A stretch of DNA of 64,000 nucleotides, from positions 42,126 to 106,125 of the forward strand of contig JAUIER010000002.1 of the NCBI GenBank assembly GCA_030429765.1, in the 5' to 3' direction. The DNA comes from a bacterium. GTDB lineage: Bacteria; Omnitrophota; Gorgyraeia; Zapsychrales; Zapsychraceae. The notes below the pieces were generated by a model. That model made no database searches. It was not told where the DNA came from and worked only from the letters and a program-made list of their open reading frames with translations. The stretch's first letter is position 1, and the number at the start of each line of letters is the position of its first letter. Shown here in pieces: positions 1-64,000 of this stretch. A program made the position numbers and the translations under genes.

Positions 1-802
1 GAAAATAATTGTTTTGCCGGGCGACAAAATCCTGACTAAGCTCGAGCAACTGGATTTGATCACTAAAATTTTTACGGGCCTTTTGGGTAATACGCACCGC
101 GTTAACCAGCCGCGGCTTGTATGCCTGCTCGAAATCAATCAGGATTTCCTTGAGAAAGTCATGGGATCGCTGCACATTTTCCTGCAGACATTGCTCGGGT
201 GTTTGGCAGTTGTTGACCGGGGTGAGATTTTTCTGGACCACCGTGTTACGGATAAACTCTTCAAGCCGTGTGATCTCCGGCTGGACCAAGCCCCAGTCGC
301 GGTCACCTTTCAGCGCCGAAATTCGTCGGACAATCTCCTGGTAGTTCTTGTCTCGAACACGGAAATTGTTGATGCGATACGTATCAGCCATGAGCTGACT
401 GATGCTCTGGAGCTCAGTCACGTAAACATCAAACTCACGTTTTTCCGCCTCAATTGCATCCTGATACTTCTGAGCCATCTGCAGTCCCTGGTCTTTGAGT
501 TCAATCAACTCAACCAGCAATGCATTACGGTCCTGCAGCAGTTTAATCCGTTGTTCTTCAATGAGTTTGACTTTAAGGAGAAGCCGGTCCAGATGAAACT
601 TGGAGCCTTCTTCAAACGTGGCAAATTTGGAAACAGTGGTCAGGGACAGGTCCCGATCACGGGCCGACTGCGACATACCGCTTGCATCCATTAGTTGGCC
701 CAGCGGACTGGTCCCGCTTTTTTCGGTGATATATTGATCGTAGGTGAAAACTCCGATCACCACGAAAACAATCAGTAATAGTAGTAAAGCCTTGTCGCCC
801 AT
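1..802 (-). CDS. Partial hypothetical membrane-anchored coiled-coil protein. The start is in the window and the 3' end runs off the window edge.
   Basis: Reverse-complement reading from the ATG at 802-800 gives MGDKALLLLLIVFVVIGVFTYDQ..., an N-terminal TM helix followed by a long heptad-like charged region. It is co-oriented with all neighbouring genes. It is absent from the ORF track because no stop lies within the window. Confidence 0.45.
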   Translation of the reverse strand, partial: MGDKALLLLLIVFVVIGVFTYDQYITEKSGTSPLGQLMDASGMSQSARDRDLSLTTVSKFATFEEGSKFHLDRLLLKVKLIEEQRIKLLQDRNALLVELIELKDQGLQMAQKYQDAIEAEKREFDVYVTELQSISQLMADTYRINNFRVRDKNYQEIVRRISALKGDRDWGLVQPEITRLEEFIRNTVVQKNLTPVNNCQTPEQCLQENVQRSHDFLKEILIDFEQAYKPRLVNAVRITQKARKNFSDQIQLLELSQDFVARQNNYF

Positions 803-1017
803 GATTTTTCCAACGTGTTTAACTGGTATTAACTATATACAGTTTCACATTTTACACGAATTCACACGTGATTACAACACTCAATAATTATACAATATTT
901 TACGCAAGTCGTGCAATACTCGAAGGTTAGATAAATAGCTCCGCCTCCCGGCCGAGCAGGATCAAGCTGGCTATAGGGCACAAGTGCGAAAAGTCAGCCC
1001 CATAGTAAGATGGCTGG

Positions 1018-1632
1018 TTAAAAAGATGACTCTGGACTCTTGAGAAATTCCAGTTCGGTGGACGTGGACCGTCGATTCAGCATCTCGTTTCGGTGAGGAA
1101 AACGTTCAAAACGTTTGATAATATCATGGTGACGTTGCGCAAATTGATAGACCCCTTCAAAATATTCCACATTTTTCGGATCTTCCGCCTCCGCGGCCTC
1201 CACCAGTGATTTGTAGTACTGCAAGGATTTTTCCTGGACCAACAGGTTTTCGGAATGCATCATCGGCATATAAAGGAACTGTCGCTGGACCAGCGACAGC
1301 TCTTCAGCGAAATCTTCCTTGATCGCTAGAAAACAATATTCCAGGGCCTGCAGGTCTGTATCAAAGGCCTTGGCCGAATCTCGGAAAATATTGCGGGAGA
1401 ACTGATCGAGCAAAATGATCAGCGCTAGCGCGCCAACCGAAAATTCCATCCATGAGGTATACTTGCCTTTGCGGGCCTTGGTTAAATCGGATGAAAATTT
1501 CTTGGCGATGAGCTTGTCGTTTTCCGCATCCTTGGAAAACCAACGTTCCTTGACCGGGATATCCTCAGTCAGAATTGTATCTTCGGTGATACCGTCAAAC
1601 CAAAAGTCTAGAATTGCAGCTACTCGTTCCAT
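1018..1632 (-). CDS. DUF924 family protein (conserved bacterial protein of unknown function)
   Basis: 204 aa. Carries the RFPHRN motif and the W/F-rich N-terminus typical of DUF924. The ATG at 1632-1630 was verified. Confidence 0.65.
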   Translation of the reverse strand: MERVAAILDFWFDGITEDTILTEDIPVKERWFSKDAENDKLIAKKFSSDLTKARKGKYTSWMEFSVGALALIILLDQFSRNIFRDSAKAFDTDLQALEYCFLAIKEDFAEELSLVQRQFLYMPMMHSENLLVQEKSLQYYKSLVEAAEAEDPKNVEYFEGVYQFAQRHHDIIKRFERFPHRNEMLNRRSTSTELEFLKSPESSF

Positions 1633-1687
1633 AATAAATTTCTATCTCCTAAATCTTTGCAAATTAGCGGAATTTATCCGGACTGAA

Positions 1688-2980
1688 CTAGAGCACGGCG
1701 GAATAGCCCTCGACAAAAAATACACCGGCCACACAGCCCGTCGTCAAACAGGCCAAGGTCGCGGCGATTAATGACTTAACACCAAGTTCAGCGATATCTT
1801 TTTTTCGATGCGGGACCAGCGCCGAGACGCCTCCCACGAAGATGGACATGGATGCCACGTGAGCAAAACCGCACAACGCATAGGTCGTAACCACCACGGA
1901 TCTGTTGTGCATCACGAGATCATCTTTCAATACACTAGCTAAATTCTGATACGCTGTCAACTCTGTAACGATCAGCCTCTCGCCGATGATCGATGACATC
2001 AGGCCGGCATCCTCCAGCGGCACGCCCATAATGAGGGTAAACGGATAAAATATCCGGCTCAGAATGCCGTTCAGCGACCACACCGACGTAGATCCGGTCC
2101 ATTGATTCCATTGCGCCCCTAGGGCCCCCAGGATGATATCCAGCAGCTCCACCAAACCCAACACGGCTATAAGAAGCGCCACAATCCCCACGATCAATCG
2201 AACGCCGCCGTTTGCCCCGTTAATGACGGCCTCGAACAAGCTCTCCTCCCGTTCAACCACCGGAGACACATCCAGCCCAAGGGTTTCAGGCACATCATTC
2301 TCAGGCAACAACACCTTGGCCATCATGATCGCGGCCGGCACAGAGAGCAGCGAAGCTGAAATCAGATGCCCGGCGATCTTGGGAAACACGTCCACCAGAC
2401 TAAAAACATACACGGCCAGGACATTGGATGACACCGACGCCATCCCGGCTGTGAGGACTACACATAGTTCCGACCGCGTCATCTTTTCCAGATAGGGCCG
2501 GACCGTAAAGGCCGACTCGATCCCGACGAATAGATTGCTGACCGCGCACACCGATTCGGCACCGGATATATTCATCAACCGGGTGAACACGCGGGCAAAC
2601 CAGCGGATGATAACCGGAAACACATTGAAATAATAGAGGATTGAAACCAGACTGGAAAAGAAAATAATGGAAGGAAAAACCTGAAAGGCAAAAATAAATC
2701 CGAGTGACTCACCGCCGCCCGGCGGGACCGCCAACGGCCCGAACAAGAATTTTGCGCCGGCCAACGACGCGTCCATCACCCGGACAACGCCGTCATTGAG
2801 CACATGAAAACATTTAACACCCGCGGGCAATACAAACAAAAACCAGGCAAACAGCATTTGAAAGCTCACGCACCAAACCACAATATGCCAATTGATATTC
2901 TTGCGATCGGACGAAAACAACGCGGCCAGGCCGGTTAACAAAACAATACCGAACAAACTGATAAAATTGTAAAGCCCCAT
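1688..2980 (-). CDS. nupC: Concentrative nucleoside transporter, NupC/CNT family
   Basis: Polytopic membrane protein. The C-terminus ...ALCGFAHVASMSIFVGGVSALVPHRKKDIAELGVKSLIAATLACLTTGCVAG matches the CNT-family signature. The track start at 3001 is a TTG; the first ATG (MGLYNF...) is at 2980. Confidence 0.7.
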   Translation of the reverse strand: MGLYNFISLFGIVLLTGLAALFSSDRKNINWHIVVWCVSFQMLFAWFLFVLPAGVKCFHVLNDGVVRVMDASLAGAKFLFGPLAVPPGGGESLGFIFAFQVFPSIIFFSSLVSILYYFNVFPVIIRWFARVFTRLMNISGAESVCAVSNLFVGIESAFTVRPYLEKMTRSELCVVLTAGMASVSSNVLAVYVFSLVDVFPKIAGHLISASLLSVPAAIMMAKVLLPENDVPETLGLDVSPVVEREESLFEAVINGANGGVRLIVGIVALLIAVLGLVELLDIILGALGAQWNQWTGSTSVWSLNGILSRIFYPFTLIMGVPLEDAGLMSSIIGERLIVTELTAYQNLASVLKDDLVMHNRSVVVTTYALCGFAHVASMSIFVGGVSALVPHRKKDIAELGVKSLIAATLACLTTGCVAGVFFVEGYSAVL

Positions 2981-3090
2981 ATCCTGACGATTGTAATACA
3001 ACAGCTTTCTTTGTCAAGACAGGCGACACCAAACCTTCTCAAAAAAATGGGCCGGTCACATGGACCGGCCCCGGGCTTACATCGCGCTTC

Positions 3091-3357
3091 CTATTCGAAC
3101 GGAAACGTGACCACATCGATTAAACCACCTCCAATATCCTTAAGCATGTAAAATGGAGATTCTACTAAACCCTTCAGGAATCCAACTGGCCTGGAGTCCA
3201 TTTCATCCATCCCCATCTTCGGACGCTCAATCAATTGCATAGGTGATTTAACCACTTTGACGAATCCGTCCTTGAGCTTATCAACGCCTGCGTAAGCCGG
3301 AACGGACAACGTGAGAACAAATGCAAAAGCTATGCCCAAACATAGTACCTTTTTCAT
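3091..3357 (-). CDS. Small secreted protein (signal peptide), hypothetical
   Basis: MKKVLCLGIAFAFVLTLSVPAYAG is a signal peptide with an AxA-like cleavage site. An ATG at 3357 is preceded by AAGGAGG; the track's upstream GTG lies inside that RBS. Confidence 0.5.
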   Translation of the reverse strand: MKKVLCLGIAFAFVLTLSVPAYAGVDKLKDGFVKVVKSPMQLIERPKMGMDEMDSRPVGFLKGLVESPFYMLKDIGGGLIDVVTFPFE

Positions 3358-3518
3358 CCTCCTCACCTCCTTTGTGTGCCACTAGTTGCCCCGTCTCGGA
3401 GACAACGCAGCTGTGTGAGTGTCAAGGACTCACTCTATAATTATCCCACATTTACGCACTCGTCCGTAGGGATATCCATGACTTTTGTGATGTTTTTCAG
3501 TCATAAAAAGCACCATAC

Positions 3519-3543
3519 TGTCATTTTATGACATATTATGACA
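3519..3543. promoter_or_regulatory. Palindrome TGTCAT-TTT-ATGACA overlapping a 10-bp-spaced direct repeat TTATGACA x2. Candidate operator.
   Basis: Read directly: tgtcattttatgacatattatgacatta at 3519-3546, in the intergenic region upstream of the small secreted-protein gene (start 3357) and downstream of the aminotransferase stop (3576). Confidence 0.35.
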
Positions 3544-3575
3544 TTATTATTTGTAATCTATTGATATGTATAACT

Positions 3576-4724
3576 TTATGGATTGAATGCGTGAAGGACT
3601 TGCAGGGTCTTTTCGACCTGTTCGGGGGTATTATACACATGCGGGGTCAGGCGGATATTGCCCTTCCAGAAAGCGCTATAAATATCGGAGCTCTGTAAGT
3701 GCTTATATAGGTTTTCGTTATGAGCTGAATCGGCACAAGTGATCACCAGCAAGCCGGAACGGAATTCGGGGTCTTCGGGACTGATCACGCCGAAACGATG
3801 GCGATCCAGACCGTTCAAAAATTGATCAATCAAGGATTGATTGTGCGTATACACGTTTTCAATCCCCACCTCCAGCCAATAATCGATGGCCGCGCGCAGC
3901 GGAACGAAATTAAAGAAGTTGGCCGTACCAAACACATCATATTTCTGCGCGGAGGTCTGCTCTTTGAAGACAATCGGTCCGGTCTCTTTCATCTCTTCGG
4001 CCGTCATATAATTGGGCCAGTAGGCCCTATTGACCTGCAGGGATTTTCGTAATTCCGGGCGCATCCAGCAAAAGCCAGTTCCGTATGGTCCGCACAACCA
4101 CTTGTAACCGACGGCGACAATCGCATCGACGTTTAACGCCGCTACATCAACCGGCATTGTTCCAACGGACTGCGCGATATTCAGCACACAGACAATGCCT
4201 TGCGAGCGGCATACTTTGGATATGGCATCAATATTTAACATGTGTCCGCTAAATGTGTGAACGTGCGACAAACAAGTCAAGCGCGTCCGCGGCGTAACGG
4301 CCGAACAGAATTCTTCAGGATTCAGGATATGACTGGATGCCGGAATTTGTTTAACGACAACACCTTTTTTTTCCAGCGCTAACCAGGGAATAATGTTGGT
4401 GGGAAAATCGTTCTGCATCAAAACGATTTCATCACCTTGCTGCCAATCAATACCATCTGCCAGAAGATGCAATCCGTAACTCGCTGATGTTCCAAGAATG
4501 ACATCCTTGGGGTCCACATGAATGAGCCGGCCGATCGAACGCTTCAGCTCCAGCGGCACCTGGATAAATTTAGGAATATCGAGTTCATAAACCGAACTTT
4601 TCCATTCCACCGCCTGGTTCAAGGCCTCACGCGCCACGACGGGAAGCGGACCTTCACTCGCCGCATTCAGCCAGATCACGTCGCCAAAATCATGAAAATC
4701 AGATTGATAGTTTTTCTGTGTCAC
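3576..4724 (-). CDS. Class V PLP-dependent aminotransferase/cysteine desulfurase-like enzyme
   Basis: Contains ILGTSASYGLHLL..., SHVHTFSGHMLNIDAISKVCR, and AVGYKWLCGPYG (the PLP-lysine region). The start was refined to a GTG at 4724 forming a GTGA 4-nt overlap with the upstream gene's TGA stop. The track's 426-aa ORF would overlap that gene by 136 nt. Confidence 0.8.
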   Translation of the reverse strand: MTQKNYQSDFHDFGDVIWLNAASEGPLPVVAREALNQAVEWKSSVYELDIPKFIQVPLELKRSIGRLIHVDPKDVILGTSASYGLHLLADGIDWQQGDEIVLMQNDFPTNIIPWLALEKKGVVVKQIPASSHILNPEEFCSAVTPRTRLTCLSHVHTFSGHMLNIDAISKVCRSQGIVCVLNIAQSVGTMPVDVAALNVDAIVAVGYKWLCGPYGTGFCWMRPELRKSLQVNRAYWPNYMTAEEMKETGPIVFKEQTSAQKYDVFGTANFFNFVPLRAAIDYWLEVGIENVYTHNQSLIDQFLNGLDRHRFGVISPEDPEFRSGLLVITCADSAHNENLYKHLQSSDIYSAFWKGNIRLTPHVYNTPEQVEKTLQVLHAFNP

Positions 4725-5008
4725 TGTTTGATCTCCAGACGGGCCCGGTCGATATACTTGAGAAAACGACGGAAAAAAATAAACCAGAGGATGATCAGGA
4801 TCACACTGATCAATCCCCGCGTACGGCCCGGTTGCTGAACATACATATTCGCGCACATAAACATCGCGATGTAGAATCCCGGACGCGTCACCTGACGATA
4901 CTCATCGCGCGGAAACTTCAAGACACGTTCGCAACGGGGACACTCCAGCGAACCGGTCATGATTTCTTTGACGGATATATGCGTCTGACAATCCGGACAA
5001 TAAGCCAT
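4721..5008 (-). CDS. Zinc-ribbon (CPxCQ...CPRC) protein with C-terminal TM helix
   Basis: MAYCPDCQTHISVKEIMTGSLECPRCERVL... followed by LISVILIILWFIFF. The ATG was verified at 5008. Translationally coupled to the aminotransferase. Confidence 0.5.
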   Translation of the reverse strand: MAYCPDCQTHISVKEIMTGSLECPRCERVLKFPRDEYRQVTRPGFYIAMFMCANMYVQQPGRTRGLISVILIILWFIFFRRFLKYIDRARLEIKQ

Positions 5009-5038
5009 AATGTTGAAATGAAGAATTAAAAGGAGGGT

Positions 5039-5317
5039 TTACTCGAACTCGATATTCTTTTCGGAAATGCTGTTGGCCAGCTCCAGGACGGCCTCCCGCG
5101 CTGTCGGCCGATTGGTTCGATAGATCCAGCGATAAACCTCGATCGCCAGATCAATTTCACCTTCAACGATCAGGCGCCGAACATCAAACATCGTCGCCTT
5201 GCCGTGCTCAGGAAAGATCCCGCGGCGCCGGGCGGCATTCAACGACCAAATCCACCGGGAACGGCTGATCACAACGGCACAAATAACCACAACTAGAAAC
5301 GCGTATATCCAAACCAT
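5039..5317 (-). CDS. Small membrane protein, hypothetical
   Basis: The ATG at 5317 gives MVWIYAFLVVVICAVVISRS.... The track start at 5359 is a TTG that overlaps the response-regulator gene. Confidence 0.35.
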   Translation of the reverse strand: MVWIYAFLVVVICAVVISRSRWIWSLNAARRRGIFPEHGKATMFDVRRLIVEGEIDLAIEVYRWIYRTNRPTAREAVLELANSISEKNIEFE

Positions 5318-5330
5318 ATCGCTGAATATT

Positions 5331-5699
5331 CTACTCGTTTTCGCCCAAACAATCAACAATCCTCTGAACCAGCTCGGAAATATCGACCGGCTTTACATAA
5401 TACTCCTTGATTCCCTCGAGCTTAAAGACCTCTTCCATCGTCTCATTCCCGGTCAGCACAATGACCGGCGTGTGCTCAAACCCCTCCATCTTCTTCAATT
5501 CCTGCATAAATTCATAGCCATTGAGGTTAGGAAGCCCGATGTCCAGGACAATCAGGTCCGGCCGTTCTGACTGAACCTTTTCCAGACCGATATCGCCATC
5601 CGTGGCGGTGACCACTTCGTACCGGTTCGCGGCCAGACCGAATTTGACCAATGATAAACTGACTTTTTCATCATCCACTACAAGGATTTTGTGTGCCAT
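5331..5699 (-). CDS. Single-domain response regulator (CheY-like receiver)
   Basis: KILVVDDE...LIVLDIGLP...VIVLTG...K, with the canonical DD/D/T/K receiver residues. The ATG at 5699 is preceded by GAGGGTG; the track start at 5711 is a GTG inside that RBS. Confidence 0.85.
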   Translation of the reverse strand: MAHKILVVDDEKVSLSLVKFGLAANRYEVVTATDGDIGLEKVQSERPDLIVLDIGLPNLNGYEFMQELKKMEGFEHTPVIVLTGNETMEEVFKLEGIKEYYVKPVDISELVQRIVDCLGENE

Positions 5700-5809
5700 A
5701 TTGAAATCCACCCTCTGGTTGGGAAATTAGTATCTGAAATTCACAAACGGATCAAAATAATTATTGCTTTAATCATCCTGTCGATTAGAATATTTTAAAG
5801 GAGAAACGA

Positions 5810-6160
5810 ATGAAGCTCAAAGATTTAGTCAAAAAACTTCAATACCTGGACCACAAAACCGCCCGCTGGCTGATGCGTCACTTCTACTTCACGTTTTTTC
5901 AGCTGGTCCTTCTGGTTGTCTTTGTGTTCTGGTTTCGAAATCTCCTTGATGTCATCGACATCAGTTTCCACCGCACCGAAGAAACCACCATTGAAGCCTC
6001 GCTTCACAGCATGAATGTCAACTCCACCATCGTCTGCGTGCTACTTCTACTCAATTCATTCTGGATGCTGTACATCCTGAACGCGATGCAGCGTCTAGCC
6101 AATCTCATCAAAGACGTCAGCTACAATATCAATCGTTTGCGCGCTGAGCGTAAACGCTAA
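5810..6160 (+). CDS. Small membrane protein, hypothetical
   Basis: The ATG at 5810 is preceded by AAAGGAG. Two predicted TM helices. The only plus-strand gene in this 20-kb stretch. Confidence 0.5.
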   Translation: MKLKDLVKKLQYLDHKTARWLMRHFYFTFFQLVLLVVFVFWFRNLLDVIDISFHRTEETTIEASLHSMNVNSTIVCVLLLLNSFWMLYILNAMQRLANLIKDVSYNINRLRAERKR

Positions 6161-7399
6161 TCAAAAATATTCCTGGTATATCTCTTTGACCTTACCGATC
6201 ATCCGGTTGCTCCAACCGGTCTTTCCGTCCTGTGTCACACCGTATCGCATTGAATCTGAAAAACCTTTTTGCGCCAAACCAATAGCCGACGAATATAGCG
6301 CGGTATTGGAAACATTCTTGTGATTCAGCCGATTGATCTGCGCCAGCGTTACGGGCATATTAGTGCGCTCTTCAATCAGCTCAATCAAGCCGGGCAGCAG
6401 CGATCCACCGCCGATCATTTTAACACCATGATGTATGTGTCCGTAATAGCCCGAGTCCGTCAGCACCTGATCGATTGCATCTACCAGCTCCAGTATTTCC
6501 TCTTCAATCGCCTCATAAATATCCATACGCCTCACGGGAGTGTACGCCTCTTCCCGCTTCACCAGGATTTCCTCCTCAGGTTCGATCTGTGACGCATTCG
6601 CCGTGGCGTAGGAGCGCTTGATCTCCTCGGCGAGGTCGACCGATAACTTCAAATGCTTCGCGATCCGACACGTGAGACTGTATCCCCCCGACGGGATCGT
6701 TTCCATGTGACGAAGAATGCCGTCCTTAAAAATCAGGACACTTGTAATCTTGGCGCCGATATCTATCATCACAATCCCGCCCTGCTTTTCCTGATCACTC
6801 AGGATCAGGTCGCCGGCGACAAAACTGCTGAAATAAAGCTCCGTCACATCGTAACCGGCATGATTGATCGACTTGAGAATATTTTTGATCCGATCGACAT
6901 TGGACACCAGCATCAATGACTCAACCGCTAACTTGCGGCCGTACAGACCGATGGGATTTGTTGCCGAATTAACATCATCGACTTCATAAATCTGCGGCAT
7001 TTCATGGAGAACTTCTTCTTCCATCCGTACGCCCAGTAGACGCGCCTGCTTGTTGAGGCGACGCAGATCCTTCTCGGCAATCACCTTGTTCCCCCGGTCA
7101 ACCAGCGGAATCGCGGTCGACGATTTGCGCACATCAATCAGACTTCCATCCACGCCGACAAAAAGTTCTTTGCTGCGGATACCGGTCTTATCCGCCAACT
7201 CAGTTAACGCGTGACTGATACATTCCGAGAACTCATTAAGATCGCTGACGGATGAGTTCTTGAACCCATGAACCGCATGTTCAAAGGCGCCTACAATTTC
7301 CGTCGAGGCATCCTTGACCTTAACGACACCGACCTTAAACCGATGCGCGCCCAGATCCAGCCCGCAATAGTATTTATCATTCAGCACTCTGTTTAACAT
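6161..7399 (-). CDS. ftsA: Cell division protein FtsA
   Basis: Actin-fold motifs GLDLG, DIGAKITS and GGGSLLPGL, and a position after ftsQ in the dcw cluster. Confidence 0.9.
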   Translation of the reverse strand: MLNRVLNDKYYCGLDLGAHRFKVGVVKVKDASTEIVGAFEHAVHGFKNSSVSDLNEFSECISHALTELADKTGIRSKELFVGVDGSLIDVRKSSTAIPLVDRGNKVIAEKDLRRLNKQARLLGVRMEEEVLHEMPQIYEVDDVNSATNPIGLYGRKLAVESLMLVSNVDRIKNILKSINHAGYDVTELYFSSFVAGDLILSDQEKQGGIVMIDIGAKITSVLIFKDGILRHMETIPSGGYSLTCRIAKHLKLSVDLAEEIKRSYATANASQIEPEEEILVKREEAYTPVRRMDIYEAIEEEILELVDAIDQVLTDSGYYGHIHHGVKMIGGGSLLPGLIELIEERTNMPVTLAQINRLNHKNVSNTALYSSAIGLAQKGFSDSMRYGVTQDGKTGWSNRMIGKVKEIYQEYF

Positions 7400-7401
7400 A
7401 T

Positions 7402-8166
7402 CTATTTTTTTCCGATGATCGGTTCTTTGAAACGGAGATCAATGTAGTTGACTTCATTGAGATCGAGATTGCCCTGCGTCAGGACGACACCCAACACCTT
7501 GACCTTATAATTGATTTTCTGATCGTCGATGATGGCCTTCACATCTTTGTCCAGATGCAAGAAGATCTTGGATAATTGTCCCACCTCAAGGCGAAGCACC
7601 TGGTACGAAGACAAGGTCGCGTTTTCCCTAAAGGCGCGGATGATTTTCAGCGCTGCCTTGAGCTCCGCCCCTTTAAGCCGCGCACCTAAATTAATACTCG
7701 GATTGGCGAGTTTGAGTCCTTCAATCGCGGGCAAATCTTTATCCGCTTTATCGGATTTATCCAGCACCACGCCCTCATCATCAAGAACCAGAAAACTGTC
7801 CTTGAATAAAAACTGCGCCAGCCGAACCCGCTTTTTGGCCACCAAATGAATCTGGTCCGGAAAACGTTTTTCGACCTTTAGTTCAGATATCTCCGGATAC
7901 TTGGTTAAGAGTGTCCGCTCGACGCTGTTAAGATTCACCTGAAAGATATTTTTGCCGCGCAGATTCATCAGATCATCTTTCTGAATAAACTGGAGGGTTG
8001 GATCAATCACGATCTTCTTGACGGCAAAACGGCGGGAATCCAGCAAATAGTCAGATACGCCTTTATAAAGAAAAACCCCGAGCAGGAACGACGCCGAGAT
8101 GATAAACAGAATAATCGCGATCTTAAAGATCTGCGGCCATATATTTTTTCGCTTTTTTCTTGCCAT
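7402..8166 (-). CDS. ftsQ: Cell division protein FtsQ/DivIB
   Basis: N-terminal basic segment plus a single TM, then POTRA-like and beta domains. Lies between ddl and ftsA. Confidence 0.8.
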   Translation of the reverse strand: MARKKRKNIWPQIFKIAIILFIISASFLLGVFLYKGVSDYLLDSRRFAVKKIVIDPTLQFIQKDDLMNLRGKNIFQVNLNSVERTLLTKYPEISELKVEKRFPDQIHLVAKKRVRLAQFLFKDSFLVLDDEGVVLDKSDKADKDLPAIEGLKLANPSINLGARLKGAELKAALKIIRAFRENATLSSYQVLRLEVGQLSKIFLHLDKDVKAIIDDQKINYKVKVLGVVLTQGNLDLNEVNYIDLRFKEPIIGKK

Positions 8167-9100
8167 AAGCCAATTCAGTTAACGTTAAACACAATTGATC
8201 AAAACTGATCCCTACGTGAGCGGCCGCTTTCGGCAGCAGGCTCGTCTGCGTAAATCCCGGAATGGTATTGATCTCCAGGACATACGGCTTCAAGTTTTCA
8301 TCCAAACGGAAGTCCACCCGCGACAGGTGCTGACAACCAAGAACGGTATGTACCTTGAGCGCCGTTTCCTGCAATAGATGCCGAACCTCTAGCGGGATCT
8401 CCGCCGGGATCACATATCCGGTCTGTCCGGATTGATACTTGGATTTGAAATCAAAGAATTGATTGCCAGGTCGGATCTCAATGACATCCAGAGGTGTTTG
8501 ATCAAGAATCCCGACGGTGACCTCACGACCGTCGATGTAGCGCTCCACCATTATCTCGCGTCCGTAGGCCTTGGCCTCATCAATGGCCGACAGCAATTCA
8601 CCGATATTCTGTACGATGCTGACGCCGATGCTTGACCCCTCACAGGCCGGCTTGACAACCAGCGGAAAACGTTCAAACTGCTCAACCACCGCCTCAATAT
8701 CTACCACCTGCGACATATCCAATACCCGGAATTCCGGCACCACGACATTGTTCTCAATCAGCAGGCTCTGCGTCAGGACTTTATTGAACGCTAGTCGGCT
8801 CGCCTGACAACCGGATCCGGTAAACGGAACGCCTAACTCTTCACAGATCGACTGCACCTGCCCGTCTTCACCGAGCTTGCCGTGTAATGTGATAAAGATC
8901 AAATCCACATTCTTAGAGCAGATCACCTTTTTGATATGTTCATAATCGGGTTCGCGAATATCGATGCCCGTGACTTCCAAGCCCTGAGACCAGAGCGATT
9001 CGTAGACGGCGCTTCCTGACTTCAATGAAATTTTGCGCTCGGTGGAGATCCCTCCCATTAAAACACCGATGCGGCCAATCTTTTTAAACGGTTTACTCAT
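8123..9100 (-). CDS. ddl: D-alanine--D-alanine ligase
   Basis: MSKPFKKIGRIGVLMGGISTERKISLKSG... and an ATP-grasp C-terminal half. The ATG at 9100 was verified and overlaps the murC stop by 8 nt; the track's upstream extension was discarded. Confidence 0.9.
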   Translation of the reverse strand: MSKPFKKIGRIGVLMGGISTERKISLKSGSAVYESLWSQGLEVTGIDIREPDYEHIKKVICSKNVDLIFITLHGKLGEDGQVQSICEELGVPFTGSGCQASRLAFNKVLTQSLLIENNVVVPEFRVLDMSQVVDIEAVVEQFERFPLVVKPACEGSSIGVSIVQNIGELLSAIDEAKAYGREIMVERYIDGREVTVGILDQTPLDVIEIRPGNQFFDFKSKYQSGQTGYVIPAEIPLEVRHLLQETALKVHTVLGCQHLSRVDFRLDENLKPYVLEINTIPGFTQTSLLPKAAAHVGISFDQLCLTLTELAYGKKKAKKYMAADL

Positions 9101-10484
9101 GAACACTCTTGGAATAAGACTGCTGACGGATACGCAGATGTTCGACGATGTCGTACCCGATCCGGTTAATGTCTCCGGCACCGAGGGTAATCACCAGGTC
9201 ACCGGGGGCTACAATTTTTAATACGTGGTTAAGGATGTTCTCTTTTCTTATATACAAAACCGGTTTGTCAGTAAACTTTTGAATATCCTGAACAAATCGC
9301 TGAGCATTGATTTGATCAATCGGATTCTCACTCGCCGCATACACATCCGAGACGATTAAATGGTCGACATCGATCATACTGTCCATAAAATCCCGCCATA
9401 AGGCCTTGAGCCGTGTGTAGCGATGCGGTTGAAACAGTGCGATCACCCGGCCTTCTGAACATTCCTTGGCCGTCTGCAGGGTTGTGGCAATCTCCGTCGG
9501 ATGATGGGCATAGTCGTCGATCACCCGAATATTGTCGACACACCCAAGCTCCTCAAACCGCCGCTGCACCCCCGTATAATTCTGCAGACTTTGACGGATG
9601 ACGTCCATGTCGACACCGATCGTATACCCCAGACAAATACAGGCCAGCGCATTGGCAATATTGTGCCGTCCGGGAACATTCAACAGGATCTCACCCTGAC
9701 GCTGCCCGTCGATCAGACATTCAAATCTCGACTGGTTCCCTTCCTGACGGACATTGATAGCCATCACCAGATCATCGCTGGAGAAACCAAAGGTGACAAA
9801 ACGCCGACCTGATTGCCGGATTAAATCACACATCCGTTTGTCATCTCCAAACGCTATAATCAACCCGTCATCCGCGGTACGGCGAAAATACTTTCCATAA
9901 GCCTCCGCAATATTCTTCCAACTATGATAGTAATCAAGATGTTCAAGATCCATGTTGGTGATAACAGAATAGAACGGTGAAAAATACAGGAAAGATCCGT
10001 CACTCTCATCGACCTCGGCCACAAAATACTTGCCTTGTCCCAGCGCCGCATGTGAATGCTCACCATTGACAATCCCGCCGATGGCCGATGTCGGCTGCAG
10101 CCCCGCAAGGCTCATCATCTGGCCGATCATCGACGTGGTCGTGGTCTTGCCGTGCGCGCCGGCCACAGTAATGGCCTTGTGTTCACGCATAAGCTCCGAC
10201 AATACCTGCGCCCGTTTCAGGGTTGGAATCCGATGTTGTTCCGCCGCGGCAAGCTCACAGTTAGAACCTGAAATCGCCGACGAGTAAACGACGACATCGG
10301 CATTCATCACATTTGCCGCATCGTGTCCGATCACAATCCGAGCCCCTTTATTTCGCAATCGTCGCACCATCGGATTCTCTCTGACATCGGAGCCTCCGAC
10401 AGAATAGCCTTTATCCAGCAGCAACGATGCGATCGTTCCCATTCCAATGCCGCCAATTCCGATTAAGTGGTAGTGTTTAGTCAT
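9093..10484 (-). CDS. murC: UDP-N-acetylmuramate--L-alanine ligase
   Basis: HLIGIGGIGMGTIA..., GAHGKTTTTSM and the Mur ligase fold. ATG at 10484; the track's first M at 10490 is a TTG. Confidence 0.9.
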   Translation of the reverse strand: MTKHYHLIGIGGIGMGTIASLLLDKGYSVGGSDVRENPMVRRLRNKGARIVIGHDAANVMNADVVVYSSAISGSNCELAAAEQHRIPTLKRAQVLSELMREHKAITVAGAHGKTTTTSMIGQMMSLAGLQPTSAIGGIVNGEHSHAALGQGKYFVAEVDESDGSFLYFSPFYSVITNMDLEHLDYYHSWKNIAEAYGKYFRRTADDGLIIAFGDDKRMCDLIRQSGRRFVTFGFSSDDLVMAINVRQEGNQSRFECLIDGQRQGEILLNVPGRHNIANALACICLGYTIGVDMDVIRQSLQNYTGVQRRFEELGCVDNIRVIDDYAHHPTEIATTLQTAKECSEGRVIALFQPHRYTRLKALWRDFMDSMIDVDHLIVSDVYAASENPIDQINAQRFVQDIQKFTDKPVLYIRKENILNHVLKIVAPGDLVITLGAGDINRIGYDIVEHLRIRQQSYSKSVHE

Positions 10485-11250
10485 CTTCAAGAAATTTCAC
10501 CCAGGCCTTGTTCAGGCGTTCAATATTTTTATACCGGACATAAATCGAATCCAACGCCCACTCAAATGGTTTGCCGTCCTTGAGCTTTCGGCAAAAACGG
10601 ACAAATTTGTTTGTACCGTGTTCATTGATCAAAAACTTTACCGCACTGGCCGACTCGGCATAAAATAATTCAATCCCCTTCTTGCTCATGCCACGGTGGG
10701 GACGCATCAATGTCAACTGCTCAAGCGGTATAAACTTATCCGCCTTGATGGCTTCACGGACGAGATCATGCGATCCGAAACGACGGGCGCGCTCGACGTA
10801 CATAGCCACCCCTTCCTCAAACCATAATGGAACATCGGCGTTGTATCCGACAAATTCCCGAAAAATAATATGGCCCAATTCGTGCGGTAACGTCGAATCA
10901 AAAAATCCATGCGCGGTTGGAAATGTGCGAATCGTCCGCTCCGTCGGTGACGCCGATCCATGTGACCATCTGGCCTGCCGTCCCGCCGTGACGTAATCTT
11001 CGGAGCTGTCGTAGATATAAATCTTGACCCTGTTCTTGTAAGCCCAGGACTTGGTCCGTCGAAAACCCAGATCCTTGATGATACTGTCGTAATACTCTTC
11101 AGTGGCCTTCTCAACGGCATCAACAAAATCCTTGGGAGCTTCATTGTAGAAAATCTGGACATGACGGCCGCTGCGCTCCGTCCAGTCCGCAGCCAACGCG
11201 CTTGTTCCCAACATCGCGGTCGTGATGATACCCCCTATCAAAGTTGTCAC
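10477..11250 (-). CDS. Secreted zinc metallopeptidase, gluzincin / Peptidase_MA-like (HExxH...E)
   Basis: Signal peptide MTTLIGGIITTAMLGTSALA. HELGH is followed after 18 residues by WFEEG, the gluzincin spacing. Inserted between murG and murC, with 4-8 nt overlaps on both sides. Confidence 0.65.
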   Translation of the reverse strand: MTTLIGGIITTAMLGTSALAADWTERSGRHVQIFYNEAPKDFVDAVEKATEEYYDSIIKDLGFRRTKSWAYKNRVKIYIYDSSEDYVTAGRQARWSHGSASPTERTIRTFPTAHGFFDSTLPHELGHIIFREFVGYNADVPLWFEEGVAMYVERARRFGSHDLVREAIKADKFIPLEQLTLMRPHRGMSKKGIELFYAESASAVKFLINEHGTNKFVRFCRKLKDGKPFEWALDSIYVRYKNIERLNKAWVKFLEDD

Positions 11251-12329
11251 GATTCGTGGTGTAATTGCAGTAGCTCCTGTGTCAGTCGTTGTGTTGAGGT
11301 TTGAATGTACAATTCAGCTTCGACTCGGGCAAAGTCATCCGATTTCGGCCGGCCGTTGATCCGTTCGCAAACTGTGTCAGCCAGTCGTTGCGGCGTTAGC
11401 TCTGACTGATCAATGAGACAGCCTAACGATGCATCTGCCACAACCCGGGCATTTTCCCGCTGATGCCCTCCCGCATAAGGATAGGGGATCAAGATAGACG
11501 GACAACGAAAATGAACTAATTCCAAGATTGTTGACGCCCCGGCCCGGCAAACCACTAGATCGCTCGCCGACATTAACTCCTGTAAAGGCCGGTAAAATTC
11601 ATGAACGACCGCTCGAACGTCCGCCTGCTGATACCGTTCGGCGATCCCGTGCGACTTCCCTCGTCCGGTCAAATGGATAACTTGATAATCAATTCGGCCC
11701 TTGATTATTTCGCACGCTTCCGAAAATGTCTCATTGATAATTTGACTGCCTTGACTGCCACCGAAAACCAGAATGGTCGTCTTATCGGGAACGAGACCTA
11801 AGGATTCTAAAATCTGACCTTTCGGACGTACCGACGGCAATGTCGCAATCGGACATCCAGTGACTACTGTCGGCTTACCGATAAAATGTTTCTCTGACGG
11901 TTTAAAGCTCAATGCAATCTTGGAGACCCGGTTCTTCAGCATCCGGTTGGCCCGTCCCGGCACGACATTTTGCTCGTGAATCAGTGTTGGTAACCGCAAC
12001 AAACTCGCCGCGTATACCACGGGAAAGGCTCCATATCCGCCAAAGCCGGCGACGCATTGCGGCGCGATGTTTTTTAAACGCCGCAGACTTACGATTATCG
12101 CAACAACTAGTGAGCAGGCCGCCCGGCAATCTTTCCAAAACCCGTCTCGCTGTAAACCGCGGGCGTTAAGCTCGATCGATTCTAAACCAGCCGCCGCAAT
12201 TTCCTTTGACGCGACGCTGAAACTTCCCATCAGGACCACTTCATGACCAAGCCGCTTGAGTTCCATCCCAACCTGTAGCGCCGGAAACAAGTGACCGGCC
12301 GTTCCGCCCGCCGCTAACACCACCTTCAT
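11247..12329 (-). CDS. murG: UDP-GlcNAc:MurNAc-pentapeptide-PP-undecaprenol GlcNAc transferase
   Basis: MKVVLAAGGTAGHLFPAL..., a GT28 fold, and the dcw position. Confidence 0.9.
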   Translation of the reverse strand: MKVVLAAGGTAGHLFPALQVGMELKRLGHEVVLMGSFSVASKEIAAAGLESIELNARGLQRDGFWKDCRAACSLVVAIIVSLRRLKNIAPQCVAGFGGYGAFPVVYAASLLRLPTLIHEQNVVPGRANRMLKNRVSKIALSFKPSEKHFIGKPTVVTGCPIATLPSVRPKGQILESLGLVPDKTTILVFGGSQGSQIINETFSEACEIIKGRIDYQVIHLTGRGKSHGIAERYQQADVRAVVHEFYRPLQELMSASDLVVCRAGASTILELVHFRCPSILIPYPYAGGHQRENARVVADASLGCLIDQSELTPQRLADTVCERINGRPKSDDFARVEAELYIQTSTQRLTQELLQLHHES

Positions 12330-13414
12330 AAATCTTCTATCCGGGAAATATTAAGTAACAGTCCAATCGACACCATATGAAAAACAAGCGCGGATCCGCC
12401 ATAGCTGATAAATGGCAAAGGCAACCCTTTGGTTGGAAACGCGCCGATGCTCACACCGATATTAACGACCGCCTGAAGTCCGATCATCGACACAATACCC
12501 AGGGCTAAGAAATACCCAAACGGATCTGTAGTCCGCTTGGTAATGCGCGCTCCCTGCCAAATCAGGGCCATAAACAGGAAGACTGTCACAATAGTTCCGA
12601 TAAGTCCGAGCTCTTCACCGATAATCGAGAGAATAAAATCCGTATGGGCCGCCGGCAGATAAAACAGCTTCTGCATGCTCTGCCCGAGTCCCACGCCGAA
12701 CACGCCCCCCGAACCCAGGGCAATCTGGGATTGGGATAGTTGAAAACCCACCCCCTGACTATCTTTCCAGGGATCCAAAAAGGCGATGATACGTCGCATC
12801 CGGTACGGCTCGCTCAGAACCAGATAGACCAGTAATGGAACGGCCATCGCCACCAGCCCCCCTAGATACATCAATCGGGTTCCAGCGACATACATCATAA
12901 TAAAAACTATCGACGCGATCAGGACCGAACTACCTAAATCCGGCTGTTTGACAATGAGCAAGCATACACTCCCCATTATAATCAATAACGGCAAAAATCC
13001 TTGTACAAATTTAGTTATTTTTCCCTGTTTTCTCGCCAAGAAGTCCGCTGTGTAGATCATAATCGAAAGCTTGGCAAATTCTGAAGGCTGAAAGCTGATC
13101 GGCCCCAGCTTAAACCACCGCCGCGCCCCAAAACTGGAAGTTCCAACACCGGGAATCAGTACCAGGGCGAGCATCACAAACGATGCGATCATCAACGGCT
13201 TGGCCCATTTTCTTAGATGCCGATAATCCATAGACATGACCAGAAACGTCATAATCGTACCGATGCCCAGAAAAACCAGATGACGGCCGATAAAATACGT
13301 CCGGCTGCCCAAACGTTCAGAGGCATACACGCCGCTGGATGAATAGATCATCACAATACCCAGACAGATCAGGCAGGTGACAATACTCGCCACCGAAATT
13401 CGCAAATTACGCAT
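12326..13414 (-). CDS. ftsW: SEDS-family lipid II flippase/polymerase FtsW
   Basis: 10-TM SEDS protein located between murD and murG. Confidence 0.88.
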   Translation of the reverse strand: MRNLRISVASIVTCLICLGIVMIYSSSGVYASERLGSRTYFIGRHLVFLGIGTIMTFLVMSMDYRHLRKWAKPLMIASFVMLALVLIPGVGTSSFGARRWFKLGPISFQPSEFAKLSIMIYTADFLARKQGKITKFVQGFLPLLIIMGSVCLLIVKQPDLGSSVLIASIVFIMMYVAGTRLMYLGGLVAMAVPLLVYLVLSEPYRMRRIIAFLDPWKDSQGVGFQLSQSQIALGSGGVFGVGLGQSMQKLFYLPAAHTDFILSIIGEELGLIGTIVTVFLFMALIWQGARITKRTTDPFGYFLALGIVSMIGLQAVVNIGVSIGAFPTKGLPLPFISYGGSALVFHMVSIGLLLNISRIEDL

Positions 13415-14729
13415 GACTCTCCACCTTCAAAGCATTGACAAGCGACTTGAAAACCCTTCCGCGCTCCTCGTAATCCCGGAACATATCGAAACTCGCGCAC
13501 ATCGGACTGAACAAAACCGTATCTCCCGCTTTCGCCTGCTGCTGCGCAAACCGCACGGCTTCGTCCAGCGAATCGCATTCCGTGATCGGACAAACCGACT
13601 CCAACGCCTGTCGAATCTTGGCACGGGCTTCACCAATCAGGATCAGATGATCCACACGTTCGGCAACCAGATCACGGATGACCGAATAATCCATATTCTT
13701 ATCCCGCCCCCCGCAAATAAACAGCAACGGTGCAGGTGTTTGATTCAAGGCCCACCGGCCGGCCTCCGCCGTCGTGGATTTGGAATCATTGATATACTTG
13801 ACCCCGTCTATATTCCGGACAAATTCCAACCGATGCTCCACGCCCTTGAAATCCTTCAATACTTTCTCGAAATACGATCGATCGATCTTTAAGATATCCA
13901 TGACTTCATGGATCGCCAAAAAATTGGGATTCAAATCTCCGGATGAATCCCCTTTGCCACTGTTACCGCCAAACGGACGCACTTGCGATTTCAATGTATC
14001 TCCAAACGTCTTGATCCGTGGGTTTGCGGTATTCAACACAGCATAGTCACTGGCTTCCTGATTGATAAACAACCGAGCCTTGGCAAAAAAATACTCATCC
14101 ATATCTCGATGTCTATCCAGATGATTTTGACTAAAGTTTAATAAAACGCCGATCATTGGCCGGAATCCACGAACATAACCTCGCCGACGGTCCGGATTAT
14201 ATTCGGCTAAAACAGATTCCATTTGAAAAGAGCTTACCTCCAGCACAACATAATCACAACCGGCTAGATCCTGACACGCCTCGGAGAACGGCAATCCTAT
14301 ATTTCCGCACAATCGAGATTTATATCCCGCCGCTGTTAATGTCTGGTGAATTAACGTGCTTACTGTGGTTTTGCCATTGCTTCCGGTCACCGCGATAATC
14401 GGAACATCACAAAACTCCGATGCAAATTCAACCTCACCCATCACCGTTATGAGCATCCCGGTCACCCACTGGATCACTCGAGAATCCAATCGAACCCCCG
14501 GACTGATGACCACATAGTCACTTCCTCGGATAAACTCGGGAGAATGCCCATTGTGCTCCAATTCAACCTGATGCTCGTTCAGCCATTCCAAATCCGTCGA
14601 CGCAATGCTGGCCTCAGGCCCACCATGTGAAATTCTCGCAACTCCTCCATTCTGTACCACCAATCGAGCCAAGGCCAAACCACTCCGTTGGGCACCGAGA
14701 ATCGTCACTTTTTTCTGATGGATGTTCAT
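13407..14729 (-). CDS. murD: UDP-N-acetylmuramoylalanine--D-glutamate ligase
   Basis: MNIHQKKVTILGAQRSGLALARL..., GSNGKTT and the Mur ligase C-terminus. The ATG at 14729 was verified; the track extension overlaps mraY. Confidence 0.9.
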   Translation of the reverse strand: MNIHQKKVTILGAQRSGLALARLVVQNGGVARISHGGPEASIASTDLEWLNEHQVELEHNGHSPEFIRGSDYVVISPGVRLDSRVIQWVTGMLITVMGEVEFASEFCDVPIIAVTGSNGKTTVSTLIHQTLTAAGYKSRLCGNIGLPFSEACQDLAGCDYVVLEVSSFQMESVLAEYNPDRRRGYVRGFRPMIGVLLNFSQNHLDRHRDMDEYFFAKARLFINQEASDYAVLNTANPRIKTFGDTLKSQVRPFGGNSGKGDSSGDLNPNFLAIHEVMDILKIDRSYFEKVLKDFKGVEHRLEFVRNIDGVKYINDSKSTTAEAGRWALNQTPAPLLFICGGRDKNMDYSVIRDLVAERVDHLILIGEARAKIRQALESVCPITECDSLDEAVRFAQQQAKAGDTVLFSPMCASFDMFRDYEERGRVFKSLVNALKVESHA

Positions 14730-14734
14730 ATCAA

Positions 14735-15820
14735 TTACCTGATCTTTAAGGTTGTTAAGGCCAGCATGGCCATGATGACCGCGAGGATCCAGAATCGAAT
14801 GATAATCTTGGATTCCGCCCAACCGGACATCTGAAGATGATGATGAAACGGCGCGATCTTAAAAATACGCCGTCCGAACACACGGAATGAAAACACCTGC
14901 AGGATCACAGAGACCGCCTCAATCACAAAAACGCCCCCGATAATAACGAGCAATAATTCTTTCTTGATCATCACGGCAATCACACCCAGTGTACCGCCCA
15001 ATGAAAGTGATCCTGTATCGCCCATAAACACTGAGGCCGGCGGACAATTAAACCACAAAAACCCCAGGCTTGCCCCGACGATAGCGGCGCAAAATACCGT
15101 CAACTCTCCCACCCCAGCGATGTACGGTATAAATAAGTAACTACTGAAATTCAAATGTCCCGTGATATAGCACAGAATAGACAAGGTCAGACTCACCACC
15201 AAAATACACCCAATGGCCAATCCATCCAAACCGTCCGTGAGATTCACCGCGTTCGACGTTCCGATCACAACCATCGCCACGAACGGGATATACCACAACC
15301 CGATATTCAAGACCACATCCTTAAAAAACGGAAAGTCCACCAGTGTCGATGTATCAGGGTTAAAGTAAACATATGACCCGATAAATCCGCCTAGTAGAAT
15401 CTGCCACAGCAGCTTGCTTCGTTTGCCCAGGCCGCGCTTGCCGATCCCCTTGAGTTTGCGATAATCGTCGACCCAACCCAACACGGCCAGATAAAAACTC
15501 GTCAACAACGCGATCAACACATAGCGGTTGGTCAAATCTCCCCACAACAGGACGGAGAATATGATACTCCCGACGATAAACAGACCTCCCATCGTCGGGG
15601 TTCCCTCTTTGGCTGATTGAAATTGGTCCAGATCAGGACAGTCATCCCGCTTGGCGACTTCCCCGATCTTCATTGCGCGGAGCTTGCGGATAAAAATCGG
15701 TCCAAGGATGACGCACAACAAGAAGGTCGTGATGGCGGCCATTCCCGTGCGAAATGTGATGTAGCGAAATATATTAAATCCGAAATAAACGTCGCGAAGC
15801 TCTGAAAGAAAGTAAAACAT
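14735..15820 (-). CDS. mraY: Phospho-N-acetylmuramoyl-pentapeptide transferase
   Basis: Polytopic protein with the MraY motifs NxxNxxDGxDGL and VFMGDTGS. Confidence 0.92.
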   Translation of the reverse strand: MFYFLSELRDVYFGFNIFRYITFRTGMAAITTFLLCVILGPIFIRKLRAMKIGEVAKRDDCPDLDQFQSAKEGTPTMGGLFIVGSIIFSVLLWGDLTNRYVLIALLTSFYLAVLGWVDDYRKLKGIGKRGLGKRSKLLWQILLGGFIGSYVYFNPDTSTLVDFPFFKDVVLNIGLWYIPFVAMVVIGTSNAVNLTDGLDGLAIGCILVVSLTLSILCYITGHLNFSSYLFIPYIAGVGELTVFCAAIVGASLGFLWFNCPPASVFMGDTGSLSLGGTLGVIAVMIKKELLLVIIGGVFVIEAVSVILQVFSFRVFGRRIFKIAPFHHHLQMSGWAESKIIIRFWILAVIMAMLALTTLKIR

Positions 15821-15822
15821 GT

Positions 15823-17193
15823 TTAGGCCATGACCTTTGATTGGATCGCGTTGACCACCTTTTCCATATGCATGGATCGCGATCCCTTGACTAGAATAAA
15901 ATCGCCCGCTTTCACATCATCCAGCAGACACGCAATTAAATCTTCGTGTGCGTCAAAGTGGCGGACATGCTTTCCGTCCACGGATTTCAACTCATCGGCG
16001 ATTACCGCCGTGAACTGGCCCAATGTGTATACATAATCAATATCGGAGGCGCGGATTTGCCCTGCTACCTGACGATGAAAAAACTCTGACTGTTCTCCCA
16101 GCTCCAGCATATCTCCGCATACAAATATCTTGCGGCCGCTGACCTGAAACCGTTTGGCTAAATCAATCGACGCCTCAACCGACAACGGATTGGCATTGTA
16201 TGAATCATCGCATACCCAAATATCGCCGCATCGATTTATGTTTCCGCGATTGTCATCCAGACGAAATTCAAGTAAGCGATCCTTAATCGTATTATAGTCC
16301 AGCCCGAAGAGGGCTCCACAACAAATTCCGATTAATGCATTGTAAATTTGATGCCTCCCAAGTGCTTTGAGCACATACTGTTTGGAATCAACCTGGAAAC
16401 AAAGTGCGGCCGGATTTTCGGATTCCAGGGGTACCGCCTGAGTGTCTGATTCGTTGCGGATTGAATAACTCACATACTGGATGTGTGACGTTGACCGGCT
16501 TGGAAGACGTTTAAGATACGAGTCGTCCGCATTGTAGACGACCGTCCCGTTTGACCTTAAGAAATCCACCAGCGTGGATTTTTCCTGATAAACACCGTCT
16601 CTGTCCTTTAGGCCCTGCAAATGAGAATCCCCGATGTTCGTAAATACGGCCACCGTGGGCTCAGCGATCTCAGCCAGCCACCCAATGTCACCTGGCTGAT
16701 TGGTGCCAAGTTCCAGGACCGCGATCTCATGGTCTGGCCTCATCTGAAAAATCGTCAGCGGCACGCCGATCCAATTGTTCAAGGAACGTTCATTCTTGAG
16801 CACCTTGTACCGCGCGCTCAATACGTGGGCCAACAAATTCTTGACCGTCGTCTTGCCGGCACTGCCCGTGATTGCGATTACCGGGATATCAAATTTCCGA
16901 CGATACTGCCGCGCCATCTCACCCAACGCCCGGACGGTATCATCAACCCGCAGCACCACGACCTTTTCGGCAACGACAGGGATCTCCCGCGAAACCATGA
17001 CGGCAGAAGCCCCCTGCTGTATCGCTTCATTCACAAATTTGTGCCCGTCGTGAACAGCCCCTTTGATCGCCACATACATCGATCCGGGCTGGATAGTCCT
17101 GGAATCAATTGAGACATTGGAAACAGGGACATTGTCCGCCCCCTGCAAAAAACTGGCCTGTGTGGCTGAAATAATTTCTGGAATGGTTAACAT
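15823..17193 (-). CDS. murF: UDP-MurNAc-tripeptide--D-Ala-D-Ala ligase
   Basis: Mur ligase family, GSAGKTT, located between murE and mraY. Confidence 0.9.
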   Translation of the reverse strand: MLTIPEIISATQASFLQGADNVPVSNVSIDSRTIQPGSMYVAIKGAVHDGHKFVNEAIQQGASAVMVSREIPVVAEKVVVLRVDDTVRALGEMARQYRRKFDIPVIAITGSAGKTTVKNLLAHVLSARYKVLKNERSLNNWIGVPLTIFQMRPDHEIAVLELGTNQPGDIGWLAEIAEPTVAVFTNIGDSHLQGLKDRDGVYQEKSTLVDFLRSNGTVVYNADDSYLKRLPSRSTSHIQYVSYSIRNESDTQAVPLESENPAALCFQVDSKQYVLKALGRHQIYNALIGICCGALFGLDYNTIKDRLLEFRLDDNRGNINRCGDIWVCDDSYNANPLSVEASIDLAKRFQVSGRKIFVCGDMLELGEQSEFFHRQVAGQIRASDIDYVYTLGQFTAVIADELKSVDGKHVRHFDAHEDLIACLLDDVKAGDFILVKGSRSMHMEKVVNAIQSKVMA

Positions 17194-18641
17194 CTAAGCA
17201 GCTGCTGAATGATTTTACGTTCATCAAATCTGATCGTTCGATCGCGAAAGATCTGATAATCTTCGTGACCTTTACCGGCGACGAGCACGACATCTCCGCG
17301 CCGGGCCATCTTAAGCGCCTGATCAATCGCCCGCTCACGGTCCACGACAACGGTGTAGTGTTCCCCCTCAAAACCCTCCACGATCTCATCTATAATTGTT
17401 CGAGGATCTTCGCTGCGGGGGTTATCGCTGGTGATAAAACTAAAATCCGCGAGTTGACTCGCCACCTGCGCCATCGCCGGCCGCTTGCTCCGGTCGCGAT
17501 CGCCACCACAACCGAAGACCAAAATGATCTTGGCGTCCGTGGTTTTTCGGATGGTGGTGAGCACATTAAACAGCGCGTCCTGGGTATGGGCATAGTCAAT
17601 GATCACCGAGAAATCCTGCTGACACTCCACGGGCTGCAATCGACCGGGGACAAAATCCAGATACTCAATCCCTTTACGTATCTTCTCGAGATTGACCCCC
17701 TCGTTCAGACAAATCCCGACTGCTGCCAGAATATTGTAGACATTATAATCACCCACCAAATTTGTGCGGATCACAGCGTTGCCTTCCGGTGTAACCAGCT
17801 TAAACTTGGTCCCGCTCATATCCAGCTCAATATCCCTGGCCATGATATCCGCATTCTTTCGAACGCCGTACGTCACAATCCTCGACGACGTGCGAGCGAA
17901 AAGCTTACGTCCGTAATCGTCATCCACATTGATAACTGACAGCGCGTCCGATGACAACCCCGAAAACAATTTGGCCTTGGCCTCAAAATAATTCTGATGT
18001 GTCAGATGATAATCCAGATGGTCGGTGGTCAAATTGGTAAAGGCCGCCGAGCGGTAATCGATCAAATCAACCCGGTTCTGGTCCAGGGCATGCGACGACA
18101 CCTCCATAATACAATACTCCACGTCATCCTTGACCAAATCGGACAGCAGCTTCTGATTATCCAAAAAACCGGGAGTTGTATTCTGCGCGGGAATCAACCG
18201 TTCACCAATCCGGTAATTGACGGTGCCGATCACACCACAACTGTGCTCGGCCTCATGCAAAATCGATTCCACCAGGTAGGCAATCGTTGTCTTGCCGTTG
18301 GTTCCGGTAATGCCGATCACCTTAATGTGATCGGAGGGCCGACCGTAAAACTTCGCCGCCGTCTCCCGCATCAATCCGGCCGGCGATTCGGTTTCGATAA
18401 AGCAAACTTCAGGATATCGGAATTTATCTCGAAACTGATGGGCGGCCACCGCGACAGCGCCGCGGGCAATCGCCTCGTCAATAAATTCGTTCCCATCAAA
18501 TGTCCCGCCGGGCAGCGCGAAAAACAGACAGCCGGCATCGGCTTTTCGAGAATCGCAACACAATGAAGCAATGGAAAGATGCTGAAATGTGGGATCGATT
18601 AATGGGCATAAGGATTCGTTGAGCAGGTCATATAGTTGCAT
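17187..18641 (-). CDS. murE: UDP-MurNAc-L-Ala-D-Glu--2,6-diaminopimelate ligase
   Basis: GITGTNGKTT. The DNPR motif (ITSDNPRSEDP) indicates meso-DAP specificity. Confidence 0.9.
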   Translation of the reverse strand: MQLYDLLNESLCPLIDPTFQHLSIASLCCDSRKADAGCLFFALPGGTFDGNEFIDEAIARGAVAVAAHQFRDKFRYPEVCFIETESPAGLMRETAAKFYGRPSDHIKVIGITGTNGKTTIAYLVESILHEAEHSCGVIGTVNYRIGERLIPAQNTTPGFLDNQKLLSDLVKDDVEYCIMEVSSHALDQNRVDLIDYRSAAFTNLTTDHLDYHLTHQNYFEAKAKLFSGLSSDALSVINVDDDYGRKLFARTSSRIVTYGVRKNADIMARDIELDMSGTKFKLVTPEGNAVIRTNLVGDYNVYNILAAVGICLNEGVNLEKIRKGIEYLDFVPGRLQPVECQQDFSVIIDYAHTQDALFNVLTTIRKTTDAKIILVFGCGGDRDRSKRPAMAQVASQLADFSFITSDNPRSEDPRTIIDEIVEGFEGEHYTVVVDRERAIDQALKMARRGDVVLVAGKGHEDYQIFRDRTIRFDERKIIQQLLRC

Positions 18642-18644
18642 AGT

Positions 18645-20339
18645 CTAATTTTTGAGTTTAGCGGTTGTAACGGATTCAAGATACTTAAGCGAATTTTCAA
18701 TGACTTCTTTAGCCACAGGGGCCGAAACCGTCCCGCCGAAGTAGCTCGGAGTCGGTTCATCATAAATGACCACGCAGGCTAGTTTGGCATCTTCAGCCGG
18801 TGCGAAGGCATAAAACGACGCATAAAAGTGATCATGCGAATATGTTCCGTCGACTACTTTCTGCGCGGTGCCGGTCTTGCCACCGACCTTGACCCCCTCG
18901 ATTTGCGCACGCCGGGCGGTGCCTGTATCCACCACGCCGACGAGAATATCCCGTACCCGATGGGCCGTCTCCTCCGATATCACGCGGCTGACGATCTCCG
19001 GATCACTCCGCCGAATAACCTGATCTTTCTTGTCTTTGACAAATTTGAGAATGTGCGGCCGCATATACAGACCGTCATTGGCGATCACCGATATCGCGGC
19101 CACCAATTGAATCGGGGTCACCGTGACTTCATGCCCCATTGGAATCGCGCTAATCGTTGTCTTGGACCATTGCGACGGCTTTTTCAGCCAACCATCCACC
19201 TCCCCGCGCAATTCGATATTGGTCGGATCCCCAAACCGAAAACGGCGCCCGTAGTCATACACCACGTCCGCGCCCAATTCCTGGGCAATCTTAGCGACGC
19301 CAATATTACTGGAGAGCTCAAAAACCCGGCGAAATGATAACGTCCCATGCGGACGGTGATCATGCAGGGTATGATTGGCAATGCGATATTTCCCATTTTC
19401 ACAGAATATTTCATCGGTTTCAACAAACTTTTTTTCTTCCAGCGCGGCGGCGGCCGTGACAATTTTAAATACTGATCCCGGCTCGTAAACGAAGCTGATG
19501 GCCCGGTTTGTACGGCTTTCCACACTGCTTTGTGACACCGTTTCCAGGTTATATGTCGGCCGGTTGGCCAGTGCCAGGATTTCGCCTGACTTGGGATCCA
19601 TGACGATGATAGTCCCCGCCTTGGCCTTGTATTTCTGATACGCCCTGTCCAGCGCCCGTTCGGCAATGTACTGAATCGTTTCATCGATGGTCAGGACGAT
19701 ATCCTTGCCATGTTGTGGTGCGATAAAACTCTTTTCCAGGAGCAGCTCACGCTGCTTGGCATCGCGGACAAATAAGGCCTTGCCCGGCGCGCCACGCAGA
19801 TATTCGTCGAAAACCAATTCTGCCCCTTCAAGACCACGGTTATCAATATCGGCGAAGCCGATCACATGTGACGCCAGCTGACCGTTAGGATAAAACCGCT
19901 TGCTTTCTTCAATAAACGACAACCCCGGAATATTTTCGTCACGGATACGGTTAGCGATATCCAGCGGAAGCTTTCGCTTGATCCAGACAAAATACTTATC
20001 GCGGGATAGCCTCTCGCGGACCAGTTCCCGATCCACCCCCGCGATCACCGGCAGAAACTCGAGCGCCTGTGCCTTGGCCTTGTCGGACATCATCCGCGGA
20101 TTAGCGTACAACGAATGGACCGTCACATTAATGGCCAACGGACGCATGTTACGGTCGTAAATCGTTCCGCGCAGCGGCTCGAGTTCGATCAAACGATTAT
20201 GCTGCTTTTTGGCAAGACTGGCCAGATGGTCCGACTTGAAAACCTGGATCAGCACCAGTTTGACAATAAACACGCACAGACAGATGATCAAAAACAGAAA
20301 GACACTGCTGAACCTAAGGTCGTATTTTCGATTTTGCAC
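18645..20339 (-). CDS. ftsI: Penicillin-binding protein 3 / FtsI transpeptidase
   Basis: N-terminal TM, SxxK (SVFK), SxN (SSN) and KTG (KTGTAQ) motifs. GTG start at 20339. Confidence 0.9.
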   Translation of the reverse strand: MQNRKYDLRFSSVFLFLIICLCVFIVKLVLIQVFKSDHLASLAKKQHNRLIELEPLRGTIYDRNMRPLAINVTVHSLYANPRMMSDKAKAQALEFLPVIAGVDRELVRERLSRDKYFVWIKRKLPLDIANRIRDENIPGLSFIEESKRFYPNGQLASHVIGFADIDNRGLEGAELVFDEYLRGAPGKALFVRDAKQRELLLEKSFIAPQHGKDIVLTIDETIQYIAERALDRAYQKYKAKAGTIIVMDPKSGEILALANRPTYNLETVSQSSVESRTNRAISFVYEPGSVFKIVTAAAALEEKKFVETDEIFCENGKYRIANHTLHDHRPHGTLSFRRVFELSSNIGVAKIAQELGADVVYDYGRRFRFGDPTNIELRGEVDGWLKKPSQWSKTTISAIPMGHEVTVTPIQLVAAISVIANDGLYMRPHILKFVKDKKDQVIRRSDPEIVSRVISEETAHRVRDILVGVVDTGTARRAQIEGVKVGGKTGTAQKVVDGTYSHDHFYASFYAFAPAEDAKLACVVIYDEPTPSYFGGTVSAPVAKEVIENSLKYLESVTTAKLKN

Positions 20340-20373
20340 TTCGTTCGATTATGTTGATGGCGGATAAGATCGA

Positions 20374-20754
20374 TTACTGATCTTTGGCTTCCGCACGCGT
20401 TGTGAATGACAACAAACTCAGCAGTGATCCCTTGGCGGAATTGGATGGGTCGTCGCCGTTTGGCGGATCATCGCTCTTGATGGTTTCGGTAGCGGAAATA
20501 TGCATAATGTCACTGGGATCAACAAACTGCATGTCGGACTCATCGTCAAGCATCTCAATTCCCAGGTTTTCGGCCGATTTCAGCGACAGGATCTCATAGC
20601 TCAGATATTCTTTTTCCTGAACGAGCTGATCGATCTTTTTTTCGTTGTCCTTACCCTGATAGGCCAGATCAAAAATCTGCATCTGCATGTGAATATAGCC
20701 CAATGACAGGCCCGTTAGCAGCATCATAAATTTTAAAAAGTTACAAAATCTCAT
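20374..20754 (-). CDS. ftsL: Cell division protein FtsL-like (septum formation initiator)
   Basis: 126 aa with an N-terminal TM and a coiled-coil segment. Its ATG forms an ATGA overlap with the rsmH stop. Canonical position between rsmH and ftsI. Confidence 0.65.
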   Translation of the reverse strand: MRFCNFLKFMMLLTGLSLGYIHMQMQIFDLAYQGKDNEKKIDQLVQEKEYLSYEILSLKSAENLGIEMLDDESDMQFVDPSDIMHISATETIKSDDPPNGDDPSNSAKGSLLSLLSFTTRAEAKDQ

Positions 20755-21683
20755 ACATTCCTCTCGAGAACCCTGAACCTGGCGCTCCGGGCCCGCGGAT
20801 TGATCTCAACCTCTTCATCGGTCGGACGGATCGGTTTTTTAACCAGCGGCTCAACGATACCGGCCCGCTGGAACATCTTAAACTTATTTTTAACGATACG
20901 GTCTTCCAGTGAGTGAAACGAAATAATTCCCAAGCGTCCTTTCGGCCGCAGGTGTGACACACATTTATCGATCACAATATCCAACGTTTCCAGCTCATGA
21001 TTCACCGCAATACGAAACGCCTGGAAGGTCCGTGTCGCCGGATGCAGCCGCTGCGGCTTGCCATGAAACGGTACCGACCGAACAACTATATCTGAAAGCT
21101 CATCCGTATTTTCAATCGGACGTTTGGACCGTTCGGAGACAATCCCCCGGGCAATCCGTCCGGCCCATCGCTCTTCTCCAAACTCCTTGAGAATCGCGGC
21201 AATCTCTTTTTCCGACAATGAGTTCACCAGATCATAGGCTGAAATCGCGGCATTCTGATCCATCCGCATGTCCAGCGGCCCCGATGATCTAAGACTAAAT
21301 CCTCGTCGAGGATTATCAAGCTGAAAACTTGAGATCCCCAAATCCAGCAGAATTCCGTCGACTTTCTGAATATTCAAATCCGCCAGCACTTCATCGATGT
21401 ATCGAAAATCTTTATGAACAAAGTGACATTGATGAGCGAATTCCTGCAGCCGTTCGCGCGCAATAGATAAGGACTGCTCATCCCGGTCCATACCGACAAG
21501 CAGTCCTTTAGATCCTATTTTCTCCAAAATCCGGATGGAATGTCCGGCCATCCCCAATGTCCCGTCAACGAAAACTTCATTTTCCTTCGGCGCCAGGTAA
21601 CTCAACACCTCCTCGACCATGACGGGGAGATGTTGATATGGATCAATTTTGTCCGCGGGGGTCATCATAATATTTTTGATCAT
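20751..21683 (-). CDS. rsmH: 16S rRNA (cytosine1402-N4)-methyltransferase RsmH/MraW
   Basis: ...VDGTLGMAGHS..., LLDLGISSFQLD and a SAM-MTase fold. Confidence 0.92.
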   Translation of the reverse strand: MIKNIMMTPADKIDPYQHLPVMVEEVLSYLAPKENEVFVDGTLGMAGHSIRILEKIGSKGLLVGMDRDEQSLSIARERLQEFAHQCHFVHKDFRYIDEVLADLNIQKVDGILLDLGISSFQLDNPRRGFSLRSSGPLDMRMDQNAAISAYDLVNSLSEKEIAAILKEFGEERWAGRIARGIVSERSKRPIENTDELSDIVVRSVPFHGKPQRLHPATRTFQAFRIAVNHELETLDIVIDKCVSHLRPKGRLGIISFHSLEDRIVKNKFKMFQRAGIVEPLVKKPIRPTDEEVEINPRARSARFRVLERNV

Positions 21684-21702
21684 TAAGATCTCCGACGACT
21701 AC

Positions 21703-21966
21703 TCAGCCCGCATAGCAATGGACGCTATGCTGCATTTTAGCCAAGTTGAATTTTTCCCGAATGATCTGGAAATCCTGTTCCTCTTTGAGCTCATCCCACG
21801 TATCTTTGATTCGGTTTCGGATGTAAATCCGGTCCCTTTCTTCAAACACCAGGAAAAGCTCAGTCCTTCCGGTTGACGTATCCACAGTGGAACAGAACAA
21901 ACAATCACAGTTGGGCAATTCAATTAAGTGCTGAAATACAATACATTGCGCGTGAAATTGTTCCAT
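21703..21966 (-). CDS. Small cysteine-containing hypothetical protein inserted between mraZ and rsmH
   Basis: The ATG at 21966 is preceded by AGGGAG. 87 aa containing C8, CxCxxC (C20/C22/C25) and C84. Confidence 0.4.
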   Translation of the reverse strand: MEQFHAQCIVFQHLIELPNCDCLFCSTVDTSTGRTELFLVFEERDRIYIRNRIKDTWDELKEEQDFQIIREKFNLAKMQHSVHCYAG

Positions 21967-22006
21967 GTTGGACTCCCTTTTACCAATTATTTGATAGACT
22001 CAAACC

Positions 22007-22444
22007 TTAATTGCTGAAAATATTTTCCGCGATCTCTTCAAACGACTCATTTGATGCGTTATAGAAATTTTTCCATCGTTTCTTGTCCCAGATTTCAATC
22101 CGGTTGGATACGCCGATCACGACGGTCTCCCGATCAATACCCGAGAAATCCTTGAGATACGATGGTATAATAAAACGTCCCTGTTTATCAGGTTTTACAT
22201 CGGTGGCGCCGGCAAAAAACATACGGTTAAAATTTCGTGATTCCTGACGGGTAAACGACATGCTTTTGAACTTTTGTTCCTGGGAACGCCATTCGTCTTC
22301 GGCAAACATGAAAATACACTTATCAAGACCACGTGTTAAGAAAAATCGATCAATCGCGCATTCTTTGCAGGTGTCTCGAAACTTTGAAGGTAAAATCAAT
22401 CGCCCTTTGGGGTCAATATTATGCTCAAATTCACCGTAAAACAT
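22007..22444 (-). CDS. mraZ: Transcriptional regulator MraZ
   Basis: Duplicated MraZ/SpoVT-AbrB-like halves (MFYGEFEHNIDPKGRLILP... and ...DKQGRFIIP...). First gene of the dcw cluster. Confidence 0.92.
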   Translation of the reverse strand: MFYGEFEHNIDPKGRLILPSKFRDTCKECAIDRFFLTRGLDKCIFMFAEDEWRSQEQKFKSMSFTRQESRNFNRMFFAGATDVKPDKQGRFIIPSYLKDFSGIDRETVVIGVSNRIEIWDKKRWKNFYNASNESFEEIAENIFSN

Positions 22445-22460
22445 TCGCCGCCTTTATTGG

Positions 22461-22498
22461 ACCACTTTGCACCACTTTCCACCACTTTTGAACCATTC
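22461..22498 (-). promoter_or_regulatory. Three (plus a degenerate fourth) direct repeats AAAGTGGT at exact 10-bp phasing, MraZ-box-like operator in the mraZ leader
   Basis: The plus strand reads accactttgc accactttcc accacttttg aaccattcta. On the coding strand this is AAAGTGGTGG AAAGTGGTGC AAAGTGGTCC. E. coli MraZ binds GTGGG-type repeats with the same 10-bp periodicity at Pmra. Confidence 0.55.
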
Positions 22499-22524
22499 TA
22501 CCCCCCCAATCAGGGACTGTCAAC
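22495..22524 (-). promoter_or_regulatory. Sigma-70-type promoter for mraZ: TTGACA, 18-nt spacer, TAGAAT
   Basis: On the minus strand, -35 TTGACA is at 22524-22519 and -10 TAGAAT at 22500-22495. An AAGG RBS lies about 7 nt before the ATG. Confidence 0.5.
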
Positions 22525-22653
22525 GGAAAAAATTCTGTTTTTTTATCCTAAGTGACTAAAATACAATAACTTGTGCTAATAGGACAAAGAGGCACAATAT
22601 ATGGTATTATGCGCGTCATCCATTTGTCACAATTTGAGTGTTTGGGGGGATAT

Positions 22654-22672
22654 TTGCACAGATTTTGTGCAA
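22654..22672. promoter_or_regulatory. Perfect 7-bp inverted repeat TTGCACA-gattt-TGTGCAA
   Basis: Read directly in the ribF-mraZ intergenic region, about 130 bp upstream of the mraZ -35. Confidence 0.3.
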
Positions 22673-22706
22673 TTTTTGAAAGGGATCAGATTTGGCGGGA
22701 AAAAAG

Positions 22707-23651
22707 CTAGCTGCAGGGCTGAATTTTACTCAGAATCTGACGGATGCGGGATTCGTCACGCTTGAGCTGCTCGATGAGTTGTTTTTCGGATTCAAACGTA
22801 CGCTCGTCCCGAACTTTTTCGAGAAATTCAACAACAACGGTTTTGTTATAGATGTTTTGATCAAAATCAAAAACAAAAACTTCAAGGCTGATTCCTTGAT
22901 CGTATTTCTTGAACGATGGACGCCGTCCGATATTGGACATCGATGGCAGCGACTCCCCATCAATATGGAGAATTGTCGCGTAAACCCCCATCGGCGGCAA
23001 CAGCACGTCTTTGACATTGACATTCGCCGTTGGATATCCCAGCGTTCGTCCTCGCCCGTCTCCTCGAACCACCGTTCCTTCAACCGCAACTCGTCGACCT
23101 AAATATTGTTCGGCCAATTCAAGATTTCCCGACGAGATCAATCGTCGTATACCCGTACTGCCAATCTTGGACTCTTCGCCTTTGACCGGCACCATCGGGT
23201 TCACATCAAATCCTAGACGCTGCCCCGCCTGCTTTAAGTCCTCGATTGACCCGGAACGGTTTTTACCAAAGCAGAATTCACTCCCGACGACGATGTCGAC
23301 AGGTTTGATATGCTCCACCAAATATGTGTTCACAAAATCATCGGGTGTCAGTGATGCAAAGTCGCTGTCAAACTCAACCACAATACAAACATCAACACCT
23401 AAATCGCTAATGAACTGTAATCGCTGATCAAGCGATGTAATATACGGCAGATAAATCTCCGGTTTTAAGACTTTCACCGGATGCGGATCAAAGGTCATAA
23501 CCACGGAGGTTCCGTCGATACGCTTCGCCCGGGCGACCGCATCGGCAATAAGTTTTTGATGCCCGACATGGACCCCGTCGAACACACCTATTGTGAGAAC
23601 GGCCTTTCTGTAAGCCTGCTTAGCTTTTCCAATTCCGTATATGACTTTCAT
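22707..23651 (-). CDS. ribF: Bifunctional riboflavin kinase / FMN adenylyltransferase
   Basis: GVFDGVHVGHQ (FAD synthetase) and a C-terminal riboflavin kinase domain (PTANV...GYPTAN). Confidence 0.9.
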   Translation of the reverse strand: MKVIYGIGKAKQAYRKAVLTIGVFDGVHVGHQKLIADAVARAKRIDGTSVVMTFDPHPVKVLKPEIYLPYITSLDQRLQFISDLGVDVCIVVEFDSDFASLTPDDFVNTYLVEHIKPVDIVVGSEFCFGKNRSGSIEDLKQAGQRLGFDVNPMVPVKGEESKIGSTGIRRLISSGNLELAEQYLGRRVAVEGTVVRGDGRGRTLGYPTANVNVKDVLLPPMGVYATILHIDGESLPSMSNIGRRPSFKKYDQGISLEVFVFDFDQNIYNKTVVVEFLEKVRDERTFESEKQLIEQLKRDESRIRQILSKIQPCS

Positions 23652-24285
23652 TCATATCCTCGATCGTGACGGCGTCCTCAATCCTGAATTCGCCCACCCG
23701 GGTACGTTCAATCTTAGAAATACAAGCACCGCATCCCAGCTTGTCGCCGATATCCGACGCCAATTGACGAATGTATGTCCCCTTGGAACATTCAACATAG
23801 AACTCCACGTAAGGCGGATCAAATTTCAGGATTTCCAACTGATGCACGGTAATCCGCCGCGGCTCTCGCTCCACGACGATTCCTTTTCTGGCATACTCAT
23901 ACAGCTTTTTACCTTTATGCTTCACTGCGGAAAACATCGGCGGTAACTGGTCAATCTCACCCCTGAATGACTCAATCACCTTATCCAGATCTCCACGAGT
24001 GACATGATCATAGGGCTTTTCGGCCAGCAACTTGCCTTCCGTATCAGCTGTATCGGTTGAACGTCCGAAGATCATCGTCGATTTATAGGCCTTATCGAAT
24101 GTCACAAAATTATTAGATAACTTGGTGGCTTTACCCACCAGGACGACGAGCACACCGGTGGCCAGCGGATCGAGCGTACCTGCATGCCCGACGCGCTTGG
24201 TATTAAACTTACGCCGCACTCGTGAGACAACATCATGCGATGTCATTCCGTCCGGCTTATTAACGAGTAGAACTCCTTCGTTCAT
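23620..24285 (-). CDS. truB: tRNA pseudouridine(55) synthase
   Basis: GHAGTLDPLATGVLVV carries the catalytic Asp motif. Adjacent to ribF and rbfA. Confidence 0.9.
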   Translation of the reverse strand: MNEGVLLVNKPDGMTSHDVVSRVRRKFNTKRVGHAGTLDPLATGVLVVLVGKATKLSNNFVTFDKAYKSTMIFGRSTDTADTEGKLLAEKPYDHVTRGDLDKVIESFRGEIDQLPPMFSAVKHKGKKLYEYARKGIVVEREPRRITVHQLEILKFDPPYVEFYVECSKGTYIRQLASDIGDKLGCGACISKIERTRVGEFRIEDAVTIEDMNESHIRNWKS

Positions 24286-25244
24286 AGCGCTTCCTTTATT
24301 TTACGTAAAACTTTTTTCTTGGCTTCCTTGAGACCGGCCTCCACTAAACAGCCGCTGGCCCGCTTGTGGCCACCGCCGTCAAAACTATGCGCCAGCTTGG
24401 CGACATCCACATAACTCGCGGAGCGCAAGTTCACACGCGTTTTGTTGCGTGTAAATTCTGTGAGAATACATATCACCTCTACCCCGGCGATCGAACGCAA
24501 AAATTTAAATATCGCGTCGCGTAAATCGAAATCATCCGTAAACTTGTCGGTCCACTTTCGCGTTAACTCCAGACACACGACCCGCCCACGACTGCTGATC
24601 TCGAACCGGTTAATAACCTGCGTAAATGCCGCCAGGTCCTGCAGCGGAATTGTCTCATAGATTCGACTATAAAGCTCATCCACTTTGATGTTATGTTTGA
24701 TCAGCTCGGCCGCCACTTCATGCGTACGACTTGACGTATTCTCATAGCGGAAAGAACCGGTATCCGTCATAATTCCGCAATACAAATTTGTCGCGATGCG
24801 GCGGTTCATCTTACACTTGGCGTAGGTCAGAAACTCATACAAAACCTGAGCGGTGCTCGACGCCTTAGTATCGACAAAGTTAATCGACCCGAAACGATCA
24901 TTCGTCACGTGATGGTCGATATTAATCACCTGGCATTCTTCATCGATTAAGTCCTGCACATCCCCAATCCGGCTAAGCTCACCACAATCCAGAATAATCG
25001 CCACATCAAAGCTGCGGCGACGCACATCGTCAAGCGACTTAACCCTAGCGGCACCCGGAAAAAACTTGAAGCGTTCAATCATAGGAGCTTCGTTAACGAT
25101 GGTGACCTTTTTCTTGATGGAACGAAGGTACTCGGCGAGCGCCAATTCCGAACAAATCGCGTCGGGATCCGGATTAACATGTGTAGAAATCAGAATCGAT
25201 TCGCTACGCTTGATTATCTGTAGAATTTTTTTCTTGATCATCAT
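24282..25244 (-). CDS. nrnA: DHH-family phosphoesterase NrnA (oligoribonuclease / pAp phosphatase)
   Basis: DHH motifs (HVNPDPDAICS, DHH) and a DHHA1 C-terminus. Typical neighbour of rbfA. Confidence 0.8.
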   Translation of the reverse strand: MMIKKKILQIIKRSESILISTHVNPDPDAICSELALAEYLRSIKKKVTIVNEAPMIERFKFFPGAARVKSLDDVRRRSFDVAIILDCGELSRIGDVQDLIDEECQVINIDHHVTNDRFGSINFVDTKASSTAQVLYEFLTYAKCKMNRRIATNLYCGIMTDTGSFRYENTSSRTHEVAAELIKHNIKVDELYSRIYETIPLQDLAAFTQVINRFEISSRGRVVCLELTRKWTDKFTDDFDLRDAIFKFLRSIAGVEVICILTEFTRNKTRVNLRSASYVDVAKLAHSFDGGGHKRASGCLVEAGLKEAKKKVLRKIKEAL

Positions 25245-25572
25245 AGATTTCCTTTAACGTTTCTTCGATTTCCGATCCGTAGGTTAACGAACGGTCGTGC
25301 ACAAAATTCAATTCCGGCGTATGCCTGATCGACATCCGGCGGCTGACCGAACGTCTGATCGCGCCTCGCGCGCCATTTAGACTTTTTTGGGCGTCGGCCA
25401 CAGATTGTCCTTCTCCCAGCACGCTGAAATACACCTTGGCATTATTTAGATCCGGACTGACATCCACATTGGTAATTGAGATAAACATCATACGTGGGTC
25501 CGACAGCTCCTGCTGGATAATAATGCTTATCTCTCGTTTAATTTGATTGTTGACTTTATCCATTCTACTCAT
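25204..25572 (-). CDS. rbfA: Ribosome-binding factor A
   Basis: 122-aa protein with an RbfA KH-like fold and a conserved N-terminus. Confidence 0.9.
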   Translation of the reverse strand: MSRMDKVNNQIKREISIIIQQELSDPRMMFISITNVDVSPDLNNAKVYFSVLGEGQSVADAQKSLNGARGAIRRSVSRRMSIRHTPELNFVHDRSLTYGSEIEETLKEIYDDQEKNSTDNQA

Positions 25573-26842
25573 TTGATGCTCCTAATTCTTGCTTAATTAA
25601 CTCTCGGGCTAATTTTAGTTCGTCGCTTTTGGACTTTATCTCGCCATCCATTTTCTTCATCTTTAATTGCTCAAGCATCGCACCAACCTGACGCCCCTGC
25701 GACAAACCCATGCGGTTCAGGTCATGCCCATCAATCTTGAGTTTCACATTCCAAGCGTTCCAATAAGATTCTAAATTGTCCTTGAGTATCGCTGACGCCG
25801 TCGATAAATAGGCATGCCAGACCAACAGGCTCGAATTATCTTTCAATAAGACAAAGACCTGCGACGGCTTCATCTTCTTTTGTTTGAGCACGACCTTTGT
25901 TTCCAGCTTACATTTAGCGAACTGCGTAATCGCCTGCTTCTGCCCTTTACTCAATATCGAACACTTCATCAACTCTTGCCGTCTGGCCGTTGAAACATTT
26001 CGTAGCAGTTCGATCAAATATATGACCCAACACTCCCCGGCCTCTGATCGGGCTGATTCATTCAGCCGCTGATACCGTTGTTGGATCCGGTGTATCCGCG
26101 CCTTCGATATCGCCGCCGTACCCACGAGCCGATGGAACAAAGCCAACCGCCTCATCCGCCCTATCATCTCCGGGGCCTTGAATTCGGAACCAACTTTTTT
26201 TATCTCGGTGATATACCGGTCCAACGATATCGTTCGCAAAGCTCCCTGACGGACACTTTTGTTTAAACACTGCAGGGTTGACCGATGCATCTGAAAACCC
26301 AATCGCTGCTCGTATCGAACCGCACGAATCATCCGCGTGGGATCATCTTTAAAACTCTGGTCATGCAAGATACGAATACGACCACACCTAAGGTCATCCA
26401 TCCCCCCGTAGTGATCGATTAGTGTTCCACGACTGGAGGACGTCAGCTGTAACGCCATCGCGTTAACCGTAAAATCCCGTCGAAACAAATCTGCCCGGAG
26501 ATCTCCCTGTTTTACACGCGGCAAGGCGCCGGGCTTTTTATAAATTTCCTGACGGGCCGTGGTAAAATCCAGCGAGCCGGCCTGATCCCAACTGACAGTC
26601 GCTGTGAGAAAATCCGGATAAACCGTGACTTTCCCATTATGCTCTCGTGCGAACGCCCTGGCCAGCGCCATGGCATCACCGTCAACAATCACATCCAGAT
26701 CCGTGCTTTTAATTCTAAGCAGGGCATCACGTACAAATCCGCCGACCAAATAGCAACCCACCTGTTGTTTAGCGGCCAACTGCTGAATCTGTTTGATACG
26801 CCGTCGTGTGACAGAATCATATTGTTTGAACTGGATAATCAC
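25565..26842 (-). CDS. cca: CCA-adding tRNA nucleotidyltransferase (poly(A) polymerase head domain + HD domain)
   Basis: GCYLVGGFVRDALL...DLDVIV carries the nucleotidyltransferase motif. The start was reassigned to a GTG at 26842, 1 nt after the xerD stop; the track ORF overlaps xerD by 149 nt. Confidence 0.8.
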   Translation of the reverse strand: MIIQFKQYDSVTRRRIKQIQQLAAKQQVGCYLVGGFVRDALLRIKSTDLDVIVDGDAMALARAFAREHNGKVTVYPDFLTATVSWDQAGSLDFTTARQEIYKKPGALPRVKQGDLRADLFRRDFTVNAMALQLTSSSRGTLIDHYGGMDDLRCGRIRILHDQSFKDDPTRMIRAVRYEQRLGFQMHRSTLQCLNKSVRQGALRTISLDRYITEIKKVGSEFKAPEMIGRMRRLALFHRLVGTAAISKARIHRIQQRYQRLNESARSEAGECWVIYLIELLRNVSTARRQELMKCSILSKGQKQAITQFAKCKLETKVVLKQKKMKPSQVFVLLKDNSSLLVWHAYLSTASAILKDNLESYWNAWNVKLKIDGHDLNRMGLSQGRQVGAMLEQLKMKKMDGEIKSKSDELKLARELIKQELGASNE

Positions 26843-26843
26843 A

Positions 26844-27698
26844 TCAACCTCTCGGATGAAATTCCTGATGCACGGACTTGAGCCTGGCCCTGTCCACATG
26901 CGTATAGATTTGGGTCGTGGAAATATCCGAATGACCCAACATTTCCTGTACCGACCGAAGATCGGCCCCATTCTCCAGTAAATGTGTGGCAAATGAGTGC
27001 CTCAAAGTGTGCGGCTTAATCTCTTTGTCTATCCCGGCCTTACGCGCGTACTTCTTGATAATCTTCCAAATACTTTGACGGCTGATCCTCCGTCCCAGGC
27101 GGCTTAAAAAAAGCCGCGTTTCGCTACAGTATTCAGCCACGGCTTCCCGGGCCCGCGCTCCAATCGGAATGATGCGTTCTTTGCTTCCTTTACCGATACA
27201 ACGGACGAACCCTACGTCCAGATCAATGTTTTCAAATTTCAAATCAGATAACTCTGATACCCGCATACCGCTGGCATAGAACAATTCCAGGATCGCCTTG
27301 TCTCGAATCACCTGCCATCCGCGCCCGGTAGCCGCCTCCAACACCTGTTCGACTTCCTGCATGGATAACACATCCGGAACACGTTTCCAGATCTTTGGCG
27401 TCTCGACAAGATTAGTCGGGTCATCTTTACTGAGCTGTTCACGAACGAGGAATCGATGAAATGTTTTGATAGCCGCTAGCGACCGGCATACCGAATTGGT
27501 CGACAGCTCGCGCTGCTTCTCCGCGTACATAAAATCCGTGACATGCTTACGATCGATGCTGTTGACACTCCGAACATCATGACTCTCCAAATAATCCTGA
27601 TAACGCAAAAGATCCCGCTGATACGCCAATAGTGTATTGTTCGCCAGCCCACGCTCGACGGATAGATAGTTGATAAACTCCTCAATATGCTGTTTCAT
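26844..27698 (-). CDS. xerD: Tyrosine site-specific recombinase XerD/XerC
   Basis: SAM-like N-terminal domain. Catalytic R...HxxR...Y is present (RHSFATHLL..., GHSDISTTQIYTHV). Confidence 0.85.
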   Translation of the reverse strand: MKQHIEEFINYLSVERGLANNTLLAYQRDLLRYQDYLESHDVRSVNSIDRKHVTDFMYAEKQRELSTNSVCRSLAAIKTFHRFLVREQLSKDDPTNLVETPKIWKRVPDVLSMQEVEQVLEAATGRGWQVIRDKAILELFYASGMRVSELSDLKFENIDLDVGFVRCIGKGSKERIIPIGARAREAVAEYCSETRLFLSRLGRRISRQSIWKIIKKYARKAGIDKEIKPHTLRHSFATHLLENGADLRSVQEMLGHSDISTTQIYTHVDRARLKSVHQEFHPRG

Positions 27699-27702
27699 CG
27701 AT

Positions 27703-30488
<2,786 letters not shown>

Positions 30489-30621
30489 AAACGTAAAAAT
30501 ACTTTGTAGTTAACAATAAAAGACGGAGTAGTTTATCATCAATCGGTGAGCGAGTCAAACAGAACCCGGCTGGATTTGAACTGTAAGCTATTGTGATTAA
30601 ATACCTTGTATCGGGAGGGAC

Positions 30622-31056
30622 TTAGACTTCCTTGATACCAAAGCCAATTTCCGCTTCCGCGACCAGCTTGTCGCCGACGAAACATTGACCTTTCAGAAAA
30701 CCGACCTTGGCCATTAATTTGACCGTCGTAACCTCAATCCGCAGCTGATCACCCGGGACCACCGGTGCGATAAATTTAGATTGGACCTTGGCCAGATAGT
30801 AGATCAAATCCTTACCCTGCATATTTTTACTATAGTAAAAATAAATGCAACCGGCCTGGGCCATCGCCTCAATAATCAGCACGCCCGGCATAACCTTCTC
30901 ACCGGGAAAATGACCGTCAAAAAATTCTTCATTGATACTGACATTCTTGATGGCGGTCAATTTTTCATTGGGAACTAATTCTGTCACGCGGTCGATCAAC
31001 AAAAAAGGATAACGATGGGGAATAATTTTCTGAATCTCACGTATATCAAGTTGCAT
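30622..31056 (-). CDS. fabZ: 3-hydroxyacyl-ACP dehydratase
   Basis: Hot-dog fold, ...LLIDRV...HFPG.P.MPGVLIIEAMAQ. Confidence 0.9.
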   Translation of the reverse strand: MQLDIREIQKIIPHRYPFLLIDRVTELVPNEKLTAIKNVSINEEFFDGHFPGEKVMPGVLIIEAMAQAGCIYFYYSKNMQGKDLIYYLAKVQSKFIAPVVPGDQLRIEVTTVKLMAKVGFLKGQCFVGDKLVAEAEIGFGIKEV

Positions 31057-31099
31057 AACTCTTCCTTTCTTCTGAAATTAACTGTTGAAACCGAATGCC

Positions 31100-31690
31100 T
31101 TAACGCGATTGCAGTTGCTTTTCAACATAACGCGCCAGCAGATCCACCTCAAGATTAACCGACTGTCCGATCTCAAGAATACCCAGATTGGTGTCACGTT
31201 CGGTGACGGGAATCAAATAAACCGAAAATTCTGTTTCACTGACTTCGCCCACCGTCAGACTGACTCCGTTTATCGTGATCGAACCTTTGGGCACCACAAA
31301 ACGCGCAATCGAATCTGATAGACTGAACTTAAGCTTGAGGTAGTTCTCCTCAGTGACTCGGTCGGTTAACGTCGCCACACAATCCACATGCCCCGAAACC
31401 AGATGACCGTCTATCCGGTCAGACAATTGCAGCGCACGCTCCAAATTAACCCGCTGTCCGACGCTGTATCGTCCCAGGACGGTCTTATCGAGTGTTTCCA
31501 ACATGACATCGAAATACAGCACATCTTCCTGCTGACGACAAACTGTCAGACACGCCCCGTCGACACAAATACTACTACCGAGCTTCGCTCCCTCGGCTAT
31601 TTTCTCCGATCGGATCGCCAACTCAACGAGATTTTTCTTCTGGACGACCTGATGAATGGTCCCGAGATCTTCAACGATTCCTGTAAACAT
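31100..31690 (-). CDS. ribE: Riboflavin synthase (alpha chain)
   Basis: MFTGIVE... with duplicated lumazine-binding halves. The ATG at 31690 was verified and overlaps ribD by 20 nt. Confidence 0.88.
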   Translation of the reverse strand: MFTGIVEDLGTIHQVVQKKNLVELAIRSEKIAEGAKLGSSICVDGACLTVCRQQEDVLYFDVMLETLDKTVLGRYSVGQRVNLERALQLSDRIDGHLVSGHVDCVATLTDRVTEENYLKLKFSLSDSIARFVVPKGSITINGVSLTVGEVSETEFSVYLIPVTERDTNLGILEIGQSVNLEVDLLARYVEKQLQSR

Positions 31691-32348
31691 TTGCCAGTAC
31701 CAAAATGTCCCCACCTAACGTGCGAACGGATTTAATGTCTAAATTTGTCAGACGATCCATACTCAAGACACGATTTCCCTGTACCGAACTCAAGGCCGTC
31801 TGATCCCCCATCACTTTCGGGGCCATGTAAATATGCATTTGATCGATGAGATTCCATCGCAGCGCCGAACCTGTAATCGTCGCGCCCCCCTCAATCAGCA
31901 GGCGCCGAACTCCCATCTCATAGAGCGCATTCATCATATATTTCAAATCGACCCGGCGATTCTTTTGAGGACACAGAATCACGGAGACACCCATCGCCGT
32001 AAGTCTATTTCGACGGCGCTCCGATGAGCGACGTGTCGTTGCCACAACCACGTGTTCTGTTTGTGCCCGTTTTAACACATTACTGCTGAAGGGCAAGGTC
32101 AAGGTGGAATCAACCACGATACGGATTAACGATTTGTTCTTGACGCCTGTTAGTCGCGGATTATCCCGAAGTGCGGTCCGTGCACCTACCAGGATCGCGT
32201 CAAATTCGTCCCGCTGTCGGCGGGCATAATCCCTGGCCTTTTGCGAAGTGATCCATTTGGATTTCCCGTTGGATGTGGCTGTCTTGCCGTCGAGGGTTTG
32301 CGCAATCTTGGCAACAACCTTCGGCCGGTGATATTTATCGGATGGCAT
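31671..32348 (-). CDS. ribD: 5-amino-6-(5-phosphoribosylamino)uracil reductase. Only the RibD C-terminal domain is present; there is no deaminase domain.
   Basis: 225 aa. ...LDGKTATSNGKSKWITS...ILVGARTALRDNPRLT... aligns to the reductase half of RibD. No CMP/dCMP-deaminase HAE...PC..C motif. Confidence 0.85.
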   Translation of the reverse strand: MPSDKYHRPKVVAKIAQTLDGKTATSNGKSKWITSQKARDYARRQRDEFDAILVGARTALRDNPRLTGVKNKSLIRIVVDSTLTLPFSSNVLKRAQTEHVVVATTRRSSERRRNRLTAMGVSVILCPQKNRRVDLKYMMNALYEMGVRRLLIEGGATITGSALRWNLIDQMHIYMAPKVMGDQTALSSVQGNRVLSMDRLTNLDIKSVRTLGGDILVLANVYRNR

Positions 32349-33165
32349 CGGAACGCTCCTTTAATTGCTCAACGACTTCATAAGGAACTGTCATCTTGCC
32401 TAAATAGGTATTCTTCTTGGCCTCACCATGATCGTCCGATCCACCCGTCGCTATCAAATTGTATTTGGCCGCCAGCTTGGCGTAATACGCGATCGTCTTG
32501 GTGCCGCAATTCGGATAGTGCGCCTCCAACCCTTCCAGGCCGGCTTCGGCGAACTGCGGAATCAGTTCATCCACCAACGTAAACATCGGATGGGCCAACA
32601 CAGGTACTCCACCGCAGGATCGTATCAATTCAATCCCTTCAAACGGGGACAGCTTGGCCTTGGGTACAAAGGCCGGTTGCCCGTCAGCGAGATATCGATC
32701 AAAGGCCTGACGAATATTTCGGACATGTCCATACTTCACCAAGATCGTGGCCAGATGCGGCCGGCCAATCGCGTCACCCTCTGTAAGTTCCGCCACCTCT
32801 TCAAAGGTGATGGGCCCGACTCCTAACTCGGCCAGTTTATCAATCATATCACGCATCCGTTCAACACGCGAGGCCTGAATCGTTTGCAGCTTTCTTAAAA
32901 AATGCTGGTTGGAAATATCAAGGAAATAGCCCAGGATGTGCACATCTTTATTATTGATTTGAGTGGAAAGTTCAATACCCGGAATGACCTCTACGTCCAG
33001 CTCCTGACCGGCATGAATGGCTGGTTCAACACCGTCGACGATGTCATGATCAGTGATGGCCACGCACTGAATACCATGCGCATGCGCCTTTTCAATGACT
33101 TCCCGCGGCGTTGAGGTGCTGTCTGAAAAATGAGTGTGGATGTGAAGATCGGCTATTTTAGCCAT
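32335..33165 (-). CDS. PHP-domain metal-dependent phosphoesterase (TrpH/YciV-like) embedded in the riboflavin operon
   Basis: MAKIADLHIHTHFSDS...VAITDHD... carries the PHP His/Asp motifs. The ATG at 33165 overlaps the nusB stop by 8 nt, and the 3' end overlaps the ribD start by 14 nt. Confidence 0.8.
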   Translation of the reverse strand: MAKIADLHIHTHFSDSTSTPREVIEKAHAHGIQCVAITDHDIVDGVEPAIHAGQELDVEVIPGIELSTQINNKDVHILGYFLDISNQHFLRKLQTIQASRVERMRDMIDKLAELGVGPITFEEVAELTEGDAIGRPHLATILVKYGHVRNIRQAFDRYLADGQPAFVPKAKLSPFEGIELIRSCGGVPVLAHPMFTLVDELIPQFAEAGLEGLEAHYPNCGTKTIAYYAKLAAKYNLIATGGSDDHGEAKKNTYLGKMTVPYEVVEQLKERSDAIR

Positions 33166-33589
33166 CACTGGAAATATTCGGGAGTACTTCTGTCTTGTGG
33201 ATTTTGTCGAGAATGCCGTTCACGAACTTACTGGACTCGGTGTCGCCGAACTTTTTGGCGAGCTCCACCGCCTCGTTGATGGACACCTTCGGTGGAATAT
33301 CTTCGGCATAGACCAGCTCATAAACACCCATCCGCAAGATGTTCCGATCGATAATCGCCATTCGCTTTAACTGCCAATTGGTGGCGTAATTCGAGATCTT
33401 GCCGTCAATTTCTTCTAGATTCTGATCGACACCCTCAATAATTCGCCCGGCAAACATCCGGACCGTCTTGTCGTATTTCTCTTTCTGCGTCCAGTAATAA
33501 TCATTGGCGGATTCTATAGATCGCCGCGTGATTTCGGCCTGATATAAAATTTTTAGAGCCTCTTCTCTGGCTTTCGTTCTCTTACGCAT
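33158..33589 (-). CDS. nusB: Transcription antitermination factor NusB
   Basis: 143-aa all-helical NusB fold. Classic ribH-nusB pairing. Confidence 0.9.
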   Translation of the reverse strand: MRKRTKAREEALKILYQAEITRRSIESANDYYWTQKEKYDKTVRMFAGRIIEGVDQNLEEIDGKISNYATNWQLKRMAIIDRNILRMGVYELVYAEDIPPKVSINEAVELAKKFGDTESSKFVNGILDKIHKTEVLPNISSDG

Positions 33590-33624
33590 CGGATGTCTTT
33601 CCTTTTTAGCTAGTCAATGAACCT

Positions 33625-34092
33625 TTATAGTTTCGACAAAACATTTGCCATTTCAACCGCTACCTGGGCGGCGTCACGTCCCTTGTTGTTGCCTTCGGCC
33701 TCGGCCCGATCCTGAGCCAATTTGACTGTGGGCGTGGCCAATATTTCAAACACAACCGGCTTACCTGTATCGAGCGATGCCTTCATGATCCCCGCGGCGG
33801 CGTTGTCGGCCACTAACCGGTAGTGATCCGTTTCTCCAAGTATAACAGCTCCCAGGCAGATTACCGCATCGACGGTCTTTTTTTTTGCCAATTTCTGGGC
33901 CACGACCGGAATCTCAAAGGCCCCGGGGACAGAGACAACAGTCAGGTCCTTCTTCAGGACCCCTAATCGTCCTAATTCATCCAGGCAGGCGTCCCGCAAT
34001 CGACCGGTTATGCCCTCGTTGAAACGGGCGACAATAACGGCAATTTTAAGACCTTTTCCTGTTTTCGACTGACCTGAGATGATTTTTGTCAT
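33625..34092 (-). CDS. ribH: 6,7-dimethyl-8-ribityllumazine synthase
   Basis: 155 aa, ...IAVIVARFNE...GAFEIP.... Confidence 0.92.
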   Translation of the reverse strand: MTKIISGQSKTGKGLKIAVIVARFNEGITGRLRDACLDELGRLGVLKKDLTVVSVPGAFEIPVVAQKLAKKKTVDAVICLGAVILGETDHYRLVADNAAAGIMKASLDTGKPVVFEILATPTVKLAQDRAEAEGNNKGRDAAQVAVEMANVLSKL

Positions 34093-34165
34093 AATGCAAA
34101 AAGCCCGGAAAACAGGATATCAACGTAAGATATCCCGGATTCCGGACTGTAAGTTTAGATTTTGG

Positions 34166-35311
34166 TTATACTTTCGACGTTTGAGATTTACCCAACGGCA
34201 CACGCTCAATCATCGATAGGCCGAATCCCTCAAGCCCGACAATCTTCCGCGGGTTATTGGTCAGCAAACGGATATCCTTGACCCCTAAATCGACCAAGAT
34301 CTGCGCGCCAAGTCCGTAGTGACGAAGATCCGGCAATAACGGTAATTGGTCGGCATCCTGACTGGCGGCCTTGGCCTTCTGAACCTGCGCCACCTGGGCC
34401 TCGATATCAAATGTCCGTTGCGGCGTTCGCATGTAGATAATGACCCCTGAGCCATTTTCCTGAACGGCCTTGAACGCGGCCTGCAGTGCCCCGCTGCTCT
34501 TTAGCCCCTGCGCCTGGAATACGTCATTCAGCAGGTTCTCGGCATGGACCCGAACCAACGTCGGCTCTTTGTCAGATACTTCACCCAAAACCAGGGCAAT
34601 GTGCTCCAACTCGTCAACTTCCGAAAAATATTTAATGACTTTGAATTCACCGTACTGGGTGGAAAGCGTGCTTTCGTCGCCGCGCTCGACGAGCTTCTGG
34701 TACTTGGTGAGATGCTCGATAAGACTGTCGATCGTGCAGATTTTGATCCCGTGCCGCTTGGAAAACTCGATCAGGTCATTCGTGCGGGCCATCGTTCCGT
34801 CTTCGTTCATGATCTCGCAGATCACACCGGCTGGATAAAGTCCGGCCAGGCGTGTCAAGTCGACCGACGCCTCTGTATGTCCGGCCCGGACCAGAACCCC
34901 GCCCTTTTGCGCGCGAAGCGGGAACAAATGTCCAGGTGTGATAATATCCGTCGGTTTGGCCTCAGGATCAATCAGCAGTTTGACGGTGTAGGAGCGGTCC
35001 GCCGCCGAGATACCCGTGGTGATCCCCTTGGCTGCGTCGACCGAGATCGCCCAACCTGTGTCACACTTTTGATGCTTGCGGCTGTGGTCAATCTTCATCG
35101 GGTGCAAATCCAGTTCGTCCAAACGATCGGCCTCCATTGGCACACATACCAACCCGCGTGCTTCCTTGGCCATAAAGTTAATCAGATCCGGTGTGACAAA
35201 TTCGGCGGCACACAGCAAATCGCCTTCATTTTCACGCCCTTCGTCATCCATCACAATGATGAGTTTACCCTGCTTTAAATCCTCAAGAACTTCTTCGATC
35301 GTATTGAACAT
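34166..35311 (-). CDS. ribBA: 3,4-dihydroxy-2-butanone-4-phosphate synthase (RibB) fused to a degenerate GTP cyclohydrolase II-like domain
   Basis: The N-terminal half has RENEGDL, GHTEA and CEI (RibB). The C-terminal half aligns to RibA (LLTNNPRKIVGLEGFGLSMIERVPL). However the three Zn-ligand cysteines are replaced (HSECLTGD to HAENLLND; CDCG to GLKSSG), and the EGRGIG loop is not conserved. Confidence 0.85.
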   Translation of the reverse strand: MFNTIEEVLEDLKQGKLIIVMDDEGRENEGDLLCAAEFVTPDLINFMAKEARGLVCVPMEADRLDELDLHPMKIDHSRKHQKCDTGWAISVDAAKGITTGISAADRSYTVKLLIDPEAKPTDIITPGHLFPLRAQKGGVLVRAGHTEASVDLTRLAGLYPAGVICEIMNEDGTMARTNDLIEFSKRHGIKICTIDSLIEHLTKYQKLVERGDESTLSTQYGEFKVIKYFSEVDELEHIALVLGEVSDKEPTLVRVHAENLLNDVFQAQGLKSSGALQAAFKAVQENGSGVIIYMRTPQRTFDIEAQVAQVQKAKAASQDADQLPLLPDLRHYGLGAQILVDLGVKDIRLLTNNPRKIVGLEGFGLSMIERVPLGKSQTSKV

Positions 35312-35438
35312 TTTGACTTCGCCTCTTTTGATTAATTGGTGTTGAATGAAATCGTCAGGATTTGCCCCAAAAATTTCTATATATAGTAATATTTATAACG
35401 GTTTAGAAGAAATGGTACTATATTCGAAATGATTAGGC

Positions 35439-35467
35439 TTGTCAAGAATTTTGTCTTGGCCTATAAT
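35439..35467 (+). promoter_or_regulatory. Sigma-70-type promoter TTGTCA, 17 nt spacer, TATAAT, giving a near-leaderless transcript for the plus-strand membrane cassette
   Basis: TTGTCA at 35439-44 and TATAAT at 35462-67. The ATG at 35479 is only about 5 nt after the predicted TSS and has no RBS. Confidence 0.5.
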
Positions 35468-35478
35468 GAAACCAACTT

Positions 35479-36225
35479 ATGACACGAACCGCACCCCCTC
35501 AAAAGACTGAAAACCACTGCCAATACTATGTTTACGTCGCTGTTGGCGCATTGATTTTTGTCATAAGCTCCATTTTTGTTGTCCATTTTCAAGGCTTGAG
35601 TCCCCTCGACTTTGGACGATACCTGATGCATGCCTCCGACGATACCCATCACAATATCATCTTCTACCGGAAACTCCCACAGATTTCACTGAACGAACTG
35701 ATTTACCTGGGTTGGTTCCTGGGGGCTGCTGTGATTTTCGCAGGCTCGCGTCTATTGGCCGGCGTATCGTCGACTAAGACTCGAAGTTTGTCGATCTACC
35801 GCTCACTCGGATTGAGCTTATTGGGGATATTCCTCGTCATTCTCACTGGACAGCTCAGCGGACTGTCCAAGAAATGGAGCTATTACCTCGACAATTACAC
35901 GGTTAAATCAGAAGCCGAACGACTAAAGCTCACCTCCATCCGTCAGTCGTTGGAGATGGCGGAATTTTGCAAGCAGCTCCTGCCGGGCCCACATAAAGCC
36001 GATTTTGTCACCGATATGGACATGGACCATGGACCGAATATGCTATTGCATCGTAGCCTGGCTTTTCATCTGTATCCCATCGATATCCGTGATGTTCGCC
36101 AGCAGCGATCCGACAGTTGGATCGCGTTCAACAAGGCAAATGCCCGTGCACACATCCCGGAAGGATTCGAGCTGCTGGGCGCCCTGAATGACGAAAATGT
36201 AATAGCCGTCAGGATGAAACCATGA
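35479..36225 (+). CDS. 3-TM membrane protein with conserved C-terminal soluble domain (paralog A of a duplicated module)
   Basis: Paralogous to 38124..38837. Shared motifs include ...F(V/I)(T/S)DMD(M/I)..P(N/Y)ML(L/M)HR..A..LYPIDIR.V.... ATGA overlap with the next gene. Confidence 0.55.
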   Translation: MTRTAPPQKTENHCQYYVYVAVGALIFVISSIFVVHFQGLSPLDFGRYLMHASDDTHHNIIFYRKLPQISLNELIYLGWFLGAAVIFAGSRLLAGVSSTKTRSLSIYRSLGLSLLGIFLVILTGQLSGLSKKWSYYLDNYTVKSEAERLKLTSIRQSLEMAEFCKQLLPGPHKADFVTDMDMDHGPNMLLHRSLAFHLYPIDIRDVRQQRSDSWIAFNKANARAHIPEGFELLGALNDENVIAVRMKP

Positions 36226-37598
36226 CATTTGCAACCGCATGTGCATCTCTGCTATTGCCCATCACGCTTGGTGCCGTGTTGATACGCATCACAACTCGAA
36301 ACGATCCAATCCCCAAGCCATTGGCCGTGGCTTTAGGTTATGGACTTGGGACAGGCATCTTGACCCACTGGATGGTGATCGCCAATTTTACCGGAATGCC
36401 CCTTTCAGCCCCGGTAATAAACATCCCTCTCGGCATTGCGCTCGTCATCGGAATTGTTAGCCTGCTGCGCCAGTCACGCTCGGTCCGCCGGCTTCAACCA
36501 AATCGCGAACCGCCGGATATGATATCCATCGTGTGCGGATTGGTCATCCTCTTTGTCACCCATTTCATCTTATGGCGGGCCCTGAATTTTCCGATCTTCG
36601 CGTGGGACACTTTTTCTACAATGGGCCTCAAAGGCAAATCCATTTACTACGATCAAACCATCCGAAATCTGGCCTTTATCCCAAAGTTTGATTACCCAAT
36701 TCATATTCCGCTCTTAACGGCATGGATATCCTTCTGCATGGGCGAATGGAATAATACACTCAAAATCTTGTTCCCCTTGCCATGTTTCTTCTATCTGGTC
36801 ATTCAATACTACTTCCTGCGGGAATTCGCGGCCCGTCGCTGGGCGTTACTGAGCGTGGTGTTCCTGCTGTCCTGTAATTTCCTCATATACCATGCGACAA
36901 TTACCTATCGGGATATTCATATGATGTACTTTAATTGCTCAACGCTGCTGCTGATTGCATGGTGGTATCGGCGTCAATCCGGCGCGTGGTTGTTGTTATC
37001 TGCCGTCTTTGCCGGGCTGACCTCATTTATCAAGCTCGAAGGTTTTGGCTACATGGTTCTATACAACCTCCTGATGACCGTCTTGATTTGGTACAGGAAT
37101 GCTGAATCGGCCCGGGCCAAAATAATGAAGAATCTTGAATTTGCGCTTATCAGCGGCGGCATATACGCCATCTATCTGATCTATCGCATCTTTCACATCC
37201 TGCCCTATGCGGCCGGTCGCGACGAAGTACATGCCGAACACTTTTACATCAACAAGATTAATCTGGCGACGGGAGCCGAATTGTTGGAACGAATGGGAGT
37301 GGTTTTGATGCGCTACATCGAAAACTTTTTTATGAGCGGCAACTGGAACGTAATTCCGATCCTTTTTGTTTTAAGTCTATGGCAGATTTTTTTCAGCCGA
37401 AACCGCCATGTTGGCGTGGTGATGTTATTGTTTCTGGGATTGTTTTTTGGAATGTACTTTGTCACATTTTCGGCGACACAACATTACGTCTGGGTGGCCA
37501 AACAACATCATGTGCTATCCCGCTCAATATTGCATGTATTTCCCATTTTGGTCACCCTAACCATCCTGTTAAACGCGGATGATCACTCTAAAACCTAA
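36222..37598 (+). CDS. Polytopic (about 11-13 TM) membrane protein, GT-C-like glycosyltransferase candidate (paralog A)
   Basis: Paralogous to 38842..40239: ALGYG(L/M)GTGILT, a W-D/aromatic-rich loop F(A/T)WD(T/A)(F/Y)S..G(L/F)K(G/A)K, YH(A/S)TI(T/S)YRDI, and FF(M/S)SGNW(N/S)VI. Family assignment is an inference. Confidence 0.55.
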   Translation: MTFATACASLLLPITLGAVLIRITTRNDPIPKPLAVALGYGLGTGILTHWMVIANFTGMPLSAPVINIPLGIALVIGIVSLLRQSRSVRRLQPNREPPDMISIVCGLVILFVTHFILWRALNFPIFAWDTFSTMGLKGKSIYYDQTIRNLAFIPKFDYPIHIPLLTAWISFCMGEWNNTLKILFPLPCFFYLVIQYYFLREFAARRWALLSVVFLLSCNFLIYHATITYRDIHMMYFNCSTLLLIAWWYRRQSGAWLLLSAVFAGLTSFIKLEGFGYMVLYNLLMTVLIWYRNAESARAKIMKNLEFALISGGIYAIYLIYRIFHILPYAAGRDEVHAEHFYINKINLATGAELLERMGVVLMRYIENFFMSGNWNVIPILFVLSLWQIFFSRNRHVGVVMLLFLGLFFGMYFVTFSATQHYVWVAKQHHVLSRSILHVFPILVTLTILLNADDHSKT

Positions 37599-37651
37599 AA
37601 GCTTGATTGGAATAACCTTGTCTGGCCCAAGAAAACCAATATAATAGCAAT

Positions 37652-38119
37652 ATGCGTATTGAAGAAAAATTATTTCAGGCCCTGAAAGAATCGTCCAAGA
37701 CATTGGCCCTGGCGGAATCATGCACGGGAGGATTGATCGGTCATCGGATCACCAACTTGCCGGGAAGCTCCGATTTTTTTATGGGATCAGCCGTCTGCTA
37801 TTCAAATGAGGCCAAAACACGATTGATCGGCGTACCCGAGGCCACACTAAAAAAACACGGCGCCGTCAGCACAGAAGTGGCGATCGCCATGGCCAAAGGC
37901 GCCCGAAAAAAATTTCGCGCAGATTTTGCTTTGGGGATTACGGGCATTGCGGGACCCGCTGGCGGGACGGTCAAAAAACCGGTAGGACTTGTCTACATCG
38001 CCGCCGCCTCTCACAATGAATGTATCTGCCTTCAATATGAATTCACAGGCGATCGAACATCAATCAAAAAGCAAGCCAGTACGAAGGCGCTGCATTTGTT
38101 GACGGAATTTATATATTAA
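37652..38119 (+). CDS. pncC: CinA C-terminal domain protein / nicotinamide-nucleotide amidohydrolase PncC-like
   Basis: LALAESCTGGLI...GITGIAGPAGG... is the CinA signature. Confidence 0.85.
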   Translation: MRIEEKLFQALKESSKTLALAESCTGGLIGHRITNLPGSSDFFMGSAVCYSNEAKTRLIGVPEATLKKHGAVSTEVAIAMAKGARKKFRADFALGITGIAGPAGGTVKKPVGLVYIAAASHNECICLQYEFTGDRTSIKKQASTKALHLLTEFIY

Positions 38120-38123
38120 AACC

Positions 38124-38837
38124 ATGAATAGCGCACGCAATATCACTATCTTCTGCATTCTGTCTGTCGTGATCGGCATGGTGATTGCGCCCTATATCAT
38201 GCCGACCGGTGATATCAAAAACCCCCTCCTCTTATTCGGCGAATTCGCGCGTAACGGTTATTACTTTAATCATAATTATGTGAATCCCGCCGTCGTTCAC
38301 AAAGTCAGCTTCCAGAAATACCTGTACTTCCTGTTTTTTATCGGAGTGATATTGTTTCTTTGCCTCAATATTATCCTGCGCCGTCGAGTCTTTAACGCCT
38401 ACCGTACTATGCTCCATCTCGGCATTATCCTGTTTATCCTAACCAGTATGGTTCAAATTTTTAATTTCTATGCATATTATTTGAGTGAACGCGATGCCTT
38501 TTATGGTCGATCCCTTCTTGAAAGCAATCTTGAGATCAACCGTACACCGCATAAACGTCTGACATTCGAATACAGCCTATTCTGTCATCAACACATTAAA
38601 GGTCCAGCCCGGGCGAAGTTCATCTCTGATATGGATATCAACCGGGATCCTTACATGTTAATGCACCGGATGATGGCCTATTACCTGTATCCGATTGATA
38701 TCCGACATGTTCATCCCGGTGAACCGGAATATCTTCTGTTTTTCTTAAAAAAAGACCCGGAGCAAGCTGTGCCCGCTGACTATGAAATCATTGCCCGGCA
38801 AGGCACAAACTTTTTAATCGCCCGGAAAAAGCAATAA
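38124..38837 (+). CDS. 3-TM membrane protein, paralog B of 35479..36225
   Basis: Same architecture and shared C-terminal motifs (KFISDMDINRDPYMLMHRMMAYYLYPIDIRHV). Confidence 0.55.
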   Translation: MNSARNITIFCILSVVIGMVIAPYIMPTGDIKNPLLLFGEFARNGYYFNHNYVNPAVVHKVSFQKYLYFLFFIGVILFLCLNIILRRRVFNAYRTMLHLGIILFILTSMVQIFNFYAYYLSERDAFYGRSLLESNLEINRTPHKRLTFEYSLFCHQHIKGPARAKFISDMDINRDPYMLMHRMMAYYLYPIDIRHVHPGEPEYLLFFLKKDPEQAVPADYEIIARQGTNFLIARKKQ

Positions 38838-38841
38838 ATCT

Positions 38842-40239
38842 ATGTCATTTGTAACCTTCACATTAACCGCCGTCATTTTTCCGACAATAATCGGATACAT
38901 CCTCATCCGTCGATTACTGCCATCCATCACCCTGCCAACGGGAGTATGGATCGCCCTGGGATACGGTATGGGGACTGGCATATTGACACAATTGATGCTG
39001 CTTCTGGCTATTGGTAAAGTACCGCTAACCCTGGCCCCAATCGCCATCGGAATGTTGAGCATCGGACTTTTGGCGCTCATCAAGCGAAACAGCAGCTCCG
39101 AACGGATTCAACTCAATCCCAGATTGCCGGACCCCGATCAAAAGATCGATCTGATCTCCGTGTTTTGCAAAAGTTACATTATATTGTGCGTCCTCTACGT
39201 CATCTTTCGTGCGATTCACATCCCCCTCTACACGTGGGATGCCTATTCATGTAATGGTTTCAAGGCCAAGGCCCTTTATTTCGAACAATCCCTGAGCCTG
39301 CTGCATAACATGCCGCATTATGAATACCCGCTGCATGTGCCGTTCCTTCAGGTATGGGCGTCGATTTCGGCCAACATGTGGCATGACCAGTGGATCAAAA
39401 TCTTCTTTCCGCTTTACACACTCGCGCTGATCACGGTCCTGCATTTCACGTTGCGTCTGCACGTATCCAAGCAATGGGCCCTGTTTGGGCTCGCTGTGAT
39501 CTTGTCATCCAATCTGTATGTGTACCATTCCACAATTTCCTATCGGGATATCACATTGGCCTACTACGTCAATACCTCCATCGCCATGCTGCTGCTCTGG
39601 ATGAAGTCGCGGCAAAATTCGTTGCTCCTGACAGCTGGAATTTTTACAGGATTTGCGACGTTCGTCAAGCTTGACGCGGCAGGCTATTTGCTTGTCCTTA
39701 TGTCGATGATGTTTTTCCTCGTTGTCTTTGACCGATCGATGAAACTTCCGGCGAAAGTCCGCCATTTCTTTCTCTTTACCCTGCCGGCCGTGCTGATTTG
39801 TCTGGTGTATAACATCTACAAAATCCTGGTCATCGAGCCGCGTATTCCGGCTGTTGAGGGCGAAAAAATGAGCTTCGATCTTTTTAGTGTGAAGATCAAA
39901 CTGGGATTAGATACCTTGGTGAAACTGCAGACCGTACTGGGACGGATTTTTGAAAATCTCTTCTTCAGCGGTAACTGGAGCGTTATCTGGCTGCTGTTTG
40001 CCATCAGCCTGATACATTTGCGTTCCATCAAAGTCACCGCGGAAATTCGTATACTCCTCTATGCCATCGTCGCGTTTATGGGAATCCAAATCCTCGGATA
40101 CACGCTCACGCAGTATTATTTCTGGATCGCGCAGACCAACACGAGCCTCTCGCGTCACCTGCTGCACTATTTTCCCATTGTTGTTTCTCTAATGGTTTTG
40201 ATTAATGGAGGGGAATTAGTTGATCAGTCGGACGACTAA
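38842..40239 (+). CDS. Polytopic membrane protein, GT-C-like candidate, paralog B of 36222..37598
   Basis: 465 aa, collinear similarity to paralog A across the whole length. Confidence 0.55.
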   Translation: MSFVTFTLTAVIFPTIIGYILIRRLLPSITLPTGVWIALGYGMGTGILTQLMLLLAIGKVPLTLAPIAIGMLSIGLLALIKRNSSSERIQLNPRLPDPDQKIDLISVFCKSYIILCVLYVIFRAIHIPLYTWDAYSCNGFKAKALYFEQSLSLLHNMPHYEYPLHVPFLQVWASISANMWHDQWIKIFFPLYTLALITVLHFTLRLHVSKQWALFGLAVILSSNLYVYHSTISYRDITLAYYVNTSIAMLLLWMKSRQNSLLLTAGIFTGFATFVKLDAAGYLLVLMSMMFFLVVFDRSMKLPAKVRHFFLFTLPAVLICLVYNIYKILVIEPRIPAVEGEKMSFDLFSVKIKLGLDTLVKLQTVLGRIFENLFFSGNWSVIWLLFAISLIHLRSIKVTAEIRILLYAIVAFMGIQILGYTLTQYYFWIAQTNTSLSRHLLHYFPIVVSLMVLINGGELVDQSDD

Positions 40240-41111
40240 CCCTTGGTCAGATATAAATTGATATATCGCTCACCTGAACACATGCTGATCATTTCCGCAT
40301 GGCTCATCCGTGTTACTTCTCTTTTATGATCATTGATGACTGAAATCTCAAATCCATATGATTCCAACTGGGCAAGAAATTGTTCGGCGGTATATTCATA
40401 GCTTTGGTAGACACAGGGGAAAAACTCGCAGAAGGCGATCAGTTTGGACTGACGCGCGATTAAGGTCTCCATCCCCTTCAGCGCCAGAGGTTCGGCGCCC
40501 TGAATATCAATTTTAATCACATCAATGCGAAGATCATCCGGCAGCAGGTCATCGAGTTTGACGGCCTTCACCGAAACAGATTTACGATTGTCTCCGGAAT
40601 CAAAGATCCGATGATCACCGCGGTTCTCTTCGCAGAAATAAAGTTTTAACTCACCGGGCTGATCGGACACGGCATTCTGAAACAATTTAACGTTCGCGCA
40701 TTGATTCGCTTCCACATTCTTCGTAAGCAGCCGGAAATTTTCTGGATCGGGCTCAAACGCGAATACCTGCCCGCCCGCGCCGACCTTCTTGGAAATCTGC
40801 AGGGTGTGATAACCAATATTCGCCCCGATATCCAGCACATTCATGTCAGGCTGTATCGTGGAGTTCATCAGTGAAGTCTCATAGTCTTCTAAGGTCGAAT
40901 ATTTCCACAAAAACATCGCGGCAATACGGTCGAGCGTGTTGCCATACATCTTCATACCTTTGACATTGATACAACGGTCGGACTTCTGCTTAAAAAACTT
41001 GGCCAGTCCACGCAGTATCGGTTTGAACCAGTGCAGCTGGGATAGGACATAAAGGCCTCTTAAAATACTGTAGGCGATTGATTTGATGATGTAGGACGGA
41101 GAAATTTTCAT
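40236..41111 (-). CDS. FkbM-family SAM-dependent methyltransferase
   Basis: VLDIGANIGYHTL...VFAFEPDPENF...IDVIKIDIQGAE is the Methyltransf_21/FkbM pattern. Tail-to-tail 4-nt overlap with the plus-strand cassette. Confidence 0.8.
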   Translation of the reverse strand: MKISPSYIIKSIAYSILRGLYVLSQLHWFKPILRGLAKFFKQKSDRCINVKGMKMYGNTLDRIAAMFLWKYSTLEDYETSLMNSTIQPDMNVLDIGANIGYHTLQISKKVGAGGQVFAFEPDPENFRLLTKNVEANQCANVKLFQNAVSDQPGELKLYFCEENRGDHRIFDSGDNRKSVSVKAVKLDDLLPDDLRIDVIKIDIQGAEPLALKGMETLIARQSKLIAFCEFFPCVYQSYEYTAEQFLAQLESYGFEISVINDHKREVTRMSHAEMISMCSGERYINLYLTKG

Positions 41112-41133
41112 GAGCGGAAATATCCTCTATCGG

Positions 41134-41859
41134 TTATTTCTCCGCCTTGACATAAAGTGATCCGGCTATTTCTTTGAGGATGGGAATTTTTTCGACGGTT
41201 CGGCCCAGCCCATTGACGAAACCGATCAGACTCTTGGGTGTTCCCGGATGCAGGAAGTCAAACAGCTGGATATGAACATTCTTAAAACCAAATGATTCGA
41301 TCTGGGCCTTGAGCTTCCAGCGGATAAACGCGATTTCATCCGGCGAGACATGCATCTTTTTCTGGAGATAGGGTATGCGCCGTTCAAGAAAAATCTGCGG
41401 ATTCATCAGGTTCGGCTCGGTGAAGTACATCGATCCGCCCGGCTTAAGCACCCGGTAACATTCCTTGAGGGCCTGATCGACCTCCAGGTGATGAAGAACT
41501 GAACTTCCAACCACCGAGTCAAAAGATTCGTCCTCATAGGTTAAATCATACGCATTCTCAACTTTGAATGTTACATTCTCCGCCGGAACACGGACTTTGG
41601 CCACATCGAGCAGTTCAGGTGAAATGTCATTGGCAATGATCGTCGCGCCGCTTTGCGCCAAATACTCCGTAAAGTATCCTACACCACAGCCCAATTCCAG
41701 GACATTCATATCTTCAGTAATATGTGATGTCAGCATCTTGACCCGGCGTTGCCAACGGATTTGTCCGGCCGGCGTCTCCCAGTACCAAAATGTACCCGAC
41801 CATGACTCGCGCAGATGCTTGCCATGTTCTATTTCATTTTTTATACGCTGGTCGGACAT
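41134..41859 (-). CDS. Class I SAM-dependent methyltransferase
   Basis: VLELGCGVGYFT (motif I)...LKPGGSMYF. Confidence 0.8.
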   Translation of the reverse strand: MSDQRIKNEIEHGKHLRESWSGTFWYWETPAGQIRWQRRVKMLTSHITEDMNVLELGCGVGYFTEYLAQSGATIIANDISPELLDVAKVRVPAENVTFKVENAYDLTYEDESFDSVVGSSVLHHLEVDQALKECYRVLKPGGSMYFTEPNLMNPQIFLERRIPYLQKKMHVSPDEIAFIRWKLKAQIESFGFKNVHIQLFDFLHPGTPKSLIGFVNGLGRTVEKIPILKEIAGSLYVKAEK

Positions 41860-41867
41860 TGAACGTA

Positions 41868-43301
41868 TTAGTCCTCACGTTTTTTATAGAATTCTTTACG
41901 AGGTACAAGGATCAGCTCGCGGAAACCGCGGAAACAGGCCGTCAGCAAATGAATCCCGTGCTGCAGCGATCGCATTTTAGACTCACCGGAAACTCGGGAT
42001 TTGTAATGCACCGGAACTTCCATGATCTTGCTCCCCATCTTGGCCGCCCCGAACAACAGATCAAAATCACCCCATTTGTCCTTGCCCCATTTCATCCGCT
42101 TGAAATCACGCTTATAAAGCGCCTTGGTCCCGCAGAGCGTGTCCGTCAAATTTTGTTGAGTAATGAAGCTCATAAGCCAACCGAAAATCTTGTTCCCGAA
42201 TAAATTGGTCATACGCATCGCCTGATCTTCCATCGGATACACCAGCCGGGTCCCATTGACAAACTGACACAGCCCCTTATTAAGAGGATCAAAAAAGCGC
42301 GGTAATTCTTCCGGCGGCGTGGAGATATCCGCATCCAGGATCATGATCACCTCTTCCTCGGCGGCATCAAATCCAGCCTTAACCGCCTGCCCCTTACCAC
42401 GATTCGGACTGTAATCGATCAGTTTAAGATTAGGAAATTCCCCCTGCAGCGACCTGACCTTATCAGCCGTTCCATCCGAACTTCCGTCATTGACAACCAC
42501 GATCTCTGTTCGCTTGCCCATCGACGGCACCCGTCGAATCGCGTCTTCGATATTTCCCTCTTCGTTGTAGCACGGAATGATGACCGAACAGCCGTAGCCC
42601 AGATCGACCTCGTTCTTGGGTTCCGGTTGGATGGTGAGATATTGCGTGGAGGATAACTTGCTGAACGGCCACAAACGCACACCGACGGAATTCGCCAGGT
42701 ACGATAGGAGTGGAATATTCTTGGGGAACAGCAATAGGTGACCATAGTAACTGACATCAAAATCCATCAGTCCCAGCATTTTGACCAGACTTTTTCGCTC
42801 GATGAAGTTATGCGGGCCTTCCGGCATCTTGGCCTTGATCTTTTCCATAAACATCAGGACCGGATCCCACCACGGATTAATCGTCGTCAGAAAAATTTTG
42901 GTCGTCGGTTTGCAGAATCGATAGGCACTGCGGAAAATATCCTGAACATCATAAACATGGTCGACGACGTCAACCATGATGATATAATCAAACTTTTCGT
43001 CGATATCCAGATCCTCGGCCGGTGAGTGAATGAATTCATATTGAGGAAATTTCTCCCGGGCCAGTTTGACCATCTCCCCACTGATATCGACACCAACCCC
43101 CCGCGAAGGCTCCATATACGCCAGGATTTCTCCGGTTCCGCAACCGAACTCCAGCACCGAACTCCCCTTGGGAATCATACGTGACATAAACGCCTTGAGC
43201 GTGTTGTAATAGTAGGCGTTCTTCTTTTTCCAATGATCGTAATTGGGAGCGATCTTATCAAAATGCTCCCGGACTTCATCCTTGGTCATGATTGGACACA
43301 T
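41868..43301 (-). CDS. Fusion protein: N-terminal class I SAM methyltransferase + C-terminal GT2 polyprenyl-phosphate sugar synthase (Dpm1/ArnC/GtrB-like)
   Basis: N-terminus has VLEFGCGTGEIL. C-terminus has SVIIPCYNEEGNI...VVNDGSSDGT...ILDADISTPPEEL (DxD), typical of the GT2 Dpm1 family. The ATG at 43301 is preceded by GGAA. Confidence 0.85.
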   Translation of the reverse strand: MCPIMTKDEVREHFDKIAPNYDHWKKKNAYYYNTLKAFMSRMIPKGSSVLEFGCGTGEILAYMEPSRGVGVDISGEMVKLAREKFPQYEFIHSPAEDLDIDEKFDYIIMVDVVDHVYDVQDIFRSAYRFCKPTTKIFLTTINPWWDPVLMFMEKIKAKMPEGPHNFIERKSLVKMLGLMDFDVSYYGHLLLFPKNIPLLSYLANSVGVRLWPFSKLSSTQYLTIQPEPKNEVDLGYGCSVIIPCYNEEGNIEDAIRRVPSMGKRTEIVVVNDGSSDGTADKVRSLQGEFPNLKLIDYSPNRGKGQAVKAGFDAAEEEVIMILDADISTPPEELPRFFDPLNKGLCQFVNGTRLVYPMEDQAMRMTNLFGNKIFGWLMSFITQQNLTDTLCGTKALYKRDFKRMKWGKDKWGDFDLLFGAAKMGSKIMEVPVHYKSRVSGESKMRSLQHGIHLLTACFRGFRELILVPRKEFYKKRED

Positions 43302-43307
43302 AAGCCG

Positions 43308-44099
43308 TTATTTCCTGTCTCTGAGTTTTGCGAGTAAGCGCAATATTTCGATATACAGCCAAACCAGGGTCACCAAGAGTCCAAATGCGCCATACCATTC
43401 TAGATACTTTGGCGCTCCGTTCTGCGCCCCTTGTTCGATAAAGTCAAAATCCAAGACCAAATTCAGTGCGGCGATGGTCACGACGACCAGACTGAAACCG
43501 ATCCCAATCGGGCTGCTGCCCCATCGCATATCATAGAACAGATTCACATTGAACAAACTCGCCACGAATGTCACGACATAGAACAGACAAATGGCTCCGG
43601 TCGCGGCAAATACGCCTGCCCGAAACTTTTGCGTAGCCCGCACCAACCCGGATTTATATGCCAGCAGCAGCGCGAATAAAGTCCCAAAGGTCAATCCAAC
43701 CGCCTGGAAAACGATGCCGGGATACTGCATCTCAAAAAAGGCCGAGATCCCTCCGATCGCCAAACCTTCAAGCAAGGCATAAACAGGCCCGGTGACCGGC
43801 GCCCATTCCTTTTTAAAGGCCGTCACGATCGCCACAATAAAACCGCCAATCAGGCCGACCATCATAAATGTCATCACTGACTGAGGGGTGCCGACCGGTT
43901 CAGACGAAAAACCTTCCATCAACGGTGACACTTCCGTCATGAGCTTCCCCCACACCCATGAAGCCGTCATCATCAGTAGACCCAGAAGGACGAATGTCTT
44001 GTTGACCGTTCCCTGAATTGTCATCGGTTCACCGGATGACATGTTATAGTTCGACGTCTCAAACGCCGTTTGAGTCATCACTGGATTGGATGTTCGCAT
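43308..44099 (-). CDS. 7-TM membrane protein, possibly Bax-inhibitor-1/YccA-like
   Basis: 263 aa, about 7 predicted TM helices, and a C-terminal amphipathic charged tail. Family call is weak. Confidence 0.4.
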   Translation of the reverse strand: MRTSNPVMTQTAFETSNYNMSSGEPMTIQGTVNKTFVLLGLLMMTASWVWGKLMTEVSPLMEGFSSEPVGTPQSVMTFMMVGLIGGFIVAIVTAFKKEWAPVTGPVYALLEGLAIGGISAFFEMQYPGIVFQAVGLTFGTLFALLLAYKSGLVRATQKFRAGVFAATGAICLFYVVTFVASLFNVNLFYDMRWGSSPIGIGFSLVVVTIAALNLVLDFDFIEQGAQNGAPKYLEWYGAFGLLVTLVWLYIEILRLLAKLRDRK

Positions 44100-44108
44100 A
44101 TTACCCTC

Positions 44109-44564
44109 CTAAAAAACCACCGCCCACCGGATGGCGATGTGCATAATGATATTCGTATAAATCCCGGCCACCACATCGTCGGTCATAATTCCCAGACCGC
44201 CTTCAAATTCTTCAAATTTATTCACCGGGTAGAGCTTGAACATATCAAACGCCCGGAACAAAAAAAAGGCCGTGATGTATACGGTGAGATCGAGCGGCAA
44301 TAAAAACAACGCCAGCATAATCCCTGAAACTTCATCAATCACGACACATCCCGGATCCTTCTTATCGAGCAAATCTTCCATCGGACCGCTAACCAGCAAT
44401 CCCAATACCGTCACGGCAATTAGAACAAGTATATACGCAAAAGGCATATCTGCCAATAGGATGCATAACAAAGCCCCGGCAAAACTGGCCAGAGACCCCG
44501 GTGCGACCGGGAAATTGCCTATGTAAAATACCGTTGAGGTGATTCGTACAAAACCGTCAGACAC
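44109..44564 (-). CDS. pgpA: Phosphatidylglycerophosphatase A
   Basis: FYIGNFPVAPGSLASFAG...VVIDEVSG...GGLGIMTDDVVAG are the PgpA motifs. Confidence 0.88.
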   Translation of the reverse strand: MSDGFVRITSTVFYIGNFPVAPGSLASFAGALLCILLADMPFAYILVLIAVTVLGLLVSGPMEDLLDKKDPGCVVIDEVSGIMLALFLLPLDLTVYITAFFLFRAFDMFKLYPVNKFEEFEGGLGIMTDDVVAGIYTNIIMHIAIRWAVVF

Positions 44565-45141
44565 CGATAACCCTTCTATTGTTGAGGAAATAGGACACTC
44601 CCGATACCAGCGTCAGCGTAACCGCCACCAGGATCAGGTACTCGATGATCTCCATCCAGTAGTGCACCGATAATTCACTCCAATTTTTAAAACCGGTTGT
44701 TTCCGAGAAAACAACATAGATCAGAATCACACCCGCCGCGATCACCTGTGAGGCCGTCTTGTACTTCCCAAGCTTTTCCGCCGCAAGGACTTTCCCCTTT
44801 GATTTAGCATTGATCCGCATAATCGTGATAAAAACCTCACGCCCAAAAATGACCAAAAACGCCAGTACGGTCACCAGCCCCATCTTCACAAAGATCAAAA
44901 AGGCCGACAACATCAGGAATTTGTCCGCGATCGGATCCATTAACTTCCCGAAATCGGAGATCATATTGTGCTTCTTGGCAATGTAACCGTCATAAAAATC
45001 CGTAAACGAGGCGATAAAAAATATGATGGCTCCCATGAGCTTGGGGAAGAAACCCTCACCCGAGATAAACATAATAAACAGAACCGTCAGGACAATTCGG
45101 GAAATTGTCAACGTATTCGGTGATATCATTACGTAGGCCAT
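44557..45141 (-). CDS. pgsA: CDP-diacylglycerol--glycerol-3-phosphate 3-phosphatidyltransferase
   Basis: CDP-alcohol phosphatidyltransferase motif DFYDGYIAKK...G...DPIADK. Confidence 0.88.
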   Translation of the reverse strand: MAYVMISPNTLTISRIVLTVLFIMFISGEGFFPKLMGAIIFFIASFTDFYDGYIAKKHNMISDFGKLMDPIADKFLMLSAFLIFVKMGLVTVLAFLVIFGREVFITIMRINAKSKGKVLAAEKLGKYKTASQVIAAGVILIYVVFSETTGFKNWSELSVHYWMEIIEYLILVAVTLTLVSGVSYFLNNRRVIGV

Positions 45142-46448
45142 ATGGCGTCTCCTGTCAAATCGTATTCATAGGAATCAAGTATTTTTACGTCCACAAAATC
45201 TCCGGGTTGAAGCTTTTGCGCGCTGTGAACATAAACCACTCCATCCACATCCGGCGCGTCGTATTCGCTGCGCCCGATGTACATATCTTCTTCATTTGCC
45301 TGCGGCTCGTCGATCAGCACCTTGAGCGTACGGCCGACATAGCCTTGCTGTATCTCTTCCGAGATCTCCTGCTGCAGATTCATTAATTCATCCCGCCGCT
45401 GTTTTTTAATCTTGTCGGGAACATGATTCGGCATAGAGTAGGCTGGCGTCTGTTCCTCTTTAGAGTAAACAAACGTCCCCATCTTCTCAAAACGGGTATC
45501 ACGGACAAAATCTTTGAGCTCCTGAAAATCCTGATCTGTTTCACCTGGCAACCCAACTATAAATGTGGTTCGCAGACTTCCCGTGGGCATACTGGCTTTA
45601 AACTTGTTCATCAGATCAATCGTTCCCTGACGCGTAATGTTGCGGTTCATCGACTCCAGCAAGTGATCACTGATGTGCTGAAGCGGCACATCAATATATT
45701 TGCAAATTTTAGGTTCCGTGGCCATCACCTCAATCAGCTCATCGGTGACATGCGCCGGAAAGGCATAGAGCAACCGAATCCATTGGATATTCTGCGTCAC
45801 CGCGACGATCTTTTTGAGAAGTTTCGCGAGGCTCAATTCACGGTACAAATCCATCCCGTACGCCGTGATATCCTGTCCGATCAGATTGATCTCGACGACA
45901 CCCTGCGCATCCAGCCGCTGAACTTCTTCCAGAATCGATTCAAACGTGCGCGAGACAAACTTACCCTTGAGCTTCGGGATAATACAAAAGCTGCATTTAT
46001 TGTAGCAGCTCTCGCTGATCTTAACGTACGCAAAATGCTTGGGTGTGAGCGAGACATCCGACGGGATATCATCCCGATTTAGCTTCTGCGCGCCGATAAT
46101 CGCGTCGATATCTTTAAACTCCTCAGCCAATTCCTTGTGATAGCGCTGTGCCAGACATCCGGCGACTATCACTTTTTTAAGTTTCCCCTGTCGCTTGAGT
46201 TCCAACAGATCGATGATCGTATCAATCGACTCCTGTTTGGCTTCGTCTATGAAAGAACACGTGTTTACAATCGCGACCTCAGAATGCTCCAGATCCACTA
46301 TCCGGTGTCCATTACGCTTGAGATTGCTCAACAGCGTCTGGGAATCCACCAGATTTCGGGCGCAGCCCAAGTTGACGAGTCCCACCTTCTGCCCCTGTTT
46401 CAGCCGTTCGCTATGAAAATCATCCGTTGTCTTTGCTGGGTGAATCAT
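45129..46448 (-). CDS. rimO: Ribosomal protein S12 methylthiotransferase RimO (MiaB-like radical SAM)
   Basis: MTTase N-terminal domain (VGLVNLGCARN), radical-SAM CxxxCxxC (CYNKCSFC) and a TRAM C-terminus. Confidence 0.85.
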   Translation of the reverse strand: MIHPAKTTDDFHSERLKQGQKVGLVNLGCARNLVDSQTLLSNLKRNGHRIVDLEHSEVAIVNTCSFIDEAKQESIDTIIDLLELKRQGKLKKVIVAGCLAQRYHKELAEEFKDIDAIIGAQKLNRDDIPSDVSLTPKHFAYVKISESCYNKCSFCIIPKLKGKFVSRTFESILEEVQRLDAQGVVEINLIGQDITAYGMDLYRELSLAKLLKKIVAVTQNIQWIRLLYAFPAHVTDELIEVMATEPKICKYIDVPLQHISDHLLESMNRNITRQGTIDLMNKFKASMPTGSLRTTFIVGLPGETDQDFQELKDFVRDTRFEKMGTFVYSKEEQTPAYSMPNHVPDKIKKQRRDELMNLQQEISEEIQQGYVGRTLKVLIDEPQANEEDMYIGRSEYDAPDVDGVVYVHSAQKLQPGDFVDVKILDSYEYDLTGDAIWPT

Positions 46449-47536
46449 TTTGTTACCGACAATCCATCTTTCGTAATCGTCACACTCTTAGCCTTACGAT
46501 TCTTGCGACCTAATGTTCCAATCAAATTTCCGTTGAGTTCAAATTCCAAATGAATAATGTTCTTGCCTGTTATCTCGATTTGATCATTCGCCCGCCATGT
46601 CTCGACGACCCCCTTATTCAGCGTGGACTGAAAGACGGTTCTGTCATCGGCTTTCACTCTTAACCAGCTCTTTTTGAGCGCCCGGACCGTTAAATTAATT
46701 TCTTTTGAGACCGGTTGTGAAACCACCGGTATTGGTTCAATTGGTTGAGACGGTGTGGGCGCCGGAGCCTGGGCGACCGGTTGGGCCACGGGCGCCGGAT
46801 TGGTGGCCGGGGTTGTCACGGCCGCCACTGGAGCTGCTGCCGGCGGCGTTGGAGCTGGTGCCGGCGTTGGCTTAGGGCGATTGGCTTCAGCCTTTTTTTC
46901 CTTTTTCTTCGCCTCGGCGGCTGCAGCCGCTTTCTTTTTCTGCTCAGCCTTCTTGGCCGCCTCTGCTTTTTTATCGACCTTCTTGACAACCTGCCCCTTG
47001 TCCTTCTTCGGCCGGTTATGAAAATAGTGATTGAGAAATACGATTGTCTTGAAAAGAATAAACAAACCCAAGATCCCGCCGGCAATCGTGATCAGCTGAC
47101 GTTTACGCTGATGCGTAAAATACTTTTTCATGGTCTGCTTAACACGGAATTCAAAATCAGAATCCACATCCGTGGTCTTAACTTCCGCCGCCGGCTTTTC
47201 TTCCTTGAATTCCTGAAGCACATCCGAAATATCAACATTCAGATACGTCGAATAAATCTTCAAAAACCCTTTGATGTAAAAGGGAGACAGCGTGCGGATC
47301 GTATAACCTTCCTCAATTGCTCTGAGCGCGTCCATCGGAATCTTGGTGGATTCATGAACAGCCTCAAGCGATAAGCCTTTCTCCAATCGCGCTTCTTTGA
47401 GGATCTCACCGCTGCGCCGCGGAGGCGTCCGGCTTTCTTCCAGCATCCGCTTGGCATGTTCAACGACGGAATCTTCTTTGTGCGTTTCTTCGACTTGGTC
47501 GAGTGTTTCTTCAGGGCTGTCTGACTTAGGACTCAT
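46445..47536 (-). CDS. rodZ: Cytoskeleton protein RodZ-like (HTH + TM + Pro/Ala-rich linker + C-terminal beta domain)
   Basis: XRE-type HTH (GEILKEARLEKGLSLEAVHESTKIP), a single TM, a PAPAPTPPAAAP-rich linker, and a DUF4115-like C-terminus. The ATG at 47536 is preceded by GGTGA; the track start is a GTG. Confidence 0.75.
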   Translation of the reverse strand: MSPKSDSPEETLDQVEETHKEDSVVEHAKRMLEESRTPPRRSGEILKEARLEKGLSLEAVHESTKIPMDALRAIEEGYTIRTLSPFYIKGFLKIYSTYLNVDISDVLQEFKEEKPAAEVKTTDVDSDFEFRVKQTMKKYFTHQRKRQLITIAGGILGLFILFKTIVFLNHYFHNRPKKDKGQVVKKVDKKAEAAKKAEQKKKAAAAAEAKKKEKKAEANRPKPTPAPAPTPPAAAPVAAVTTPATNPAPVAQPVAQAPAPTPSQPIEPIPVVSQPVSKEINLTVRALKKSWLRVKADDRTVFQSTLNKGVVETWRANDQIEITGKNIIHLEFELNGNLIGTLGRKNRKAKSVTITKDGLSVTK

Positions 47537-49874
47537 TTTCTTCACCTTGCATGTTTTCAAGTAACCATTGTTCACGATCGACTAATATATCTCGGGGCTT
47601 GCTGCCCACGTATGGCCCCACAATTCCCTCGGCCTCCATCATATCGATGAGCCGAGCCGCCCGCGTGTAACCTAATCGCATGCGACGCTGCAAGATTGAT
47701 ACCGAGGCCTGATTGCTCTCGACGACCAACTGGACGGCTTCATCATAGTACTCATCTTTTTCCTTGGCCCCGCCCCGCGCGCCGGCCTTATGACTGTTAA
47801 CAATCGTGTCATCATAGATCGGGGCCTGCTGATCTTTGATGAACTGAATGACCTTAGCAATTTCATCATCCTTAACGAAATTTCCCTGGCCTCGGGTCGG
47901 CTTGGCATCGCCCGGCTTCATAAAGAGCATATCACCCTTTCCAAGGAGCCCTTCCGCTCCATTCGTATCCAGGACGGTCCGTGAATCGACCTTCGATGCG
48001 ACCTTAAATGAAATACGCGCCGGAAAGTTGGCCTTGATCACTCCGGTAATAACATTGACCGACGGACGCTGTGTCGCCAGGATCAAATGAATGCCTACCG
48101 CGCGTGACAGCTGGGCCAATCGGGTAATCGATCCTTCGACGCCTTTGGCCGCGACCTGCATTAAATCCGCCAACTCATCGATAATCACCACGATATAAAA
48201 CATATTATGCCCTTTTTCATTATAGGACTTGATGTTTCTCGCGCCAACTTTGGAAAGTTTTTTGTAACGGGACTCCATCTCGCTGACTACCCAGTTGAGT
48301 ACGGCCGACGCTTTTTTGGGATCGGTCACCGTCGGAGCCAAAAGATGCGGAATATCATTGTATTGCGCCAGCTCGACCATTTTGGGATCGATCATAACAA
48401 ACCGGACCTCATCCGGCGACGCGTTCAACAGGATCGACATGATGATGCCATTCACACACACTGTCTTTCCCGATCCGGTGGTTCCCGCGATTAGCAAATG
48501 CGGCATGTCCGCCAGGTCAGCCACCATCGGTTTACCGGCAATGTCTTTACCCAAGGCGATGGTGAGCTTGGACTTGGAGTTTCTGAATTCACTACTGGCC
48601 AGGACATCCTTGAGAAATACCGAGGCCGATGATCCATTAGGAACCTCAATTCCGACTCGACTCTTTCCCGGGATGGGAGCGACAATTCGAACCGTCGGCG
48701 CCTTCATTGCGAGCGCGATATCATTCGATAAAGTGGTGAACTTTTGAACCTTGACCCCCGGCCCCGGCTCCAATTCATAACGGGTGATCGCCGGTCCGCG
48801 CTCAATATCCACCACGCGCGCGCCCACGCCAAAACTGGCCAGCGTCTCTTCCAAACGCTTGGCGTCGTTCATGAGATGGTTTTGAATCTTGTTGGTCGAT
48901 ACCTTTGGAGGGTCCTGAAGCAGGTCTAGACTGGGGATGGTGAACTCTCCCACGATCTGAGGCTCACTCTCATATTCCTCTGCCGGAGATTTTCCCTGAG
49001 CGATGCGAATCTGCGGCTTCTTGGGCTTGATCTCTTCTTCCTCCTCTTCGTCCTCGTATTCCTCATCCTCTTCGTCTTCCTCGTACTCCTCATCCTCTTC
49101 GTCTTCGTATTCTTCGTCGTCCTCTTCCTCGTCCTCGTCGTATTCCTCTTCGTCCTCGTACTCTTCGTCGTCTTCTTCCTCTTCGTCGTACTCTTCCTCG
49201 TCTTCCTCTTCCTCCTCAATTACGGCCTTGGGCTTCCGTTTCACCCCAGCCGCCTTCGTGGCCACAGATTTGACAGCTGATGACGGCTTAAAGGCCGCGA
49301 TGCTCAGATCACCATTCTTGAAACTCGCGATAAAGGATTCAACGATGCCGTTAATTTTGTTGAAAATACTGAGGAAAAACGGTGTGACGAGGATTTCGCC
49401 GGTAAGAATGAGTGCAAGCGCTCCCAAGGCTGACAGCACGATGTAGGATCCGACTGTACCCAGATAGTGATTGAGAAAGTCCGAGATCAGAATCCCCACC
49501 AGTCCCGCGCGCTGAAAACGTTCGGTCGACTCCTGCGGACCGGACATGCTGATCAGGGCACTGATAACGGCGAATAGGACTACGAAACTGAAAAGTTTAG
49601 TGAAGGTGAATTCGATCTCACGGGCGGTAAACTTATTCCAGCTCCAGAACAACAGAAAAACAACCAACGCGTACGCGGAATATCCGCAGATAAAAAAAAT
49701 GGATCCCGCCAGATAGGCCCCGCTGATCCGTATTAAATTCTCGGCCGGTTGATTGGGAGTGGATGTGTACCAGGATAGATCTTGAGGTGTGAATGAAATG
49801 AGACTGGCGAAGAGAATCATCCCCAGAGCCAGGACAACTATAGCCTTGATTTCATTGATGTGCTCTTCATTCAT
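47526..49874 (-). CDS. ftsK: DNA translocase FtsK
   Basis: 4 N-terminal TM helices, a linker, a motor with Walker A GTTGSGKT, and a gamma domain (winged helix) at the C-terminus. Confidence 0.92.
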   Translation of the reverse strand: MNEEHINEIKAIVVLALGMILFASLISFTPQDLSWYTSTPNQPAENLIRISGAYLAGSIFFICGYSAYALVVFLLFWSWNKFTAREIEFTFTKLFSFVVLFAVISALISMSGPQESTERFQRAGLVGILISDFLNHYLGTVGSYIVLSALGALALILTGEILVTPFFLSIFNKINGIVESFIASFKNGDLSIAAFKPSSAVKSVATKAAGVKRKPKAVIEEEEEDEEEYDEEEEDDEEYEDEEEYDEDEEEDDEEYEDEEDEEYEEDEEDEEYEDEEEEEEIKPKKPQIRIAQGKSPAEEYESEPQIVGEFTIPSLDLLQDPPKVSTNKIQNHLMNDAKRLEETLASFGVGARVVDIERGPAITRYELEPGPGVKVQKFTTLSNDIALAMKAPTVRIVAPIPGKSRVGIEVPNGSSASVFLKDVLASSEFRNSKSKLTIALGKDIAGKPMVADLADMPHLLIAGTTGSGKTVCVNGIIMSILLNASPDEVRFVMIDPKMVELAQYNDIPHLLAPTVTDPKKASAVLNWVVSEMESRYKKLSKVGARNIKSYNEKGHNMFYIVVIIDELADLMQVAAKGVEGSITRLAQLSRAVGIHLILATQRPSVNVITGVIKANFPARISFKVASKVDSRTVLDTNGAEGLLGKGDMLFMKPGDAKPTRGQGNFVKDDEIAKVIQFIKDQQAPIYDDTIVNSHKAGARGGAKEKDEYYDEAVQLVVESNQASVSILQRRMRLGYTRAARLIDMMEAEGIVGPYVGSKPRDILVDREQWLLENMQGEENES
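49016..49232 (-). repeat. Low-complexity coding repeat: about 70-aa Asp/Glu/Tyr-only tract in the FtsK linker
   Basis: EEEEDEEEYDEEEEDDEEYEDEEEYDEDEEEDDEEYEDEEDEEYEEDEEDEEYEDEEEEEE. The DNA is a GAA/GAG/GAC/TAC microsatellite-like repeat. Confidence 0.8.
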
Positions 49875-49980
49875 ACGTATATAGTACTAATATTATTATG
49901 TTAAAGCAAATAAGCGGGTAGGCTTTTACACCTACCCGCTTATTGTATCACATATGCATATTTCGACGCTGAAAATCTGA

Positions 49981-52101
49981 CTATTTTGATTCCGCTTGCT
50001 TCTTACTTAGATTCATCCGCTTCATCTTGTCGATTTCCAACAATTTGACCTTGAATTCATCTCCGACATTGACCACGGAACTGACGTCTTTGACGTATTC
50101 ATCGGAAAGCTCGGACACGTGGACCAAACCTTGCCGACCCGGCAAAAACTCGCAGAACACACCGAAATTAGTGACTTTAGCCACTTTGGCATCATAAATC
50201 TTGCCGACTTCCGGGGGCTGAACCAGACCATCGATAAATTTCTTGGCCTTGTCCGCGGATTCCACGTTTGAACCGGCGATCACAACCTTACCGTCATCAT
50301 CGATATCGATCGATGTGGCCTCGGTCTCTTCCATGATGCGCTTGATCATCTTACCTCCCGGTCCGATCACCTCACCGATCTTATCTTGTGGCACGGACGT
50401 GATCACGATCTTCGGCGCGTATTGATTGACATCATCCGCCGGCTTGGCGATCGTAGCGGTCATGTTTTCCAATATCTTCAATCTGGCTTCACGTGCCTGC
50501 TCAATTCCCTTGGCCAGGACTTCCATGGAAACCCCCTGGACCTTGAGATCTAGCTGAATAGCGGTGATACCCTTGGTTGATCCGGCAATCTTGTAGTCCA
50601 TATCGCCGTGGTGATCTTCAAGCCCCATGATATCCGACAGCAGTCGAAAATCACTTGGATCCTCGTTCAACAGCAGCCCGACAGAGATGCCGGCCACCGG
50701 ATTTTTGATCGGCACACCGGCTGCCATCAAGGCCAGCGTTCCGGCACATACCGATGCCATACTGGATGATCCGTTGGATTCCAAAATTTCGGAAACCACT
50801 CGAACTGTATAGGGAAAATCTTCCTTGGTTGGCATAACACCGCGGATAGCTTTGGCCGCCAACGCCCCATGACCGATTTCTCGTCGACCAGGACCACGGC
50901 TACCGCGTGCCTCTCCGACACTAAAAGCCGGAAAATTATAGTGCAGCATAAAGTTGTTGTAGGCTAATTCTTGAAGGCCTTCCACCATTTGCTCGTCACG
51001 TTTGTTTCCAAGCGTGACAACCGCCAAACTTTGCGTCTGGCCGCGTGTAAACAATGATGACCCGTGCGTGCGCGGAAGAACATTTACTTCGCTGCTCAAG
51101 GCGCGGATTTCGTCGGTCTTTCGCCCGTCCGCCCGTTTGTTATCATTGAAGATCGACGTTCGAACCACATCGTATTCGACCTTGTCGAACATCTCTCTGA
51201 TATCACCGGCCGGAACTTCTTCTTCACCTTCTTTTCGGCAGCCGTCAAATTTGGACATGTCGCTGAGAAGTTCATCCAGTAACGCTGTCGCAGCATTTTC
51301 ACGCTCTTTCTTGTCGGCAATCTTGTAAACCTCGACGAGACGATCTTTGATCAGCGAGGCAACCGTGTTTTTTAAGTCCGGATGCGGGCTGAAAACCTGT
51401 ATCTCCTCTTTTTTGGGTTTGCCAACTCGATCCCGGAACTGGTTTTGGGCGTCGATCATCGCGGCCATTTGCTGTTGAGCAAACTCAAGCCCCTCAATGA
51501 CTTTCTGATCATCGACTTCATAACCCTCACCCTCGATCATAACGATCCCGTTCTTCACCCCGACGACAAACAGCTCAAGTTCGCTCTCCGCACGCTGCGC
51601 GTACGTTGGGTTAATCACAAACTGTCCATCGGCCATACCGACGCGAACAGCACCGATAGGACCGTCAAACGGAATATCTGACACGTGCAGTGCCGCTGAG
51701 GCACCAATCGTGGCCAGAATATCCGGATCGTTTTCACCGTCGGAACTGATAACGTTACATGTGACAACGACATCGTTCCGGAAACCTTCCGGGAACAGCG
51801 GACGGATCGGTCGGTCTATAATCCGTGCCGTCAGTGTTTCCTTCTCTGTCGGACGACCTTCCCGTTTGAAAAATCCTCCGGGGATTTTTCCAGCCGCATA
51901 GGCTTTTTCCTGATACTCAACCATTAATGGAAAAAAATCTATTCCATCCTTAGGCTTGTTGGACATACAAACAGCAACTAGAACCGTTGTTCCTCCGACG
52001 GTAACGGTAACTGAACCGTGCGCCTGTTTGGCTAATTTCCCCGTTTCTAGTACGAGTGTCTGATTGCCAAACGGCATTTCAATACTTTCATTTTGAATCA
52101 T
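49981..52101 (-). CDS. pnp: Polyribonucleotide nucleotidyltransferase (PNPase)
   Basis: Two RNase PH domains plus KH and S1. 706 aa. Confidence 0.95.
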   Translation of the reverse strand: MIQNESIEMPFGNQTLVLETGKLAKQAHGSVTVTVGGTTVLVAVCMSNKPKDGIDFFPLMVEYQEKAYAAGKIPGGFFKREGRPTEKETLTARIIDRPIRPLFPEGFRNDVVVTCNVISSDGENDPDILATIGASAALHVSDIPFDGPIGAVRVGMADGQFVINPTYAQRAESELELFVVGVKNGIVMIEGEGYEVDDQKVIEGLEFAQQQMAAMIDAQNQFRDRVGKPKKEEIQVFSPHPDLKNTVASLIKDRLVEVYKIADKKERENAATALLDELLSDMSKFDGCRKEGEEEVPAGDIREMFDKVEYDVVRTSIFNDNKRADGRKTDEIRALSSEVNVLPRTHGSSLFTRGQTQSLAVVTLGNKRDEQMVEGLQELAYNNFMLHYNFPAFSVGEARGSRGPGRREIGHGALAAKAIRGVMPTKEDFPYTVRVVSEILESNGSSSMASVCAGTLALMAAGVPIKNPVAGISVGLLLNEDPSDFRLLSDIMGLEDHHGDMDYKIAGSTKGITAIQLDLKVQGVSMEVLAKGIEQAREARLKILENMTATIAKPADDVNQYAPKIVITSVPQDKIGEVIGPGGKMIKRIMEETEATSIDIDDDGKVVIAGSNVESADKAKKFIDGLVQPPEVGKIYDAKVAKVTNFGVFCEFLPGRQGLVHVSELSDEYVKDVSSVVNVGDEFKVKLLEIDKMKRMNLSKKQAESK

Positions 52102-52183
52102 TCTTTTCTCCCTTACTACGGCACATCAACGCTGTCATATGGAACATTTTGTATCCGATGAATTCGCCTTATGCATTAATTCT

Positions 52184-52453
52184 TTACTTGCGTAGATTAA
52201 GTTTCGCAATTGTTTCCTGATATTTTTGAGGGTCTTTCTTCTTGAGGTAGGCTAGAAGACGTCGTCGTTTACCGATCATCGTTAATAGTCCACGACGCGA
52301 GTGAAAATCTTTCTTATGACGCTTAAAATGATCTGTGAGGTAGTTGATCCGCTCACTTAAAATGGCGATTTGAACCGCCGGCGACCCTGTGTCTTTGGCA
52401 TGTGATTTGAAGTCACCGATGACTTCTGTCTTTCTGTCTTTAAGTAATACCAC
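52184..52453 (-). CDS. rpsO: 30S ribosomal protein S15
   Basis: ...[37 protein letters not shown].... GTG start. Confidence 0.95.
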
Positions 52454-52676
52454 TTTTTTTCTCCTTTAATTCGTACGTGTCATGGATAAACCAACCGATT
52501 CACCTATCCTAGAATGAATCAGTCCCGAACGCAACCGGACGTTTATCCTCAGCTAAGTGGCATATTATACTATCAGACATTCACAAAGTCAAGGCATTCA
52601 CTGGGGGCAACGCCCTGAATTTTACTATCAAATAATTTAAAGCCTAATTAGGCGTAAACATTACCCATGAAACAAC

Positions 52677-53096
52677 TTATGATTTTTTCGCCCCTGTAGA
52701 CTTTTTTGCGGTTTTTTTGCGTGTTTTGGTCGTCTTTTTAGCGGGCGACTTGCGCTTAGCTGTTTTCTTAGCGGTCTTTTTGGCCGACTTCTTCAGCTGG
52801 CTCTTGATTGATTTCTGCTCGGCATCAATCTTGTGATAATCCTCAATCAGGCCTTTAAGGGCCGCGGTAGGCTTAGTCAAGTCCTTGAGCTTAACAACTT
52901 CCTTACCGATTTGATAGTACAGCTTCTCCTTCTTGAGCCCCACGGCTGTCGAGTCGAGATGAATCTTGCTCTGGTGTGTGAACTTAAGGAGCTCCTCCTC
53001 ACCCTTCTTGGCCAATTTGGAGGCTTCCTTGCCGAACTTGGCGAGCTGCTTTTTGGTCTTTTCCCATTCTGATTTTACATCATAATGTTTTGACAT
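52677..53096 (-). CDS. Lysine-rich protein with histone H1/Hc1-like C-terminal tail (KKTAKK repeats)
   Basis: Helical N-terminal 90 aa, then SAKKTAKKTAKRKSPAKKTTKTRKKTAKKSTGAKKS. Confidence 0.5.
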   Translation of the reverse strand: MSKHYDVKSEWEKTKKQLAKFGKEASKLAKKGEEELLKFTHQSKIHLDSTAVGLKKEKLYYQIGKEVVKLKDLTKPTAALKGLIEDYHKIDAEQKSIKSQLKKSAKKTAKKTAKRKSPAKKTTKTRKKTAKKSTGAKKS

Positions 53097-53246
53097 CTTT
53101 CACCCTCCTGAAATTTGATGTTCCACAAATAAAGGAATAATAATGACTTATAACAACAGTATACCCGATAATCCAGACCACGCGCAAGGTCTCGACTGCA
53201 ATATTTTTTATTGCAGGGAAAAATTTTTACCGCTATACTAGGAAGT

Positions 53247-53483
53247 ATGAAAGACGGATTGATGCTATTTACGGGAATCGCCCTGGTGTTTGGTTTGATG
53301 ATCTTCGGTATGTACAAGTTCACTCGAGCGAATTATGACGCGCCCGAACGTACCCAGGAAGAAATCGAGGCAGCCTATCAGGAACGCGCCGACCGCCGAC
53401 AGCAAATCAAGGACGTTCAACGACGTCAAAGAGATTTGATGCGCCAGCAGAAACAACGTATCCGGGACATGCAGCGTCGTTAA
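53247..53483 (+). CDS. Small membrane protein with Arg/Gln-rich charged C-terminal tail
   Basis: The ATG at 53247 is preceded by GGAAG; the track start is a TTG. One TM, then a QRRQRDLMRQQKQRIRDMQRR tail. Confidence 0.4.
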   Translation: MKDGLMLFTGIALVFGLMIFGMYKFTRANYDAPERTQEEIEAAYQERADRRQQIKDVQRRQRDLMRQQKQRIRDMQRR

Positions 53484-53502
53484 CTATAAATCCCATACCC
53501 AC

Positions 53503-53910
53503 CTATGTATGGTCTCGGGCCGATAAGATTCGTTGAGTCATTTCGGATTCATAAAGATCCGCTATCTCCACCAACCCTTCATCTCCCAGGAAATTCTTAA
53601 TTGCTGCCTCAATGGCCTCCAGTCTGGCCAACAGATATCGGTAGTCAGGATTTAAAACCTTCCTGGCCATATCATCAAATTTTTTGGATTCAGCTTTGGC
53701 GAGCTTGTTGTTTTTGTAGTCTTCAAACTCTAATATTCGTTTGGACAATTGATCATCTTTATCGATCCTTTTGTTGAGTTCTTCCAGCAGAAAATCATCA
53801 ACAATAGCCTGCGTAAAGTATCGATCAATACGATCGAGATCTTCCTTGGTGGTTTTGTAACACCAGATCAGATACCGTCTGACTAGATTTAGTTGATTGG
53901 GTTCCAACAT
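53503..53910 (-). CDS. Hypothetical helical protein downstream of the Cys-rich TadE-like gene
   Basis: 135 aa, no recognisable motif. 48-nt gap after the upstream gene. Confidence 0.4.
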   Translation of the reverse strand: MLEPNQLNLVRRYLIWCYKTTKEDLDRIDRYFTQAIVDDFLLEELNKRIDKDDQLSKRILEFEDYKNNKLAKAESKKFDDMARKVLNPDYRYLLARLEAIEAAIKNFLGDEGLVEIADLYESEMTQRILSARDHT

Positions 53911-53958
53911 TTATTATGAGGTATTTTTCGGAAGAGAATTAGATTTGCCTAGACTCGA

Positions 53959-56157
53959 CTAGATACAGTTGTTGGTTCCGCCTGTGTCACAATTTCCACT
54001 ACAACACTCACCATTACTTGCACAAGCATTGCCATTATCTGTACAACACACATTGGAGACACAACTTTCTGTTCCAGCACATCCACCGCAAGTTGCCGTC
54101 CCACCGCATCCATCTGGGAAGCTACCACAATTGCCTGGTCCGCAGGTCAGAGGTGTACAGCATGAGTTGGAGACACATACATCACCCGGCGTCGGACATG
54201 CCCCGCAATTCAATGTGCCCCCGCAACCATCCGGAATACCTGAACCACAGTCTCCCGCGTTACAGGTGGCAGGAGTACAACAAGTGCTCGCATTACACAC
54301 GTCGCCAGGCGTTGGACATGCTCCGCAGTTTATGGTAGATCCGCAACCGTCCGGAATACCGGGCCCACATTGCCCCGGCCCGCAAGTTGACGGCGTACAA
54401 CACGTATTTGAAACACATACATCACTTGGCCCCGGGCAAACACCACAATCTGTATCGGGAATCCCCGGACAACCGGAATTAATCGACCCACAATCGCCGG
54501 CAACACACGCGTAAGGTGCGCAGCATGTTTGCGTCGCGTCACAGACGTCCGGCAATGTACATGAACCACAGTCTACGTCTGGAATTCCCGGACATCCGGA
54601 TGGGAAAATTCCACAATCCGTTGGCGCACATTGATGCGGAGTACAACAATTCTGCGATGTATCACAAACCTCCGGCAAACTACATCCGCCACAGTCAACA
54701 TCAGGGATTGTCGGACAACCTGAAGGGAATGTCCCACAATTAGTCGCTGTACATTGGTATGGAAGACAACAATTACTTGGTGTGATAAACTGCTCTGGCG
54801 TCTCACCATTCCCGACTGGACCACCAACCACTACACATACTTCAGCCCCGGGACATGAAGTGCCGCAATCATGAATATCGTCGCAATTGTCAAACGTCTC
54901 GCCACATGTTGGATGACTACAGGTTATGGATGGATTCTGAGGCGTACATACACATTGGTTACCACTCGGATTTTGAAAACAACTTTCGTTCGCATTGCAC
55001 AAGTCAGGACAAATGATCGTCTGACCACAATTGTTGACAGCTGGGCCGCACTGATGGATTTCGGTCGGAGGGACTCCGCATGTGGTTTGCCATGGATCAG
55101 GCGAACACCCGGAACATGTCGTTCCCACACACACATTGGCTCCTGTACAAGTGTCTGGACATGTTACATTGTTTCCACAGTTGTCCACGGCCGGACCACA
55201 TTCCTGACCTAGGCACGTTATTCCAAGGGGCTCGGGGATACATACGCAGGAATTACCCGAGCATCCCTGGGGTGGACTCATGAGAGCGCATGTATCAGGG
55301 CAGGTAACTGTTTGACCACAATTATTAACCGCCGTACCGCATGACACTCCCGAACATGTCGTTGACAACGGCTCAGGCGCACAATTACATAGGTTACCGA
55401 CACATACATCTGGAGGTGTACACGTATCCGGACAGCTGACAATTTGCCCACAATTATTCGTGGCATTTCCACACTCCAATCCCGAACACGTCGTTCCAAT
55501 GGCATCAGGCGTACAACAGCTATTTCCCTGACAGACATCACCAGGCCCACATGTGTTTGGACAAGTAACATTTTGGAAGCAGTTATTGACAGCCGGACCA
55601 CACGCTATACCAGTACAAGTTGTTCCCAACGCCTCGGCCGTACAGGAGCATACATTTCCTGAACAGGTGTCCGGAGGAGCACATCCCCCGCAATTGACAA
55701 GCGTACCACATCCATCATCGATGGATCCACAAGCCAATCCACCACAAGGATTGGTTGGAATACACACACACGTGTTGCCCACACACCCCAAAGGTGACAC
55801 ACAACTACCGCAATTCAGCAAGACGCCACAACCATCATTTATGGTACCACATTCGATAGGACCACCGCAGCTATTGGAAGGAACACAACCCGTGGAGCAA
55901 TCGGCCGCACAAGTTGCATTTTCACCGGGTTCACAACACCCGTTACCACATGTAGGAGTACACCCCGAAGTAAGATCAAAACAAACACCATCGGCCATAC
56001 ACTCAATCCCGCGGACGGCATTCTCAAGTGAATCATCCATGGATCGCTCAAGCAATCCGCCTGGCGACATCGCCCAGACGATCAGCCCGACGATGACGGA
56101 AAAAAGCAGCAAGTACTCGACAAGCTGCTGGCCAATTTTGTTTGTTTTAAGGAGCAT
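53959..56157 (-). CDS. TadE/Flp-pseudopilin-like N-terminus fused to about 680 aa of cysteine-rich tandem repeats (secreted or surface protein)
   Basis: The N-terminus MLLKTNKIG/QQLVEYLLLFSVIVGLIV matches the TadE-like class III signal G-xxxxEY plus a hydrophobic helix. It is followed by about 6 repeats of the type TTCSGxxCGxAVNNCGQxVxCPDTC...VCxGNxC. About 7 further repeats are of the type CCTPxxCxxGxCGSxxxGCPGIPDxDCGxCxxPxDVC. Cys is roughly 20% of residues. ATG at 56157; the track TTG is at 56163. Confidence 0.7.
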   Translation of the reverse strand: MLLKTNKIGQQLVEYLLLFSVIVGLIVWAMSPGGLLERSMDDSLENAVRGIECMADGVCFDLTSGCTPTCGNGCCEPGENATCAADCSTGCVPSNSCGGPIECGTINDGCGVLLNCGSCVSPLGCVGNTCVCIPTNPCGGLACGSIDDGCGTLVNCGGCAPPDTCSGNVCSCTAEALGTTCTGIACGPAVNNCFQNVTCPNTCGPGDVCQGNSCCTPDAIGTTCSGLECGNATNNCGQIVSCPDTCTPPDVCVGNLCNCAPEPLSTTCSGVSCGTAVNNCGQTVTCPDTCALMSPPQGCSGNSCVCIPEPLGITCLGQECGPAVDNCGNNVTCPDTCTGANVCVGTTCSGCSPDPWQTTCGVPPTEIHQCGPAVNNCGQTIICPDLCNANESCFQNPSGNQCVCTPQNPSITCSHPTCGETFDNCDDIHDCGTSCPGAEVCVVVGGPVGNGETPEQFITPSNCCLPYQCTATNCGTFPSGCPTIPDVDCGGCSLPEVCDTSQNCCTPHQCAPTDCGIFPSGCPGIPDVDCGSCTLPDVCDATQTCCAPYACVAGDCGSINSGCPGIPDTDCGVCPGPSDVCVSNTCCTPSTCGPGQCGPGIPDGCGSTINCGACPTPGDVCNASTCCTPATCNAGDCGSGIPDGCGGTLNCGACPTPGDVCVSNSCCTPLTCGPGNCGSFPDGCGGTATCGGCAGTESCVSNVCCTDNGNACASNGECCSGNCDTGGTNNCI
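53975..55880 (-). repeat. Intragenic tandem coding repeats (about 105-120 bp units, two families) in the Cys-rich gene
   Basis: Direct reading of the translated repeats. Many spurious ORFs in other frames on both strands (e.g. 53969..54514 +, 55553..56188 +) reflect repetitive, stop-poor DNA. Confidence 0.75.
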
Positions 56158-56330
56158 ACGCAATCTCTGGCAAAACCAGTTAGGTTAAACACCCTATAAT
56201 TATACCCAAAAAGTTCGGTACACACTAGAATTATTTTGGAATCCCTGAGGTTGAGATTTTCACATATTTCCGGTCAATATCTAAGTATAACACAAGTAGG
56301 GAAGAAATCCGAACCCTGAGGGCCCAAGGA

Positions 56331-56975
56331 TCAGTTCACCCGAAATACCTTATCCCCTACTCTGACAGGCTTTTTAAGCTTAACTCCCACCAGCTGGCCA
56401 CGTTTGGCCGACTTGACCTCCACGCTTTCGATCTGCAACGATTCAATGGTCTCAAGATTATCCGTCTGTTTACCCTTTATATTGATCTGGTCCCCCAACT
56501 TTATTGACGTCTTATTGACCTTGATCACACACACTTTGATCTTGGAGAAATAGTGGGTCACTTCTCCAACGAGCGACGAGGCCGCCGATTTTGCACGAGC
56601 CCCCTTGGAGGCTGACTTCTTTTTGGTGGCAGCGACCTTCTTTTTAGCCGGAGCTTTCTTCGGCGCCGACTTTCGTTTGGCTGCGGGGCTGGACTTGGCT
56701 GGTGACTTTTTGGCCTTCGCCGGTGTATTCTTTCGACGATCACTCGAACTCGTCGAGCTTCGTCGAGCGCCTGAACTCTTTCGGGGAGTGGCTTTGGACT
56801 TAGTGGTCGTCGATCTTGAGCGAGATGATGATGAACGCGAAGGTTTGGCTCGGGCGGCTTTGGTTTTGGTGGATTGAACTCTGGACTTGTTGTAACGCGT
56901 TGGTCGAACGACCGTGTCTGATGAACCGGCAAACCAACTCTTGACTGTATCGATGATTTGGTTGAGGAAATCCAT
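56331..56975 (-). CDS. Basic, Ser/Lys/Ala/Arg-rich intrinsically disordered protein with C-terminal small beta-barrel domain
   Basis: Residues 25-140 are low-complexity basic (SRSSSSRSRSTTTKSKATPRKSS...AKKSPAKSSPAAKRKSAPKKAPAKKK). The C-terminal 75 aa is a GD-containing beta-hairpin domain (KLGDQINIKG...VRVGDKVFRV). Confidence 0.5.
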   Translation of the reverse strand: MDFLNQIIDTVKSWFAGSSDTVVRPTRYNKSRVQSTKTKAARAKPSRSSSSRSRSTTTKSKATPRKSSGARRSSTSSSDRRKNTPAKAKKSPAKSSPAAKRKSAPKKAPAKKKVAATKKKSASKGARAKSAASSLVGEVTHYFSKIKVCVIKVNKTSIKLGDQINIKGKQTDNLETIESLQIESVEVKSAKRGQLVGVKLKKPVRVGDKVFRVN

Positions 56976-57056
56976 TTTACCTAACTAGTGGTGTGGAATC
57001 TGCTCCTGGGGGAATCCATTCGATATGCGCTGAATCATTAGTTTCCAATCGTCCCA

Positions 57057-58298
57057 TTATCCAGCGGCCTGCTGATCTCCCGCCGACACTTCGATCAAAG
57101 AATTGATATCCCCGAAAGAATTCCGTTCTTTGCGGGCATTCTTTGGATCTTCCTTCCACACACCGTCAACAATGAACTGATATTTGTAGAGACCCGGCTT
57201 AAGTGGAATCTCCGCCTCCCAGGTGCCGTCCTTTTCATGCATGCGACAGGTGTCATCCAGCGACCAGTCATTAAAACTTCCGGTAACGTAGACTGATTTG
57301 GCTTCCGGAGCATTAATCGAAAATCGGATCTTGCTCAATCCAACCATTTCCTTACGTACAATATCCTGCATTTGCTCGGACATTGGCGCCAAGGCATCCT
57401 CAGAGATCAGCTCTTCCGATTTTGTAGTTTCCGTACGTTCAATGCGATTTTCCCGTCGAACCTCATCTCGAACCACTTCACGGGGCGCTTCGGCAATCTC
57501 TTCCCTAGCTTGATCCTTTTCTTCAGACTTTTCACGATCCAGCCGGTCAAGCAATATAAGCTCTTTGGCCAGACTGAAATAGTCTTTCGATCCGCGGCAG
57601 TATTTGTCATAAGCTGAAACCGTCTTGCCCATAACAGCCGATTCCTTCAATTTGACATTGATGTGGATAATTGTATCGAACATAATCTTTTCAAATCGCT
57701 CTTTAAACGTCGACAGCATCGCAAAAGAGTGGCGAAGGCGTGAATCAAACATCGTCACCAAAATACGGCACTTTACTTCATGATTCAGCCGATCCTTTAC
57801 AAGATTGACGATGTCCGTCAGGTGATCAACACCCTGCATGGAAAAACGGCTGGTTTCCACCGGAATGATCAGCTCATCGCTGACGCGGATGGCGTTGACT
57901 GTCAAAATCCCCAGACTCGGCGGGCAGTCAATAATCACGTAGTCATACCTGTCGTTGAGCGGTTCAATCGCCTCGCGAAGTTTGAGCTCACGGCCAATTT
58001 CATCCGACAACTCCTGCTCCAGGGTTCCAACCAGAACATTTGAGGGAACCAGATCAAAACTATTTTCGACACGTCGGATAATATTTTCGATTTTGAGTTT
58101 GCGAGGGGTCAGCTTAGAAATAACGTTATAGATACTGTCCTGGCTTTCAATATCAAGACCAAGCGACGCGTGAGCTTGTGGGTCCAGATCGAACAATAAA
58201 ACCTTTTGCCCGTTCTGGCTCAGAGCCGACGCCAAATTAATTGCTGTAGTGGTCTTCCCGCATCCACCTTTTTGGTTAGCGACTGAAATTATTTTCAT
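57057..58298 (-). CDS. ParA/MinD-family ATPase fused to a C-terminal CBM48 / AMPK-beta glycogen-binding domain
   Basis: Deviant Walker A KGGCGKTT at residues 10-17. A charged coiled linker follows. The C-terminus VYVTGSFNDWS...PGLYKYQFIVDGVWKEDP aligns to the AMPK beta GBD/CBM48 consensus (VYLSGSFNNW...YKFFVDGQW.HDP). RBS AGGGGG. Confidence 0.85.
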   Translation of the reverse strand: MKIISVANQKGGCGKTTTAINLASALSQNGQKVLLFDLDPQAHASLGLDIESQDSIYNVISKLTPRKLKIENIIRRVENSFDLVPSNVLVGTLEQELSDEIGRELKLREAIEPLNDRYDYVIIDCPPSLGILTVNAIRVSDELIIPVETSRFSMQGVDHLTDIVNLVKDRLNHEVKCRILVTMFDSRLRHSFAMLSTFKERFEKIMFDTIIHINVKLKESAVMGKTVSAYDKYCRGSKDYFSLAKELILLDRLDREKSEEKDQAREEIAEAPREVVRDEVRRENRIERTETTKSEELISEDALAPMSEQMQDIVRKEMVGLSKIRFSINAPEAKSVYVTGSFNDWSLDDTCRMHEKDGTWEAEIPLKPGLYKYQFIVDGVWKEDPKNARKERNSFGDINSLIEVSAGDQQAAG

Positions 58299-58328
58299 AT
58301 TGAAATGCCCCCTAATATTCGTAATGGA

Positions 58329-58910
58329 TTAGTTGGTTGTTGCAAAATTTATATTGTCGATCAAGACAATCCCGCGCTTGTCTTCAACGTTCCAGGACTC
58401 TAAGACAAATGCGACATCTTGAACGCTGGACCAATCAGATATTTCCTTGAATTCCGAAAGCGGAATATGATAGTCCTGCCAGGCCAGATTGACCCCTTCG
58501 ATATAGTGGTAAGCCTCTTCATTGTAACGACTTGTGACAACGACCTTGACTATACCCGGCACGCCTTCCTCCTTGCCCCGCATGGAAAATTCCAGACTTC
58601 CATACTTGCCGACGTCCATATCCGGTATCGACAAGGCAAATCGTTCAACAGGATTGCTCGATCCCTTAAAATCATAGTCAAACCGAACAGCTCCCTGATG
58701 AAGCGAGTAGATGACGTTCTGCTTGAGTTCATCCTTGTTGTGTGTAAGAAAAGCTGTCAGACCATAAAAAGCGCTGGCAAAAATGATCGCCGTGATCAAC
58801 CCGTTGATCAGCAGCCAAGCATTGAATTGCTTTTTGGTTTTGGCATCATCTTTTTTACGCTTGCCCAAGTAAACTTGCGCAAGATGGTCGTAGATATCGT
58901 CTTTGGTCAT
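58329..58910 (-). CDS. Membrane-anchored protein with extracytoplasmic beta-sandwich (CBM-like?) domain, hypothetical
   Basis: Lys-rich N-terminus, one TM (WLLINGLITAIIFASAFYGLTAF), then a 130-aa domain rich in beta-strand patterning. First gene of the cluster, preceded by an about 200-bp AT-rich region. Confidence 0.45.
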   Translation of the reverse strand: MTKDDIYDHLAQVYLGKRKKDDAKTKKQFNAWLLINGLITAIIFASAFYGLTAFLTHNKDELKQNVIYSLHQGAVRFDYDFKGSSNPVERFALSIPDMDVGKYGSLEFSMRGKEEGVPGIVKVVVTSRYNEEAYHYIEGVNLAWQDYHIPLSEFKEISDWSSVQDVAFVLESWNVEDKRGIVLIDNINFATTN

Positions 58911-59145
58911 TGGTCCGTCTTAAAGATTTATTAGATAATCGGAATGGAAGAACTGCTTTTTTTATCTAATTATTTTTATCATAACAAATTAAAAACAAAT
59001 TAAAACTATAATTTCACTTTTTTTTACAATAAAAAATATTTTTTCTCGTCGAGAAAATGGAATACTTAAAAATCATTTGGAAAATATTTTACAATTAGCT
59101 CGTCGGAACGCTACGAGCGTGAACTCAAGTGCACAATCAAACCAT

Positions 59146-59178
59146 AAAAAAAGCCCCTGCCGATTTCTCGACAGGGGC
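59146..59178 (-). terminator. Rho-independent terminator after the OMP gene
   Basis: On the minus strand: GCCCCTG-tcgagaaatcgg-CAGGGGC followed by TTTTTTT, 27 nt after the stop codon. Confidence 0.8.
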
Positions 59179-59204
59179 TTGATCTATAATCGATCAACTA
59201 ACGA

Positions 59205-60575
59205 TTAGAATGCAACGTTCATGTTAACCAATACTTGTTTGGCTGATGAATCGTTTTCGCTTTCCCAGATACTTCCTGGTAAAAACCATCCAACGCTAGC
59301 ACCGATTTGTACATCTTCAGTGTAGTCATAAGACAGGTCAAAGTTAAACTCTTTCCCGATGTGTCCACTGTTGTTGTTTGTTGCCAATGACAGTGTTGTT
59401 CCATCTGGCTGTCGGATTGACTTTGATCCGAATTTTGTGTTTCTTTCATTCCACAGGCTAGTGATTCCAAGACGTGCAGTTACGTCTTCCATCGGCTCAG
59501 CCATTAGGTAAAGCGAGTGGATTTCCATGTTTGTTAGATCAAACAATGAATTGTAGATATGTCCACCACCTTGTGCTTCGAAGAATGGATCCCATCCAGT
59601 CCAGTCAGTTTGAGATGTAGAGTTATCCTCTTCACCTGTAACCTTGGTGAAGATGTACTGAGCCACTGGCTTGTACTCTTCTAGAGCTGGGATTTGGTAG
59701 TTTACGATACCCTGGAAGGCCCAAGCGCTTCTTTTTCGATTGGCGTTCGTTGTAGACGAAAGTCTCTTACGTCCACCTTGGTGAGCCATTTCGAACTGAA
59801 TGTTCAGGTTTTCCAATGGGTTAGTGCTGGCGCGAACCCCTGTTACCTTGATGTAGTCAGTTTGCGCTCCAGTTACGTTATCGTTGTCTTCTTTGTTGCG
59901 TGATTTATAGAAGTACGCTTCCACAACTGAGTCCATATCGTCACCCAATTGGTAGTTGGCGTTAACCCCCCATAGATCGATGTCATCATCTAGGTCAGAC
60001 AATGAAACCGTGTTTTGGTCGATCTTTGAGTAGAATACTTCTACAGTTAGCGGATTGTAATCGAAGATCGCTCGGATCGCATCAATTGCAGTCTGCTTCG
60101 TTAGATCTTGAGCGATTCCATTGATACCTGAGTCACCCGGTGCCAAGTTGTTGGCTCCAGTTGCGTCAAATACCAATCCGTTTCCGTATGAAAACGTCTG
60201 GCGCCCCACAACTAGTGTAAGTGGAGAGTACAGCATTTCCTTTAGTGTTACATAGGCCAAGTGAAGATCAACGTCAGACGATGATGTCGTGTTGTCGGCA
60301 TTCCATCCTCTTTCAGTGATCAGCGCGATCGTTACGAATACTTGGTCTGTAAGGTCAGCATCAACTTGAAGACCTGTCTGGTTGATGAACAGGCTTTGCT
60401 CATCTTGAACGCGGTTAGGCGCGATACCAGCTTTTGAACCCAAGTTGAAATTGTTGCGGTAAATATAAGTGTTGTCAGTCCATCCACTTATCTTTACGTT
60501 TTGAACGCTAGCAAATGCCGGTACCGCTGATAGAGCGACAGCCGCAGCAGCTGCTAATACGAATAATTTTCTCAT
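59205..60575 (-). CDS. Outer-membrane beta-barrel porin (signal peptide, C-terminal aromatic Phe)
   Basis: ATG at 60575 with a GGAGGAG RBS. Signal peptide MRKLFVLAAAAAVALSAVPAFA. Alternating amphipathic beta-strands ending ...VLVNMNVAF. Confidence 0.7.
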   Translation of the reverse strand: MRKLFVLAAAAAVALSAVPAFASVQNVKISGWTDNTYIYRNNFNLGSKAGIAPNRVQDEQSLFINQTGLQVDADLTDQVFVTIALITERGWNADNTTSSSDVDLHLAYVTLKEMLYSPLTLVVGRQTFSYGNGLVFDATGANNLAPGDSGINGIAQDLTKQTAIDAIRAIFDYNPLTVEVFYSKIDQNTVSLSDLDDDIDLWGVNANYQLGDDMDSVVEAYFYKSRNKEDNDNVTGAQTDYIKVTGVRASTNPLENLNIQFEMAHQGGRKRLSSTTNANRKRSAWAFQGIVNYQIPALEEYKPVAQYIFTKVTGEEDNSTSQTDWTGWDPFFEAQGGGHIYNSLFDLTNMEIHSLYLMAEPMEDVTARLGITSLWNERNTKFGSKSIRQPDGTTLSLATNNNSGHIGKEFNFDLSYDYTEDVQIGASVGWFLPGSIWESENDSSAKQVLVNMNVAF

Positions 60576-60927
60576 TATTTCTCCTCCAAAAAGGTAAATA
60601 ACTACTTCAGATTTTGATATATTCAACTAGACGATCTAAGGTTATGTCTAGAGATTTACATATTAGGTTGACCAGTTTACTCGACGATTCGACAATAATG
60701 TTTTTTACCATCCCCCCTTTCTTATTCGTATATTTGAATCATCACTGGTATTGCTCTCACGGGCATATACTCGCCGTAAATACAAATAATTGCAATTCTT
60801 AACGTATAGCGATACGCATAGCTCCGCTGAAAACAAATGGTTATTCGTTGTTTTTATCACACGCTAACGGCAGTGTCAACAAAATTTGATTTTATTTTAA
60901 CTTGCAATTTTTTGCGCTACTCTCCCG

Positions 60928-60950
60928 AAAAACATGTACGTTTGTACATG
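60928..60950 (-). terminator. Possible intrinsic terminator / palindromic element downstream of tRNA-Arg
   Basis: CATGTAC-AAAC-GTACATG followed by TTTTT on the minus strand. Short AT-rich stem, so it could alternatively be an operator for the OMP gene. Confidence 0.35.
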
Positions 60951-61034
60951 CTAAAATTTTAGTCATATGAACCGAAACTTGGCTTGCATAACTCAATTAG
61001 TTGCACAGTTTTTAAGCTGTACTAAAAATCAAAA

Positions 61035-61107
61035 TGCGCCTAGGTGGACTCGAACCACCCCACCAGCCTTAGGAGGGCCGAGCTCTATCCATCTGAGCTA
61101 TAGGCGC
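61035..61107 (-). tRNA. tRNA-Arg (anticodon CCT)
   Basis: Manually folded: acceptor GCGCCTA/TAGGCGC, D-arm GCTC..GAGC, anticodon stem CGGCC/GGCTG with loop CTCCTAA, T-arm GGTGG-TTCGAGT-CCACC, discriminator A. No encoded CCA. Confidence 0.85.
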
Positions 61108-61198
61108 AAAATTTTTTCGCAATCTAAACCGCCAGCCTATCATACTCAGCCTTGGGATGTGGTCCGTTTAGGTCAACTTCACCACACCAAATATCACC

Positions 61199-61717
61199 TT
61201 AGTACTCCAGTACAGAATAGACTTCAAAATCCTTGAGACGATCTTTACCTTTAAGAAATTTCAACTCGATTAAAAACGCAATTCCGGCCACCTCTGCATT
61301 TAAATCCTTGATTAACCTCGACGTGGCCTCGATGGTTCCGCCGGTCGCCAATAGATCGTCGACAATGAGCACACGTGTCTTGGGAGCAATTGCGTCCTCA
61401 TGAATCTCAAGGCTGTCCGATCCGTATTCCAGTTCGTACGTTACACTTTTCGTCTTGCCCGGCAATTTACCTTTTTTCCGGACCGGCACAAACCCGACAC
61501 CCATTTTGTACGCCAAGGCCGCTCCAAAAATAAATCCTCGCGCCTCGACGCCCACAATCTGATCAATCTTCTCACCCTTAAACTTGTCGGCAAGAATATC
61601 CACTGACCGACGAAACGCATCCTTGTCTTTGAGCAGCGTTGTAATGTCTTTGAATATAATACCTTCCTTGGGAAAGTCCGGAATATCTCGAATGTGATTT
61701 TTGAGATCGCTTGACAT
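61199..61717 (-). CDS. apt: Adenine phosphoribosyltransferase
   Basis: 172 aa. The PRPP-binding motif [13 protein letters not shown] is present. Confidence 0.92.
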
Positions 61718-61720
61718 AAT

Positions 61721-62572
61721 CTATACCTTTGCTGTTGAATCCCGTTTCATCAGTTTGGTGGCCAATACTTCCTTGTATGGAAGCTGAAGCTGCCCGCGGG
61801 CAATCTGAAATAATTTTTCAGATCCCAACCGCCCCATCTCCACCAGCGGCTGCGACACCGTCGTGAGCTTGATGGAACCGCTGCTGGCCATCGGATTGTC
61901 ATCGAACCCCACGATCGAAAGCTCCTGCGGGACCTTGATTTTGAGAGATTGCGCGACATCATAAACCTCCAAGGCCATGACATCTGACCCGGCAAAGATG
62001 GCCGTGGGACGATCTTTGAGCTTTAACAATTTTTTGGCCGCGGCCCGGGCGGGCGTCCTTAAAAAATCACCGAAGGTGATATATTTGCGAGAAGTCTTGA
62101 TATCCTTGTCTTCCAGCGCCTCACGAAAACCCTCAAGCCTTTTAAGACCGGCCTGCGTTGAAATATCTCCCGCGACCGTGGCAATCTTTCGATGACCTAA
62201 TCGATAAAGGTGCTCAACAATCGTTTTCGCCGCCTTTTTGTTATCCACCGCCACATAGTTGATCGGCTCTTCCAGCATATTGTTCAGGACCAGACACGGC
62301 ACACCGCGGCGAATGGCCTTTTTCACATTACTGAGATCATTATCAATATCGGCAAACAGGATGCCATCAATGAAGTTTGGATCCATTAAAGACGAATCTA
62401 ACCATCCCTGATGATTATTCCGATCGACGATATGAATCAAATAATCCGCGTTTAATCGGCTAGCGGTCAGGCTGACGCCCCGAATGATTTCGCCGGAGTA
62501 GTAGGAATGAAAGATATCTTCAAAGCGAGGAATAACAAGGACAAATGTTAGTTTGCGTTTTTTACTAGTCAA
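61721..62572 (-). CDS. LacI/PurR-type periplasmic-binding-fold ligand-binding domain protein lacking the N-terminal HTH
   Basis: Peripla_BP-like domain (IATVAGDISTQAGLKRLEGF..., IFAGSDVMAL, SIVGFDD). The track ORF start (62749) overlaps the sigma-factor gene by 185 nt and encodes no HTH. The proposed start is a TTG at 62572, an 8-nt overlap with the sigma gene stop. The start is uncertain. Confidence 0.55.
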   Translation of the reverse strand: MTSKKRKLTFVLVIPRFEDIFHSYYSGEIIRGVSLTASRLNADYLIHIVDRNNHQGWLDSSLMDPNFIDGILFADIDNDLSNVKKAIRRGVPCLVLNNMLEEPINYVAVDNKKAAKTIVEHLYRLGHRKIATVAGDISTQAGLKRLEGFREALEDKDIKTSRKYITFGDFLRTPARAAAKKLLKLKDRPTAIFAGSDVMALEVYDVAQSLKIKVPQELSIVGFDDNPMASSGSIKLTTVSQPLVEMGRLGSEKLFQIARGQLQLPYKEVLATKLMKRDSTAKV

Positions 62573-63389
62573 CGTCTGGGTTATTCTCTTTTTGTTCGAT
62601 GATTTGACGAATTTTCTTGATGGTCCCGGCCTCAATCTGCCGGACACGTTCGCGTGAAATACCGAGGACCTTGGCAATCTCAGCCAGCGTGCAGGCATCC
62701 CCGCCGCCAAGACCGTAACGCATCTCGAGTATCTTGCGTTCACGCTCATTGAGCAGTTTTAAAAAACCGATGGCGCGCTCTTTGTTGAAAAACTTTTCGA
62801 GTTCCTCGTCCGGACTCACGATGTTCTTATCTTCGATGATATCCTTGACTTGACCGTCACCATCATCACCAATCGGAGCATCCAGACTCGACATCTTGGC
62901 GATGGAATTTTCCAATTCACGGACTTTGTCGACGGAAACTTTGAGCTTTTTGGCGATTTCGCCGATGCGCGGCTTACGCTTATATTGATGCGTCAGCTTT
63001 TCGATGACCTTCTTATACTTGAGGATATCCTCGTTCATGTAGACCGGAACACGGATCATCTTGCCCTGATCGATAATCGCGCGGGAGATCCCCTGCTTGA
63101 TCCACCAGGCCGCGTATGTAGAAAATCGAAATCCACGTTCGGGATCGAATTTCTCCACACTTTTCATCAACCCGATATTCCCCTCTTCTATTAAATCGCT
63201 GAGGGGAACACCGAGATTGATATAGCGCTTGGCAATACTGATCACCAACCTTAAATTGGACCGAATCATCTTGTTACGTGCATCCTGATCGCCCTTCTGA
63301 ACCTTCCGGGCCAGATCAACTTCTTCCTCGGCTGTCAGCAGAGGAATCGGACGAACATCACGCAAATAAGCCTTTATCGGATCTGTCAT
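62565..63389 (-). CDS. RNA polymerase sigma factor, sigma-70 family (regions 1.2-4, no region 1.1)
   Basis: Region 2 (DLIEEGNIGLMKSVEKFDPERGFRFSTYAAWWIKQ), region 3, and region 4 HTH (TLAEIAKVLGISRERVRQIEAGTIKKIRQ). Confidence 0.9.
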   Translation of the reverse strand: MTDPIKAYLRDVRPIPLLTAEEEVDLARKVQKGDQDARNKMIRSNLRLVISIAKRYINLGVPLSDLIEEGNIGLMKSVEKFDPERGFRFSTYAAWWIKQGISRAIIDQGKMIRVPVYMNEDILKYKKVIEKLTHQYKRKPRIGEIAKKLKVSVDKVRELENSIAKMSSLDAPIGDDGDGQVKDIIEDKNIVSPDEELEKFFNKERAIGFLKLLNERERKILEMRYGLGGGDACTLAEIAKVLGISRERVRQIEAGTIKKIRQIIEQKENNPDVD

Positions 63390-63401
63390 AAAACCGTACC
63401 T

Positions 63402-64000
63402 TTATTTTTTCTTCTTGCCTTTTTTGCTGGCTCCGGCCTCGATGGCATGCTGCGCGGCGGCGAGTCGGGCAATCGGCACCCGATATGGAGAACAGCTCAC
63501 GTAGTTTAGTCCAACTTCAGCAAAGAATTTCACGGATTCCTGATCTCCCCCGTGCTCCCCGCAAACACCGCATTTCAGATTCTTGCGGCCTTCACGTCCG
63601 AGCTTGACACCGGTTCGAACCAATTGACCGACACCTTCCTGATCAATCGACGCAAACGGATCTTCCAGGAGAACCTTCTTTTCAAGGTACTCAGGCAAGA
63701 AACTTCCGATGTCATCGCGGCTATAGCCAAATGTCATCTGTGTCAGGTCATTCGTCCCGAACGAGAAAAACTCGGCCTCTTGAGCCACCTTATCGGCAAT
63801 CAATGTCGCCCGAGGAATTTCCATCATGGTTCCAACAAGATATTTAACCTTCGATTTCTTCTTCGCGATAATCGCATCAGCGGTTTCACGCGTCAATTGA
63901 GCCAGAATGTTAAACTCGACATCCGTCCCGATCAACGGAATCATGATCTCAGGCAGTACCTTAACACCTTTTTTAGTGACATTACACGCGGCTTCAACGA
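63402..64000 (-). CDS. ppdK: Pyruvate, phosphate dikinase, C-terminal PEP-utilising TIM-barrel domain (partial; the 5' portion is beyond the window)
   Basis: ...FGTNDLTQMTFGYSRDD...CGVCGEHGGDQESVKF... are the PPDK C-terminal motifs. The reading frame stays open to position 64000. Confidence 0.85.
   Translation of the reverse strand, partial: VEAACNVTKKGVKVLPEIMIPLIGTDVEFNILAQLTRETADAIIAKKKSKVKYLVGTMMEIPRATLIADKVAQEAEFFSFGTNDLTQMTFGYSRDDIGSFLPEYLEKKVLLEDPFASIDQEGVGQLVRTGVKLGREGRKNLKCGVCGEHGGDQESVKFFAEVGLNYVSCSPYRVPIARLAAAQHAIEAGASKKGKKKK

Follow-up and report, generated by a model that had tools for sequence, protein, structure and literature searches.

The reference dcw cluster, that of E. 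coli, runs mraZ-rsmH-ftsL-ftsI-murE-murF-mraY-murD-ftsW-murG-murC-ddlB-ftsQ-ftsA-ftsZ-lpxC and does not itself contain murB. FtsA is the usual membrane tether of FtsZ, and to our knowledge FtsZ is nearly universal among bacteria. Omnitrophota have been reported as members of the PVC group that also lack ribosomal protein L30. Across 421 Omnitrophota genomes, the phylum was described as lacking ftsZ, one copy excepted (Seymour 2023, Supplementary Note 1); in the accompanying marker-gene comparison of species representatives ftsZ occurs once, 89% identical to an archaeal protein, and is ascribed to bin contamination or very recent archaeal transfer. FtsZ was likewise recorded in none of four genuine Omnitrophica genomes, and FtsA in three of the four (Pende 2021, Supplementary Data). 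The only FtsZ-positive genome labelled "Omnitrophica", OLB16, which is the single exception in both surveys, is now placed in Candidatus Hinthialibacterota. A 2025 study (PMC12283558) terms the dcw genes of Omnitrophota and the phyla grouped with them 'highly conserved', with no per-gene detail.

Organization of the Omnitrophota dcw operon

The window, meaning the whole 64,000-nucleotide stretch of DNA analyzed here, derives from an uncultured Candidatus Omnitrophota bacterium, a placement given by orthologs of the operon-encoded peptidase and matched by the NCBI names of homologs. ORF calls and Pfam searches delineate, on the minus strand from 22444 to 6161, a tightly packed dcw operon with E. 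coli gene order: mraZ-orf87-rsmH-ftsL-ftsI-murE-murF-mraY-murD-ftsW-murG-peptidase-murC-ddl-ftsQ-ftsA. The gene order and identities proposed in a first-pass annotation were reproduced, all genes lying on the minus strand, as was the end of the cluster at ftsA, followed by a convergent small two-TM ORF and a single-domain response regulator. The features are:

22495..22523, minus: candidate operon promoter upstream of mraZ, TTGACA-17 nt-TAGAAT; consensus match at 11/12 positions, best sigma-70 match in 4800-23000
22461..22485, minus: three GTGGT direct repeats recurring every 10 bp, downstream of the -10 box and upstream of the mraZ ATG; putative MraZ operator
22007..22444, minus: mraZ (PF02381, E=2e-37)
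21703..21966, minus: orf87, small conserved gene (87 aa) between mraZ and rsmH; 17 homologs
20751..21683, minus: rsmH (mraW; PF01795, E=3e-107)
20374..20754, minus: ftsL-like, by position after rsmH; TIGR02209 E=0.006, under cutoff
18645..20339, minus: ftsI, class B PBP; PBP_dimer and Transpeptidase domains
17187..18641, minus: murE; three Mur ligase domains, assigned by position
15823..17193, minus: murF; three Mur ligase domains, assigned by position
14735..15820, minus: mraY; Glycos_transf_4 and MraY_sig1
13407..14729, minus: murD; Mur ligase domains and MurD_N, likely ATG at 14729
12326..13414, minus: ftsW; FTSW_RODA_SPOVE, E=3e-116
11247..12329, minus: murG; Glyco_transf_28 N- and C-terminal domains
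10477..11250, minus: PEP, predicted exported gluzincin metallopeptidase; Peptidase_MA_2 (PF13485), 63.7 bits, cutoff 32.4
9093..10484, minus: murC; Mur ligase domains only, ATG at 10484, no fusion to murB or ddl
8123..9100, minus: ddl; Dala_Dala_lig_N and _C, start ATGAGTAA overlapping the murC stop
7402..8166, minus: ftsQ; POTRA_1 and FtsQ_DivIB_C, N-terminal TM segment
6161..7399, minus: ftsA; TIGR01174, 222 bits, cutoff 175.85; SHS2_FTSA domain
5810..6160, plus: o116, 116 aa, two TM segments, convergent to ftsA; Omnitrophota only
5331..5711, minus: single-domain response regulator (PF00072, E=6e-24), a conserved neighbor by synteny
5039..5359, minus: o106, small one-TM ORF after the response regulator; tblastn synteny in many relatives

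The ORF-finder starts of murC, ddl and murD lie too far upstream, the likely starts being 10484, 9100 and 14729; for murD, ortholog alignments begin at residue 32 of an ORF that had been extended to 14822. Stop and start codons of adjacent genes overlap across the operon. A single promoter upstream of mraZ probably drives all of it, and we infer co-transcription from the gene packing; the GTGGT repeats resemble the E. coli MraZ operator.

Several small genes accompany the cluster. The ftsL-like gene has no Pfam match and is kept in relatives. The homologs of orf87 share 43-100% identity, its position is the same in loci L101 and L102, and neither NCBIfam nor, above threshold, Pfam has a family that matches it. 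At the 3' end, in the slot where the E. coli cluster has ftsZ, the o116 and ftsA stop codons abut with a gap of 0 nt. This convergent two-TM gene, preceded by a strong Shine-Dalgarno sequence, is a new observation and is found only in Omnitrophota: it has 64 syntenic orthologs, all named members among 442 homologs belong to the phylum, and none of the 442 carries a Pfam domain. Neither Pfam nor NCBIfam returned a match for o106.

The architecture was seen again at about 90 related loci, in which protein identity is only 30-78%, and recurrence at so many divergent loci is more than chance. Orthologs of the peptidase (45 sequences, 42-66% identity) all come from MAGs, a majority labeled Omnitrophota and a minority Planctomycetales or Lysobacterales, with the same synteny; wherever these 45 loci are long enough, they read murG-PEP-murC-ddl-ftsQ-ftsA and then convergent o116. 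The source is probably itself a MAG, in which a chimeric contig could have fused part of a dcw cluster, ending at ftsA, with unrelated sequence. Such an assembly or binning artefact is, however, exceedingly improbable, as the ftsA/o116/response-regulator junction is the same in 64 loci from many independent assemblies (some of these loci being duplicates), and neither GC content nor GC skew shifts along the region. The region is most likely an ordinary, vertically inherited Omnitrophota dcw operon with three lineage-specific differences: the lack of ftsZ, the presence of PEP and the presence of o116.

Absence of ftsZ and features of the retained FtsA

Neither ftsZ nor murB gave a significant tblastn match in the window or appeared in the Pfam scan of its large ORFs, and no FtsZ or MurB match at E<=0.1 was obtained in 1.17 Mb of related loci plus the window. 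Both probes had been validated, that for FtsZ scoring 808 bits against E. coli FtsZ and 285 bits against archaeal FtsZ. A tubulin signature motif was not found in 0.86 Mb (window and loci L001-L053). Among the relatives, 71 loci run through to the 3' end of ftsA, 57 of them with at least 1.5 kb beyond it, and in none does ftsZ follow, so that the missing ftsZ noted in the first-pass annotation is a feature of these loci as well.

In the portion of the Seymour 2023 Omnitrophota tables considered here, TIGR00065 is listed 0 times, against 3 each for ftsA, murB and murC; TIGR00179 (murB) being as frequent there as ftsA and murC, murB would sit at another locus. It is encoded outside the dcw cluster, as in E. 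coli, and the murC examined here carries no murB fusion by Pfam. The suggestion that a missing murB departs from the canonical cluster was consequently dropped, given the E. coli arrangement and the murB entries in that part of the tables. For ftsZ, the two published surveys and the local synteny indicate an absence that appears to be phylum-wide, and the operon probably lacks the gene because the whole phylum does, not because it has been relocated. The earlier suspicion of an FtsZ-less lineage thus appears correct, also in light of the reclassification of OLB16. The absence is real but known from Seymour 2023 and Pende 2021 and, being already in print, is not a discovery.

FtsA itself passes the equivalog cutoff of TIGR01174. 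Its C-terminus ends in an invariant -EYF preceded by a near-invariant ELYQ (32 orthologs); retention of FtsA with a conserved C-terminal tail is what the presence of FtsZ would predict, and counts against an FtsZ-less reading. The FtsZ-tail site of FtsA comprises residues 294-304, with the R300 position inside it (PMC10769210). The motif IE[AP]R..E is conserved in the controls E. coli, Vibrio, Xenorhabdus, S. aureus and B. subtilis. As a new observation, the aligned equivalents of E. coli R300 and E303 are not conserved in Omnitrophota, the R300 equivalent varying among the 32 sequences (E 9, V 5, R 4, Q 3, D 3, others), a comparison that involves five control species and a subdomain, 2B, that is generally more variable.

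An ftsZ elsewhere in the genome, with ordinary Z-ring division and a merely truncated cluster, would fit the near-universality of FtsZ, the retention of its usual membrane tether, whose conserved C-terminal tail resembles the membrane-targeting helix of E. coli, and the inclusion of Omnitrophota among phyla with 'highly conserved' dcw genes. We nevertheless regard it as very unlikely, considering the single, archaeal-like ftsZ among the species representatives of Seymour 2023, the lack of FtsZ in all four genuine Omnitrophica genomes once OLB16 is set aside, the variable FtsZ-tail residues of FtsA, and the searches of the 64 kb window and 1.17 Mb of related loci. In an FtsZ-less Omnitrophota cell, division would proceed on an FtsA-anchored divisome (FtsA, FtsQ, FtsL, FtsW, FtsI, FtsK) with no Z-ring.

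A predicted exported metallopeptidase between murG and murC

The operon-encoded Peptidase_MA_2 gluzincin at 10477-11250 is referred to here as PEP. Both its HELGH-18-EEG motif and its overlaps of 4-8 nt with the neighboring genes, described in the first-pass annotation, were recovered: H123-E-L-G-H127 is followed after 18 residues by E146 inside WFEEG, the murG TGA and the PEP GTG start share GTGA (4 nt), and the PEP TAA and murC ATG overlap by 8 nt (ATGACTAA). The search against PF13485 proposed there gave a score well above the cutoff. The four residues H123, E124, H127 and E146 are invariant in the orthologs, as are approximately 58 positions in 22 of them. The signal peptide was upheld in part: orthologs carry classic MK...AxA leaders, whereas the n-region of the window copy is uncharged, so that the call rests mainly on the orthologs. 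An AF2 model (pLDDT 85.6) places the predicted fold nearest to M9 collagenase and also close to M30 and M1 enzymes, with no known peptidoglycan hydrolase among the structural matches listed. The mature protein, of about 235 residues, is a bare catalytic domain in which Pfam found no LysM, SPOR or PG_binding domain. PEP, a Peptidase_MA_2 gluzincin with predicted export, an invariant catalytic site and a collagenase-like modeled fold, is a new observation; no description of it between murG and murC was found in the literature searched. It is very probably an active exported endopeptidase.

The insertion recurs in relatives, in the 45 peptidase-seeded loci and at 18 of 20 murG/murC junctions in an FtsA-seeded metagenome set. 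In the other two loci (L054 and L074) murG is followed directly by murC, and PEP is thus not indispensable at this position. PEP would be translationally coupled to both murG and murC, its synthesis keeping pace with that of the late peptidoglycan-precursor enzymes; once in the periplasm it might cut a peptide or protein associated with the envelope or with division. Conserved in the operon, exported and competent-looking, but devoid of a peptidoglycan-binding domain, it has a wall or division role that is plausible from context alone, and we put the chances of such a role at about even; peptidoglycan stem peptides are unlikely to be the direct substrate.

The fixed position between murG and murC, the coupling to both by translation, the export and the invariant catalytic residues would suit a hydrolase of septal stem peptides or cross-links that replaces undetected amidase/LytM systems: AmiA and NlpD were undetected in Omnitrophica, in a sample of few incomplete genomes, and EnvC in PVC proteomes, bar one probable false positive (Rivas-Marin 2016). 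Yet the enzymes of nearest fold (M9 collagenase, M30, M1) cut ordinary L-peptide bonds, wall-binding domains are lacking and two lineages do without PEP here, which leaves this reading, raised in the first-pass annotation, improbable. Somewhat less doubtful, though still tentative, is that PEP is a general periplasmic protease that entered the operon early in the phylum and is held by inertia, with no specific wall or division role. Distant Peptidase_MA_2 homologs do have unrelated neighborhoods (in Latescibacterota they follow SPFH genes, in Zixibacteria they adjoin a lipid A acyltransferase), L054 and L074 have lost the gene from the junction, and no domain ties it to the wall. Against such a passenger stand a slot unchanged while the proteins on either side drifted to 35-55% identity, overlapping stop/start codons that imply expression tightly matched to murG and murC, and the many invariant positions, which signify strong selection and do not indicate the process served.

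Comparison with known systems

The locus shares with the E. coli dcw cluster its genes and their order from mraZ to ftsA, the location of murB outside the cluster, a promoter region upstream of mraZ (putative here) that includes three short direct repeats, and overlapping stop/start codons. In contrast to E. coli, ftsZ and lpxC do not follow ftsA, two additional genes lie inside the operon (orf87, and PEP between murG and murC), and a convergent two-TM gene abuts ftsA. The absence of ftsZ is shared with the FtsZ-less PVC groups Chlamydiota and Planctomycetota, and the peptidoglycan synthesis genes are kept, as in Chlamydiota and some Planctomycetota. The divergence of division in FtsZ-less PVC bacteria has been tied to dcw cluster fragmentation (reference 16 of PMC12283558); whereas those groups have also lost ftsA, Omnitrophota keep ftsA, ftsQ, ftsL, ftsW and ftsI in one intact operon.

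PEP resembles the peptidase domain of M9 collagenases (Vibrio VhaC, Grimontia; clostridial ColG, ColH, ColT) in its HExxH and downstream Glu zinc ligands, but sequence identity to them is 12-17%, PEP stays below the Pfam cutoff for Peptidase_M9 (15.9 against 26), and activator, PKD and collagen-binding domains are absent. With M1 aminopeptidases (PepN, LTA4H, ERAP1) it has in common the HExxH-x18-E spacing and a WFEEG resembling their WLNEG, but it lacks the GxMEN exopeptidase motif, the N-terminal beta domain and the C-terminal helical domain. A full-text literature search yielded no paper characterizing any member of PF13485, the family whose gathering threshold is passed by PEP and all of its best 120 homologs. 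Within this family the dcw-embedded subgroup was found in Omnitrophota-type loci only, and the distant members (22-31% identity) are unlinked to dcw genes.

Gene order and junctions of the dcw operon

Pfam and NCBIfam identities, together with the coordinates, bear out the gene order, the peptidase insertion and the junctions proposed in the first-pass annotation, although murC, ddl and murD each need a minor start correction. The operon consists of 16 closely packed ORFs on the minus strand, and its order matches that of the E. coli dcw cluster from mraZ to ftsA on one strand. The features discussed below include PEP, a probably exported gluzincin-type peptidase, orf87, an 87-aa ORF between mraZ and rsmH, and o116, a 116-aa ORF with two transmembrane segments (2-TM).

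Features of the operon and its downstream neighbors (window coordinates)
22523-22495, sigma-70-like match TTGACA-17-TAGAAT, the best of the region
22444 to 6161, minus strand, dcw operon: mraZ-orf87-rsmH-ftsL-like-ftsI-murE-murF-mraY-murD-ftsW-murG-PEP-murC-ddl-ftsQ-ftsA
21703-21966, minus strand, orf87
10477-11250, minus strand, PEP
6161-7399, minus strand, ftsA
5810-6160, plus strand, o116
5039-5711, minus strand, response regulator and small 1-TM ORF
3576-4856, class V aminotransferase

The ftsL-like ORF was assigned by position, TIGR02209 reaching only E=0.006. The TGA stop of murG and the GTG start of PEP overlap as GTGA, the TAA stop of PEP and the ATG of murC overlap as ATGACTAA, and the 8-nt overlap of the latter junction recurs between murC and ddl; expression of the peptidase is presumably locked to that of murG and murC. 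Following the sigma-70-like site, upstream of mraZ, GTGGT is repeated three times at a 10-bp period, an arrangement that we take to resemble a MraZ operator. At the other end of the operon the stop codons of ftsA and o116 abut with a 0-nt gap, and a single-domain response regulator lies beyond o116.

Within this region orf87 is, judged by its homologs, a real gene of a narrow clade: 17 homologs were found, in the same position where checked, with 43-63% identity within the clade. The product belongs to no known family and carries several Cys residues near its N-terminus.

The lack of murB had also been listed as an anomaly. Neither the Pfam scan nor tblastn found a MurB domain in the window. 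The E. coli dcw cluster is likewise without murB, and some lineages have the gene inside the cluster; because the E. coli cluster lacks it too, its absence is not a defining deviation and the point does not stand. The murB family TIGR00179 is present in part of the published Omnitrophota tables (Seymour 2023), and murB is encoded elsewhere, as in E. coli.

Several other features of the window were recorded, among them further morphogenesis and division genes (rodZ, ftsK) approximately 25 kb from the dcw operon. The ParA/MinD-type fusion is an uncommon domain combination. The GC content falls to approximately 0.425 at 52-54 kb and at 58-60 kb.

Other features of the window
35479-40239, plus strand, four ORFs (248, 458, 237 and 465 aa) without a Pfam match, around cinA
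46445-49874, minus strand, rodZ (HTH_25 and RodZ_C) directly downstream of ftsK, with a 50-nt ORF overlap
53959-56163, minus strand, 734-aa ORF without a Pfam or NCBIfam match
57057-58298, minus strand, ParA/MinD-type ATPase (AAA_31, ParA and MipZ matches) with a C-terminal glycogen/starch-binding module (AMPK1_CBM, CBM48)

Absence of ftsZ and the retained FtsA

The E. coli FtsZ probe, like that for MurB, gave no significant tblastn match in the window; the former was valid, scoring 808 bits against E. coli FtsZ and 285 bits against archaeal FtsZ, and the latter was also validated. Pfam scanning of the large window ORFs returned housekeeping genes, RodZ and FtsK, with no FtsZ or MurB domain among them.

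Comparison with relatives extended these observations. PEP has 45 orthologs, at 42-66% identity, in metagenome-assembled genomes (MAGs), the majority labelled Candidatus Omnitrophota and a minority Planctomycetales or Lysobacterales with identical synteny; the NCBI names of the top database matches agree with Omnitrophota. Every PEP-seeded locus that was long enough showed murG-PEP-murC-ddl-ftsQ-ftsA followed by the convergent 2-TM gene. In most cases the response regulator comes next, often together with the small 1-TM ORF and the class V aminotransferase. Because this first set had been seeded on the peptidase itself, a second scan of JGI metagenomes was seeded on FtsA and yielded 46 additional loci, in none of which ftsZ was found. 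In this second set PEP occupied 18 of the 20 murG/murC junctions covered; the insertion proposed from the window recurs in relatives. In the two exceptions, both of Omnitrophota type (L054, 1656-4176, and L074, 879-3379), murC comes straight after murG at a distance of 118 and 90 nt, and ftsA and the convergent o116 are retained. Combining both sets, which have some loci in common (same sequence) and hence give counts that are not fully independent, 71 loci reach the 3' end of ftsA and 57 have at least 1.5 kb downstream of it. No FtsZ or MurB match at E<=0.1 occurred in the 1.17 Mb of related loci or in the window. That the cluster ends at ftsA without ftsZ, as first proposed, is thus upheld, and it is the convergent 2-TM gene that abuts ftsA.

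Published surveys, on which its absence at the genome level rests, indicate that ftsZ has been lost throughout the phylum, so that the loss as such was on record before. Seymour 2023 analyzed 421 Omnitrophota genomes and reported ftsZ to be absent save for one copy, 89% identical to an archaeal protein, which the authors attributed to bin contamination or a very recent archaeal transfer. In part of the TIGRFAM table of the same study, TIGR00065 (ftsZ) is recorded 0 times, versus three times for ftsA, three for murB, three for murC and twice for murG. Pende 2021 likewise listed Omnitrophica without FtsZ, and in the accompanying table FtsZ is missing in four of five genomes, three of these four having FtsA. 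The remaining one, OLB16, likewise appears as the sole FtsZ-positive "Omnitrophica" in Rivas-Marin 2016, and is now placed in Candidatus Hinthialibacterota at NCBI. The supplements of PMC12283558 held no Omnitrophota rows. The earlier suggestion that the lineage lacks FtsZ therefore appears correct, but was known before from a supplementary note and a figure legend (Seymour 2023, Pende 2021). Supplementary Note 1 of Seymour 2023 also describes ftsY (the SRP receptor) and ribosomal protein L30 as absent lineage-wide in Omnitrophota; TIGR00064 is recorded 0 times in the same part of the table.

On sequence criteria the FtsA of the window is genuine: it passes the equivalog cutoff of TIGR01174 (222.3 bits versus 175.85), carries the SHS2 insert (SHS2_FTSA, E=4.5e-13) and has a conserved C-terminal tail. 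Conservation of the tail, ...KVKEIYQEYF, extends over 32 orthologs, in which -EYF never varies and the preceding ELYQ is near-invariant; the tail resembles the membrane-targeting helix of E. coli FtsA. The phosphate-2 motif DxGAxxT, in place of DIGGGT, was considered as an unusual PilM-like mark and dropped, S. aureus FtsA having DIGEDVT.

In E. coli FtsA the site for the C-terminal peptide of FtsZ is segment 294-304 of subdomain 2B, which includes R300 and E303 (PMC10769210). When the window protein is aligned with E. coli FtsA (7Q6D), its residue at the R300 position is Glu. Among 32 Omnitrophota FtsA sequences this position is E in nine, V in five, R in four, Q in three, D in three and other residues in eight, and the E303-equivalent position is equally variable, while the adjacent 2B hairpin EEILVKR is strongly conserved. 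The motif IE[AP]R..E is kept in five FtsZ-bearing species (E. coli, Vibrio, Xenorhabdus, S. aureus and B. subtilis), a control set so small that the evidence on the FtsZ contact is suggestive only. The pattern would fit an FtsA that is still under selection yet no longer needs to hold FtsZ.

The peptidase between murG and murC

The search against Peptidase_MA_2 (PF13485) that the first-pass annotation had proposed for PEP gave a match above the gathering threshold (63.7 bits versus 32.4). With its HExxH motif and downstream Glu the protein falls within the gluzincins (clan MA(E)), and 22 orthologs share approximately 58 invariant positions, including H123, E124, H127 and E146. Most orthologs have a classic n-h-c signal peptide with an AxA-type site; the window protein has a hydrophobic h-region and an ALA-AD site, without a basic n-region. 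PEP is 257 aa long and consists of one domain.

The HExxH-x18-E spacing and the WFEEG sequence recall M1 enzymes. Unlike an M1 aminopeptidase, however, PEP has no GxMEN motif, and no M1 family is among its Pfam matches. A confident AlphaFold model (pLDDT 85.6, pTM 0.81) has a thermolysin-like catalytic fold, and a Foldseek search with it placed peptidase domains of M9 collagenases first (E=3e-6, TM 0.62-0.67), followed by M1 aminopeptidases and LTA4H. The structural likeness to collagenases does not amount to membership of M9, since the Peptidase_M9 score of 15.9 bits lies under the cutoff of 26 and PEP has neither the qualifying profile match nor the activator domain. Among the structural matches listed there was no known peptidoglycan hydrolase; no peptidoglycan-binding domain was found in PEP, so that neither these matches nor its domains mark it as a peptidoglycan hydrolase.

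Structure-comparison values for the PEP model
Vibrio-type collagenase, 17.0
ColT, 13.4
M30 lugdulysin, 13.2
M1 enzymes, 10-12
Thermolysin, 7.4

When the PEP alignment was run as a profile against the PDB, nothing came up at E<=1, and the sole NCBIfam match, to flagellinolysin, was sub-threshold. We read PEP as most probably a zinc endopeptidase of one domain, exported and active; what points to its role is operon position alone. Our literature search found no paper on PEP, on the function of PF13485 or on a metallopeptidase between murG and murC in a dcw cluster.

Distant homologs from other phyla show no link to dcw genes. The gene neighborhoods of such Peptidase_MA_2 proteins in Latescibacterota and Zixibacteria were considered as a clue to function and set aside, as they offered no consistent hint. 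In one of them, a Latescibacterota chromosome (L046, 8031-10873), a homolog sharing 28% identity comes right after two SPFH/Band7 genes, an arrangement reminiscent of membrane-protease regulator modules.

The gene convergent on ftsA and probable division without FtsZ

The 2-TM gene o116 has 64 syntenic orthologs. In 16 of the 64 loci its 3' end and ftsA share 4 nt, and the median gap is 20 nt. Its family counts 442 members; every named member is from Omnitrophota, and a Pfam domain is present in none. As the stop codons of o116 and ftsA abut in the window and leave no space for a terminator, transcripts that read through from the dcw operon would run antisense to o116. The response regulator and the 1-TM ORF, often with the class V aminotransferase, are syntenic in many Omnitrophota loci, and o116 and the response regulator are divergently transcribed from a 98-nt spacer.

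How bacteria divide without FtsZ is an open question (Rivas-Marin 2016). Read jointly, the operon could encode an FtsZ-free, FtsA-centered division machine in Omnitrophota with PEP and o116 as new divisome parts, a reading that we put forward as unlikely. FtsA itself would then serve as the cytoplasmic scaffold, having lost its contacts to the FtsZ tail and kept its C-terminal tail and the EEILVKR hairpin; PEP would act as a protease of septal envelope remodelling or cell separation; and o116, convergent on ftsA, would be a membrane partner or regulator. Throughout, what we say of function in this operon is what we infer. Three elements appear to be undescribed: a conserved collagenase-like peptidase in the operon, an Omnitrophota-specific membrane gene abutting ftsA, and a retained FtsA whose FtsZ-contact residues are relaxed.

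Omnitrophota is a phylum with no isolate. This dcw variant is a reasonable entry point to FtsZ-independent division, and the candidate questions, namely whether FtsA is a lone scaffold, what the substrate of PEP is and whether o116 binds FtsA, are partly approachable in heterologous hosts. The main study cases of FtsZ-less division, Chlamydiota and Planctomycetota, have also lost FtsA, whereas the Omnitrophota operon keeps it. Omnitrophota thus represent a third and different FtsZ-less case, in which an intact operon in the E. coli order retains FtsA, FtsQ, FtsL, FtsW and FtsI and has been joined by two lineage-specific genes, those encoding PEP and o116.

Follow-up and report, generated by a model that had tools for sequence, protein, structure and literature searches.

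The PHP-domain gene embedded in the riboflavin operon of this Omnitrophota bacterium encodes a protein that we judge, on reasonably good odds from its sequence and modeled fold, to be a 5'-phosphate-dependent nucleotide or RNA phosphoesterase of the RNase AM/pAp-phosphatase type, possibly acting with NusB on pre-rRNA. The stable genomic partner of this gene is nusB and not the flavin genes, and the gene is probably not the missing phosphatase of riboflavin synthesis, which acts on 5-amino-6-ribitylamino-uracil 5'-phosphate (ARPP). The window, meaning the whole 64-kb stretch of DNA that was analyzed, carries the operon on its minus strand in the order ribB(A)-ribH-nusB-PHP-ribD-ribE. Direct reading of the sequence confirmed this order and the 8-nt and 14-nt overlaps at the two ends of the PHP gene, as given in the preliminary description. 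Two of the gene names used there apply in part, as 'ribD' is the reductase half only and the GTP cyclohydrolase II half of 'ribBA' is degenerate. The features of the region are the following:

35445..35417, minus strand: promoter-like site, sigma-70-like, TTGACA-17-TATAGT, 11 of 12 matches, about 100 nt upstream of ribB
35311..34166, minus strand: ribB with a degenerate GTP cyclohydrolase II-like domain (RibBX-like); Pfam DHBP_synthase and GTP_cyclohydro2
34092..33625, minus strand: ribH, lumazine synthase; PF00885 and TIGR00114
33589..33158, minus strand: nusB, transcription antitermination factor; TIGR01951, 149.5 bits against a cut-off of 88
33168, minus strand: GTG, alternative start of the PHP gene
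33165..32335, minus strand: PHP-domain phosphoesterase gene, ATG at 33165, stop at 32335, 276 aa; PF02811, E = 1e-13
33158..33165, minus strand: nusB/PHP overlap of 8 nt; nusB stop TAA at 33160..33158, PHP ATG at 33165..33163
32348..31671, minus strand: ribD, reductase domain only, 225 aa; RibD_C alone, TIGR00227 with 175 bits
32335..32348, minus strand: PHP/ribD overlap of 14 nt; ribD ATG at 32348, last base of the PHP stop at 32335
31690..31100 (start approximate), minus strand: ribE, riboflavin synthase; NF006767 with 227 bits over residues 9-200 of the ORF
31056..30622, minus strand: fabZ (Pfam)
30488..30219, minus strand: acylphosphatase (Pfam)
30313..28196, minus strand: ligA (Pfam)

The ORF of ribE opens with a GTG at 31714, and the profile matches begin at the ATG at 31690. 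In the window, nusB and the PHP gene are separate ORFs in different frames and show no fusion architecture. The genes fabZ, acylphosphatase and ligA (28196..31056) lie at the downstream end of a conserved mixed-function block that includes the rib operon, which is co-linear in most Omnitrophota loci and additionally carries fabF and fabG in close relatives. Given the presence of fabZ, acylphosphatase and ligA in this block, gene order in Omnitrophota is no clean functional signal. The GC content of the PHP gene (0.52-0.53) is the same as that of its neighbors, so there is no sign of a recent insertion, and this possibility was rejected. Flavin control of the whole operon by an FMN riboswitch was also rejected, as no such element (RFN element) was found at the Rfam gathering threshold across the 64 kb, or at E <= 1 within the leader (35200-35600).

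The PHP protein is a full-length COG0613 enzyme of the TrpH/YciV/Cv1693 type, with PF02811 as its sole Pfam domain and no HAD domain. Its best NCBIfam match was the 3',5'-nucleoside bisphosphate phosphatase family (NF041577), with a score of 190 bits where the equivalog cut-off is 400, followed by RNase Rnm/AM (NF047791), with 169.9 bits against an equivalog cut-off of 375. Since both scores fall below their cut-offs, the protein is assignable neither as a pAp phosphatase nor as an RNase AM. The sequence matches in the PDB were 3E0F/3O0F, 9ETK (Vibrio cholerae RNase AM), 2YB1 (Cv1693) and 7UG9 (E. coli RNase AM), and the identity to E. coli Rnm was 30% over 279 columns. The AF2 model (pLDDT 95.7) contains the helical insertion domain (helices 87-159), and all of its structural matches were PHP proteins, with TM scores of 0.86-0.89 to 3E0F, 9ETK and 2YB1. 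Together with the COG0613 matches, these values favor the TrpH/YciV-type nuclease that the preliminary description had kept as its fallback. In a neighbor-joining tree, the PHP proteins follow taxonomy, and the rib-linked group does not sit on a long branch.

Among the known systems, Cv1693 of Chromobacterium violaceum, a pAp phosphatase, shares the PHP barrel and the helical insertion domain (TM 0.87), all metal ligands, and the residues that bind the 5'-phosphate and the base of AMP (Arg triad, His and Phe). The window protein differs from it in its low identity (~30%), in its score on the Cv1693 family profile, in a shorter loop after H192 that lacks the Gly-Arg motif, and in its nusB/rib context. 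RNase AM (Rnm/YciV/TrpH) of E. coli and V. cholerae is also close in fold (TM 0.86, rmsd 2.0 to 9ETK), and its role in RNA metabolism is consistent with the NusB fusion and RNase Y neighborhoods described below; here the differences are the profile score (170 versus 375 bits) and a Met or Phe in place of R201. This enzyme family was once misnamed 'TrpH' on account of its gene neighbors, and E. coli rnm adjoins the trp operon and yciO, not nusB. The PHP-type histidinol phosphate phosphatase HisK (2YXO) belongs to the same superfamily and is a phosphomonoesterase that uses a trinuclear metal site on a small metabolite. However, it is distant from the window protein (TM only 0.34; 32 bits against a cut-off of 117 for NF004981) and has no helical insertion domain bearing the Arg triad.

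The window protein has the full set of nine metal ligands (H8, H10, D15, H40, E65, H76, H192, D244 and H246), which align with H13, H15, D20, H45, E72, H83, H198, D255 and H257 of RNase AM. Across 85 sequences they are invariant or nearly so, with exceptions at H76, D244 and H246 in one or two linked sequences. The pocket for a second (5') phosphate and for purine stacking is also complete, comprising R100, R103, R135, H137 and F155. The residue roles were taken from the RNase AM study, in which R107, R110, R141 and F161, the counterparts of R100, R103, R135 and F155, make up the buried 5'-phosphate pocket and the stacking residue (PMC9410882). None of these five residues varies among the 45 rib-linked proteins (the window protein and those of the 44 loci), the 9 fused proteins or the 4 crystallized references. 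The 25 unlinked sequences have the same pocket, save for one in which R135 is replaced by Lys, a change also seen in one loosely linked sequence. No position within the metal site or the pocket separates rib-linked from unlinked PHP proteins. [quoted passage not shown] This short, Arg-less loop is common to the Omnitrophota, Brocadiales and Firmicutes orthologues, including unlinked ones.

The genomic context was surveyed in 80 species-level PHP loci with flanks of +/-10 kb. The nusB-PHP pair lies inside a rib operon in 44 species-level Omnitrophota loci, an order confirmed by independent gene calls, so that the recurrence in related genomes proposed as a check in the preliminary description was indeed found. 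In most of these loci, both PHP junctions are overlaps or gaps of <=11 nt, the PHP/ribD overlap is commonly 4 nt, and the PHP gene is coupled to ribD as tightly as to nusB. Every rib-linked PHP gene has nusB immediately upstream, except in one locus cut at a contig end (L058), and none of the 80 loci has PHP beside rib genes with nusB demonstrably absent. The link to nusB also persists in Brocadiales loci that lack ribD, ribE and ribBA nearby, and for these two reasons we identify nusB as the stable partner. The proximity of nusB and PHP recurs in three phyla; in a Nitrospirota locus (L044), the order is nusB, one membrane-protein gene and PHP, with ribH adjoining nusB. The ribH gene is present in every nusB-PHP locus, fusion loci included. 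The ribH-nusB pair is an old linkage, as the adjacency is found in Brocadiales, in the Nitrospirota locus and in E. coli, where the order is ribD-ribE-nusB-thiL-pgpA. Outside these settings, nusB and rib genes are both missing from the vicinity of PHP in about 25 of the 80 orthologue loci. In five Firmicutes loci, RNase Y-ymdB is found 0.6-3 kb upstream of the PHP orthologue, and in one Chloroflexia locus (L079) the orthologue directly follows rny. An apparent NusB-PHP fusion in one Omnitrophota locus (L002) was an artefact of an N run in nusB; the genes are separate, with the stop at 2954 and the PHP start at 2964.

A true fusion was found in anammox Brocadiales, where nine loci have the order ribH, NusB~PHP and ftsY, with NusB and PHP in a single ORF and ribD, ribE and ribBA absent nearby. 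Two examples are the ORFs at 9530..10813 (427 aa; L046) and 9521..10828 (435 aa; L042), and Pfam places NusB and PHP in one Brocadiales protein. Among the best 120 matches listed (50-99% identity), which include Brocadia, Jettenia, Kuenenia and Scalindua, all 120 have both domains. More divergent fusions keep the same ribH/fusion/ftsY context, which extends the overall span of identity to 35-99%, and the architecture is confined to Brocadiales-like lineages. The PHP half of these fusions shares 42-46% identity with the window protein as well as its invariant residues, and it occurs in the same ribH-nusB-PHP order. In contrast to the two genes with an 8-nt overlap in the window, the Brocadiales version is one polypeptide with a flexible linker of ~16-25 residues, followed by ftsY. 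In the AF2 model of the Brocadia fusion (pTM 0.64), the linker (136-151) is disordered (pLDDT < 50), and no fixed NusB-PHP interface is predicted. The fusion proteins are annotated only as 'transcription antitermination factor NusB', and our literature search found no paper describing a link between NusB and a PHP domain.

The preliminary description had presented the PHP protein as a strong candidate non-HAD ARPP phosphatase, a claim that does not withstand these results, with the operon argument confounded by nusB, the pocket unchanged and the conserved block of mixed function. In its general form, this explanation holds that the protein is the ARPP phosphatase of Omnitrophota, dedicated or moonlighting, feeding RibH, and we regard it as unlikely. 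It draws on the position of the gene within the rib operon, overlapped at both ends, in 44 species-level loci, and on the constant presence of ribH, the consumer of the phosphatase product. COG0613 enzymes also include a true phosphomonoesterase activity, on the 3'-phosphate of pAp. Known HAD-family ARPP phosphatases are promiscuous and usually unlinked to rib genes. They have only the hypothesized phosphomonoester hydrolysis in common with the window protein, as their fold is unrelated and they use an Asp nucleophile instead of a trinuclear metal centre; neither the HAD fold nor the DxD motif was encountered in the window protein. Those of E. coli (YigB/YbjI) and B. subtilis (YcsE/YitU/YwtE) are mentioned in PMC7062661 and PMC4993169. 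Pfam scans of 19 mid-size ORFs of the window, five of which had no Pfam match at all, revealed no HAD domain, and the literature search returned no paper assigning this step in Omnitrophota and nothing relevant on PHP proteins with ARPP or on Omnitrophota with riboflavin. However, ARPP carries a single phosphate and would leave the invariant 5'-phosphate pocket (Arg triad and His) and the stacking Phe unused, and this pocket is the same in unlinked orthologues. The embedding itself is confounded because nusB, which does not encode a riboflavin enzyme, is embedded to the same extent; the same logic would make NusB one, and the E. coli rib cluster holds nusB, thiL and pgpA. Furthermore, rib linkage of PHP with nusB demonstrably absent was not encountered, Brocadiales fuse the pair away from ribD, ribE and ribBA, equally similar Firmicutes and Chloroflexi orthologues adjoin RNase Y and not rib genes, and the operon has no FMN riboswitch. 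Pocket conservation and synteny argue indirectly against a dedicated ARPP role. Co-expression with flavin synthesis would also be explained if the PHP protein removed FAD caps from RNA (deFADding) or hydrolyzed a flavin nucleotide, which we consider very improbable. E. coli RNase AM is reported to perform deFADding via the same metal site, which the window protein keeps, but FAD is unable to bind in the buried 5'-phosphate mode (PMC9410882); the rib-linked proteins are also no different from unlinked ones, and PHP linkage follows nusB, not the flavin genes.

In the favored reading, a nucleotide or RNA phosphoesterase, the trinuclear metal centre would hydrolyze a 3'-phosphoester of a nucleotide substrate whose 5'-phosphate sits in the Arg-triad pocket and whose base is stacked on the Phe. 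Because of this pocket, the likely substrates would be pAp, 5'-phosphorylated di- or oligoribonucleotides, or the 5' extensions of pre-rRNA. We infer that the role is one of RNA or nucleotide housekeeping, plausibly coupled to NusB, for example by trimming pre-rRNA 5' ends in the manner of RNase AM close to the antitermination complex on boxA. Maturation of 5S, 16S and 23S rRNA at their 5' ends is a function of RNase AM (PMC7261194), and NusB anchors boxA within the rrn antitermination complex (PMC10250234). Points that weigh against this reading are the two profile scores below their cut-offs, the missing loop Arg, the coupling to ribD in Omnitrophota, which is as tight as that to nusB, the constant presence of ribH, and the fusion model with its disordered linker and no predicted interface. 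The position in the rib operon would be explained by the constant pairing of PHP with nusB and the ancient tie of nusB to ribH; in Omnitrophota, ribD-ribE follow the ribB(A)-ribH-nusB-PHP unit. A more specific version, which we put forward tentatively, is that PHP is a hitherto unrecognized working partner of NusB, brought to the boxA-bound complex by translational coupling in Omnitrophota and by a covalent tether in anammox bacteria. At this complex it would either trim the 5'-phosphorylated leaders of pre-rRNA during transcription or act as an accessory subunit, and its rib position would be incidental to the ribH-nusB linkage. As an accessory subunit it would resemble SuhB of the E. coli complex, a member of the phosphatase fold family to which the pAp phosphatase CysQ also belongs. 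It is rather doubtful, by comparison, that PHP acts as a pAp phosphatase or nanoRNase in general housekeeping, functionally independent of both neighbors, its synteny being inherited and the Brocadiales fusion a neutral read-through. The mixed functions of the conserved block (fabZ, acylphosphatase and ligA, with fabF and fabG in close relatives), the disordered linker without a predicted interface and the ~25 of 80 loci away from nusB and rib genes are in keeping with such an enzyme. However, the fusion is kept across all sampled Brocadiales genera and their divergent relatives (35-99% identity), the nusB-PHP proximity extends over three phyla, and a neutral fusion of an essential transcription factor is unlikely to last that long.

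These results call for caution in riboflavin biology, where a place in the operon is not sufficient grounds for assigning the ARPP phosphatase step. For RNA biology, the recurrent nusB-PHP coupling and the stable anammox NusB-PHP fusion are a useful lead, as they suggest that the rRNA antitermination machinery is physically linked to a 5'-3' processing enzyme of the RNase AM type.

Apart from the PHP gene, the sub-lineage of the window has lost the zinc site of GTP cyclohydrolase II along with the deaminase domain of RibD. This coordinated loss raises the question of where the pyrimidine intermediate comes from, given that the late pathway is otherwise intact; tblastn found no stand-alone ribA, deaminase or second PHP gene in the 64-kb window. 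The ribB(A) product matched DHBP_synthase with 271 bits, while its ribA domain scored 114.6 bits on TIGR00505 against a cut-off of 205.85. In its GTP cyclohydrolase II half, the positions of E. coli C54, C65 and C67 are occupied by N, L and S, so that the three zinc cysteines are lost, and the EGRGIGL motif is gone. In most other Omnitrophota, RibD has 340-395 aa and the HAE/PCxxC motifs, and it is reductase-only, as in the window, in four loci (L001, L018, L086 and L087).

The PHP-domain gene lies within a run of six genes arranged head to tail, all on the minus strand:

35311..34166, minus strand: ribB fused to a GTP-cyclohydrolase-II-like domain, ribB(A)
34092..33625, minus strand: ribH
33589..33158, minus strand: nusB, stop codon TAA at 33160..33158
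33165..32335, minus strand: PHP-domain gene, 276 aa, ATG at 33165..33163, stop ending at 32335
32348..31671, minus strand: ribD, ATG at 32348
About 31690..31100, minus strand: ribE

Direct reading of the sequence gives overlaps of 8 nt between nusB and the PHP gene and of 14 nt between the PHP gene and ribD, so the coordinates and overlaps in the preliminary description are correct. In GC content, the PHP gene does not differ from its neighbors. A good minus-strand match to a sigma-70-like site occurs about 100 nt upstream of ribB, and Rfam searches of the window and the operon leader found no FMN riboswitch upstream of the operon. Back-to-back sigma-70-like promoters near consensus (35417-35445, minus; 35439-35467, plus; 11/12 matches each) occupy the riboswitch-free 170-nt gap between ribB and a divergent membrane-protein gene. 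Two overlapping membrane-protein open reading frames (ORFs) run divergently from the operon (35479-36225 and 36222-37598, plus); neither has a Pfam match, and both have homologous positions in the close relatives L086 and L087. At gathering score, Rfam matches nothing in the 64-kb window other than a single tRNA gene (61035-61107, minus).

Both the database entry identical to the PHP protein and its closest relatives come from Omnitrophota MAGs. The only Pfam domain of the protein is PF02811. The top two NCBIfam matches, 3',5'-nucleoside bisphosphate phosphatase (190 bits) and RNase Rnm (170 bits), are full-length yet fall under their equivalog cutoffs (400 and 375 bits, respectively); identity to Escherichia coli Rnm is 30%. 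Solved structures matched by sequence are four COG0613 proteins: Bad1165 (PDB 3E0F/3O0F), Vibrio cholerae RNase AM (9ETK), Cv1693 (2YB1), and E. coli RNase AM (7UG9). A confident AlphaFold model, built with 25 orthologues as input (pLDDT, 95.7; pTM, 0.91), superposes on these four with TM scores of 0.86 to 0.89, whereas PHP-type histidinol phosphatase reaches only 0.34. In RNase AM, the metals are held by H13, D20, H45, E72, H83, H198, D255, and H257, while R107, R110, and R141 line a buried pocket of positive charge that takes the substrate 5'-phosphate, and F161 is a stacking residue (PMC9410882). The window protein has a complete set of metal ligands (H8, H10, D15, H40, E65, H76, H192, D244, and H246) and the pocket positions R100, R103, R135, and F155. 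It differs in the loop after H192, which is shorter and has no counterpart of R201, the arginine touching the active-site phosphate in RNase AM. By sequence and model, the protein is a COG0613 enzyme with a predicted trinuclear site and 5'-phosphate pocket, both intact, and it adds a new, uncharacterized branch member to a known family.

A scan in which each GTDB species was represented by a single genome yielded 80 orthologue loci, on which the rib, nusB, fabZ, acyP, and ligA proteins of the window were placed by tblastn:

Omnitrophota, 44 loci, PHP 39-66% identical: ribBA-ribH-nusB-PHP-ribD-ribE
Brocadiales (Brocadia, Jettenia, Scalindua), 9 loci: ribH-nusB-PHP, with ribD, ribE, and ribBA absent within 10 kb
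Loosely linked, 2 loci: Nitrospirota L044, and L063
Other phyla, 25 loci, 41-47% identical: no nusB or rib genes nearby

The synteny on which the preliminary description rested thus recurs in 44 Omnitrophota loci. Both flanks are visible in 39 of them, the other five being cut by contig ends; L034 and L047 are the only loci in which ribD stands apart from PHP, and the nusB/PHP and PHP/ribD junctions usually overlap or leave a gap of ≤11 nt. Independent gene calls with Pfam labels give the same order. In L044, one membrane-protein gene separates nusB from PHP, and in L063, ribH-nusB lies 4 kb from PHP. The protein between nusB and PHP in L044 (5043-6521, 492 aa) is unrelated to the membrane ORFs of the window and has no NCBIfam match. 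None of the 80 loci has PHP beside rib genes with nusB demonstrably absent.

In the Brocadiales, nusB runs into PHP in a single reading frame, with no stop codon between the two. The ORF listing gives single fused ORFs in "Candidatus Brocadia sapporoensis" (L046, 9530..10813, 427 aa) and "Candidatus Scalindua" (L042, 9521..10828, 435 aa), both with ribH upstream and ftsY downstream. The fusion occurs throughout the anammox Brocadiales and in some more divergent relatives, always placed between ribH and ftsY, at the following loci:

NusB-PHP fusions, ORFs of 414-475 aa: L042, L043, L046, L053-L055, L069, L072, and L073; L081-L083

Pfam places NusB at residues 6-130 and PHP from residue 159. The best 120 matches listed in a database search were all two-domain proteins (50-99% identity) from Brocadia, Jettenia, Kuenenia, Scalindua, and related genera, labeled simply "NusB" in the databases. 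An exhaustive search of cluster representatives recovered about eight fused ones, down to 35% identity, and the ribH/fusion/ftsY context is also found in two divergent fusions. The AlphaFold model (pTM, 0.64) has two well-folded domains and a disordered linker at residues 136-151 (about 16 residues), which looks like a tether rather than part of a rigid composite. What looked like a fusion in Omnitrophota L002 proved to be an artifact. The partnership of nusB and PHP is conserved, up to covalent fusion.

Adjacent ribH and nusB are an old arrangement with a wide distribution: in E. coli, the order is nrdR-ribD-ribE(lumazine synthase)-nusB-thiL-pgpA, and L044 shows the usual ribD-ribE-ribBA-ribH-nusB. 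The Omnitrophota order is permuted, with ribD-ribE after ribBA-ribH-nusB-PHP. This arrangement is most simply explained if PHP moves together with nusB, with the rib genes around the pair. Past ribE, the Omnitrophota block usually runs on into fabZ, acylphosphatase, and ligA (window 28196-31056); the conserved order is thus not confined to one pathway, and in a block of such mixed function gene order is a weak functional signal. Across the phylum, synteny past ribE also reaches xerD, and fabF-fabG is inserted into the block in L086 and L087. The ligA ORF as called is long and runs into acyP (30488..30219), so its start at 30313 is probably too far upstream. Outside the Omnitrophota, ligA lies 0.3 to 4 kb downstream of PHP in L048, L049, and L063 (Aerophobetes, Clostridia, and an unclassified bacterium), echoing the Omnitrophota proximity.

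Orthologues outside the rib/nusB context have other neighbors. In five Firmicutes loci (L037, L060, L064, L070, and L071), RNase Y (TIGR03319, 766 bits) and YmdB are encoded 0.6 to 3 kb upstream of PHP, and in Chloroflexia L079 (8448-10879) PHP starts 15 nt after the end of rny. This rny/ymdB context is a second, independent RNA-decay neighborhood. E. coli rnm adjoins yciO (putative RNA-binding) and the trp operon, hence its name trpH. All three contexts point to RNA metabolism.

To compare rib-linked with other orthologues, the window protein, those of the 80 loci, and four crystal references (85 sequences in all) were aligned. R100, R103, R135, H137, and F155 are invariant in all linked (45/45), fused (9/9), and reference (4/4) sequences; the sole exceptions are two R135-to-Lys replacements, one among the 25 unlinked proteins and one in either of the 2 loosely linked ones. 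Conservation is just as strong at the nine metal ligands, except in one or two linked sequences differing at H76, D244, or H246. The short loop without Arg is common to linked and unlinked proteins, the 25 unlinked orthologues are on par with distant Omnitrophota ones in similarity to the window protein, and the neighbor-joining tree tracks taxonomy without a long branch to the rib-linked group. Because pocket and metal residues, loop, and tree do not set that group apart, the sequences carry no sign of a changed substrate in the Omnitrophota enzyme.

The preliminary description had taken co-translation with rib genes as grounds for a phosphatase of 5-amino-6-ribitylamino-uracil 5'-phosphate (ARPP), but the same logic would make NusB a riboflavin enzyme. 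The second-phosphate pocket argues for a bisphosphorylated nucleotide or 5'-phosphorylated RNA as substrate, whereas ARPP is singly phosphorylated. The ARPP idea, despite the recurring synteny, has lost most of its support and is now improbable. A housekeeping enzyme with purely historical synteny is a better alternative, albeit a fairly unlikely one. Relatives show pAp 3'-phosphatase and 5'-3' exo- and diribonuclease activity (PMC11528712), mature the 5' ends of 5S, 16S, and 23S rRNA (PMC7261194), and remove FAD caps (PMC9410882); a flavin-cap role for the window enzyme is nevertheless highly improbable.

On balance, we favor a nucleotide/RNA phosphoesterase partnered with nusB as the probable reading. 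Such an enzyme would hydrolyze pAp and/or trim 5'-monophosphorylated RNA. At the antitermination complex, NusB keeps hold of boxA in the nascent pre-rRNA (PMC10250234), and coupling to NusB would bring the PHP enzyme to pre-rRNA leaders; a specific role at the rRNA complex is a more tentative suggestion, less likely than not. We found no paper in which PHP proteins are connected with ARPP or PHP domains with NusB, and the nusB-PHP coupling is a new lead, modest yet testable.

The riboflavin genes themselves differ in one sub-lineage. The GTP cyclohydrolase II half of RibB(A) (window 34166-34750) has lost the EGRGIGL motif and the three zinc cysteines (E. coli C54, C65, and C67 are N, L, and S), as have L001, L018, L086, and L087; the motifs are kept in 36 other Omnitrophota loci. 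In the window (31671-32348) and the same four loci, RibD is a reductase domain alone, the whole deaminase domain being lost, and wherever ribD is uncut in loci other than these, RibD is full-length. Neither a stand-alone ribA nor a replacement deaminase occurs within the 64-kb window. Since both losses coincide in exactly these five related genomes, the first two steps of the pathway were lost from the operon together.

Follow-up and report, generated by a model that had tools for sequence, protein, structure and literature searches.

What does a bacterium make with a protein that joins a class I SAM-dependent methyltransferase to a glycosyltransferase of the polyprenyl-phosphate sugar synthase type, and is the product used by the membrane enzymes encoded convergently beside it? 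This question is raised by an Omnitrophota locus within the 64-kb stretch of DNA that was analysed (the window). The first-pass annotation took the locus for a module producing a methylated polyprenyl-phosphate hexose or methylated glycolipid donor, consumed by the neighboring GT-C-like paralogs. The open reading frame of the fusion and those of its neighbors are present exactly as described there (Table 1). We consider it somewhat better than an even bet that the module belongs to the GtrB/ArnC-plus-GT-C type of extracytoplasmic (envelope) glycosylation, probably delivering a methylated sugar.

Table 1. Features of the locus, in order of position in the window (TM, transmembrane; aa, amino acids).
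Feature	Position	Strand	Description
A1, paralog of A2	35479..36225	plus	248 aa; overlaps start of B1 by 4 bp
B1, GT-C paralog of B2	36222..37598	plus	458 aa; invariant residues common to both
CinA C-terminal (PncC-like) domain protein	37652..38119	plus	Between the two A/B pairs; PF02464, 8.5e-59
A2, partner of B2	38124..38837	plus	237 aa; three predicted TM helices and ~120-aa C-terminal domain
B2, GT-C fold glycosyltransferase, unclassified, PMT_2/ArnT-related	38842..40239	plus	465 aa
FkbM-family methyltransferase	40236-41111	minus	291 aa; TIGR01444, 114.5 bits (cut-off 37.7)
MT2, second class I SAM methyltransferase	41134-41859	minus	241 aa; Methyltransf_11, 1.1e-27
MT-GT2 fusion	41868-43301	minus	477 aa; class I SAM methyltransferase and GT2 domains
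Fusion, C-terminal GT2 (GT-A) domain, polyprenyl-phosphate sugar synthase type	41868..42596	minus	Ends in long helix (442-464)
Fusion, N-terminal class I SAM methyltransferase domain	42597..43301	minus	~Residues 1-235
BaxI_1 membrane protein	43308-44099	minus	Multi-TM; BaxI_1, 2e-79
pgpA	44109-44564	minus	PF04608, 8e-36
pgsA	44557-45141	minus	TIGR00560, 143 bits (cut-off 109)

The domain search that the annotation had suggested recovered both halves of the fusion in Pfam: residues 29-183 match Methyltransf_23 (1.6e-19), Methyltransf_11 also matches the N-terminal part (2e-16), and residues 239-399 match Glycos_transf_2 (8.3e-30). That gene calling produced the fusion as an artefact is refuted by more than 100 clusters of equal length, which were found at 50 to 89% identity. 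The methyltransferase domain has a Rossmann-like fold with motif I (GxGxG) and the acidic residue ending strand 2, and the GT2 domain has a GT-A fold with the DxD metal-binding motif. The SAM and GT2 motifs quoted in the annotation are present and conserved in 58 Omnitrophota homologues, among which G53, G57, D72 and D105 of the methyltransferase domain and D272, G273, D276, D323, D325, D387, C390, G391 and T392 of the GT2 domain are invariant; conservation of C54, T56 and E331-E332-L333-P334 is at least 90%. A hydrophobic helical hairpin (approximately residues 190-216) of the methyltransferase domain is conserved as well.

The nearest kin of the GT2 domain, by both sequence and fold, are the dolichyl/undecaprenyl-phosphate sugar synthases (AglJ, DPMS, ArnC and GtrB). 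The NCBIfam matches of residues 238-458 are AglJ (1.7e-31), Dol-P-hexose transferase (1.3e-24) and ArnC (6e-19); phmmer against PDB sequences gave ArnC as the best match (1e-18), followed by PfDPMS (1.5e-17) and GtrB (1.5e-12), and PfDPMS and ArnC lead the fold matches. Of note, the NCBIfam scores are far below every named equivalog cut-off (109.7 against 325 bits for AglJ, 86 against 375 for Dol-P-hexose transferase, and 68 against 529 for ArnC); thus, no characterised enzyme is orthologous to the fusion. D323-A-D325 followed by PPEELP corresponds to DADLQNPPEEIP in ArnC, and the metal-binding Gln of the DADLQ motif (DPMS, GtrB and ArnC) is replaced by Ser, Thr or Val in the fusion family. 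The possibility, raised in the annotation, that the GT2 core belongs with processive synthases was rejected: PgaC and other synthases cover only the N-terminal ~90 residues of the domain (92 for PgaC in NCBIfam), and processive synthases are absent from the top fold matches. Judging from this kinship, polyprenyl phosphate is the probable acceptor, and its pool is expected to be available because the window encodes mraY and murG.

No TM helix was detected in the fusion, in which no segment passes the threshold of 1.6 in a 19-residue Kyte-Doolittle window. The C-terminal TM anchor of GtrB, ArnC, PfDPMS and AglJ is missing, and the protein stops approximately 30 residues past the ArnC-aligned region. 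Modelled helices 364-381 and 442-464 align with the interface-helix regions of ArnC; a hydrophobic-moment scan did not set them apart. Since a PfDPMS variant without its TM domain keeps membrane targeting and activity (PMC5526996), such an enzyme may plausibly do without TM helices.

The absence of a TM helix, together with the assembly of the GtrB tetramer via TM helices (PMC5526996), also fits another version of the same pathway. The N-terminal domain could be mainly structural, replacing the TM or tetramerisation domain of GtrB/ArnC, or could be a SAM sensor, with the sugar methylated by MT2 and the FkbM enzyme only, or methylation occurring on the final glycan. Five related loci (L012, L017, L018, L014 and L016) favor this explanation, as their fusions are full length and have an N-terminal domain without a Pfam methyltransferase match, GxGxG or D72; such degenerate domains, in which motif I and D72 are lost, occur in relatives of the Geobacter type, in those of Bacteroidota and in L016. 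The loss of SAM motifs in fusions that are nevertheless kept suggests that the N-terminal domain may also have a non-catalytic role. However, the SAM-binding residues are invariant in the fusion of the window and in its 58 Omnitrophota homologues, which argues that catalysis is retained in this lineage. The annotation's concern about catalytically dead methyltransferase domains thus applies only to some distant relatives, and for the lineage of this fusion a dead domain is rejected. We regard a mainly structural role as unlikely.

The annotation called the fusion unusual, which needs to be qualified: it is common in Omnitrophota and also turns up in several other phyla, and NCBI gives it the generic name 'bifunctional class I SAM-dependent methyltransferase/glycosyltransferase family 2 protein'. 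The literature searched contained nothing relevant on a characterised methyltransferase/Pol-P-GT2 fusion or on a methylated polyprenyl-phosphate sugar; the clusters treated in PMC13390465 are unrelated to the fusion locus, and genomic context is not a topic of the TaTyvE paper.

Downstream of the fusion, the annotated MT2 and FkbM methyltransferases are borne out by Methyltransf_11 and TIGR01444. MT2 starts 8 bp after the fusion, and its orthologues follow the fusion in L001-L003. The FkbM protein also matches PF05050 (1.2e-18, 68.2 bits against a cut-off of 22.7) and, weakly, RfbT; its orthologues are within the cluster in L001 and adjoin the fusion in L006. The annotated order was correct for these two genes but not for pgsA, pgpA and BaxI_1, which are upstream on the coding (minus) strand. 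These three genes and the fusion lie on one strand, no more than 9 bp apart; therefore, co-transcription is likely. Co-transcription with pgsA-pgpA could hint at a phospholipid-related role. The adjacency reported in the annotation is present at this locus and conserved among close relatives only: the order rimO-pgsA-pgpA-(BaxI)-fusion is retained only in L001-L004 and L010. A functional tie between the fusion and pgsA-pgpA was accordingly downgraded to local synteny or co-transcription. A CinA-type gene is found in the same neighborhood in L002, L003, L004 and L010. Promoter-like sites are not in excess (21 versus 17.6 expected from shuffling), terminator-like sites are in modest excess (20 versus 11.5), and the sole plausible signal is a divergent promoter pair at ~35417-35467.

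The place of the fusion in a rimO-pgsA-pgpA operon is consistent with a GT2 acceptor that is not polyprenyl phosphate but a phospholipid-related or soluble phospho-acceptor (e.g., a PG-pathway lipid or a phosphoglycerate-type compound), yielding a methylated glycolipid or solute. We find this quite improbable. The similarity to DPMS/ArnC is clearly higher and spans the entire GT2 domain, including the interface-helix regions; pgsA-pgpA is absent next to the fusion in L007, L009 and L082, all of which still have the GT-C pair, and the pgsA linkage is likewise lost in L083, with GT-C genes still adjoining; and the methyltransferase domains resemble just generic class I enzymes, phospholipid and quinone methyltransferases among them. 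GT-C enzymes require lipid-phosphate sugar donors.

The convergent paralogs, described as GT-C-like in the annotation, indeed have a GT-C fold, with a multi-TM core and periplasmic juxtamembrane helices, and the best fold match of B is ArnT. The B2 and FkbM genes converge, with gene ends overlapping by 4 bp. B1 and B2 are 31% identical over their full length (E 4e-84), and A1 and A2 are 28% identical (E 4e-24). D133 of B is invariant in 43 diverse members of the family, and W132-D133 in nine closer members; the loop carrying D133 would be the first large periplasmic loop, its side of the membrane being predicted from the positive-inside rule alone. B2 matches Pfam PMT_2 at E 0.014 with 16 bits, under the cut-off of 26.1, B1 has no match, and 18 of the 43 members reach E 0.01 or better (best 5.6e-8). 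These scores mark the B family as divergent, unclassified and PMT_2/ArnT-related. It has 5175 representatives at E ≤ 0.001 and no Pfam model, and the B profile gave only noise against PDB sequences. Protein A has no family match in Pfam (E up to 10), in a PDB profile search or in NCBIfam, and its profile retrieved nothing beyond the query's own members from a collection of 5.8 billion proteins. The C-terminal domain of A is predicted to be periplasmic and has the motif D-x-D...P-x-M-x-x-HR...LYPIDIR in A2. An A gene is directly upstream of 9 of the 10 B genes in related loci (the exception is in L002), and A and B are naturally fused in P0244 (720 aa).

Of 13 Omnitrophota-type loci, 7 place the fusion beside a GT-C/partner pair. 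In L001 (three pairs), L002, L003 (two pairs), L007, L009, L010 and L082, no more than 10 kb separates the fusion from B, which usually has A with it; these seven loci range over 59-89% identity and differ in their flanking genes. In L083, as in loci of the Geobacter type and of Bacteroidota, the fusion is followed by other GT-C genes, of the PMT_2 type, and MT2 forms the C-terminus of natural MT-GT2-MT2 fusions (P0003, 710 aa; P0103, 714 aa). Recurrence in seven loci supports an evolutionary link between the fusion and the GT-C paralogs, which the annotation named as consumers of the module's product. Incidental clustering, with the fusion, MT2, FkbM and the A/B pairs in separate pathways, is highly unlikely: many related loci are without MT2 and FkbM, and L004 and L081 have the fusion and no adjacent A/B pair, but the triple fusions exist, the convergent fusion/B-A layout recurs among otherwise different neighbors, and the clusters repeatedly contain enzymes of methylation, among them class I methyltransferases and B12-radical SAM enzymes (L083).

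Under the envelope glycosylation model, the GT2 half, working on the cytoplasmic side of the membrane, would use a nucleotide sugar to load a single sugar on polyprenyl (undecaprenyl) phosphate; the TM-less fusion would dock there, probably via amphipathic interface helices and possibly via the hydrophobic hairpin of the methyltransferase domain. All three methyltransferases (the fused one, MT2 and FkbM) have a predicted cytoplasmic location and would methylate the sugar before flipping, either as the nucleotide sugar or in the lipid-linked product. A transporter would then flip the presumably methylated lipid-linked sugar, and B1 with A1, and B2 with A2, would pass it to one or two periplasmic acceptors, for which LPS/lipid A, another glycan and protein are candidates. 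Neither the genes of the cluster nor two small membrane ORFs in other parts of the window match a flippase family of the GtrA, ArnE/F, MATE or Wzx type, and a nucleotide-sugar gene was likewise not seen in the cluster. We propose only tentatively, as a possibility with less than even chances, that the fusion, MT2 and FkbM make an O-methylated (possibly multiply) hexosyl-phosphoryl-polyprenol, which is used by an unclassified two-subunit GT-C enzyme (B and A). We know of no methylated lipid-linked monosaccharide donor that has been described.

A lipid-linked monosaccharide donor combined with a GT-C enzyme is a logic shared with ArnC/ArnT, GtrB/GtrC, CsbB/YfhO and Ppm1/Pmt. In the lipid A aminoarabinose system (ArnC/ArnT, with ArnE/F), which includes the top PDB sequence match of the fusion GT2 domain and the top fold match of B, a GT2 enzyme similarly loads a modified sugar on undecaprenyl phosphate, a GT-C enzyme transfers it in the periplasm, and dedicated enzymes modify the sugar before and after loading. 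However, ArnC has two TM helices and the fusion none, formylation/deformylation stands where methylation by a fused enzyme is predicted here, no ArnE/F-like flippase is present among the cluster genes checked, and B, unlike ArnT, comes with a separate three-TM partner. The three-component systems GtrA/GtrB/GtrC, CsbB/GtcA/YfhO, GacI/GacK/GacL and the pentofuranose systems follow the same logic (PMC11127046), with a cytoplasmic polyprenyl-phosphate sugar synthase, a flippase and a GT-C enzyme acting after export (PMC11127046; introduction of PMC13390465); the ORF13 epimerase is a precedent for sugar modification at the lipid-linked stage (PMC11127046). The cluster differs from them in the absence of a GtrA/MATE flippase, in its TM-less, methyltransferase-fused synthase, and in an unclassified GT-C enzyme with an apparently obligatory partner, A. 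DPMS (PfDPMS; eukaryotic DPM1), associated with PMT/ALG/PIG GT-C enzymes, has DADLQH where the fusion has DAD-I/M-S/T. To our knowledge, a methyltransferase fusion is a feature of no described DPMS. The best NCBIfam match, AglJ, is a Dol-P hexose transferase of Haloferax volcanii, in which the SAM methyltransferase AglP methylates a sugar still linked to dolichol phosphate, a precedent for methylation at this stage. AglJ and AglP are, however, separate proteins of an archaeal N-glycosylation pathway ending in the AglB oligosaccharyltransferase, and the fusion is well under the AglJ cut-off (110 against 325 bits).

The bacteria of the phylum Omnitrophota are uncultured, in many cases ultra-small, and may live attached to hosts. 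Degenerate-domain relatives of the fusion in cultured Geobacteraceae (Pelotalea chapellei DSM 13688 and Geomobilimonas luticola JCM 17780) provide an experimental way in. The locus contributes three uncharacterised parts to glycobiology: a TM-less Pol-P synthase/methyltransferase fusion, a large unclassified GT-C family, and its small partner protein. The fusion module looks like an uncharacterised variant of a known pathway for decoration of the cell envelope on the extracytoplasmic side, and the specific modification that it predicts for the envelope, a methylated sugar brought by a lipid carrier, can be put to the test.

The genes under study lie in two convergent runs (see table). On the minus strand, the genes from the rimO-like to the FkbM gene are separated by no more than 22 bp in the ORF listing, and the plus-strand run A1-B1-CinA-C-A2-B2 converges on the FkbM gene, the gene ends overlapping by 4 bp. 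Here, "fusion" denotes the protein combining an N-terminal class I SAM methyltransferase domain (approximately residues 1-235) with a C-terminal GT2 domain, A1 and A2 are partner proteins, with three predicted transmembrane (TM) helices, of the GT-C glycosyltransferases B1 and B2, and MT2 is the second class I methyltransferase; L001, L002, etc., are loci of related genomes. All gene assignments of the first-pass annotation were borne out by Pfam and NCBIfam. The stand-alone CinA C-terminal gene (PncC-like nicotinamide-nucleotide amidase) between the two A/B pairs starts 4 bp ahead of A2; it has the same neighbourhood in L002, L003, L004 and L010, and a link to glycosylation is not obvious.

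Features of the window and of related loci (window positions unless a locus is named)
Feature	Position	Strand	Evidence or remark
rimO-like	45129-46448	-	ORF listing
pgsA	44557-45141	-	TIGR00560, 143 bits (cut-off 109)
pgpA	44109-44564	-	PF04608, 8e-36
BaxI_1 membrane protein	43308-44099	-	Pfam
Fusion, 477 aa	41868-43301	-	Methyltransf_23, residues 29-183 (1.6e-19); Glycos_transf_2, residues 239-399 (8.3e-30)
MT2, class I methyltransferase, 241 aa	41134-41859	-	Methyltransf_11, 1.1e-27
FkbM-family methyltransferase, 291 aa	40236-41111	-	TIGR01444, 114.5 bits (cut-off 37.7)
A1	35479-36225	+	ORF listing
B1	36222-37598	+	ORF listing
CinA-C domain gene	37652-38119	+	
A2	38124-38837	+	ORF listing
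B2	38842-40239	+	ORF listing
dcw cluster	6161-21683	-	complete
Peptidase_MA_2 gene	10477-11250		
RodZ-like protein	46445-47575		HTH_25 + RodZ_C
FtsK homologue	47526-49874		
734-aa protein	53959-56163		
Outer-membrane porin	59205-60626		Alginate_exp type, 1e-15
Fusion paralog	L010:7794-9188		40% identical to window's protein
Fusion paralog	L010:10001-11398		62% identical to window's protein
Pseudo-methyltransferase-GT2	L012:9953-11179		no GxGxG, no D72 equivalent
Pseudo-methyltransferase-GT2	L017:10010-11260		same
Pseudo-methyltransferase-GT2	L018:9956-11206		same
Pseudo-methyltransferase-GT2	L014:5927-7252		same
Pseudo-methyltransferase-GT2	L016:9992-11302		same
SDR	L082:6920-7987		
SDR	L009:8912-9970		
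SDR	L011:8818-9879		
SDR	L012:8758-9813		
SDR	L014:8896-9954		
SDR	L013:8924-9979		fused

Several other features of the window should be mentioned. The dcw cluster comprises the MraW methylase, a PBP transpeptidase, Mur ligases, MraY, FtsW, MurG, Ddl, an FtsQ-like protein and FtsA; insertion of the Peptidase_MA_2 gene separates murG from the next Mur ligase. The FtsK homologue contains a linker of ~70 residues that is almost pure Glu/Asp/Tyr, and the RodZ-like protein a long Lys/Ala/Pro-rich linker; as called, these ORFs share 50 bp, so the start codon of one of them probably lies further downstream. The 734-aa protein, encoded near the porin gene, has an N-terminal pilin-like hydrophobic segment and no Pfam match.

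Judging from sequence comparisons, the GT2 half of the fusion is of the polyprenyl-phosphate (Pol-P) sugar synthase type, as its earlier description as Dpm1/ArnC-like had it. The top NCBIfam models, each covering approximately residues 238-458, are AglJ (1.7e-31), the halobacterial Dol-P hexose transferase (1.3e-24) and ArnC (6e-19), and a phmmer search of PDB sequences places ArnC (1e-18) at the top, ahead of P. furiosus DPMS (1.5e-17) and GtrB (1.5e-12), whereas PgaC and other processive synthases align with the first ~90 residues only (NCBIfam). Scores against all NCBIfam equivalog models are far under cut-off: the fusion is related, but not orthologous, to the named enzymes. The ArnC segment DADLQNPPEEIP is paralleled by D323-A-D325 followed by PPEELP. 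The Gln that binds metal in the DADLQ motif of DPMS and GtrB (PMC5526996) is replaced by Ser/Thr/Val in the fusion. No TM segment was found in the fusion, which ends in a long helix (442-464). The missing anchor is no argument against Pol-P synthase activity, because a PfDPMS variant without the TM domain is still active and membrane-targeted (PMC5526996).

The closest fusion homologues (identity up to 89%) are from Omnitrophota MAGs, and a scan of the genome collection detected full-length relatives outside Omnitrophota in Geobacter, Pelotalea, Geomobilimonas and four MAGs (one deltaproteobacterial, one Daviesbacteria, one Bacteroidota and one other). The fusion, initially regarded as unusual, is common rather than rare and is already covered by a generic NCBI name; a literature search for a characterised fusion of a methyltransferase with a Pol-P-type GT2 found none. 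The window's protein retains intact SAM motifs, as the first-pass reading required; GxGxG and the D72 equivalent are lost in some distant relatives, namely the Geobacter-type, Bacteroidota and L016 proteins, in which no Pfam methyltransferase match was found in the N-terminal domain. These pseudo-methyltransferase-GT2 proteins (L012, L017, L018, L014 and L016) belong to Geobacter, Pelotalea, Geomobilimonas, a Bacteroidota MAG and another MAG. Since the degenerate domain is kept in fusions, it has some role that outlasts the loss of SAM binding. Methyltransferase catalysis by the fused domain is likely in the window's lineage, although catalysis is not guaranteed to be its sole function.

The convergent paralogs B1 and B2 (31% identity over the full length), initially described as GT-C-like, proved to be GT-C enzymes. 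They have no Pfam match above threshold, the best being PMT_2 (E 0.014). Of 43 diverse members of the family, 18 match PMT_2 (best 5.6e-8); D133, K276 and R438 do not vary in any of the 43. Searching 1.84 billion representatives with a profile recovered 5175 proteins at E <=0.001, of which 409 reach E <=1e-30. By the PMT_2 matches, B is related to the ArnT/PMT_2 group but divergent and unclassified. The A proteins (~240 aa; A1 and A2 share 28% identity) combine three predicted TM helices with a C-terminal domain carrying the motif D-x-D...P-x-M-x-x-HR...LYPIDIR, and no relatives were matched in Pfam, NCBIfam or PDB sequences. An A gene lies directly upstream of 9/10 B genes in related loci (the exception is in L002), and in P0244 (720 aa) A and B are naturally fused. 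According to the positive-inside rule, the A C-terminal domain, the B N-terminus and the B D133 loop would all be periplasmic, a shared placement that fits the natural fusion. The A proteins are candidates for a dedicated partner of B, with acceptor binding, donor delivery or flipping as possible roles.

Linkage was assessed by tblastn and blastp of the window proteins against the fetched loci, together with gene tables. A B-type GT-C was found within 10 kb of the fusion in 7 of the 13 Omnitrophota-type loci (L001, L002, L003, L007, L009, L010 and L082). In these seven loci, the fusion is 59-89% identical to that of the window and the other neighbours differ; three A/B pairs are near the fusion in L001 and two in L003. 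A PMT_2 gene directly follows the fusion in L083 and is located 8 kb away in L081; no GT-C gene was found near it in L004, and L005, L006 and L008 are too short for a judgement. Outside Omnitrophota, large multi-TM proteins are encoded after or near the gene, with TPR repeats in L017 and PMT_2 matches in L012 and L014. The GT-C identity of the B proteins and this linkage both speak for the earlier proposal that the GT-C paralogs would consume the product of the module.

Methylation enzymes recur in these clusters: MT2 follows the fusion in L001-L003 and is joined to the C-terminus of MT-GT2 in the homologous proteins P0003 and P0103, the FkbM gene is inside the cluster in L001 and adjoins the fusion in L006, and there are further class I methyltransferases (L002, L008, L010) and three B12-radical SAM genes (L083). 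The L010 locus encodes two tandem fusion paralogs separated by a 264-aa methyltransferase-like gene. The adjacency to pgsA-pgpA noted earlier is present in the window; however, of the loci compared, only L001-L004 and L010 share the upstream order rimO-pgsA-pgpA-(BaxI). The association is weak and is best read as lineage-specific synteny with probable co-transcription, not as a functional core.

Among the neighbours of the MT-like-GT2 gene, the one conserved most widely is an SDR gene, which adjoins it in L005, L008, L009, L011, L012, L014, L021 and L082 (49-69% identity across phyla) and is joined to it in an 831-aa protein of a Daviesbacteria MAG (L013); no copy was found within the 64-kb window. 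Its top PDB matches are CDP-tyvelose 2-epimerases (9rl0, 2.9e-41; 1orr, 3.6e-39); one of these epimerases, TaTyvE, converts CDP-glucose and CDP-mannose into each other (PMC13098431, PMC7851689). This likeness hints at the donor sugar of the fusion family.

In its make-up, the cluster agrees with an established scheme in which a Pol-P sugar synthase acts in the cytoplasm and is followed by a flippase and a GT-C transferase, as in the Gtr, Arn, CsbB/YfhO and pentofuranose systems (PMC11127046; introduction of PMC13390465); no flippase was found among the cluster genes and two small membrane ORFs checked. Unlike in those systems, the synthase has no TM segment and is fused to a methyltransferase that is probably active, as many as two other cytoplasmic methyltransferases accompany it, and a two-gene (A+B) transferase is present in two copies. 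The presence of mraY and murG inside the window indicates that the organism uses undecaprenyl phosphate. The testable parts of the original interpretation (GT2 type, intact SAM motifs, GT-C consumers and linkage) are supported, and a methylated product of the module is predicted. Since no TM segments or signal peptides were found in the three methyltransferases (fused domain, MT2 and FkbM), methylation is expected before flipping, with either the nucleotide sugar or the lipid-linked sugar as its substrate.

Follow-up and report, generated by a model that had tools for sequence, protein, structure and literature searches.

The five co-oriented genes at positions 53503-58910 of the window, i.e., the whole analysed stretch of 64 kb, are tentatively read as a composite, operon-like cluster, in which a ParA-type core that would tether or position glycogen is joined to a clade-specific pair of surface-fibre genes; judged from sequence, a probability of roughly 45% is assigned to this reading. 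The core may be the first dedicated glycogen-organising system in bacteria.

Cluster layout and flanking regions

The genes of the cluster, designated G1 to G5, and the features in and around them are as follows.

58329-58910, minus strand: G1, open reading frame (ORF) of 193 aa
57057-58298, minus strand: G2, ORF of 413 aa
57549..58298, minus strand: G2 residues 1-250, Soj/ParA-type deviant-Walker-A ATPase (AAA_31, E 1.5e-55)
57342..57548, minus strand: G2 linker, residues ~251-319, charged, E/R/K-rich (read from sequence)
57057..57341 (stop codon included), minus strand: G2 CBM48/AMPK-beta-type module, residues ~320-413 (AMPK1_CBM, E 1.1e-15)
56331-56975, minus strand: G3, ORF of 214 aa
56334-56567, minus strand: EF-Tu-domain-2-like beta barrel of G3, 78 aa (GTP_EFTU_D2 matches)
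53959-56163, minus strand: G4, ORF of 734 aa from TTG
53503-53910, minus strand: G5, ORF of 135 aa
53259-53483, plus strand: conserved gene between G5 and the gene of a Lys-rich protein
52184-52453: rpsO, flank
49981-52101: pnp, flank
58911..59150, minus strand: AT-rich leader of G1, probable promoter region (base composition)
59151..59180, minus strand: intrinsic terminator of the upstream OMP gene, 13-bp stem with 8 GC pairs, then TTTTTTTAT
59205-60626: Alginate_exp-family OMP (Pfam, E 1e-15)
61034-61108: tRNA-Arg, flank
56164..56330, minus strand: G3-G4 spacer with hairpin and TATAAT, 39.5% GC

An ORF check recovered all five genes on the minus strand with the short gaps that had been described (30, 81, 167, and 48 nt, in order from G1 to G5). 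For G4, the ATG at 56157, giving 732 aa as called on the identical public contig, is the more likely start. The housekeeping flanks named in the original prediction, pnp and rpsO on one side and the OMP gene and tRNA-Arg on the other, were found as claimed, and its per-gene descriptions and domain calls for G1 to G5 were borne out. The genes are not restricted to this genome, with 455 homologues found for G1 and 221 for G5. It had also added the Lys-rich protein at 52677-53096 to the cluster; this gene lies beyond the opposite-strand gene at 53259-53483 and is therefore a separate transcription unit.

The terminator at 59151..59180 is the 5' boundary of the cluster transcription unit. Two AT-rich, promoter-like regions had been said to enclose the cluster. 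That at 58920-59140 is AT-rich as described (24.9% GC vs. 48.5% window-wide), whereas that at 56164-56330 is only mildly so and is located inside the cluster, between G3 and G4. The G1 leader (58911..59150) has no Rfam match. A sigma-70 scan returned zero minus-strand sites in the 58911-59150 leader or in 56164-56330, and overall it found no more sites than shuffled sequence would give (9 vs. 9.8 expected).

Conservation of the cluster in Omnitrophota

The gene order recurs in many contigs of uncultured Omnitrophota, so that the objection of missing synteny does not apply. The claim that the genes form one system is not refuted on this ground, but the five genes do not share a common evolutionary history, G4 and G5 being confined to the window's clade. 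The cluster looks like two parts, an old core of G1, G2, and G3 and a younger pair of G4 and G5. The core occurs across Omnitrophota, down to 43% G2 identity. In each of the 25 close Omnitrophota loci (G2 identity 67% to 43%), G1 directly precedes G2, and in five more distant loci a similar protein with transmembrane (TM) helix and beta-domain takes this place. Of the 25 close loci, 19 have G3 downstream of G2; in four of the remaining six the contig ends ~600 nt or less from G2. In most relatives an additional small membrane gene (MamF/MmsF/DUF4870-like), which is lost from the window's cluster, stands between G2 and G3. Neither G5 nor the Flp-type counterpart of G4 occurs in the 15 more distant Omnitrophota loci with G1 and G2, 14 of which also have G3, or in any other phylum with the ParA-CBM48 fusion.

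Within the close clade, the conserved order continues through rpsO-pnp-ftsK-rodZ-miaB. As housekeeping order is conserved too, synteny in this clade alone is no argument for one system. That order is kept over >15 kb, these five genes included, would agree with unrelated genes without common function held adjacent by slow genome rearrangement in the lineage. This is very unlikely, because the adjacency of G1 and G2 persists to 43% G2 identity though every other neighbour changes, and because gaps and overlaps are operon-like.

The ParA-CBM48 fusion protein G2

G2 combines a ParA-type ATPase with a C-terminal carbohydrate-binding module that also matches CBM_48 (E 7.8e-8), and a published description of such a fusion was not found in the literature. 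The best PDB sequence matches of the ATPase are ParA 8ray_B (6e-52), H. pylori Soj, and T. thermophilus Soj. As in McdA/McdB, Soj/ParA, PpfA, PomZ, and MipZ systems, G2 possesses the deviant Walker A with the signature lysine, Walker A', and Walker B. K10, K15, D37, and D39 are invariant in 74/74 homologues, and by alignment G2 was shown to keep all residues needed for ATP-dependent sandwich dimerisation. Besides being Soj-like in sequence, it is basic where Soj binds DNA: K216, the equivalent of Soj R189, is K or R in 67/74 homologues. G2 is an orphan in that ParB is absent nearby, and no ParB was found in the Pfam-annotated flanks of eight related contigs. The linker varies in length, with homologues spanning 354-434 aa.

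The C-terminal module matches the AMPK beta1/beta2 CBM (~1e-8) and a GH13 pullulanase (2e-9) in the PDB. As in the AMPK beta CBM48, with AMPK1_CBM above threshold, both stacking tryptophans and the asparagine are kept: the sugar-stacking W345 and W381 are present in 73/74 homologues from many phyla, and N399 is N or D in 71/74. The position of AMPK K126 is occupied by Gln in the window's G2 and by Arg or Lys in 65/74 homologues. Unlike in AMPK, the module is located on a bacterial ParA ATPase and not on a kinase scaffold.

The full-length fusion was recovered in ~78 species genomes of Omnitrophota, Planctomycetota, Desulfobacterota, Myxococcota, Gammaproteobacteria, and others. Outside Omnitrophota its partner differs, being a MinD-like protein whose N-terminus reads RGLxxISHLFLS. 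G1 is not recognised by a PSSM of this motif (2/28 loci), i.e., the partner logic is not conserved.

An AMPK-like role of G2 as sensor or regulator of glycogen status, modulating a Soj/MipZ/PomZ-like activity on chromosome or division-site placement, is consistent with the closeness of its ATPase domain to chromosomal Soj/ParA, with the closeness of its CBM to that of AMPK beta, a known glycogen sensor, and with the position of the cluster beside ftsK-rodZ in the window's clade. It is unlikely, as ParB and division genes are absent from the operon, the ftsK neighbourhood is clade-specific, and the role does not account for the deep conservation of the partners, namely a CBM protein in the membrane and an H1-like protein.

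The membrane protein G1

G1 is a type-II (N-in) single-pass membrane protein with a TM helix at residues ~31-56, preceded by seven K/R and followed by two (read from sequence). Its cytoplasmic N-terminus holds an invariant peptide, I6-Y-D-x-L-A-Q-V-Y-x-G-K17 (invariant columns of alignment A1), and residues ~65-192 form an extracytoplasmic CBM11/CBM30-like jelly roll. An AF2 model shows TM helix and jelly roll at pLDDT 83.7; with Foldseek, the best match is CBM11 1v0a (E 2e-8), followed by CBM28/30/4/16. The A1 profile matches tandem domains of large proteins, for which Pfam reports CBM30 (5.5e-37) and CBM_11 (1e-23).

The arrangement of G1, with external domain and cytoplasmic peptide, beside the P-loop protein G2 resembles CapA/CapB split BY-kinases and BcsQ with its membrane partners. 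Unlike CapB/Etk, which G2 matches weakly (E ~1e-5), G2 has no C-terminal tyrosine cluster, and unlike in CapA/CapB and BcsQ systems, polysaccharide synthesis genes are missing from the cluster. A Bcs- or Alg-like module for envelope glycan export or uptake, built from the AlgE-family porin, G1 (cf. BcsB), and G2 (cf. BcsQ), is suggested by the Alginate_exp OMP upstream in the window and in 17/25 close loci, by the match of the G1 fold to BcsB carbohydrate-binding domains (5ej1_B, E 2.8e-4), and by the match of G2 to CBP_BcsQ (E 3.5e-12). It is highly improbable: the cluster has no glycosyltransferase or synthase, a strong terminator separates the OMP gene from G1, the resemblance of G2 to Soj far exceeds that to BcsQ, and CBM48 and GH57 indicate a cytoplasmic alpha-glucan.

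G3 and a possible link to alpha-glucans

G3 consists of an N-terminal amphipathic helix, a 116-aa histone-H1-like basic disordered region with 38 K+R vs. 1 D+E, and the C-terminal barrel. GTP_EFTU_D2 is matched by 12/13 members of the G3 family (best E 6e-7), and a profile of the family finds the barrels of eIF5B and SelB in the PDB (E 1e-4). A 2025 review that makes no mention of glycogen describes H1-like tails as nucleoid tethers of PHB and polyphosphate granules (PMC13052382). G3 and the Lys-rich protein have H1-like K/A/P/S-rich tails as in PhaF, PhaM, and PhaH for PHB and AlgP for polyphosphate (PMC13052382). Unlike the G1-G3 core, those systems contain no ATPase and the granule type differs; in place of a phasin, G3 has an EF-Tu-D2-like barrel as its folded domain.

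A cytoplasmic GH57 alpha-glucan enzyme (Pfam E 3e-67) is encoded directly upstream of G1 in 13 Omnitrophota loci. This adjacency is restricted in Omnitrophota to one subclade, sister to the window's clade, and may thus reflect a single ancestral event. In three unrelated lineages GH57 lies <10 kb from the fusion; two of the three also have DUF4912, and one of these a GT4/GT5 starch-synthase-like gene. No glycogen gene is present within the 64-kb window. The earlier suggestion of granule organisation as a theme gained support from the combination of ATPase, CBM48 with intact glycan platform, and H1-like protein, with GH57 adjacent in the sister clade, and it is the most defensible theme for the core G1-G2-G3.

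Proposed mechanism of glycogen positioning

The first layer would comprise G1, G2, and G3, with the MamF/MmsF-like protein in most relatives, as an ancient Omnitrophota module around an orphan Soj/ParA-type ATPase. ATP-bound G2 dimers would assemble on a surface, which could be the nucleoid (the case for Soj and McdA) or, through G1, the membrane; the CBM48 would directly hold alpha-glucan (glycogen) particles, which would thereby be tethered, spaced, and divided between daughter cells. The cargo adaptor would be built into the ATPase, with no separate ParB- or McdB-type partner. The invariant cytoplasmic peptide of G1 may serve as membrane-side partner or regulator of G2, and its external CBM11/30-like domain may report on, or anchor to, an envelope glycan. 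The polycationic tail of G3 would act as second partner, binding DNA or another polyanion like PhaF, PhaM, and AlgP.

Like McdA beside McdB, G2 is encoded next to a small, highly charged, disordered protein, G3. Unlike in McdA/McdB and ParA/MinD ATPases, ATPase and cargo module form one protein, the cargo would be a polysaccharide, and no partner is known to stimulate G2; unlike in McdA/McdB, the conserved neighbour is membrane-anchored and bears an external CBM. The role of G1 in the glycogen model is ad hoc, because its CBM is predicted to be periplasmic, beyond reach of cytoplasmic glycogen. Direct binding of cargo by a ParA does not follow the usual ratchet logic and may bring about static tethering only, or the CBM48 of G2 may serve for sensing and not for hooking cargo.

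The gene pair G4-G5 and its relation to the core

G4 starts with a Flp-type prepilin-like N-terminus (KIG/QQLVEY, then a hydrophobic helix), and contains 126 Cys in 734 aa, in ~15 cysteine-rich repeats of two types (~45 and ~40 aa, 8 Cys each); in the DNA these appear as diverged repeats whose periods are 120 nt and 130-150 nt. In full length, G4 matches no Pfam or NCBIfam family. The G-xxxx-EY processing motif, shared with Flp pilins and TadE/TadF pseudopilins (Tad, type IVc), is present in all positional orthologues, with lengths of 61, 63, 74, ~84, 129, 143, ~154, 1199, and 1298 aa. In size and layout, those of 61-74 aa correspond to Flp pilins, and 6/7 short orthologues give sub-threshold matches to Flp_Fap, Flp1_like, or Class_IIIsignal (E 8e-4 to 3e-2). 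Unlike described Flp/TadE proteins, G4 carries a cysteine-rich repeat extension of ~670 aa (up to ~1240 aa in locus L081), and unlike Tad pili, it has no Tad machinery nearby and its Pfam matches are sub-threshold. G5 is a cytoplasmic three-helix-bundle protein (predicted, pLDDT 94.3) of an orphan Omnitrophota family, encoded, where present, directly after the Flp-type gene.

ParA/MinD relatives position pili or polysaccharide machines, namely TadZ/CpaE for Tad pili and BcsQ for cellulose synthase. With these established precedents, all five genes could form one integrated system, in which the ParA-type ATPase places or organises an envelope structure that has the Flp-like cysteine-rich fibre as its exported component, with G1, G3, and G5 as accessories. 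All genes are co-oriented, and G5 and the Flp-type gene occurred, on at least 12 contigs, in no context other than the cluster. In locus L083, the genes for ParA, the MamF-like protein, Flp, and G5 either leave 9-19 nt between them or overlap by 4 nt, and intergenic gaps in L090 are ≤67 nt, Flp and G5 included; this spacing fits a single operon and weakens a functional split into two layers. Such a system is rather unlikely, given that the pair is missing from the distant Omnitrophota clusters and other phyla named above, that clade synteny also covers housekeeping genes, and that the CBM48 has no obvious role in it. Moreover, TadA/CpaF, TadB/C, secretin, prepilin peptidase, and T2SS genes are lacking in the Pfam-annotated flanks of eight related contigs, and a T2SSE-type Walker A motif is absent throughout the window.

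In the composite reading with a glycogen core, G4 and G5 would be a second layer, a clade-specific pair inserted downstream. G4 would be a Flp-type prepilin that depends for processing on Tad or type-IV machinery encoded elsewhere. Its exported part would have become a variable fibre or adhesin through the gain of cysteine-rich, disulfide-type repeats, and G5 would be a cytoplasmic helper. The pair is probably co-transcribed with the first layer at least partly, and a common function is not required. In L083, Flp and G5 are kept and G3 is missing; in L005 and L007, Flp is kept and G5 is missing.

The G3-G4 spacer, only 19-74 nt long in relatives with a short Flp gene, holds in the window a hairpin at 56309-56327, directly 3' of the G3 stop codon, and a perfect TATAAT on the minus strand at 56204-56199, found by eye, which is a possible internal promoter. 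Hairpin, TATAAT, and the largest gap of the cluster all lie before G4, and this was counted towards the layering.

Organization of the gene cluster

The five co-oriented ORFs G1 to G5 and their flanks are present as described in the original prediction, with rpsO and pnp on one side and a gene for an outer-membrane protein (OMP) of the Alginate_exp family and a tRNA-Arg on the opposite side. The relatives of the window assign it to Candidatus Omnitrophota.

Features of the cluster and its rpsO-side flank (coordinates, strand, description)
58329-58910, minus, ORF G1
57057-58298, minus, ORF G2 (ParA-CBM48 fusion)
56331-56975, minus, ORF G3
53959-56163, minus, ORF G4 (Flp-type, Cys-rich repeats)
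53503-53910, minus, ORF G5 (small helical protein)
53259-53483, plus, small membrane protein with Q/R-rich tail (...RRQQIKDVQRRQRDLMRQQKQRIRDMQRR), between G5 and the Lys-rich protein
52677-53096, minus, Lys-rich "H1-like" protein with conserved helical N-terminal domain and KKxAKK tail

The intergenic gaps from G1 to G5 measure 30, 81, 167 and 48 nt. A strong terminator at 59151-59180 ends the OMP gene, and the leader 5' of G1 has a GC content of 24.9%. The cluster had been proposed to lie between two AT-rich, promoter-like regions; the G1 leader is indeed one of these, the second is the spacer between G3 and G4, which lies within the cluster and has 39.5% GC. This spacer contains a hairpin right after the G3 stop codon and a perfect TATAAT at 56204-56199. 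A consensus promoter scan performed no better than chance, and regulatory RNAs in the AT-rich leaders were rejected because Rfam matched nothing beyond the tRNA. A defence system or prophage was rejected, since PADLOC and PHROGs returned local P-loop matches to G2 alone and none for the other proteins. The window encodes neither Tad machinery nor a second ParA.

The ParA-CBM48 fusion G2

The ATPase half of G2 (AAA_31, E 1.5e-55; CbiA, E 9e-19) carries the motifs of the deviant Walker A ParA/MinD family: its Walker A sequence NQKGGCGKTT fits KGGxxGK[ST] including the signature lysine, and K10, K15, D37 and D39, i.e., the Walker A lysines and the Walker A' and B aspartates, are invariant in all 74 full-length G2 homologues, which were collected from many phyla. 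By sequence, the closest solved structures are ParA/Soj proteins (8ray_B, 6e-52, followed by H. pylori and T. thermophilus Soj), while McdA, MinD, FleN and the BY-kinases are much further from G2 than chromosomal ParA/Soj. K216 aligns with the arginine of the Soj/ParA NVRLSE motif, a residue of the Soj R189 type that serves in non-specific DNA binding by Soj, and a lysine or arginine is found there in 67/74 homologues. In contrast to MinD, which has a C-terminal amphipathic membrane helix, G2 lacks such a helix and ends in the CBM48. It also differs from chromosomal ParABS systems, in which parB is adjacent: no ParBc-domain gene was found in the Pfam-annotated flanks of L081, L083 and L085-L091, and a ParB-like conserved neighbour cluster is absent across 80 loci.

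The carbohydrate-binding half scores above the cutoffs for AMPK1_CBM (58.1 bits, cutoff 26.8; E 1.1e-15) and CBM_48 (33.0 bits, cutoff 22.4) and aligns with the CBM of AMPK beta1/beta2 (2f15, 1z0n) and with pullulanase CBM48. The binding-site residues of AMPK beta1, W100 and W133 (stacking) and N150 (polar), correspond to W345, W381 and N399 in G2. Each of the two tryptophans is kept in 73 of the 74 homologues, and position 399 is N or D in 71. The conservation of K10/K15 and of the tryptophans indicates that both halves of G2 are under purifying selection, and the alignments establish an intact ATPase together with an intact predicted glycan-binding site. A role as a glycogen-sensing regulator was weighed as an alternative.

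A link to alpha-glucan metabolism is suggested by the neighbourhood of the homologues. A GH57 enzyme without signal peptide is encoded directly upstream of G1 in 13 Omnitrophota loci (Pfam E 3e-67), and in three unrelated lineages a GH57 gene lies within 10 kb of the ParA-CBM48 gene; a DUF4912 gene is also present in two of these three, one of which adds a GT4/GT5 starch-synthase-like gene. Within the 64-kb window no such alpha-glucan gene was found. In two unrelated lineages (loci L030, 6676-10649, minus strand, and L027, 13725-17386) GH57 branching-enzyme-like genes, paired with DUF4912 genes, are separated by a few genes from the operon of the fusion; one DUF4912 protein has a Glucodextran_B domain and one locus a GT4/GT5 starch-synthase-like gene.

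The putative partner proteins G1 and G3

The 455 homologues of G1 are without exception unnamed proteins of Omnitrophota to which Pfam assigns no domain, and the best-conserved part of G1 is the N-terminal peptide I6-Y-D-x-L-A-Q-V-Y-x-G-K17. As seven K/R residues precede the TM helix and two follow it, an N-in topology is predicted. The C-terminal domain was modelled as a jelly roll (pLDDT >90) with Foldseek matches to CBM11 (1v0a and 6r3m, E 2e-8 to 7e-8) and CBM30 (2c24, 5e-5) and to CBM28, CBM4 and CBM16 structures. Pfam gives no match to G1 itself at E <= 0.1. When 1.84 billion representative proteins were searched with the G1 profile, 760 relatives emerged, some of them large proteins with tandem copies labelled CBM30 and CBM_11; P0298 and P0313, two proteins in which Pfam assigns these domains, were reached at about 1e-28, so that the Pfam link of G1 to CBM30/CBM_11 is transitive only. 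Together, these data establish G1 as a predicted membrane protein whose external domain is CBM-like and whose putatively cytoplasmic peptide is invariant. A glycan export module was weighed as a further alternative for the cluster. Among the proteins found by the profile search, P0298, P0313, P0336 and P0369 (about 900-2950 aa) carry two to six tandem G1-type jelly rolls with beta-helix, PKD or glucoamylase domains, and HD/HD_5-domain proteins (P0364, P0365) carry one at their C-terminus.

G3 combines a 116-residue region containing 38 K+R versus 1 D+E with a 78-residue barrel, which is EF-Tu-domain-2-like in 12/13 family members. The invariant peptide of G1 and the N-terminus of G3 with its basic tail are candidate stimulators of ATP hydrolysis by G2.

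The Lys-rich protein of the rpsO-side flank resembles PhaF/AlgP-type nucleoid tethers in its architecture. L081, L082, L086, L088 and L089 also encode it a short way upstream of rpsO. Its assignment as phasin-like is unsupported, as Pfam, NCBIfam and PDB returned no match. The small plus-strand membrane protein occupies the same position in L005, L007, L008, L081 and L086, and the one indication from Pfam is a weak similarity to ZapG (E 0.005).

A conserved core and a clade-restricted addition

Gene order was compared in 80 loci around G2 homologues and in 11 more obtained via G5 and G2 look-ups. All 25 close Omnitrophota loci, which extend down to 43% G2 identity, have G1 immediately 5' of G2, and 19 of them have G3 on the 3' side of G2; in four of the other six the contig ends about 600 nt or less from G2. 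Most relatives have a small gene for a MamF/MmsF (DUF4870)-like membrane protein between G2 and G3, which frequently runs across the stop codon of the ParA gene; it is missing from the window, where this position is a bare 81-nt gap (56976-57056). G5 was seen solely directly after a Flp-type gene, with a 4-nt overlap in L083, and both genes are missing from 15 more distant Omnitrophota clusters. L005 and L007 have the Flp-type gene without G5, and L083 lacks G3. These comparisons establish, at the level of gene order, a deeply conserved G1-G2 pair, usually accompanied by G3, and a clade-restricted Flp-G5 pair.

The expectation that the five genes form a syntenic unit holds in part. Their order recurs in the close clade. 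There, the conserved order extends past the five genes to the membrane gene on the plus strand, the gene for the Lys-rich protein, and rpsO, pnp, ftsK, rodZ and miaB; synteny in this clade is not particular to the cluster. Mere juxtaposition of genes was weighed in this light and alongside the G1-G2 pairing in all close loci. One integrated envelope or fibre system, close to the single envelope or granule organisation module considered in the original prediction, was weighed against the missing Flp and G5 genes of the distant clusters; the genes of L083 and L090 are spaced as in an operon, which keeps this reading in play. The rpsO-pnp-ftsK-rodZ-miaB order (45129-52453), located downstream of the cluster, is shared with relatives at merely about 58% PNPase identity. 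In the GH57-bearing subclade, which lacks Flp and G5, the region 3' of G3 (L009, 5337-6228, with equivalents in L010-L016) encodes two conserved 61-aa Cys-containing proteins, one with CxxC...CxxC, and a DUF134-like protein of 111-117 aa.

In other phyla the fusion is usually followed by a gene for a MinD-like protein with an RGLxxISHLFLS N-terminus (14 loci), and the two look like a separate conserved operon type, for which no match among described ones was found. These 14 loci are from Planctomycetota, Desulfobacterota and others, and a NucS/PD-(D/E)xK-like protein is often encoded next. The fusion followed by a degenerate MinD-like gene was seen in L027 (10001-12748), L030 (3375-6219), L055, L058, L062, L072 and L075. 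An equivalence of the G1 peptide (LAQVYLG) with RGLxxISHLFLS was rejected: a PSSM built from the 14 instances ranked the upstream G1 first in 2 of 28 Omnitrophota loci, in both cases with a top-scoring segment within the G1 protein and not on the N-terminal peptide. As the PSSM does not single out G1, the partners differ between phyla. Likewise, the c12 proteins, a group with TM and beta-domain encoded upstream of more distant fusions, were rejected as G1 homologues; when compared with the G1 profile, just one of the five attains E 0.002, leaving a likeness of architecture only.

A possible system for glycogen positioning

How carboxysomes, magnetosomes, PHB granules and polyphosphate granules are positioned, actively or by tethering, has been elucidated. 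To our knowledge the same cannot be said of glycogen, although no other carbon store is as widespread in bacteria. Glycogen goes unmentioned in a recent review on the positioning of bacterial organelles (PMC13052382), and full-text literature searches, with subscription journals partly covered, turned up neither a ParA-CBM48 fusion nor a glycogen-positioning ATPase.

We rate the core G1-G2-G3 as belonging with the ParA/MinD positioning ATPases, as a variant with a new makeup. G2 would hold alpha-glucan particles via its CBM48 while its ATP dimer sits on the nucleoid or the membrane, and G1 and G3 would be its partners. Carboxysomes, PHB granules and polyphosphate granules share a general scheme that combines a scaffold binder with an organelle binder and a spacer and in which the usual DNA tether is a histone-H1-like tail (PMC13052382), and the proposed arrangement of G2, G1 and G3 fits this scheme. 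In its full form, to which we give roughly one chance in four, the proposal is that ParA-CBM48 proteins are a widespread, undescribed class of ParA/MinD positioning ATPases that carries the cargo hook in the motor and both tethers and partitions glycogen particles, and that in Omnitrophota it is wired across the inner membrane to G1 as a periplasmic glycan binder and also to the H1-like polycation G3, coupling the placement of storage granules to the envelope. If true, this would be the first bacterial system dedicated to organising glycogen, and an unusual kind of ParA system in which ATPase and cargo adaptor form a single protein. With its ParA-type ATPase and intact predicted glycogen module, found in several phyla, G2 is a concrete and testable candidate.

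The Flp-type gene G4 and its neighbour G5

G4 contains 126 Cys in 734 residues, arranged in about 15 repeats, each containing 8 of them. Tandem Repeats Finder reported nothing, because the repeats, which surfaced in a separate repeat search at 60-84% identity, are too diverged. The N-terminus KIG/QQLVEYLLLFSVIVGLIV, followed by a hydrophobic helix, fits the Flp prepilin motif (G/xxxxEY). G4 itself has no match in Pfam or NCBIfam (including Flp_Fap, Flp1_like and Class_IIIsignal); six of seven short orthologues give hits to these three models with E values from 8e-4 to 3e-2, none of which reaches the gathering score. A first tblastn against the 80 loci was negative for G4, owing to repeat divergence and length variation, and had suggested a non-syntenic gene; this was rejected when reading of ORFs revealed that a Flp-type gene, be it short or long, occupies the position. 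All positional orthologues whose N-terminus was read have the G/xxxxEY motif too; a 1199-aa gene at this position in L086 gave no match to the motif pattern used. The genes at this position encode 61, 63, 74, about 84, 129, 143, about 154, 734, 1199 and 1298 aa. As all G5-bearing relatives have a Flp-type gene here and the short ones are Flp-like, the ancestral gene was probably a small Flp pilin, of which the cysteine-rich tail of G4 is, judged by sequence, a variable extension.

A Tad locus or TadZ-like reading was rejected for the lack of Tad genes nearby: tadV, cpaF/tadA, tadB/C and rcpA are absent from the annotated flanks of eight related contigs, and a T2SSE-type Walker A motif is absent from the 64-kb window. 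Two papers on Omnitrophota that deal with Tad pili and giant proteins do not discuss this cluster. We place G4 among the Flp-type pilin-like proteins, as a member that is unusual in being extended. Omnitrophota are thought to live attached to, or prey on, other cells, and a gene of this type, ranging from 61 to about 1300 aa by addition of Cys-rich repeats, is a candidate for a variable surface fibre. G5, with 221 homologues exclusively in Omnitrophota, is modelled as a three-helix bundle (pLDDT 94.3), for which structure search gave no informative match.

The databases contain just 37 weak relatives of G4, which share the repeat and have ordinary signal peptides. On related contigs, a continuous 1298-aa Cys-rich Flp-type frame (L081, 4077-7973) is annotated by JGI/NCBI with short antisense ORFs only, and a frame of about 1199 aa (L087, about 2266-5865) is likewise missed in favour of short antisense ORFs. 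As giant Flp-type genes are often missed by public gene callers, the family is under-represented in protein databases.
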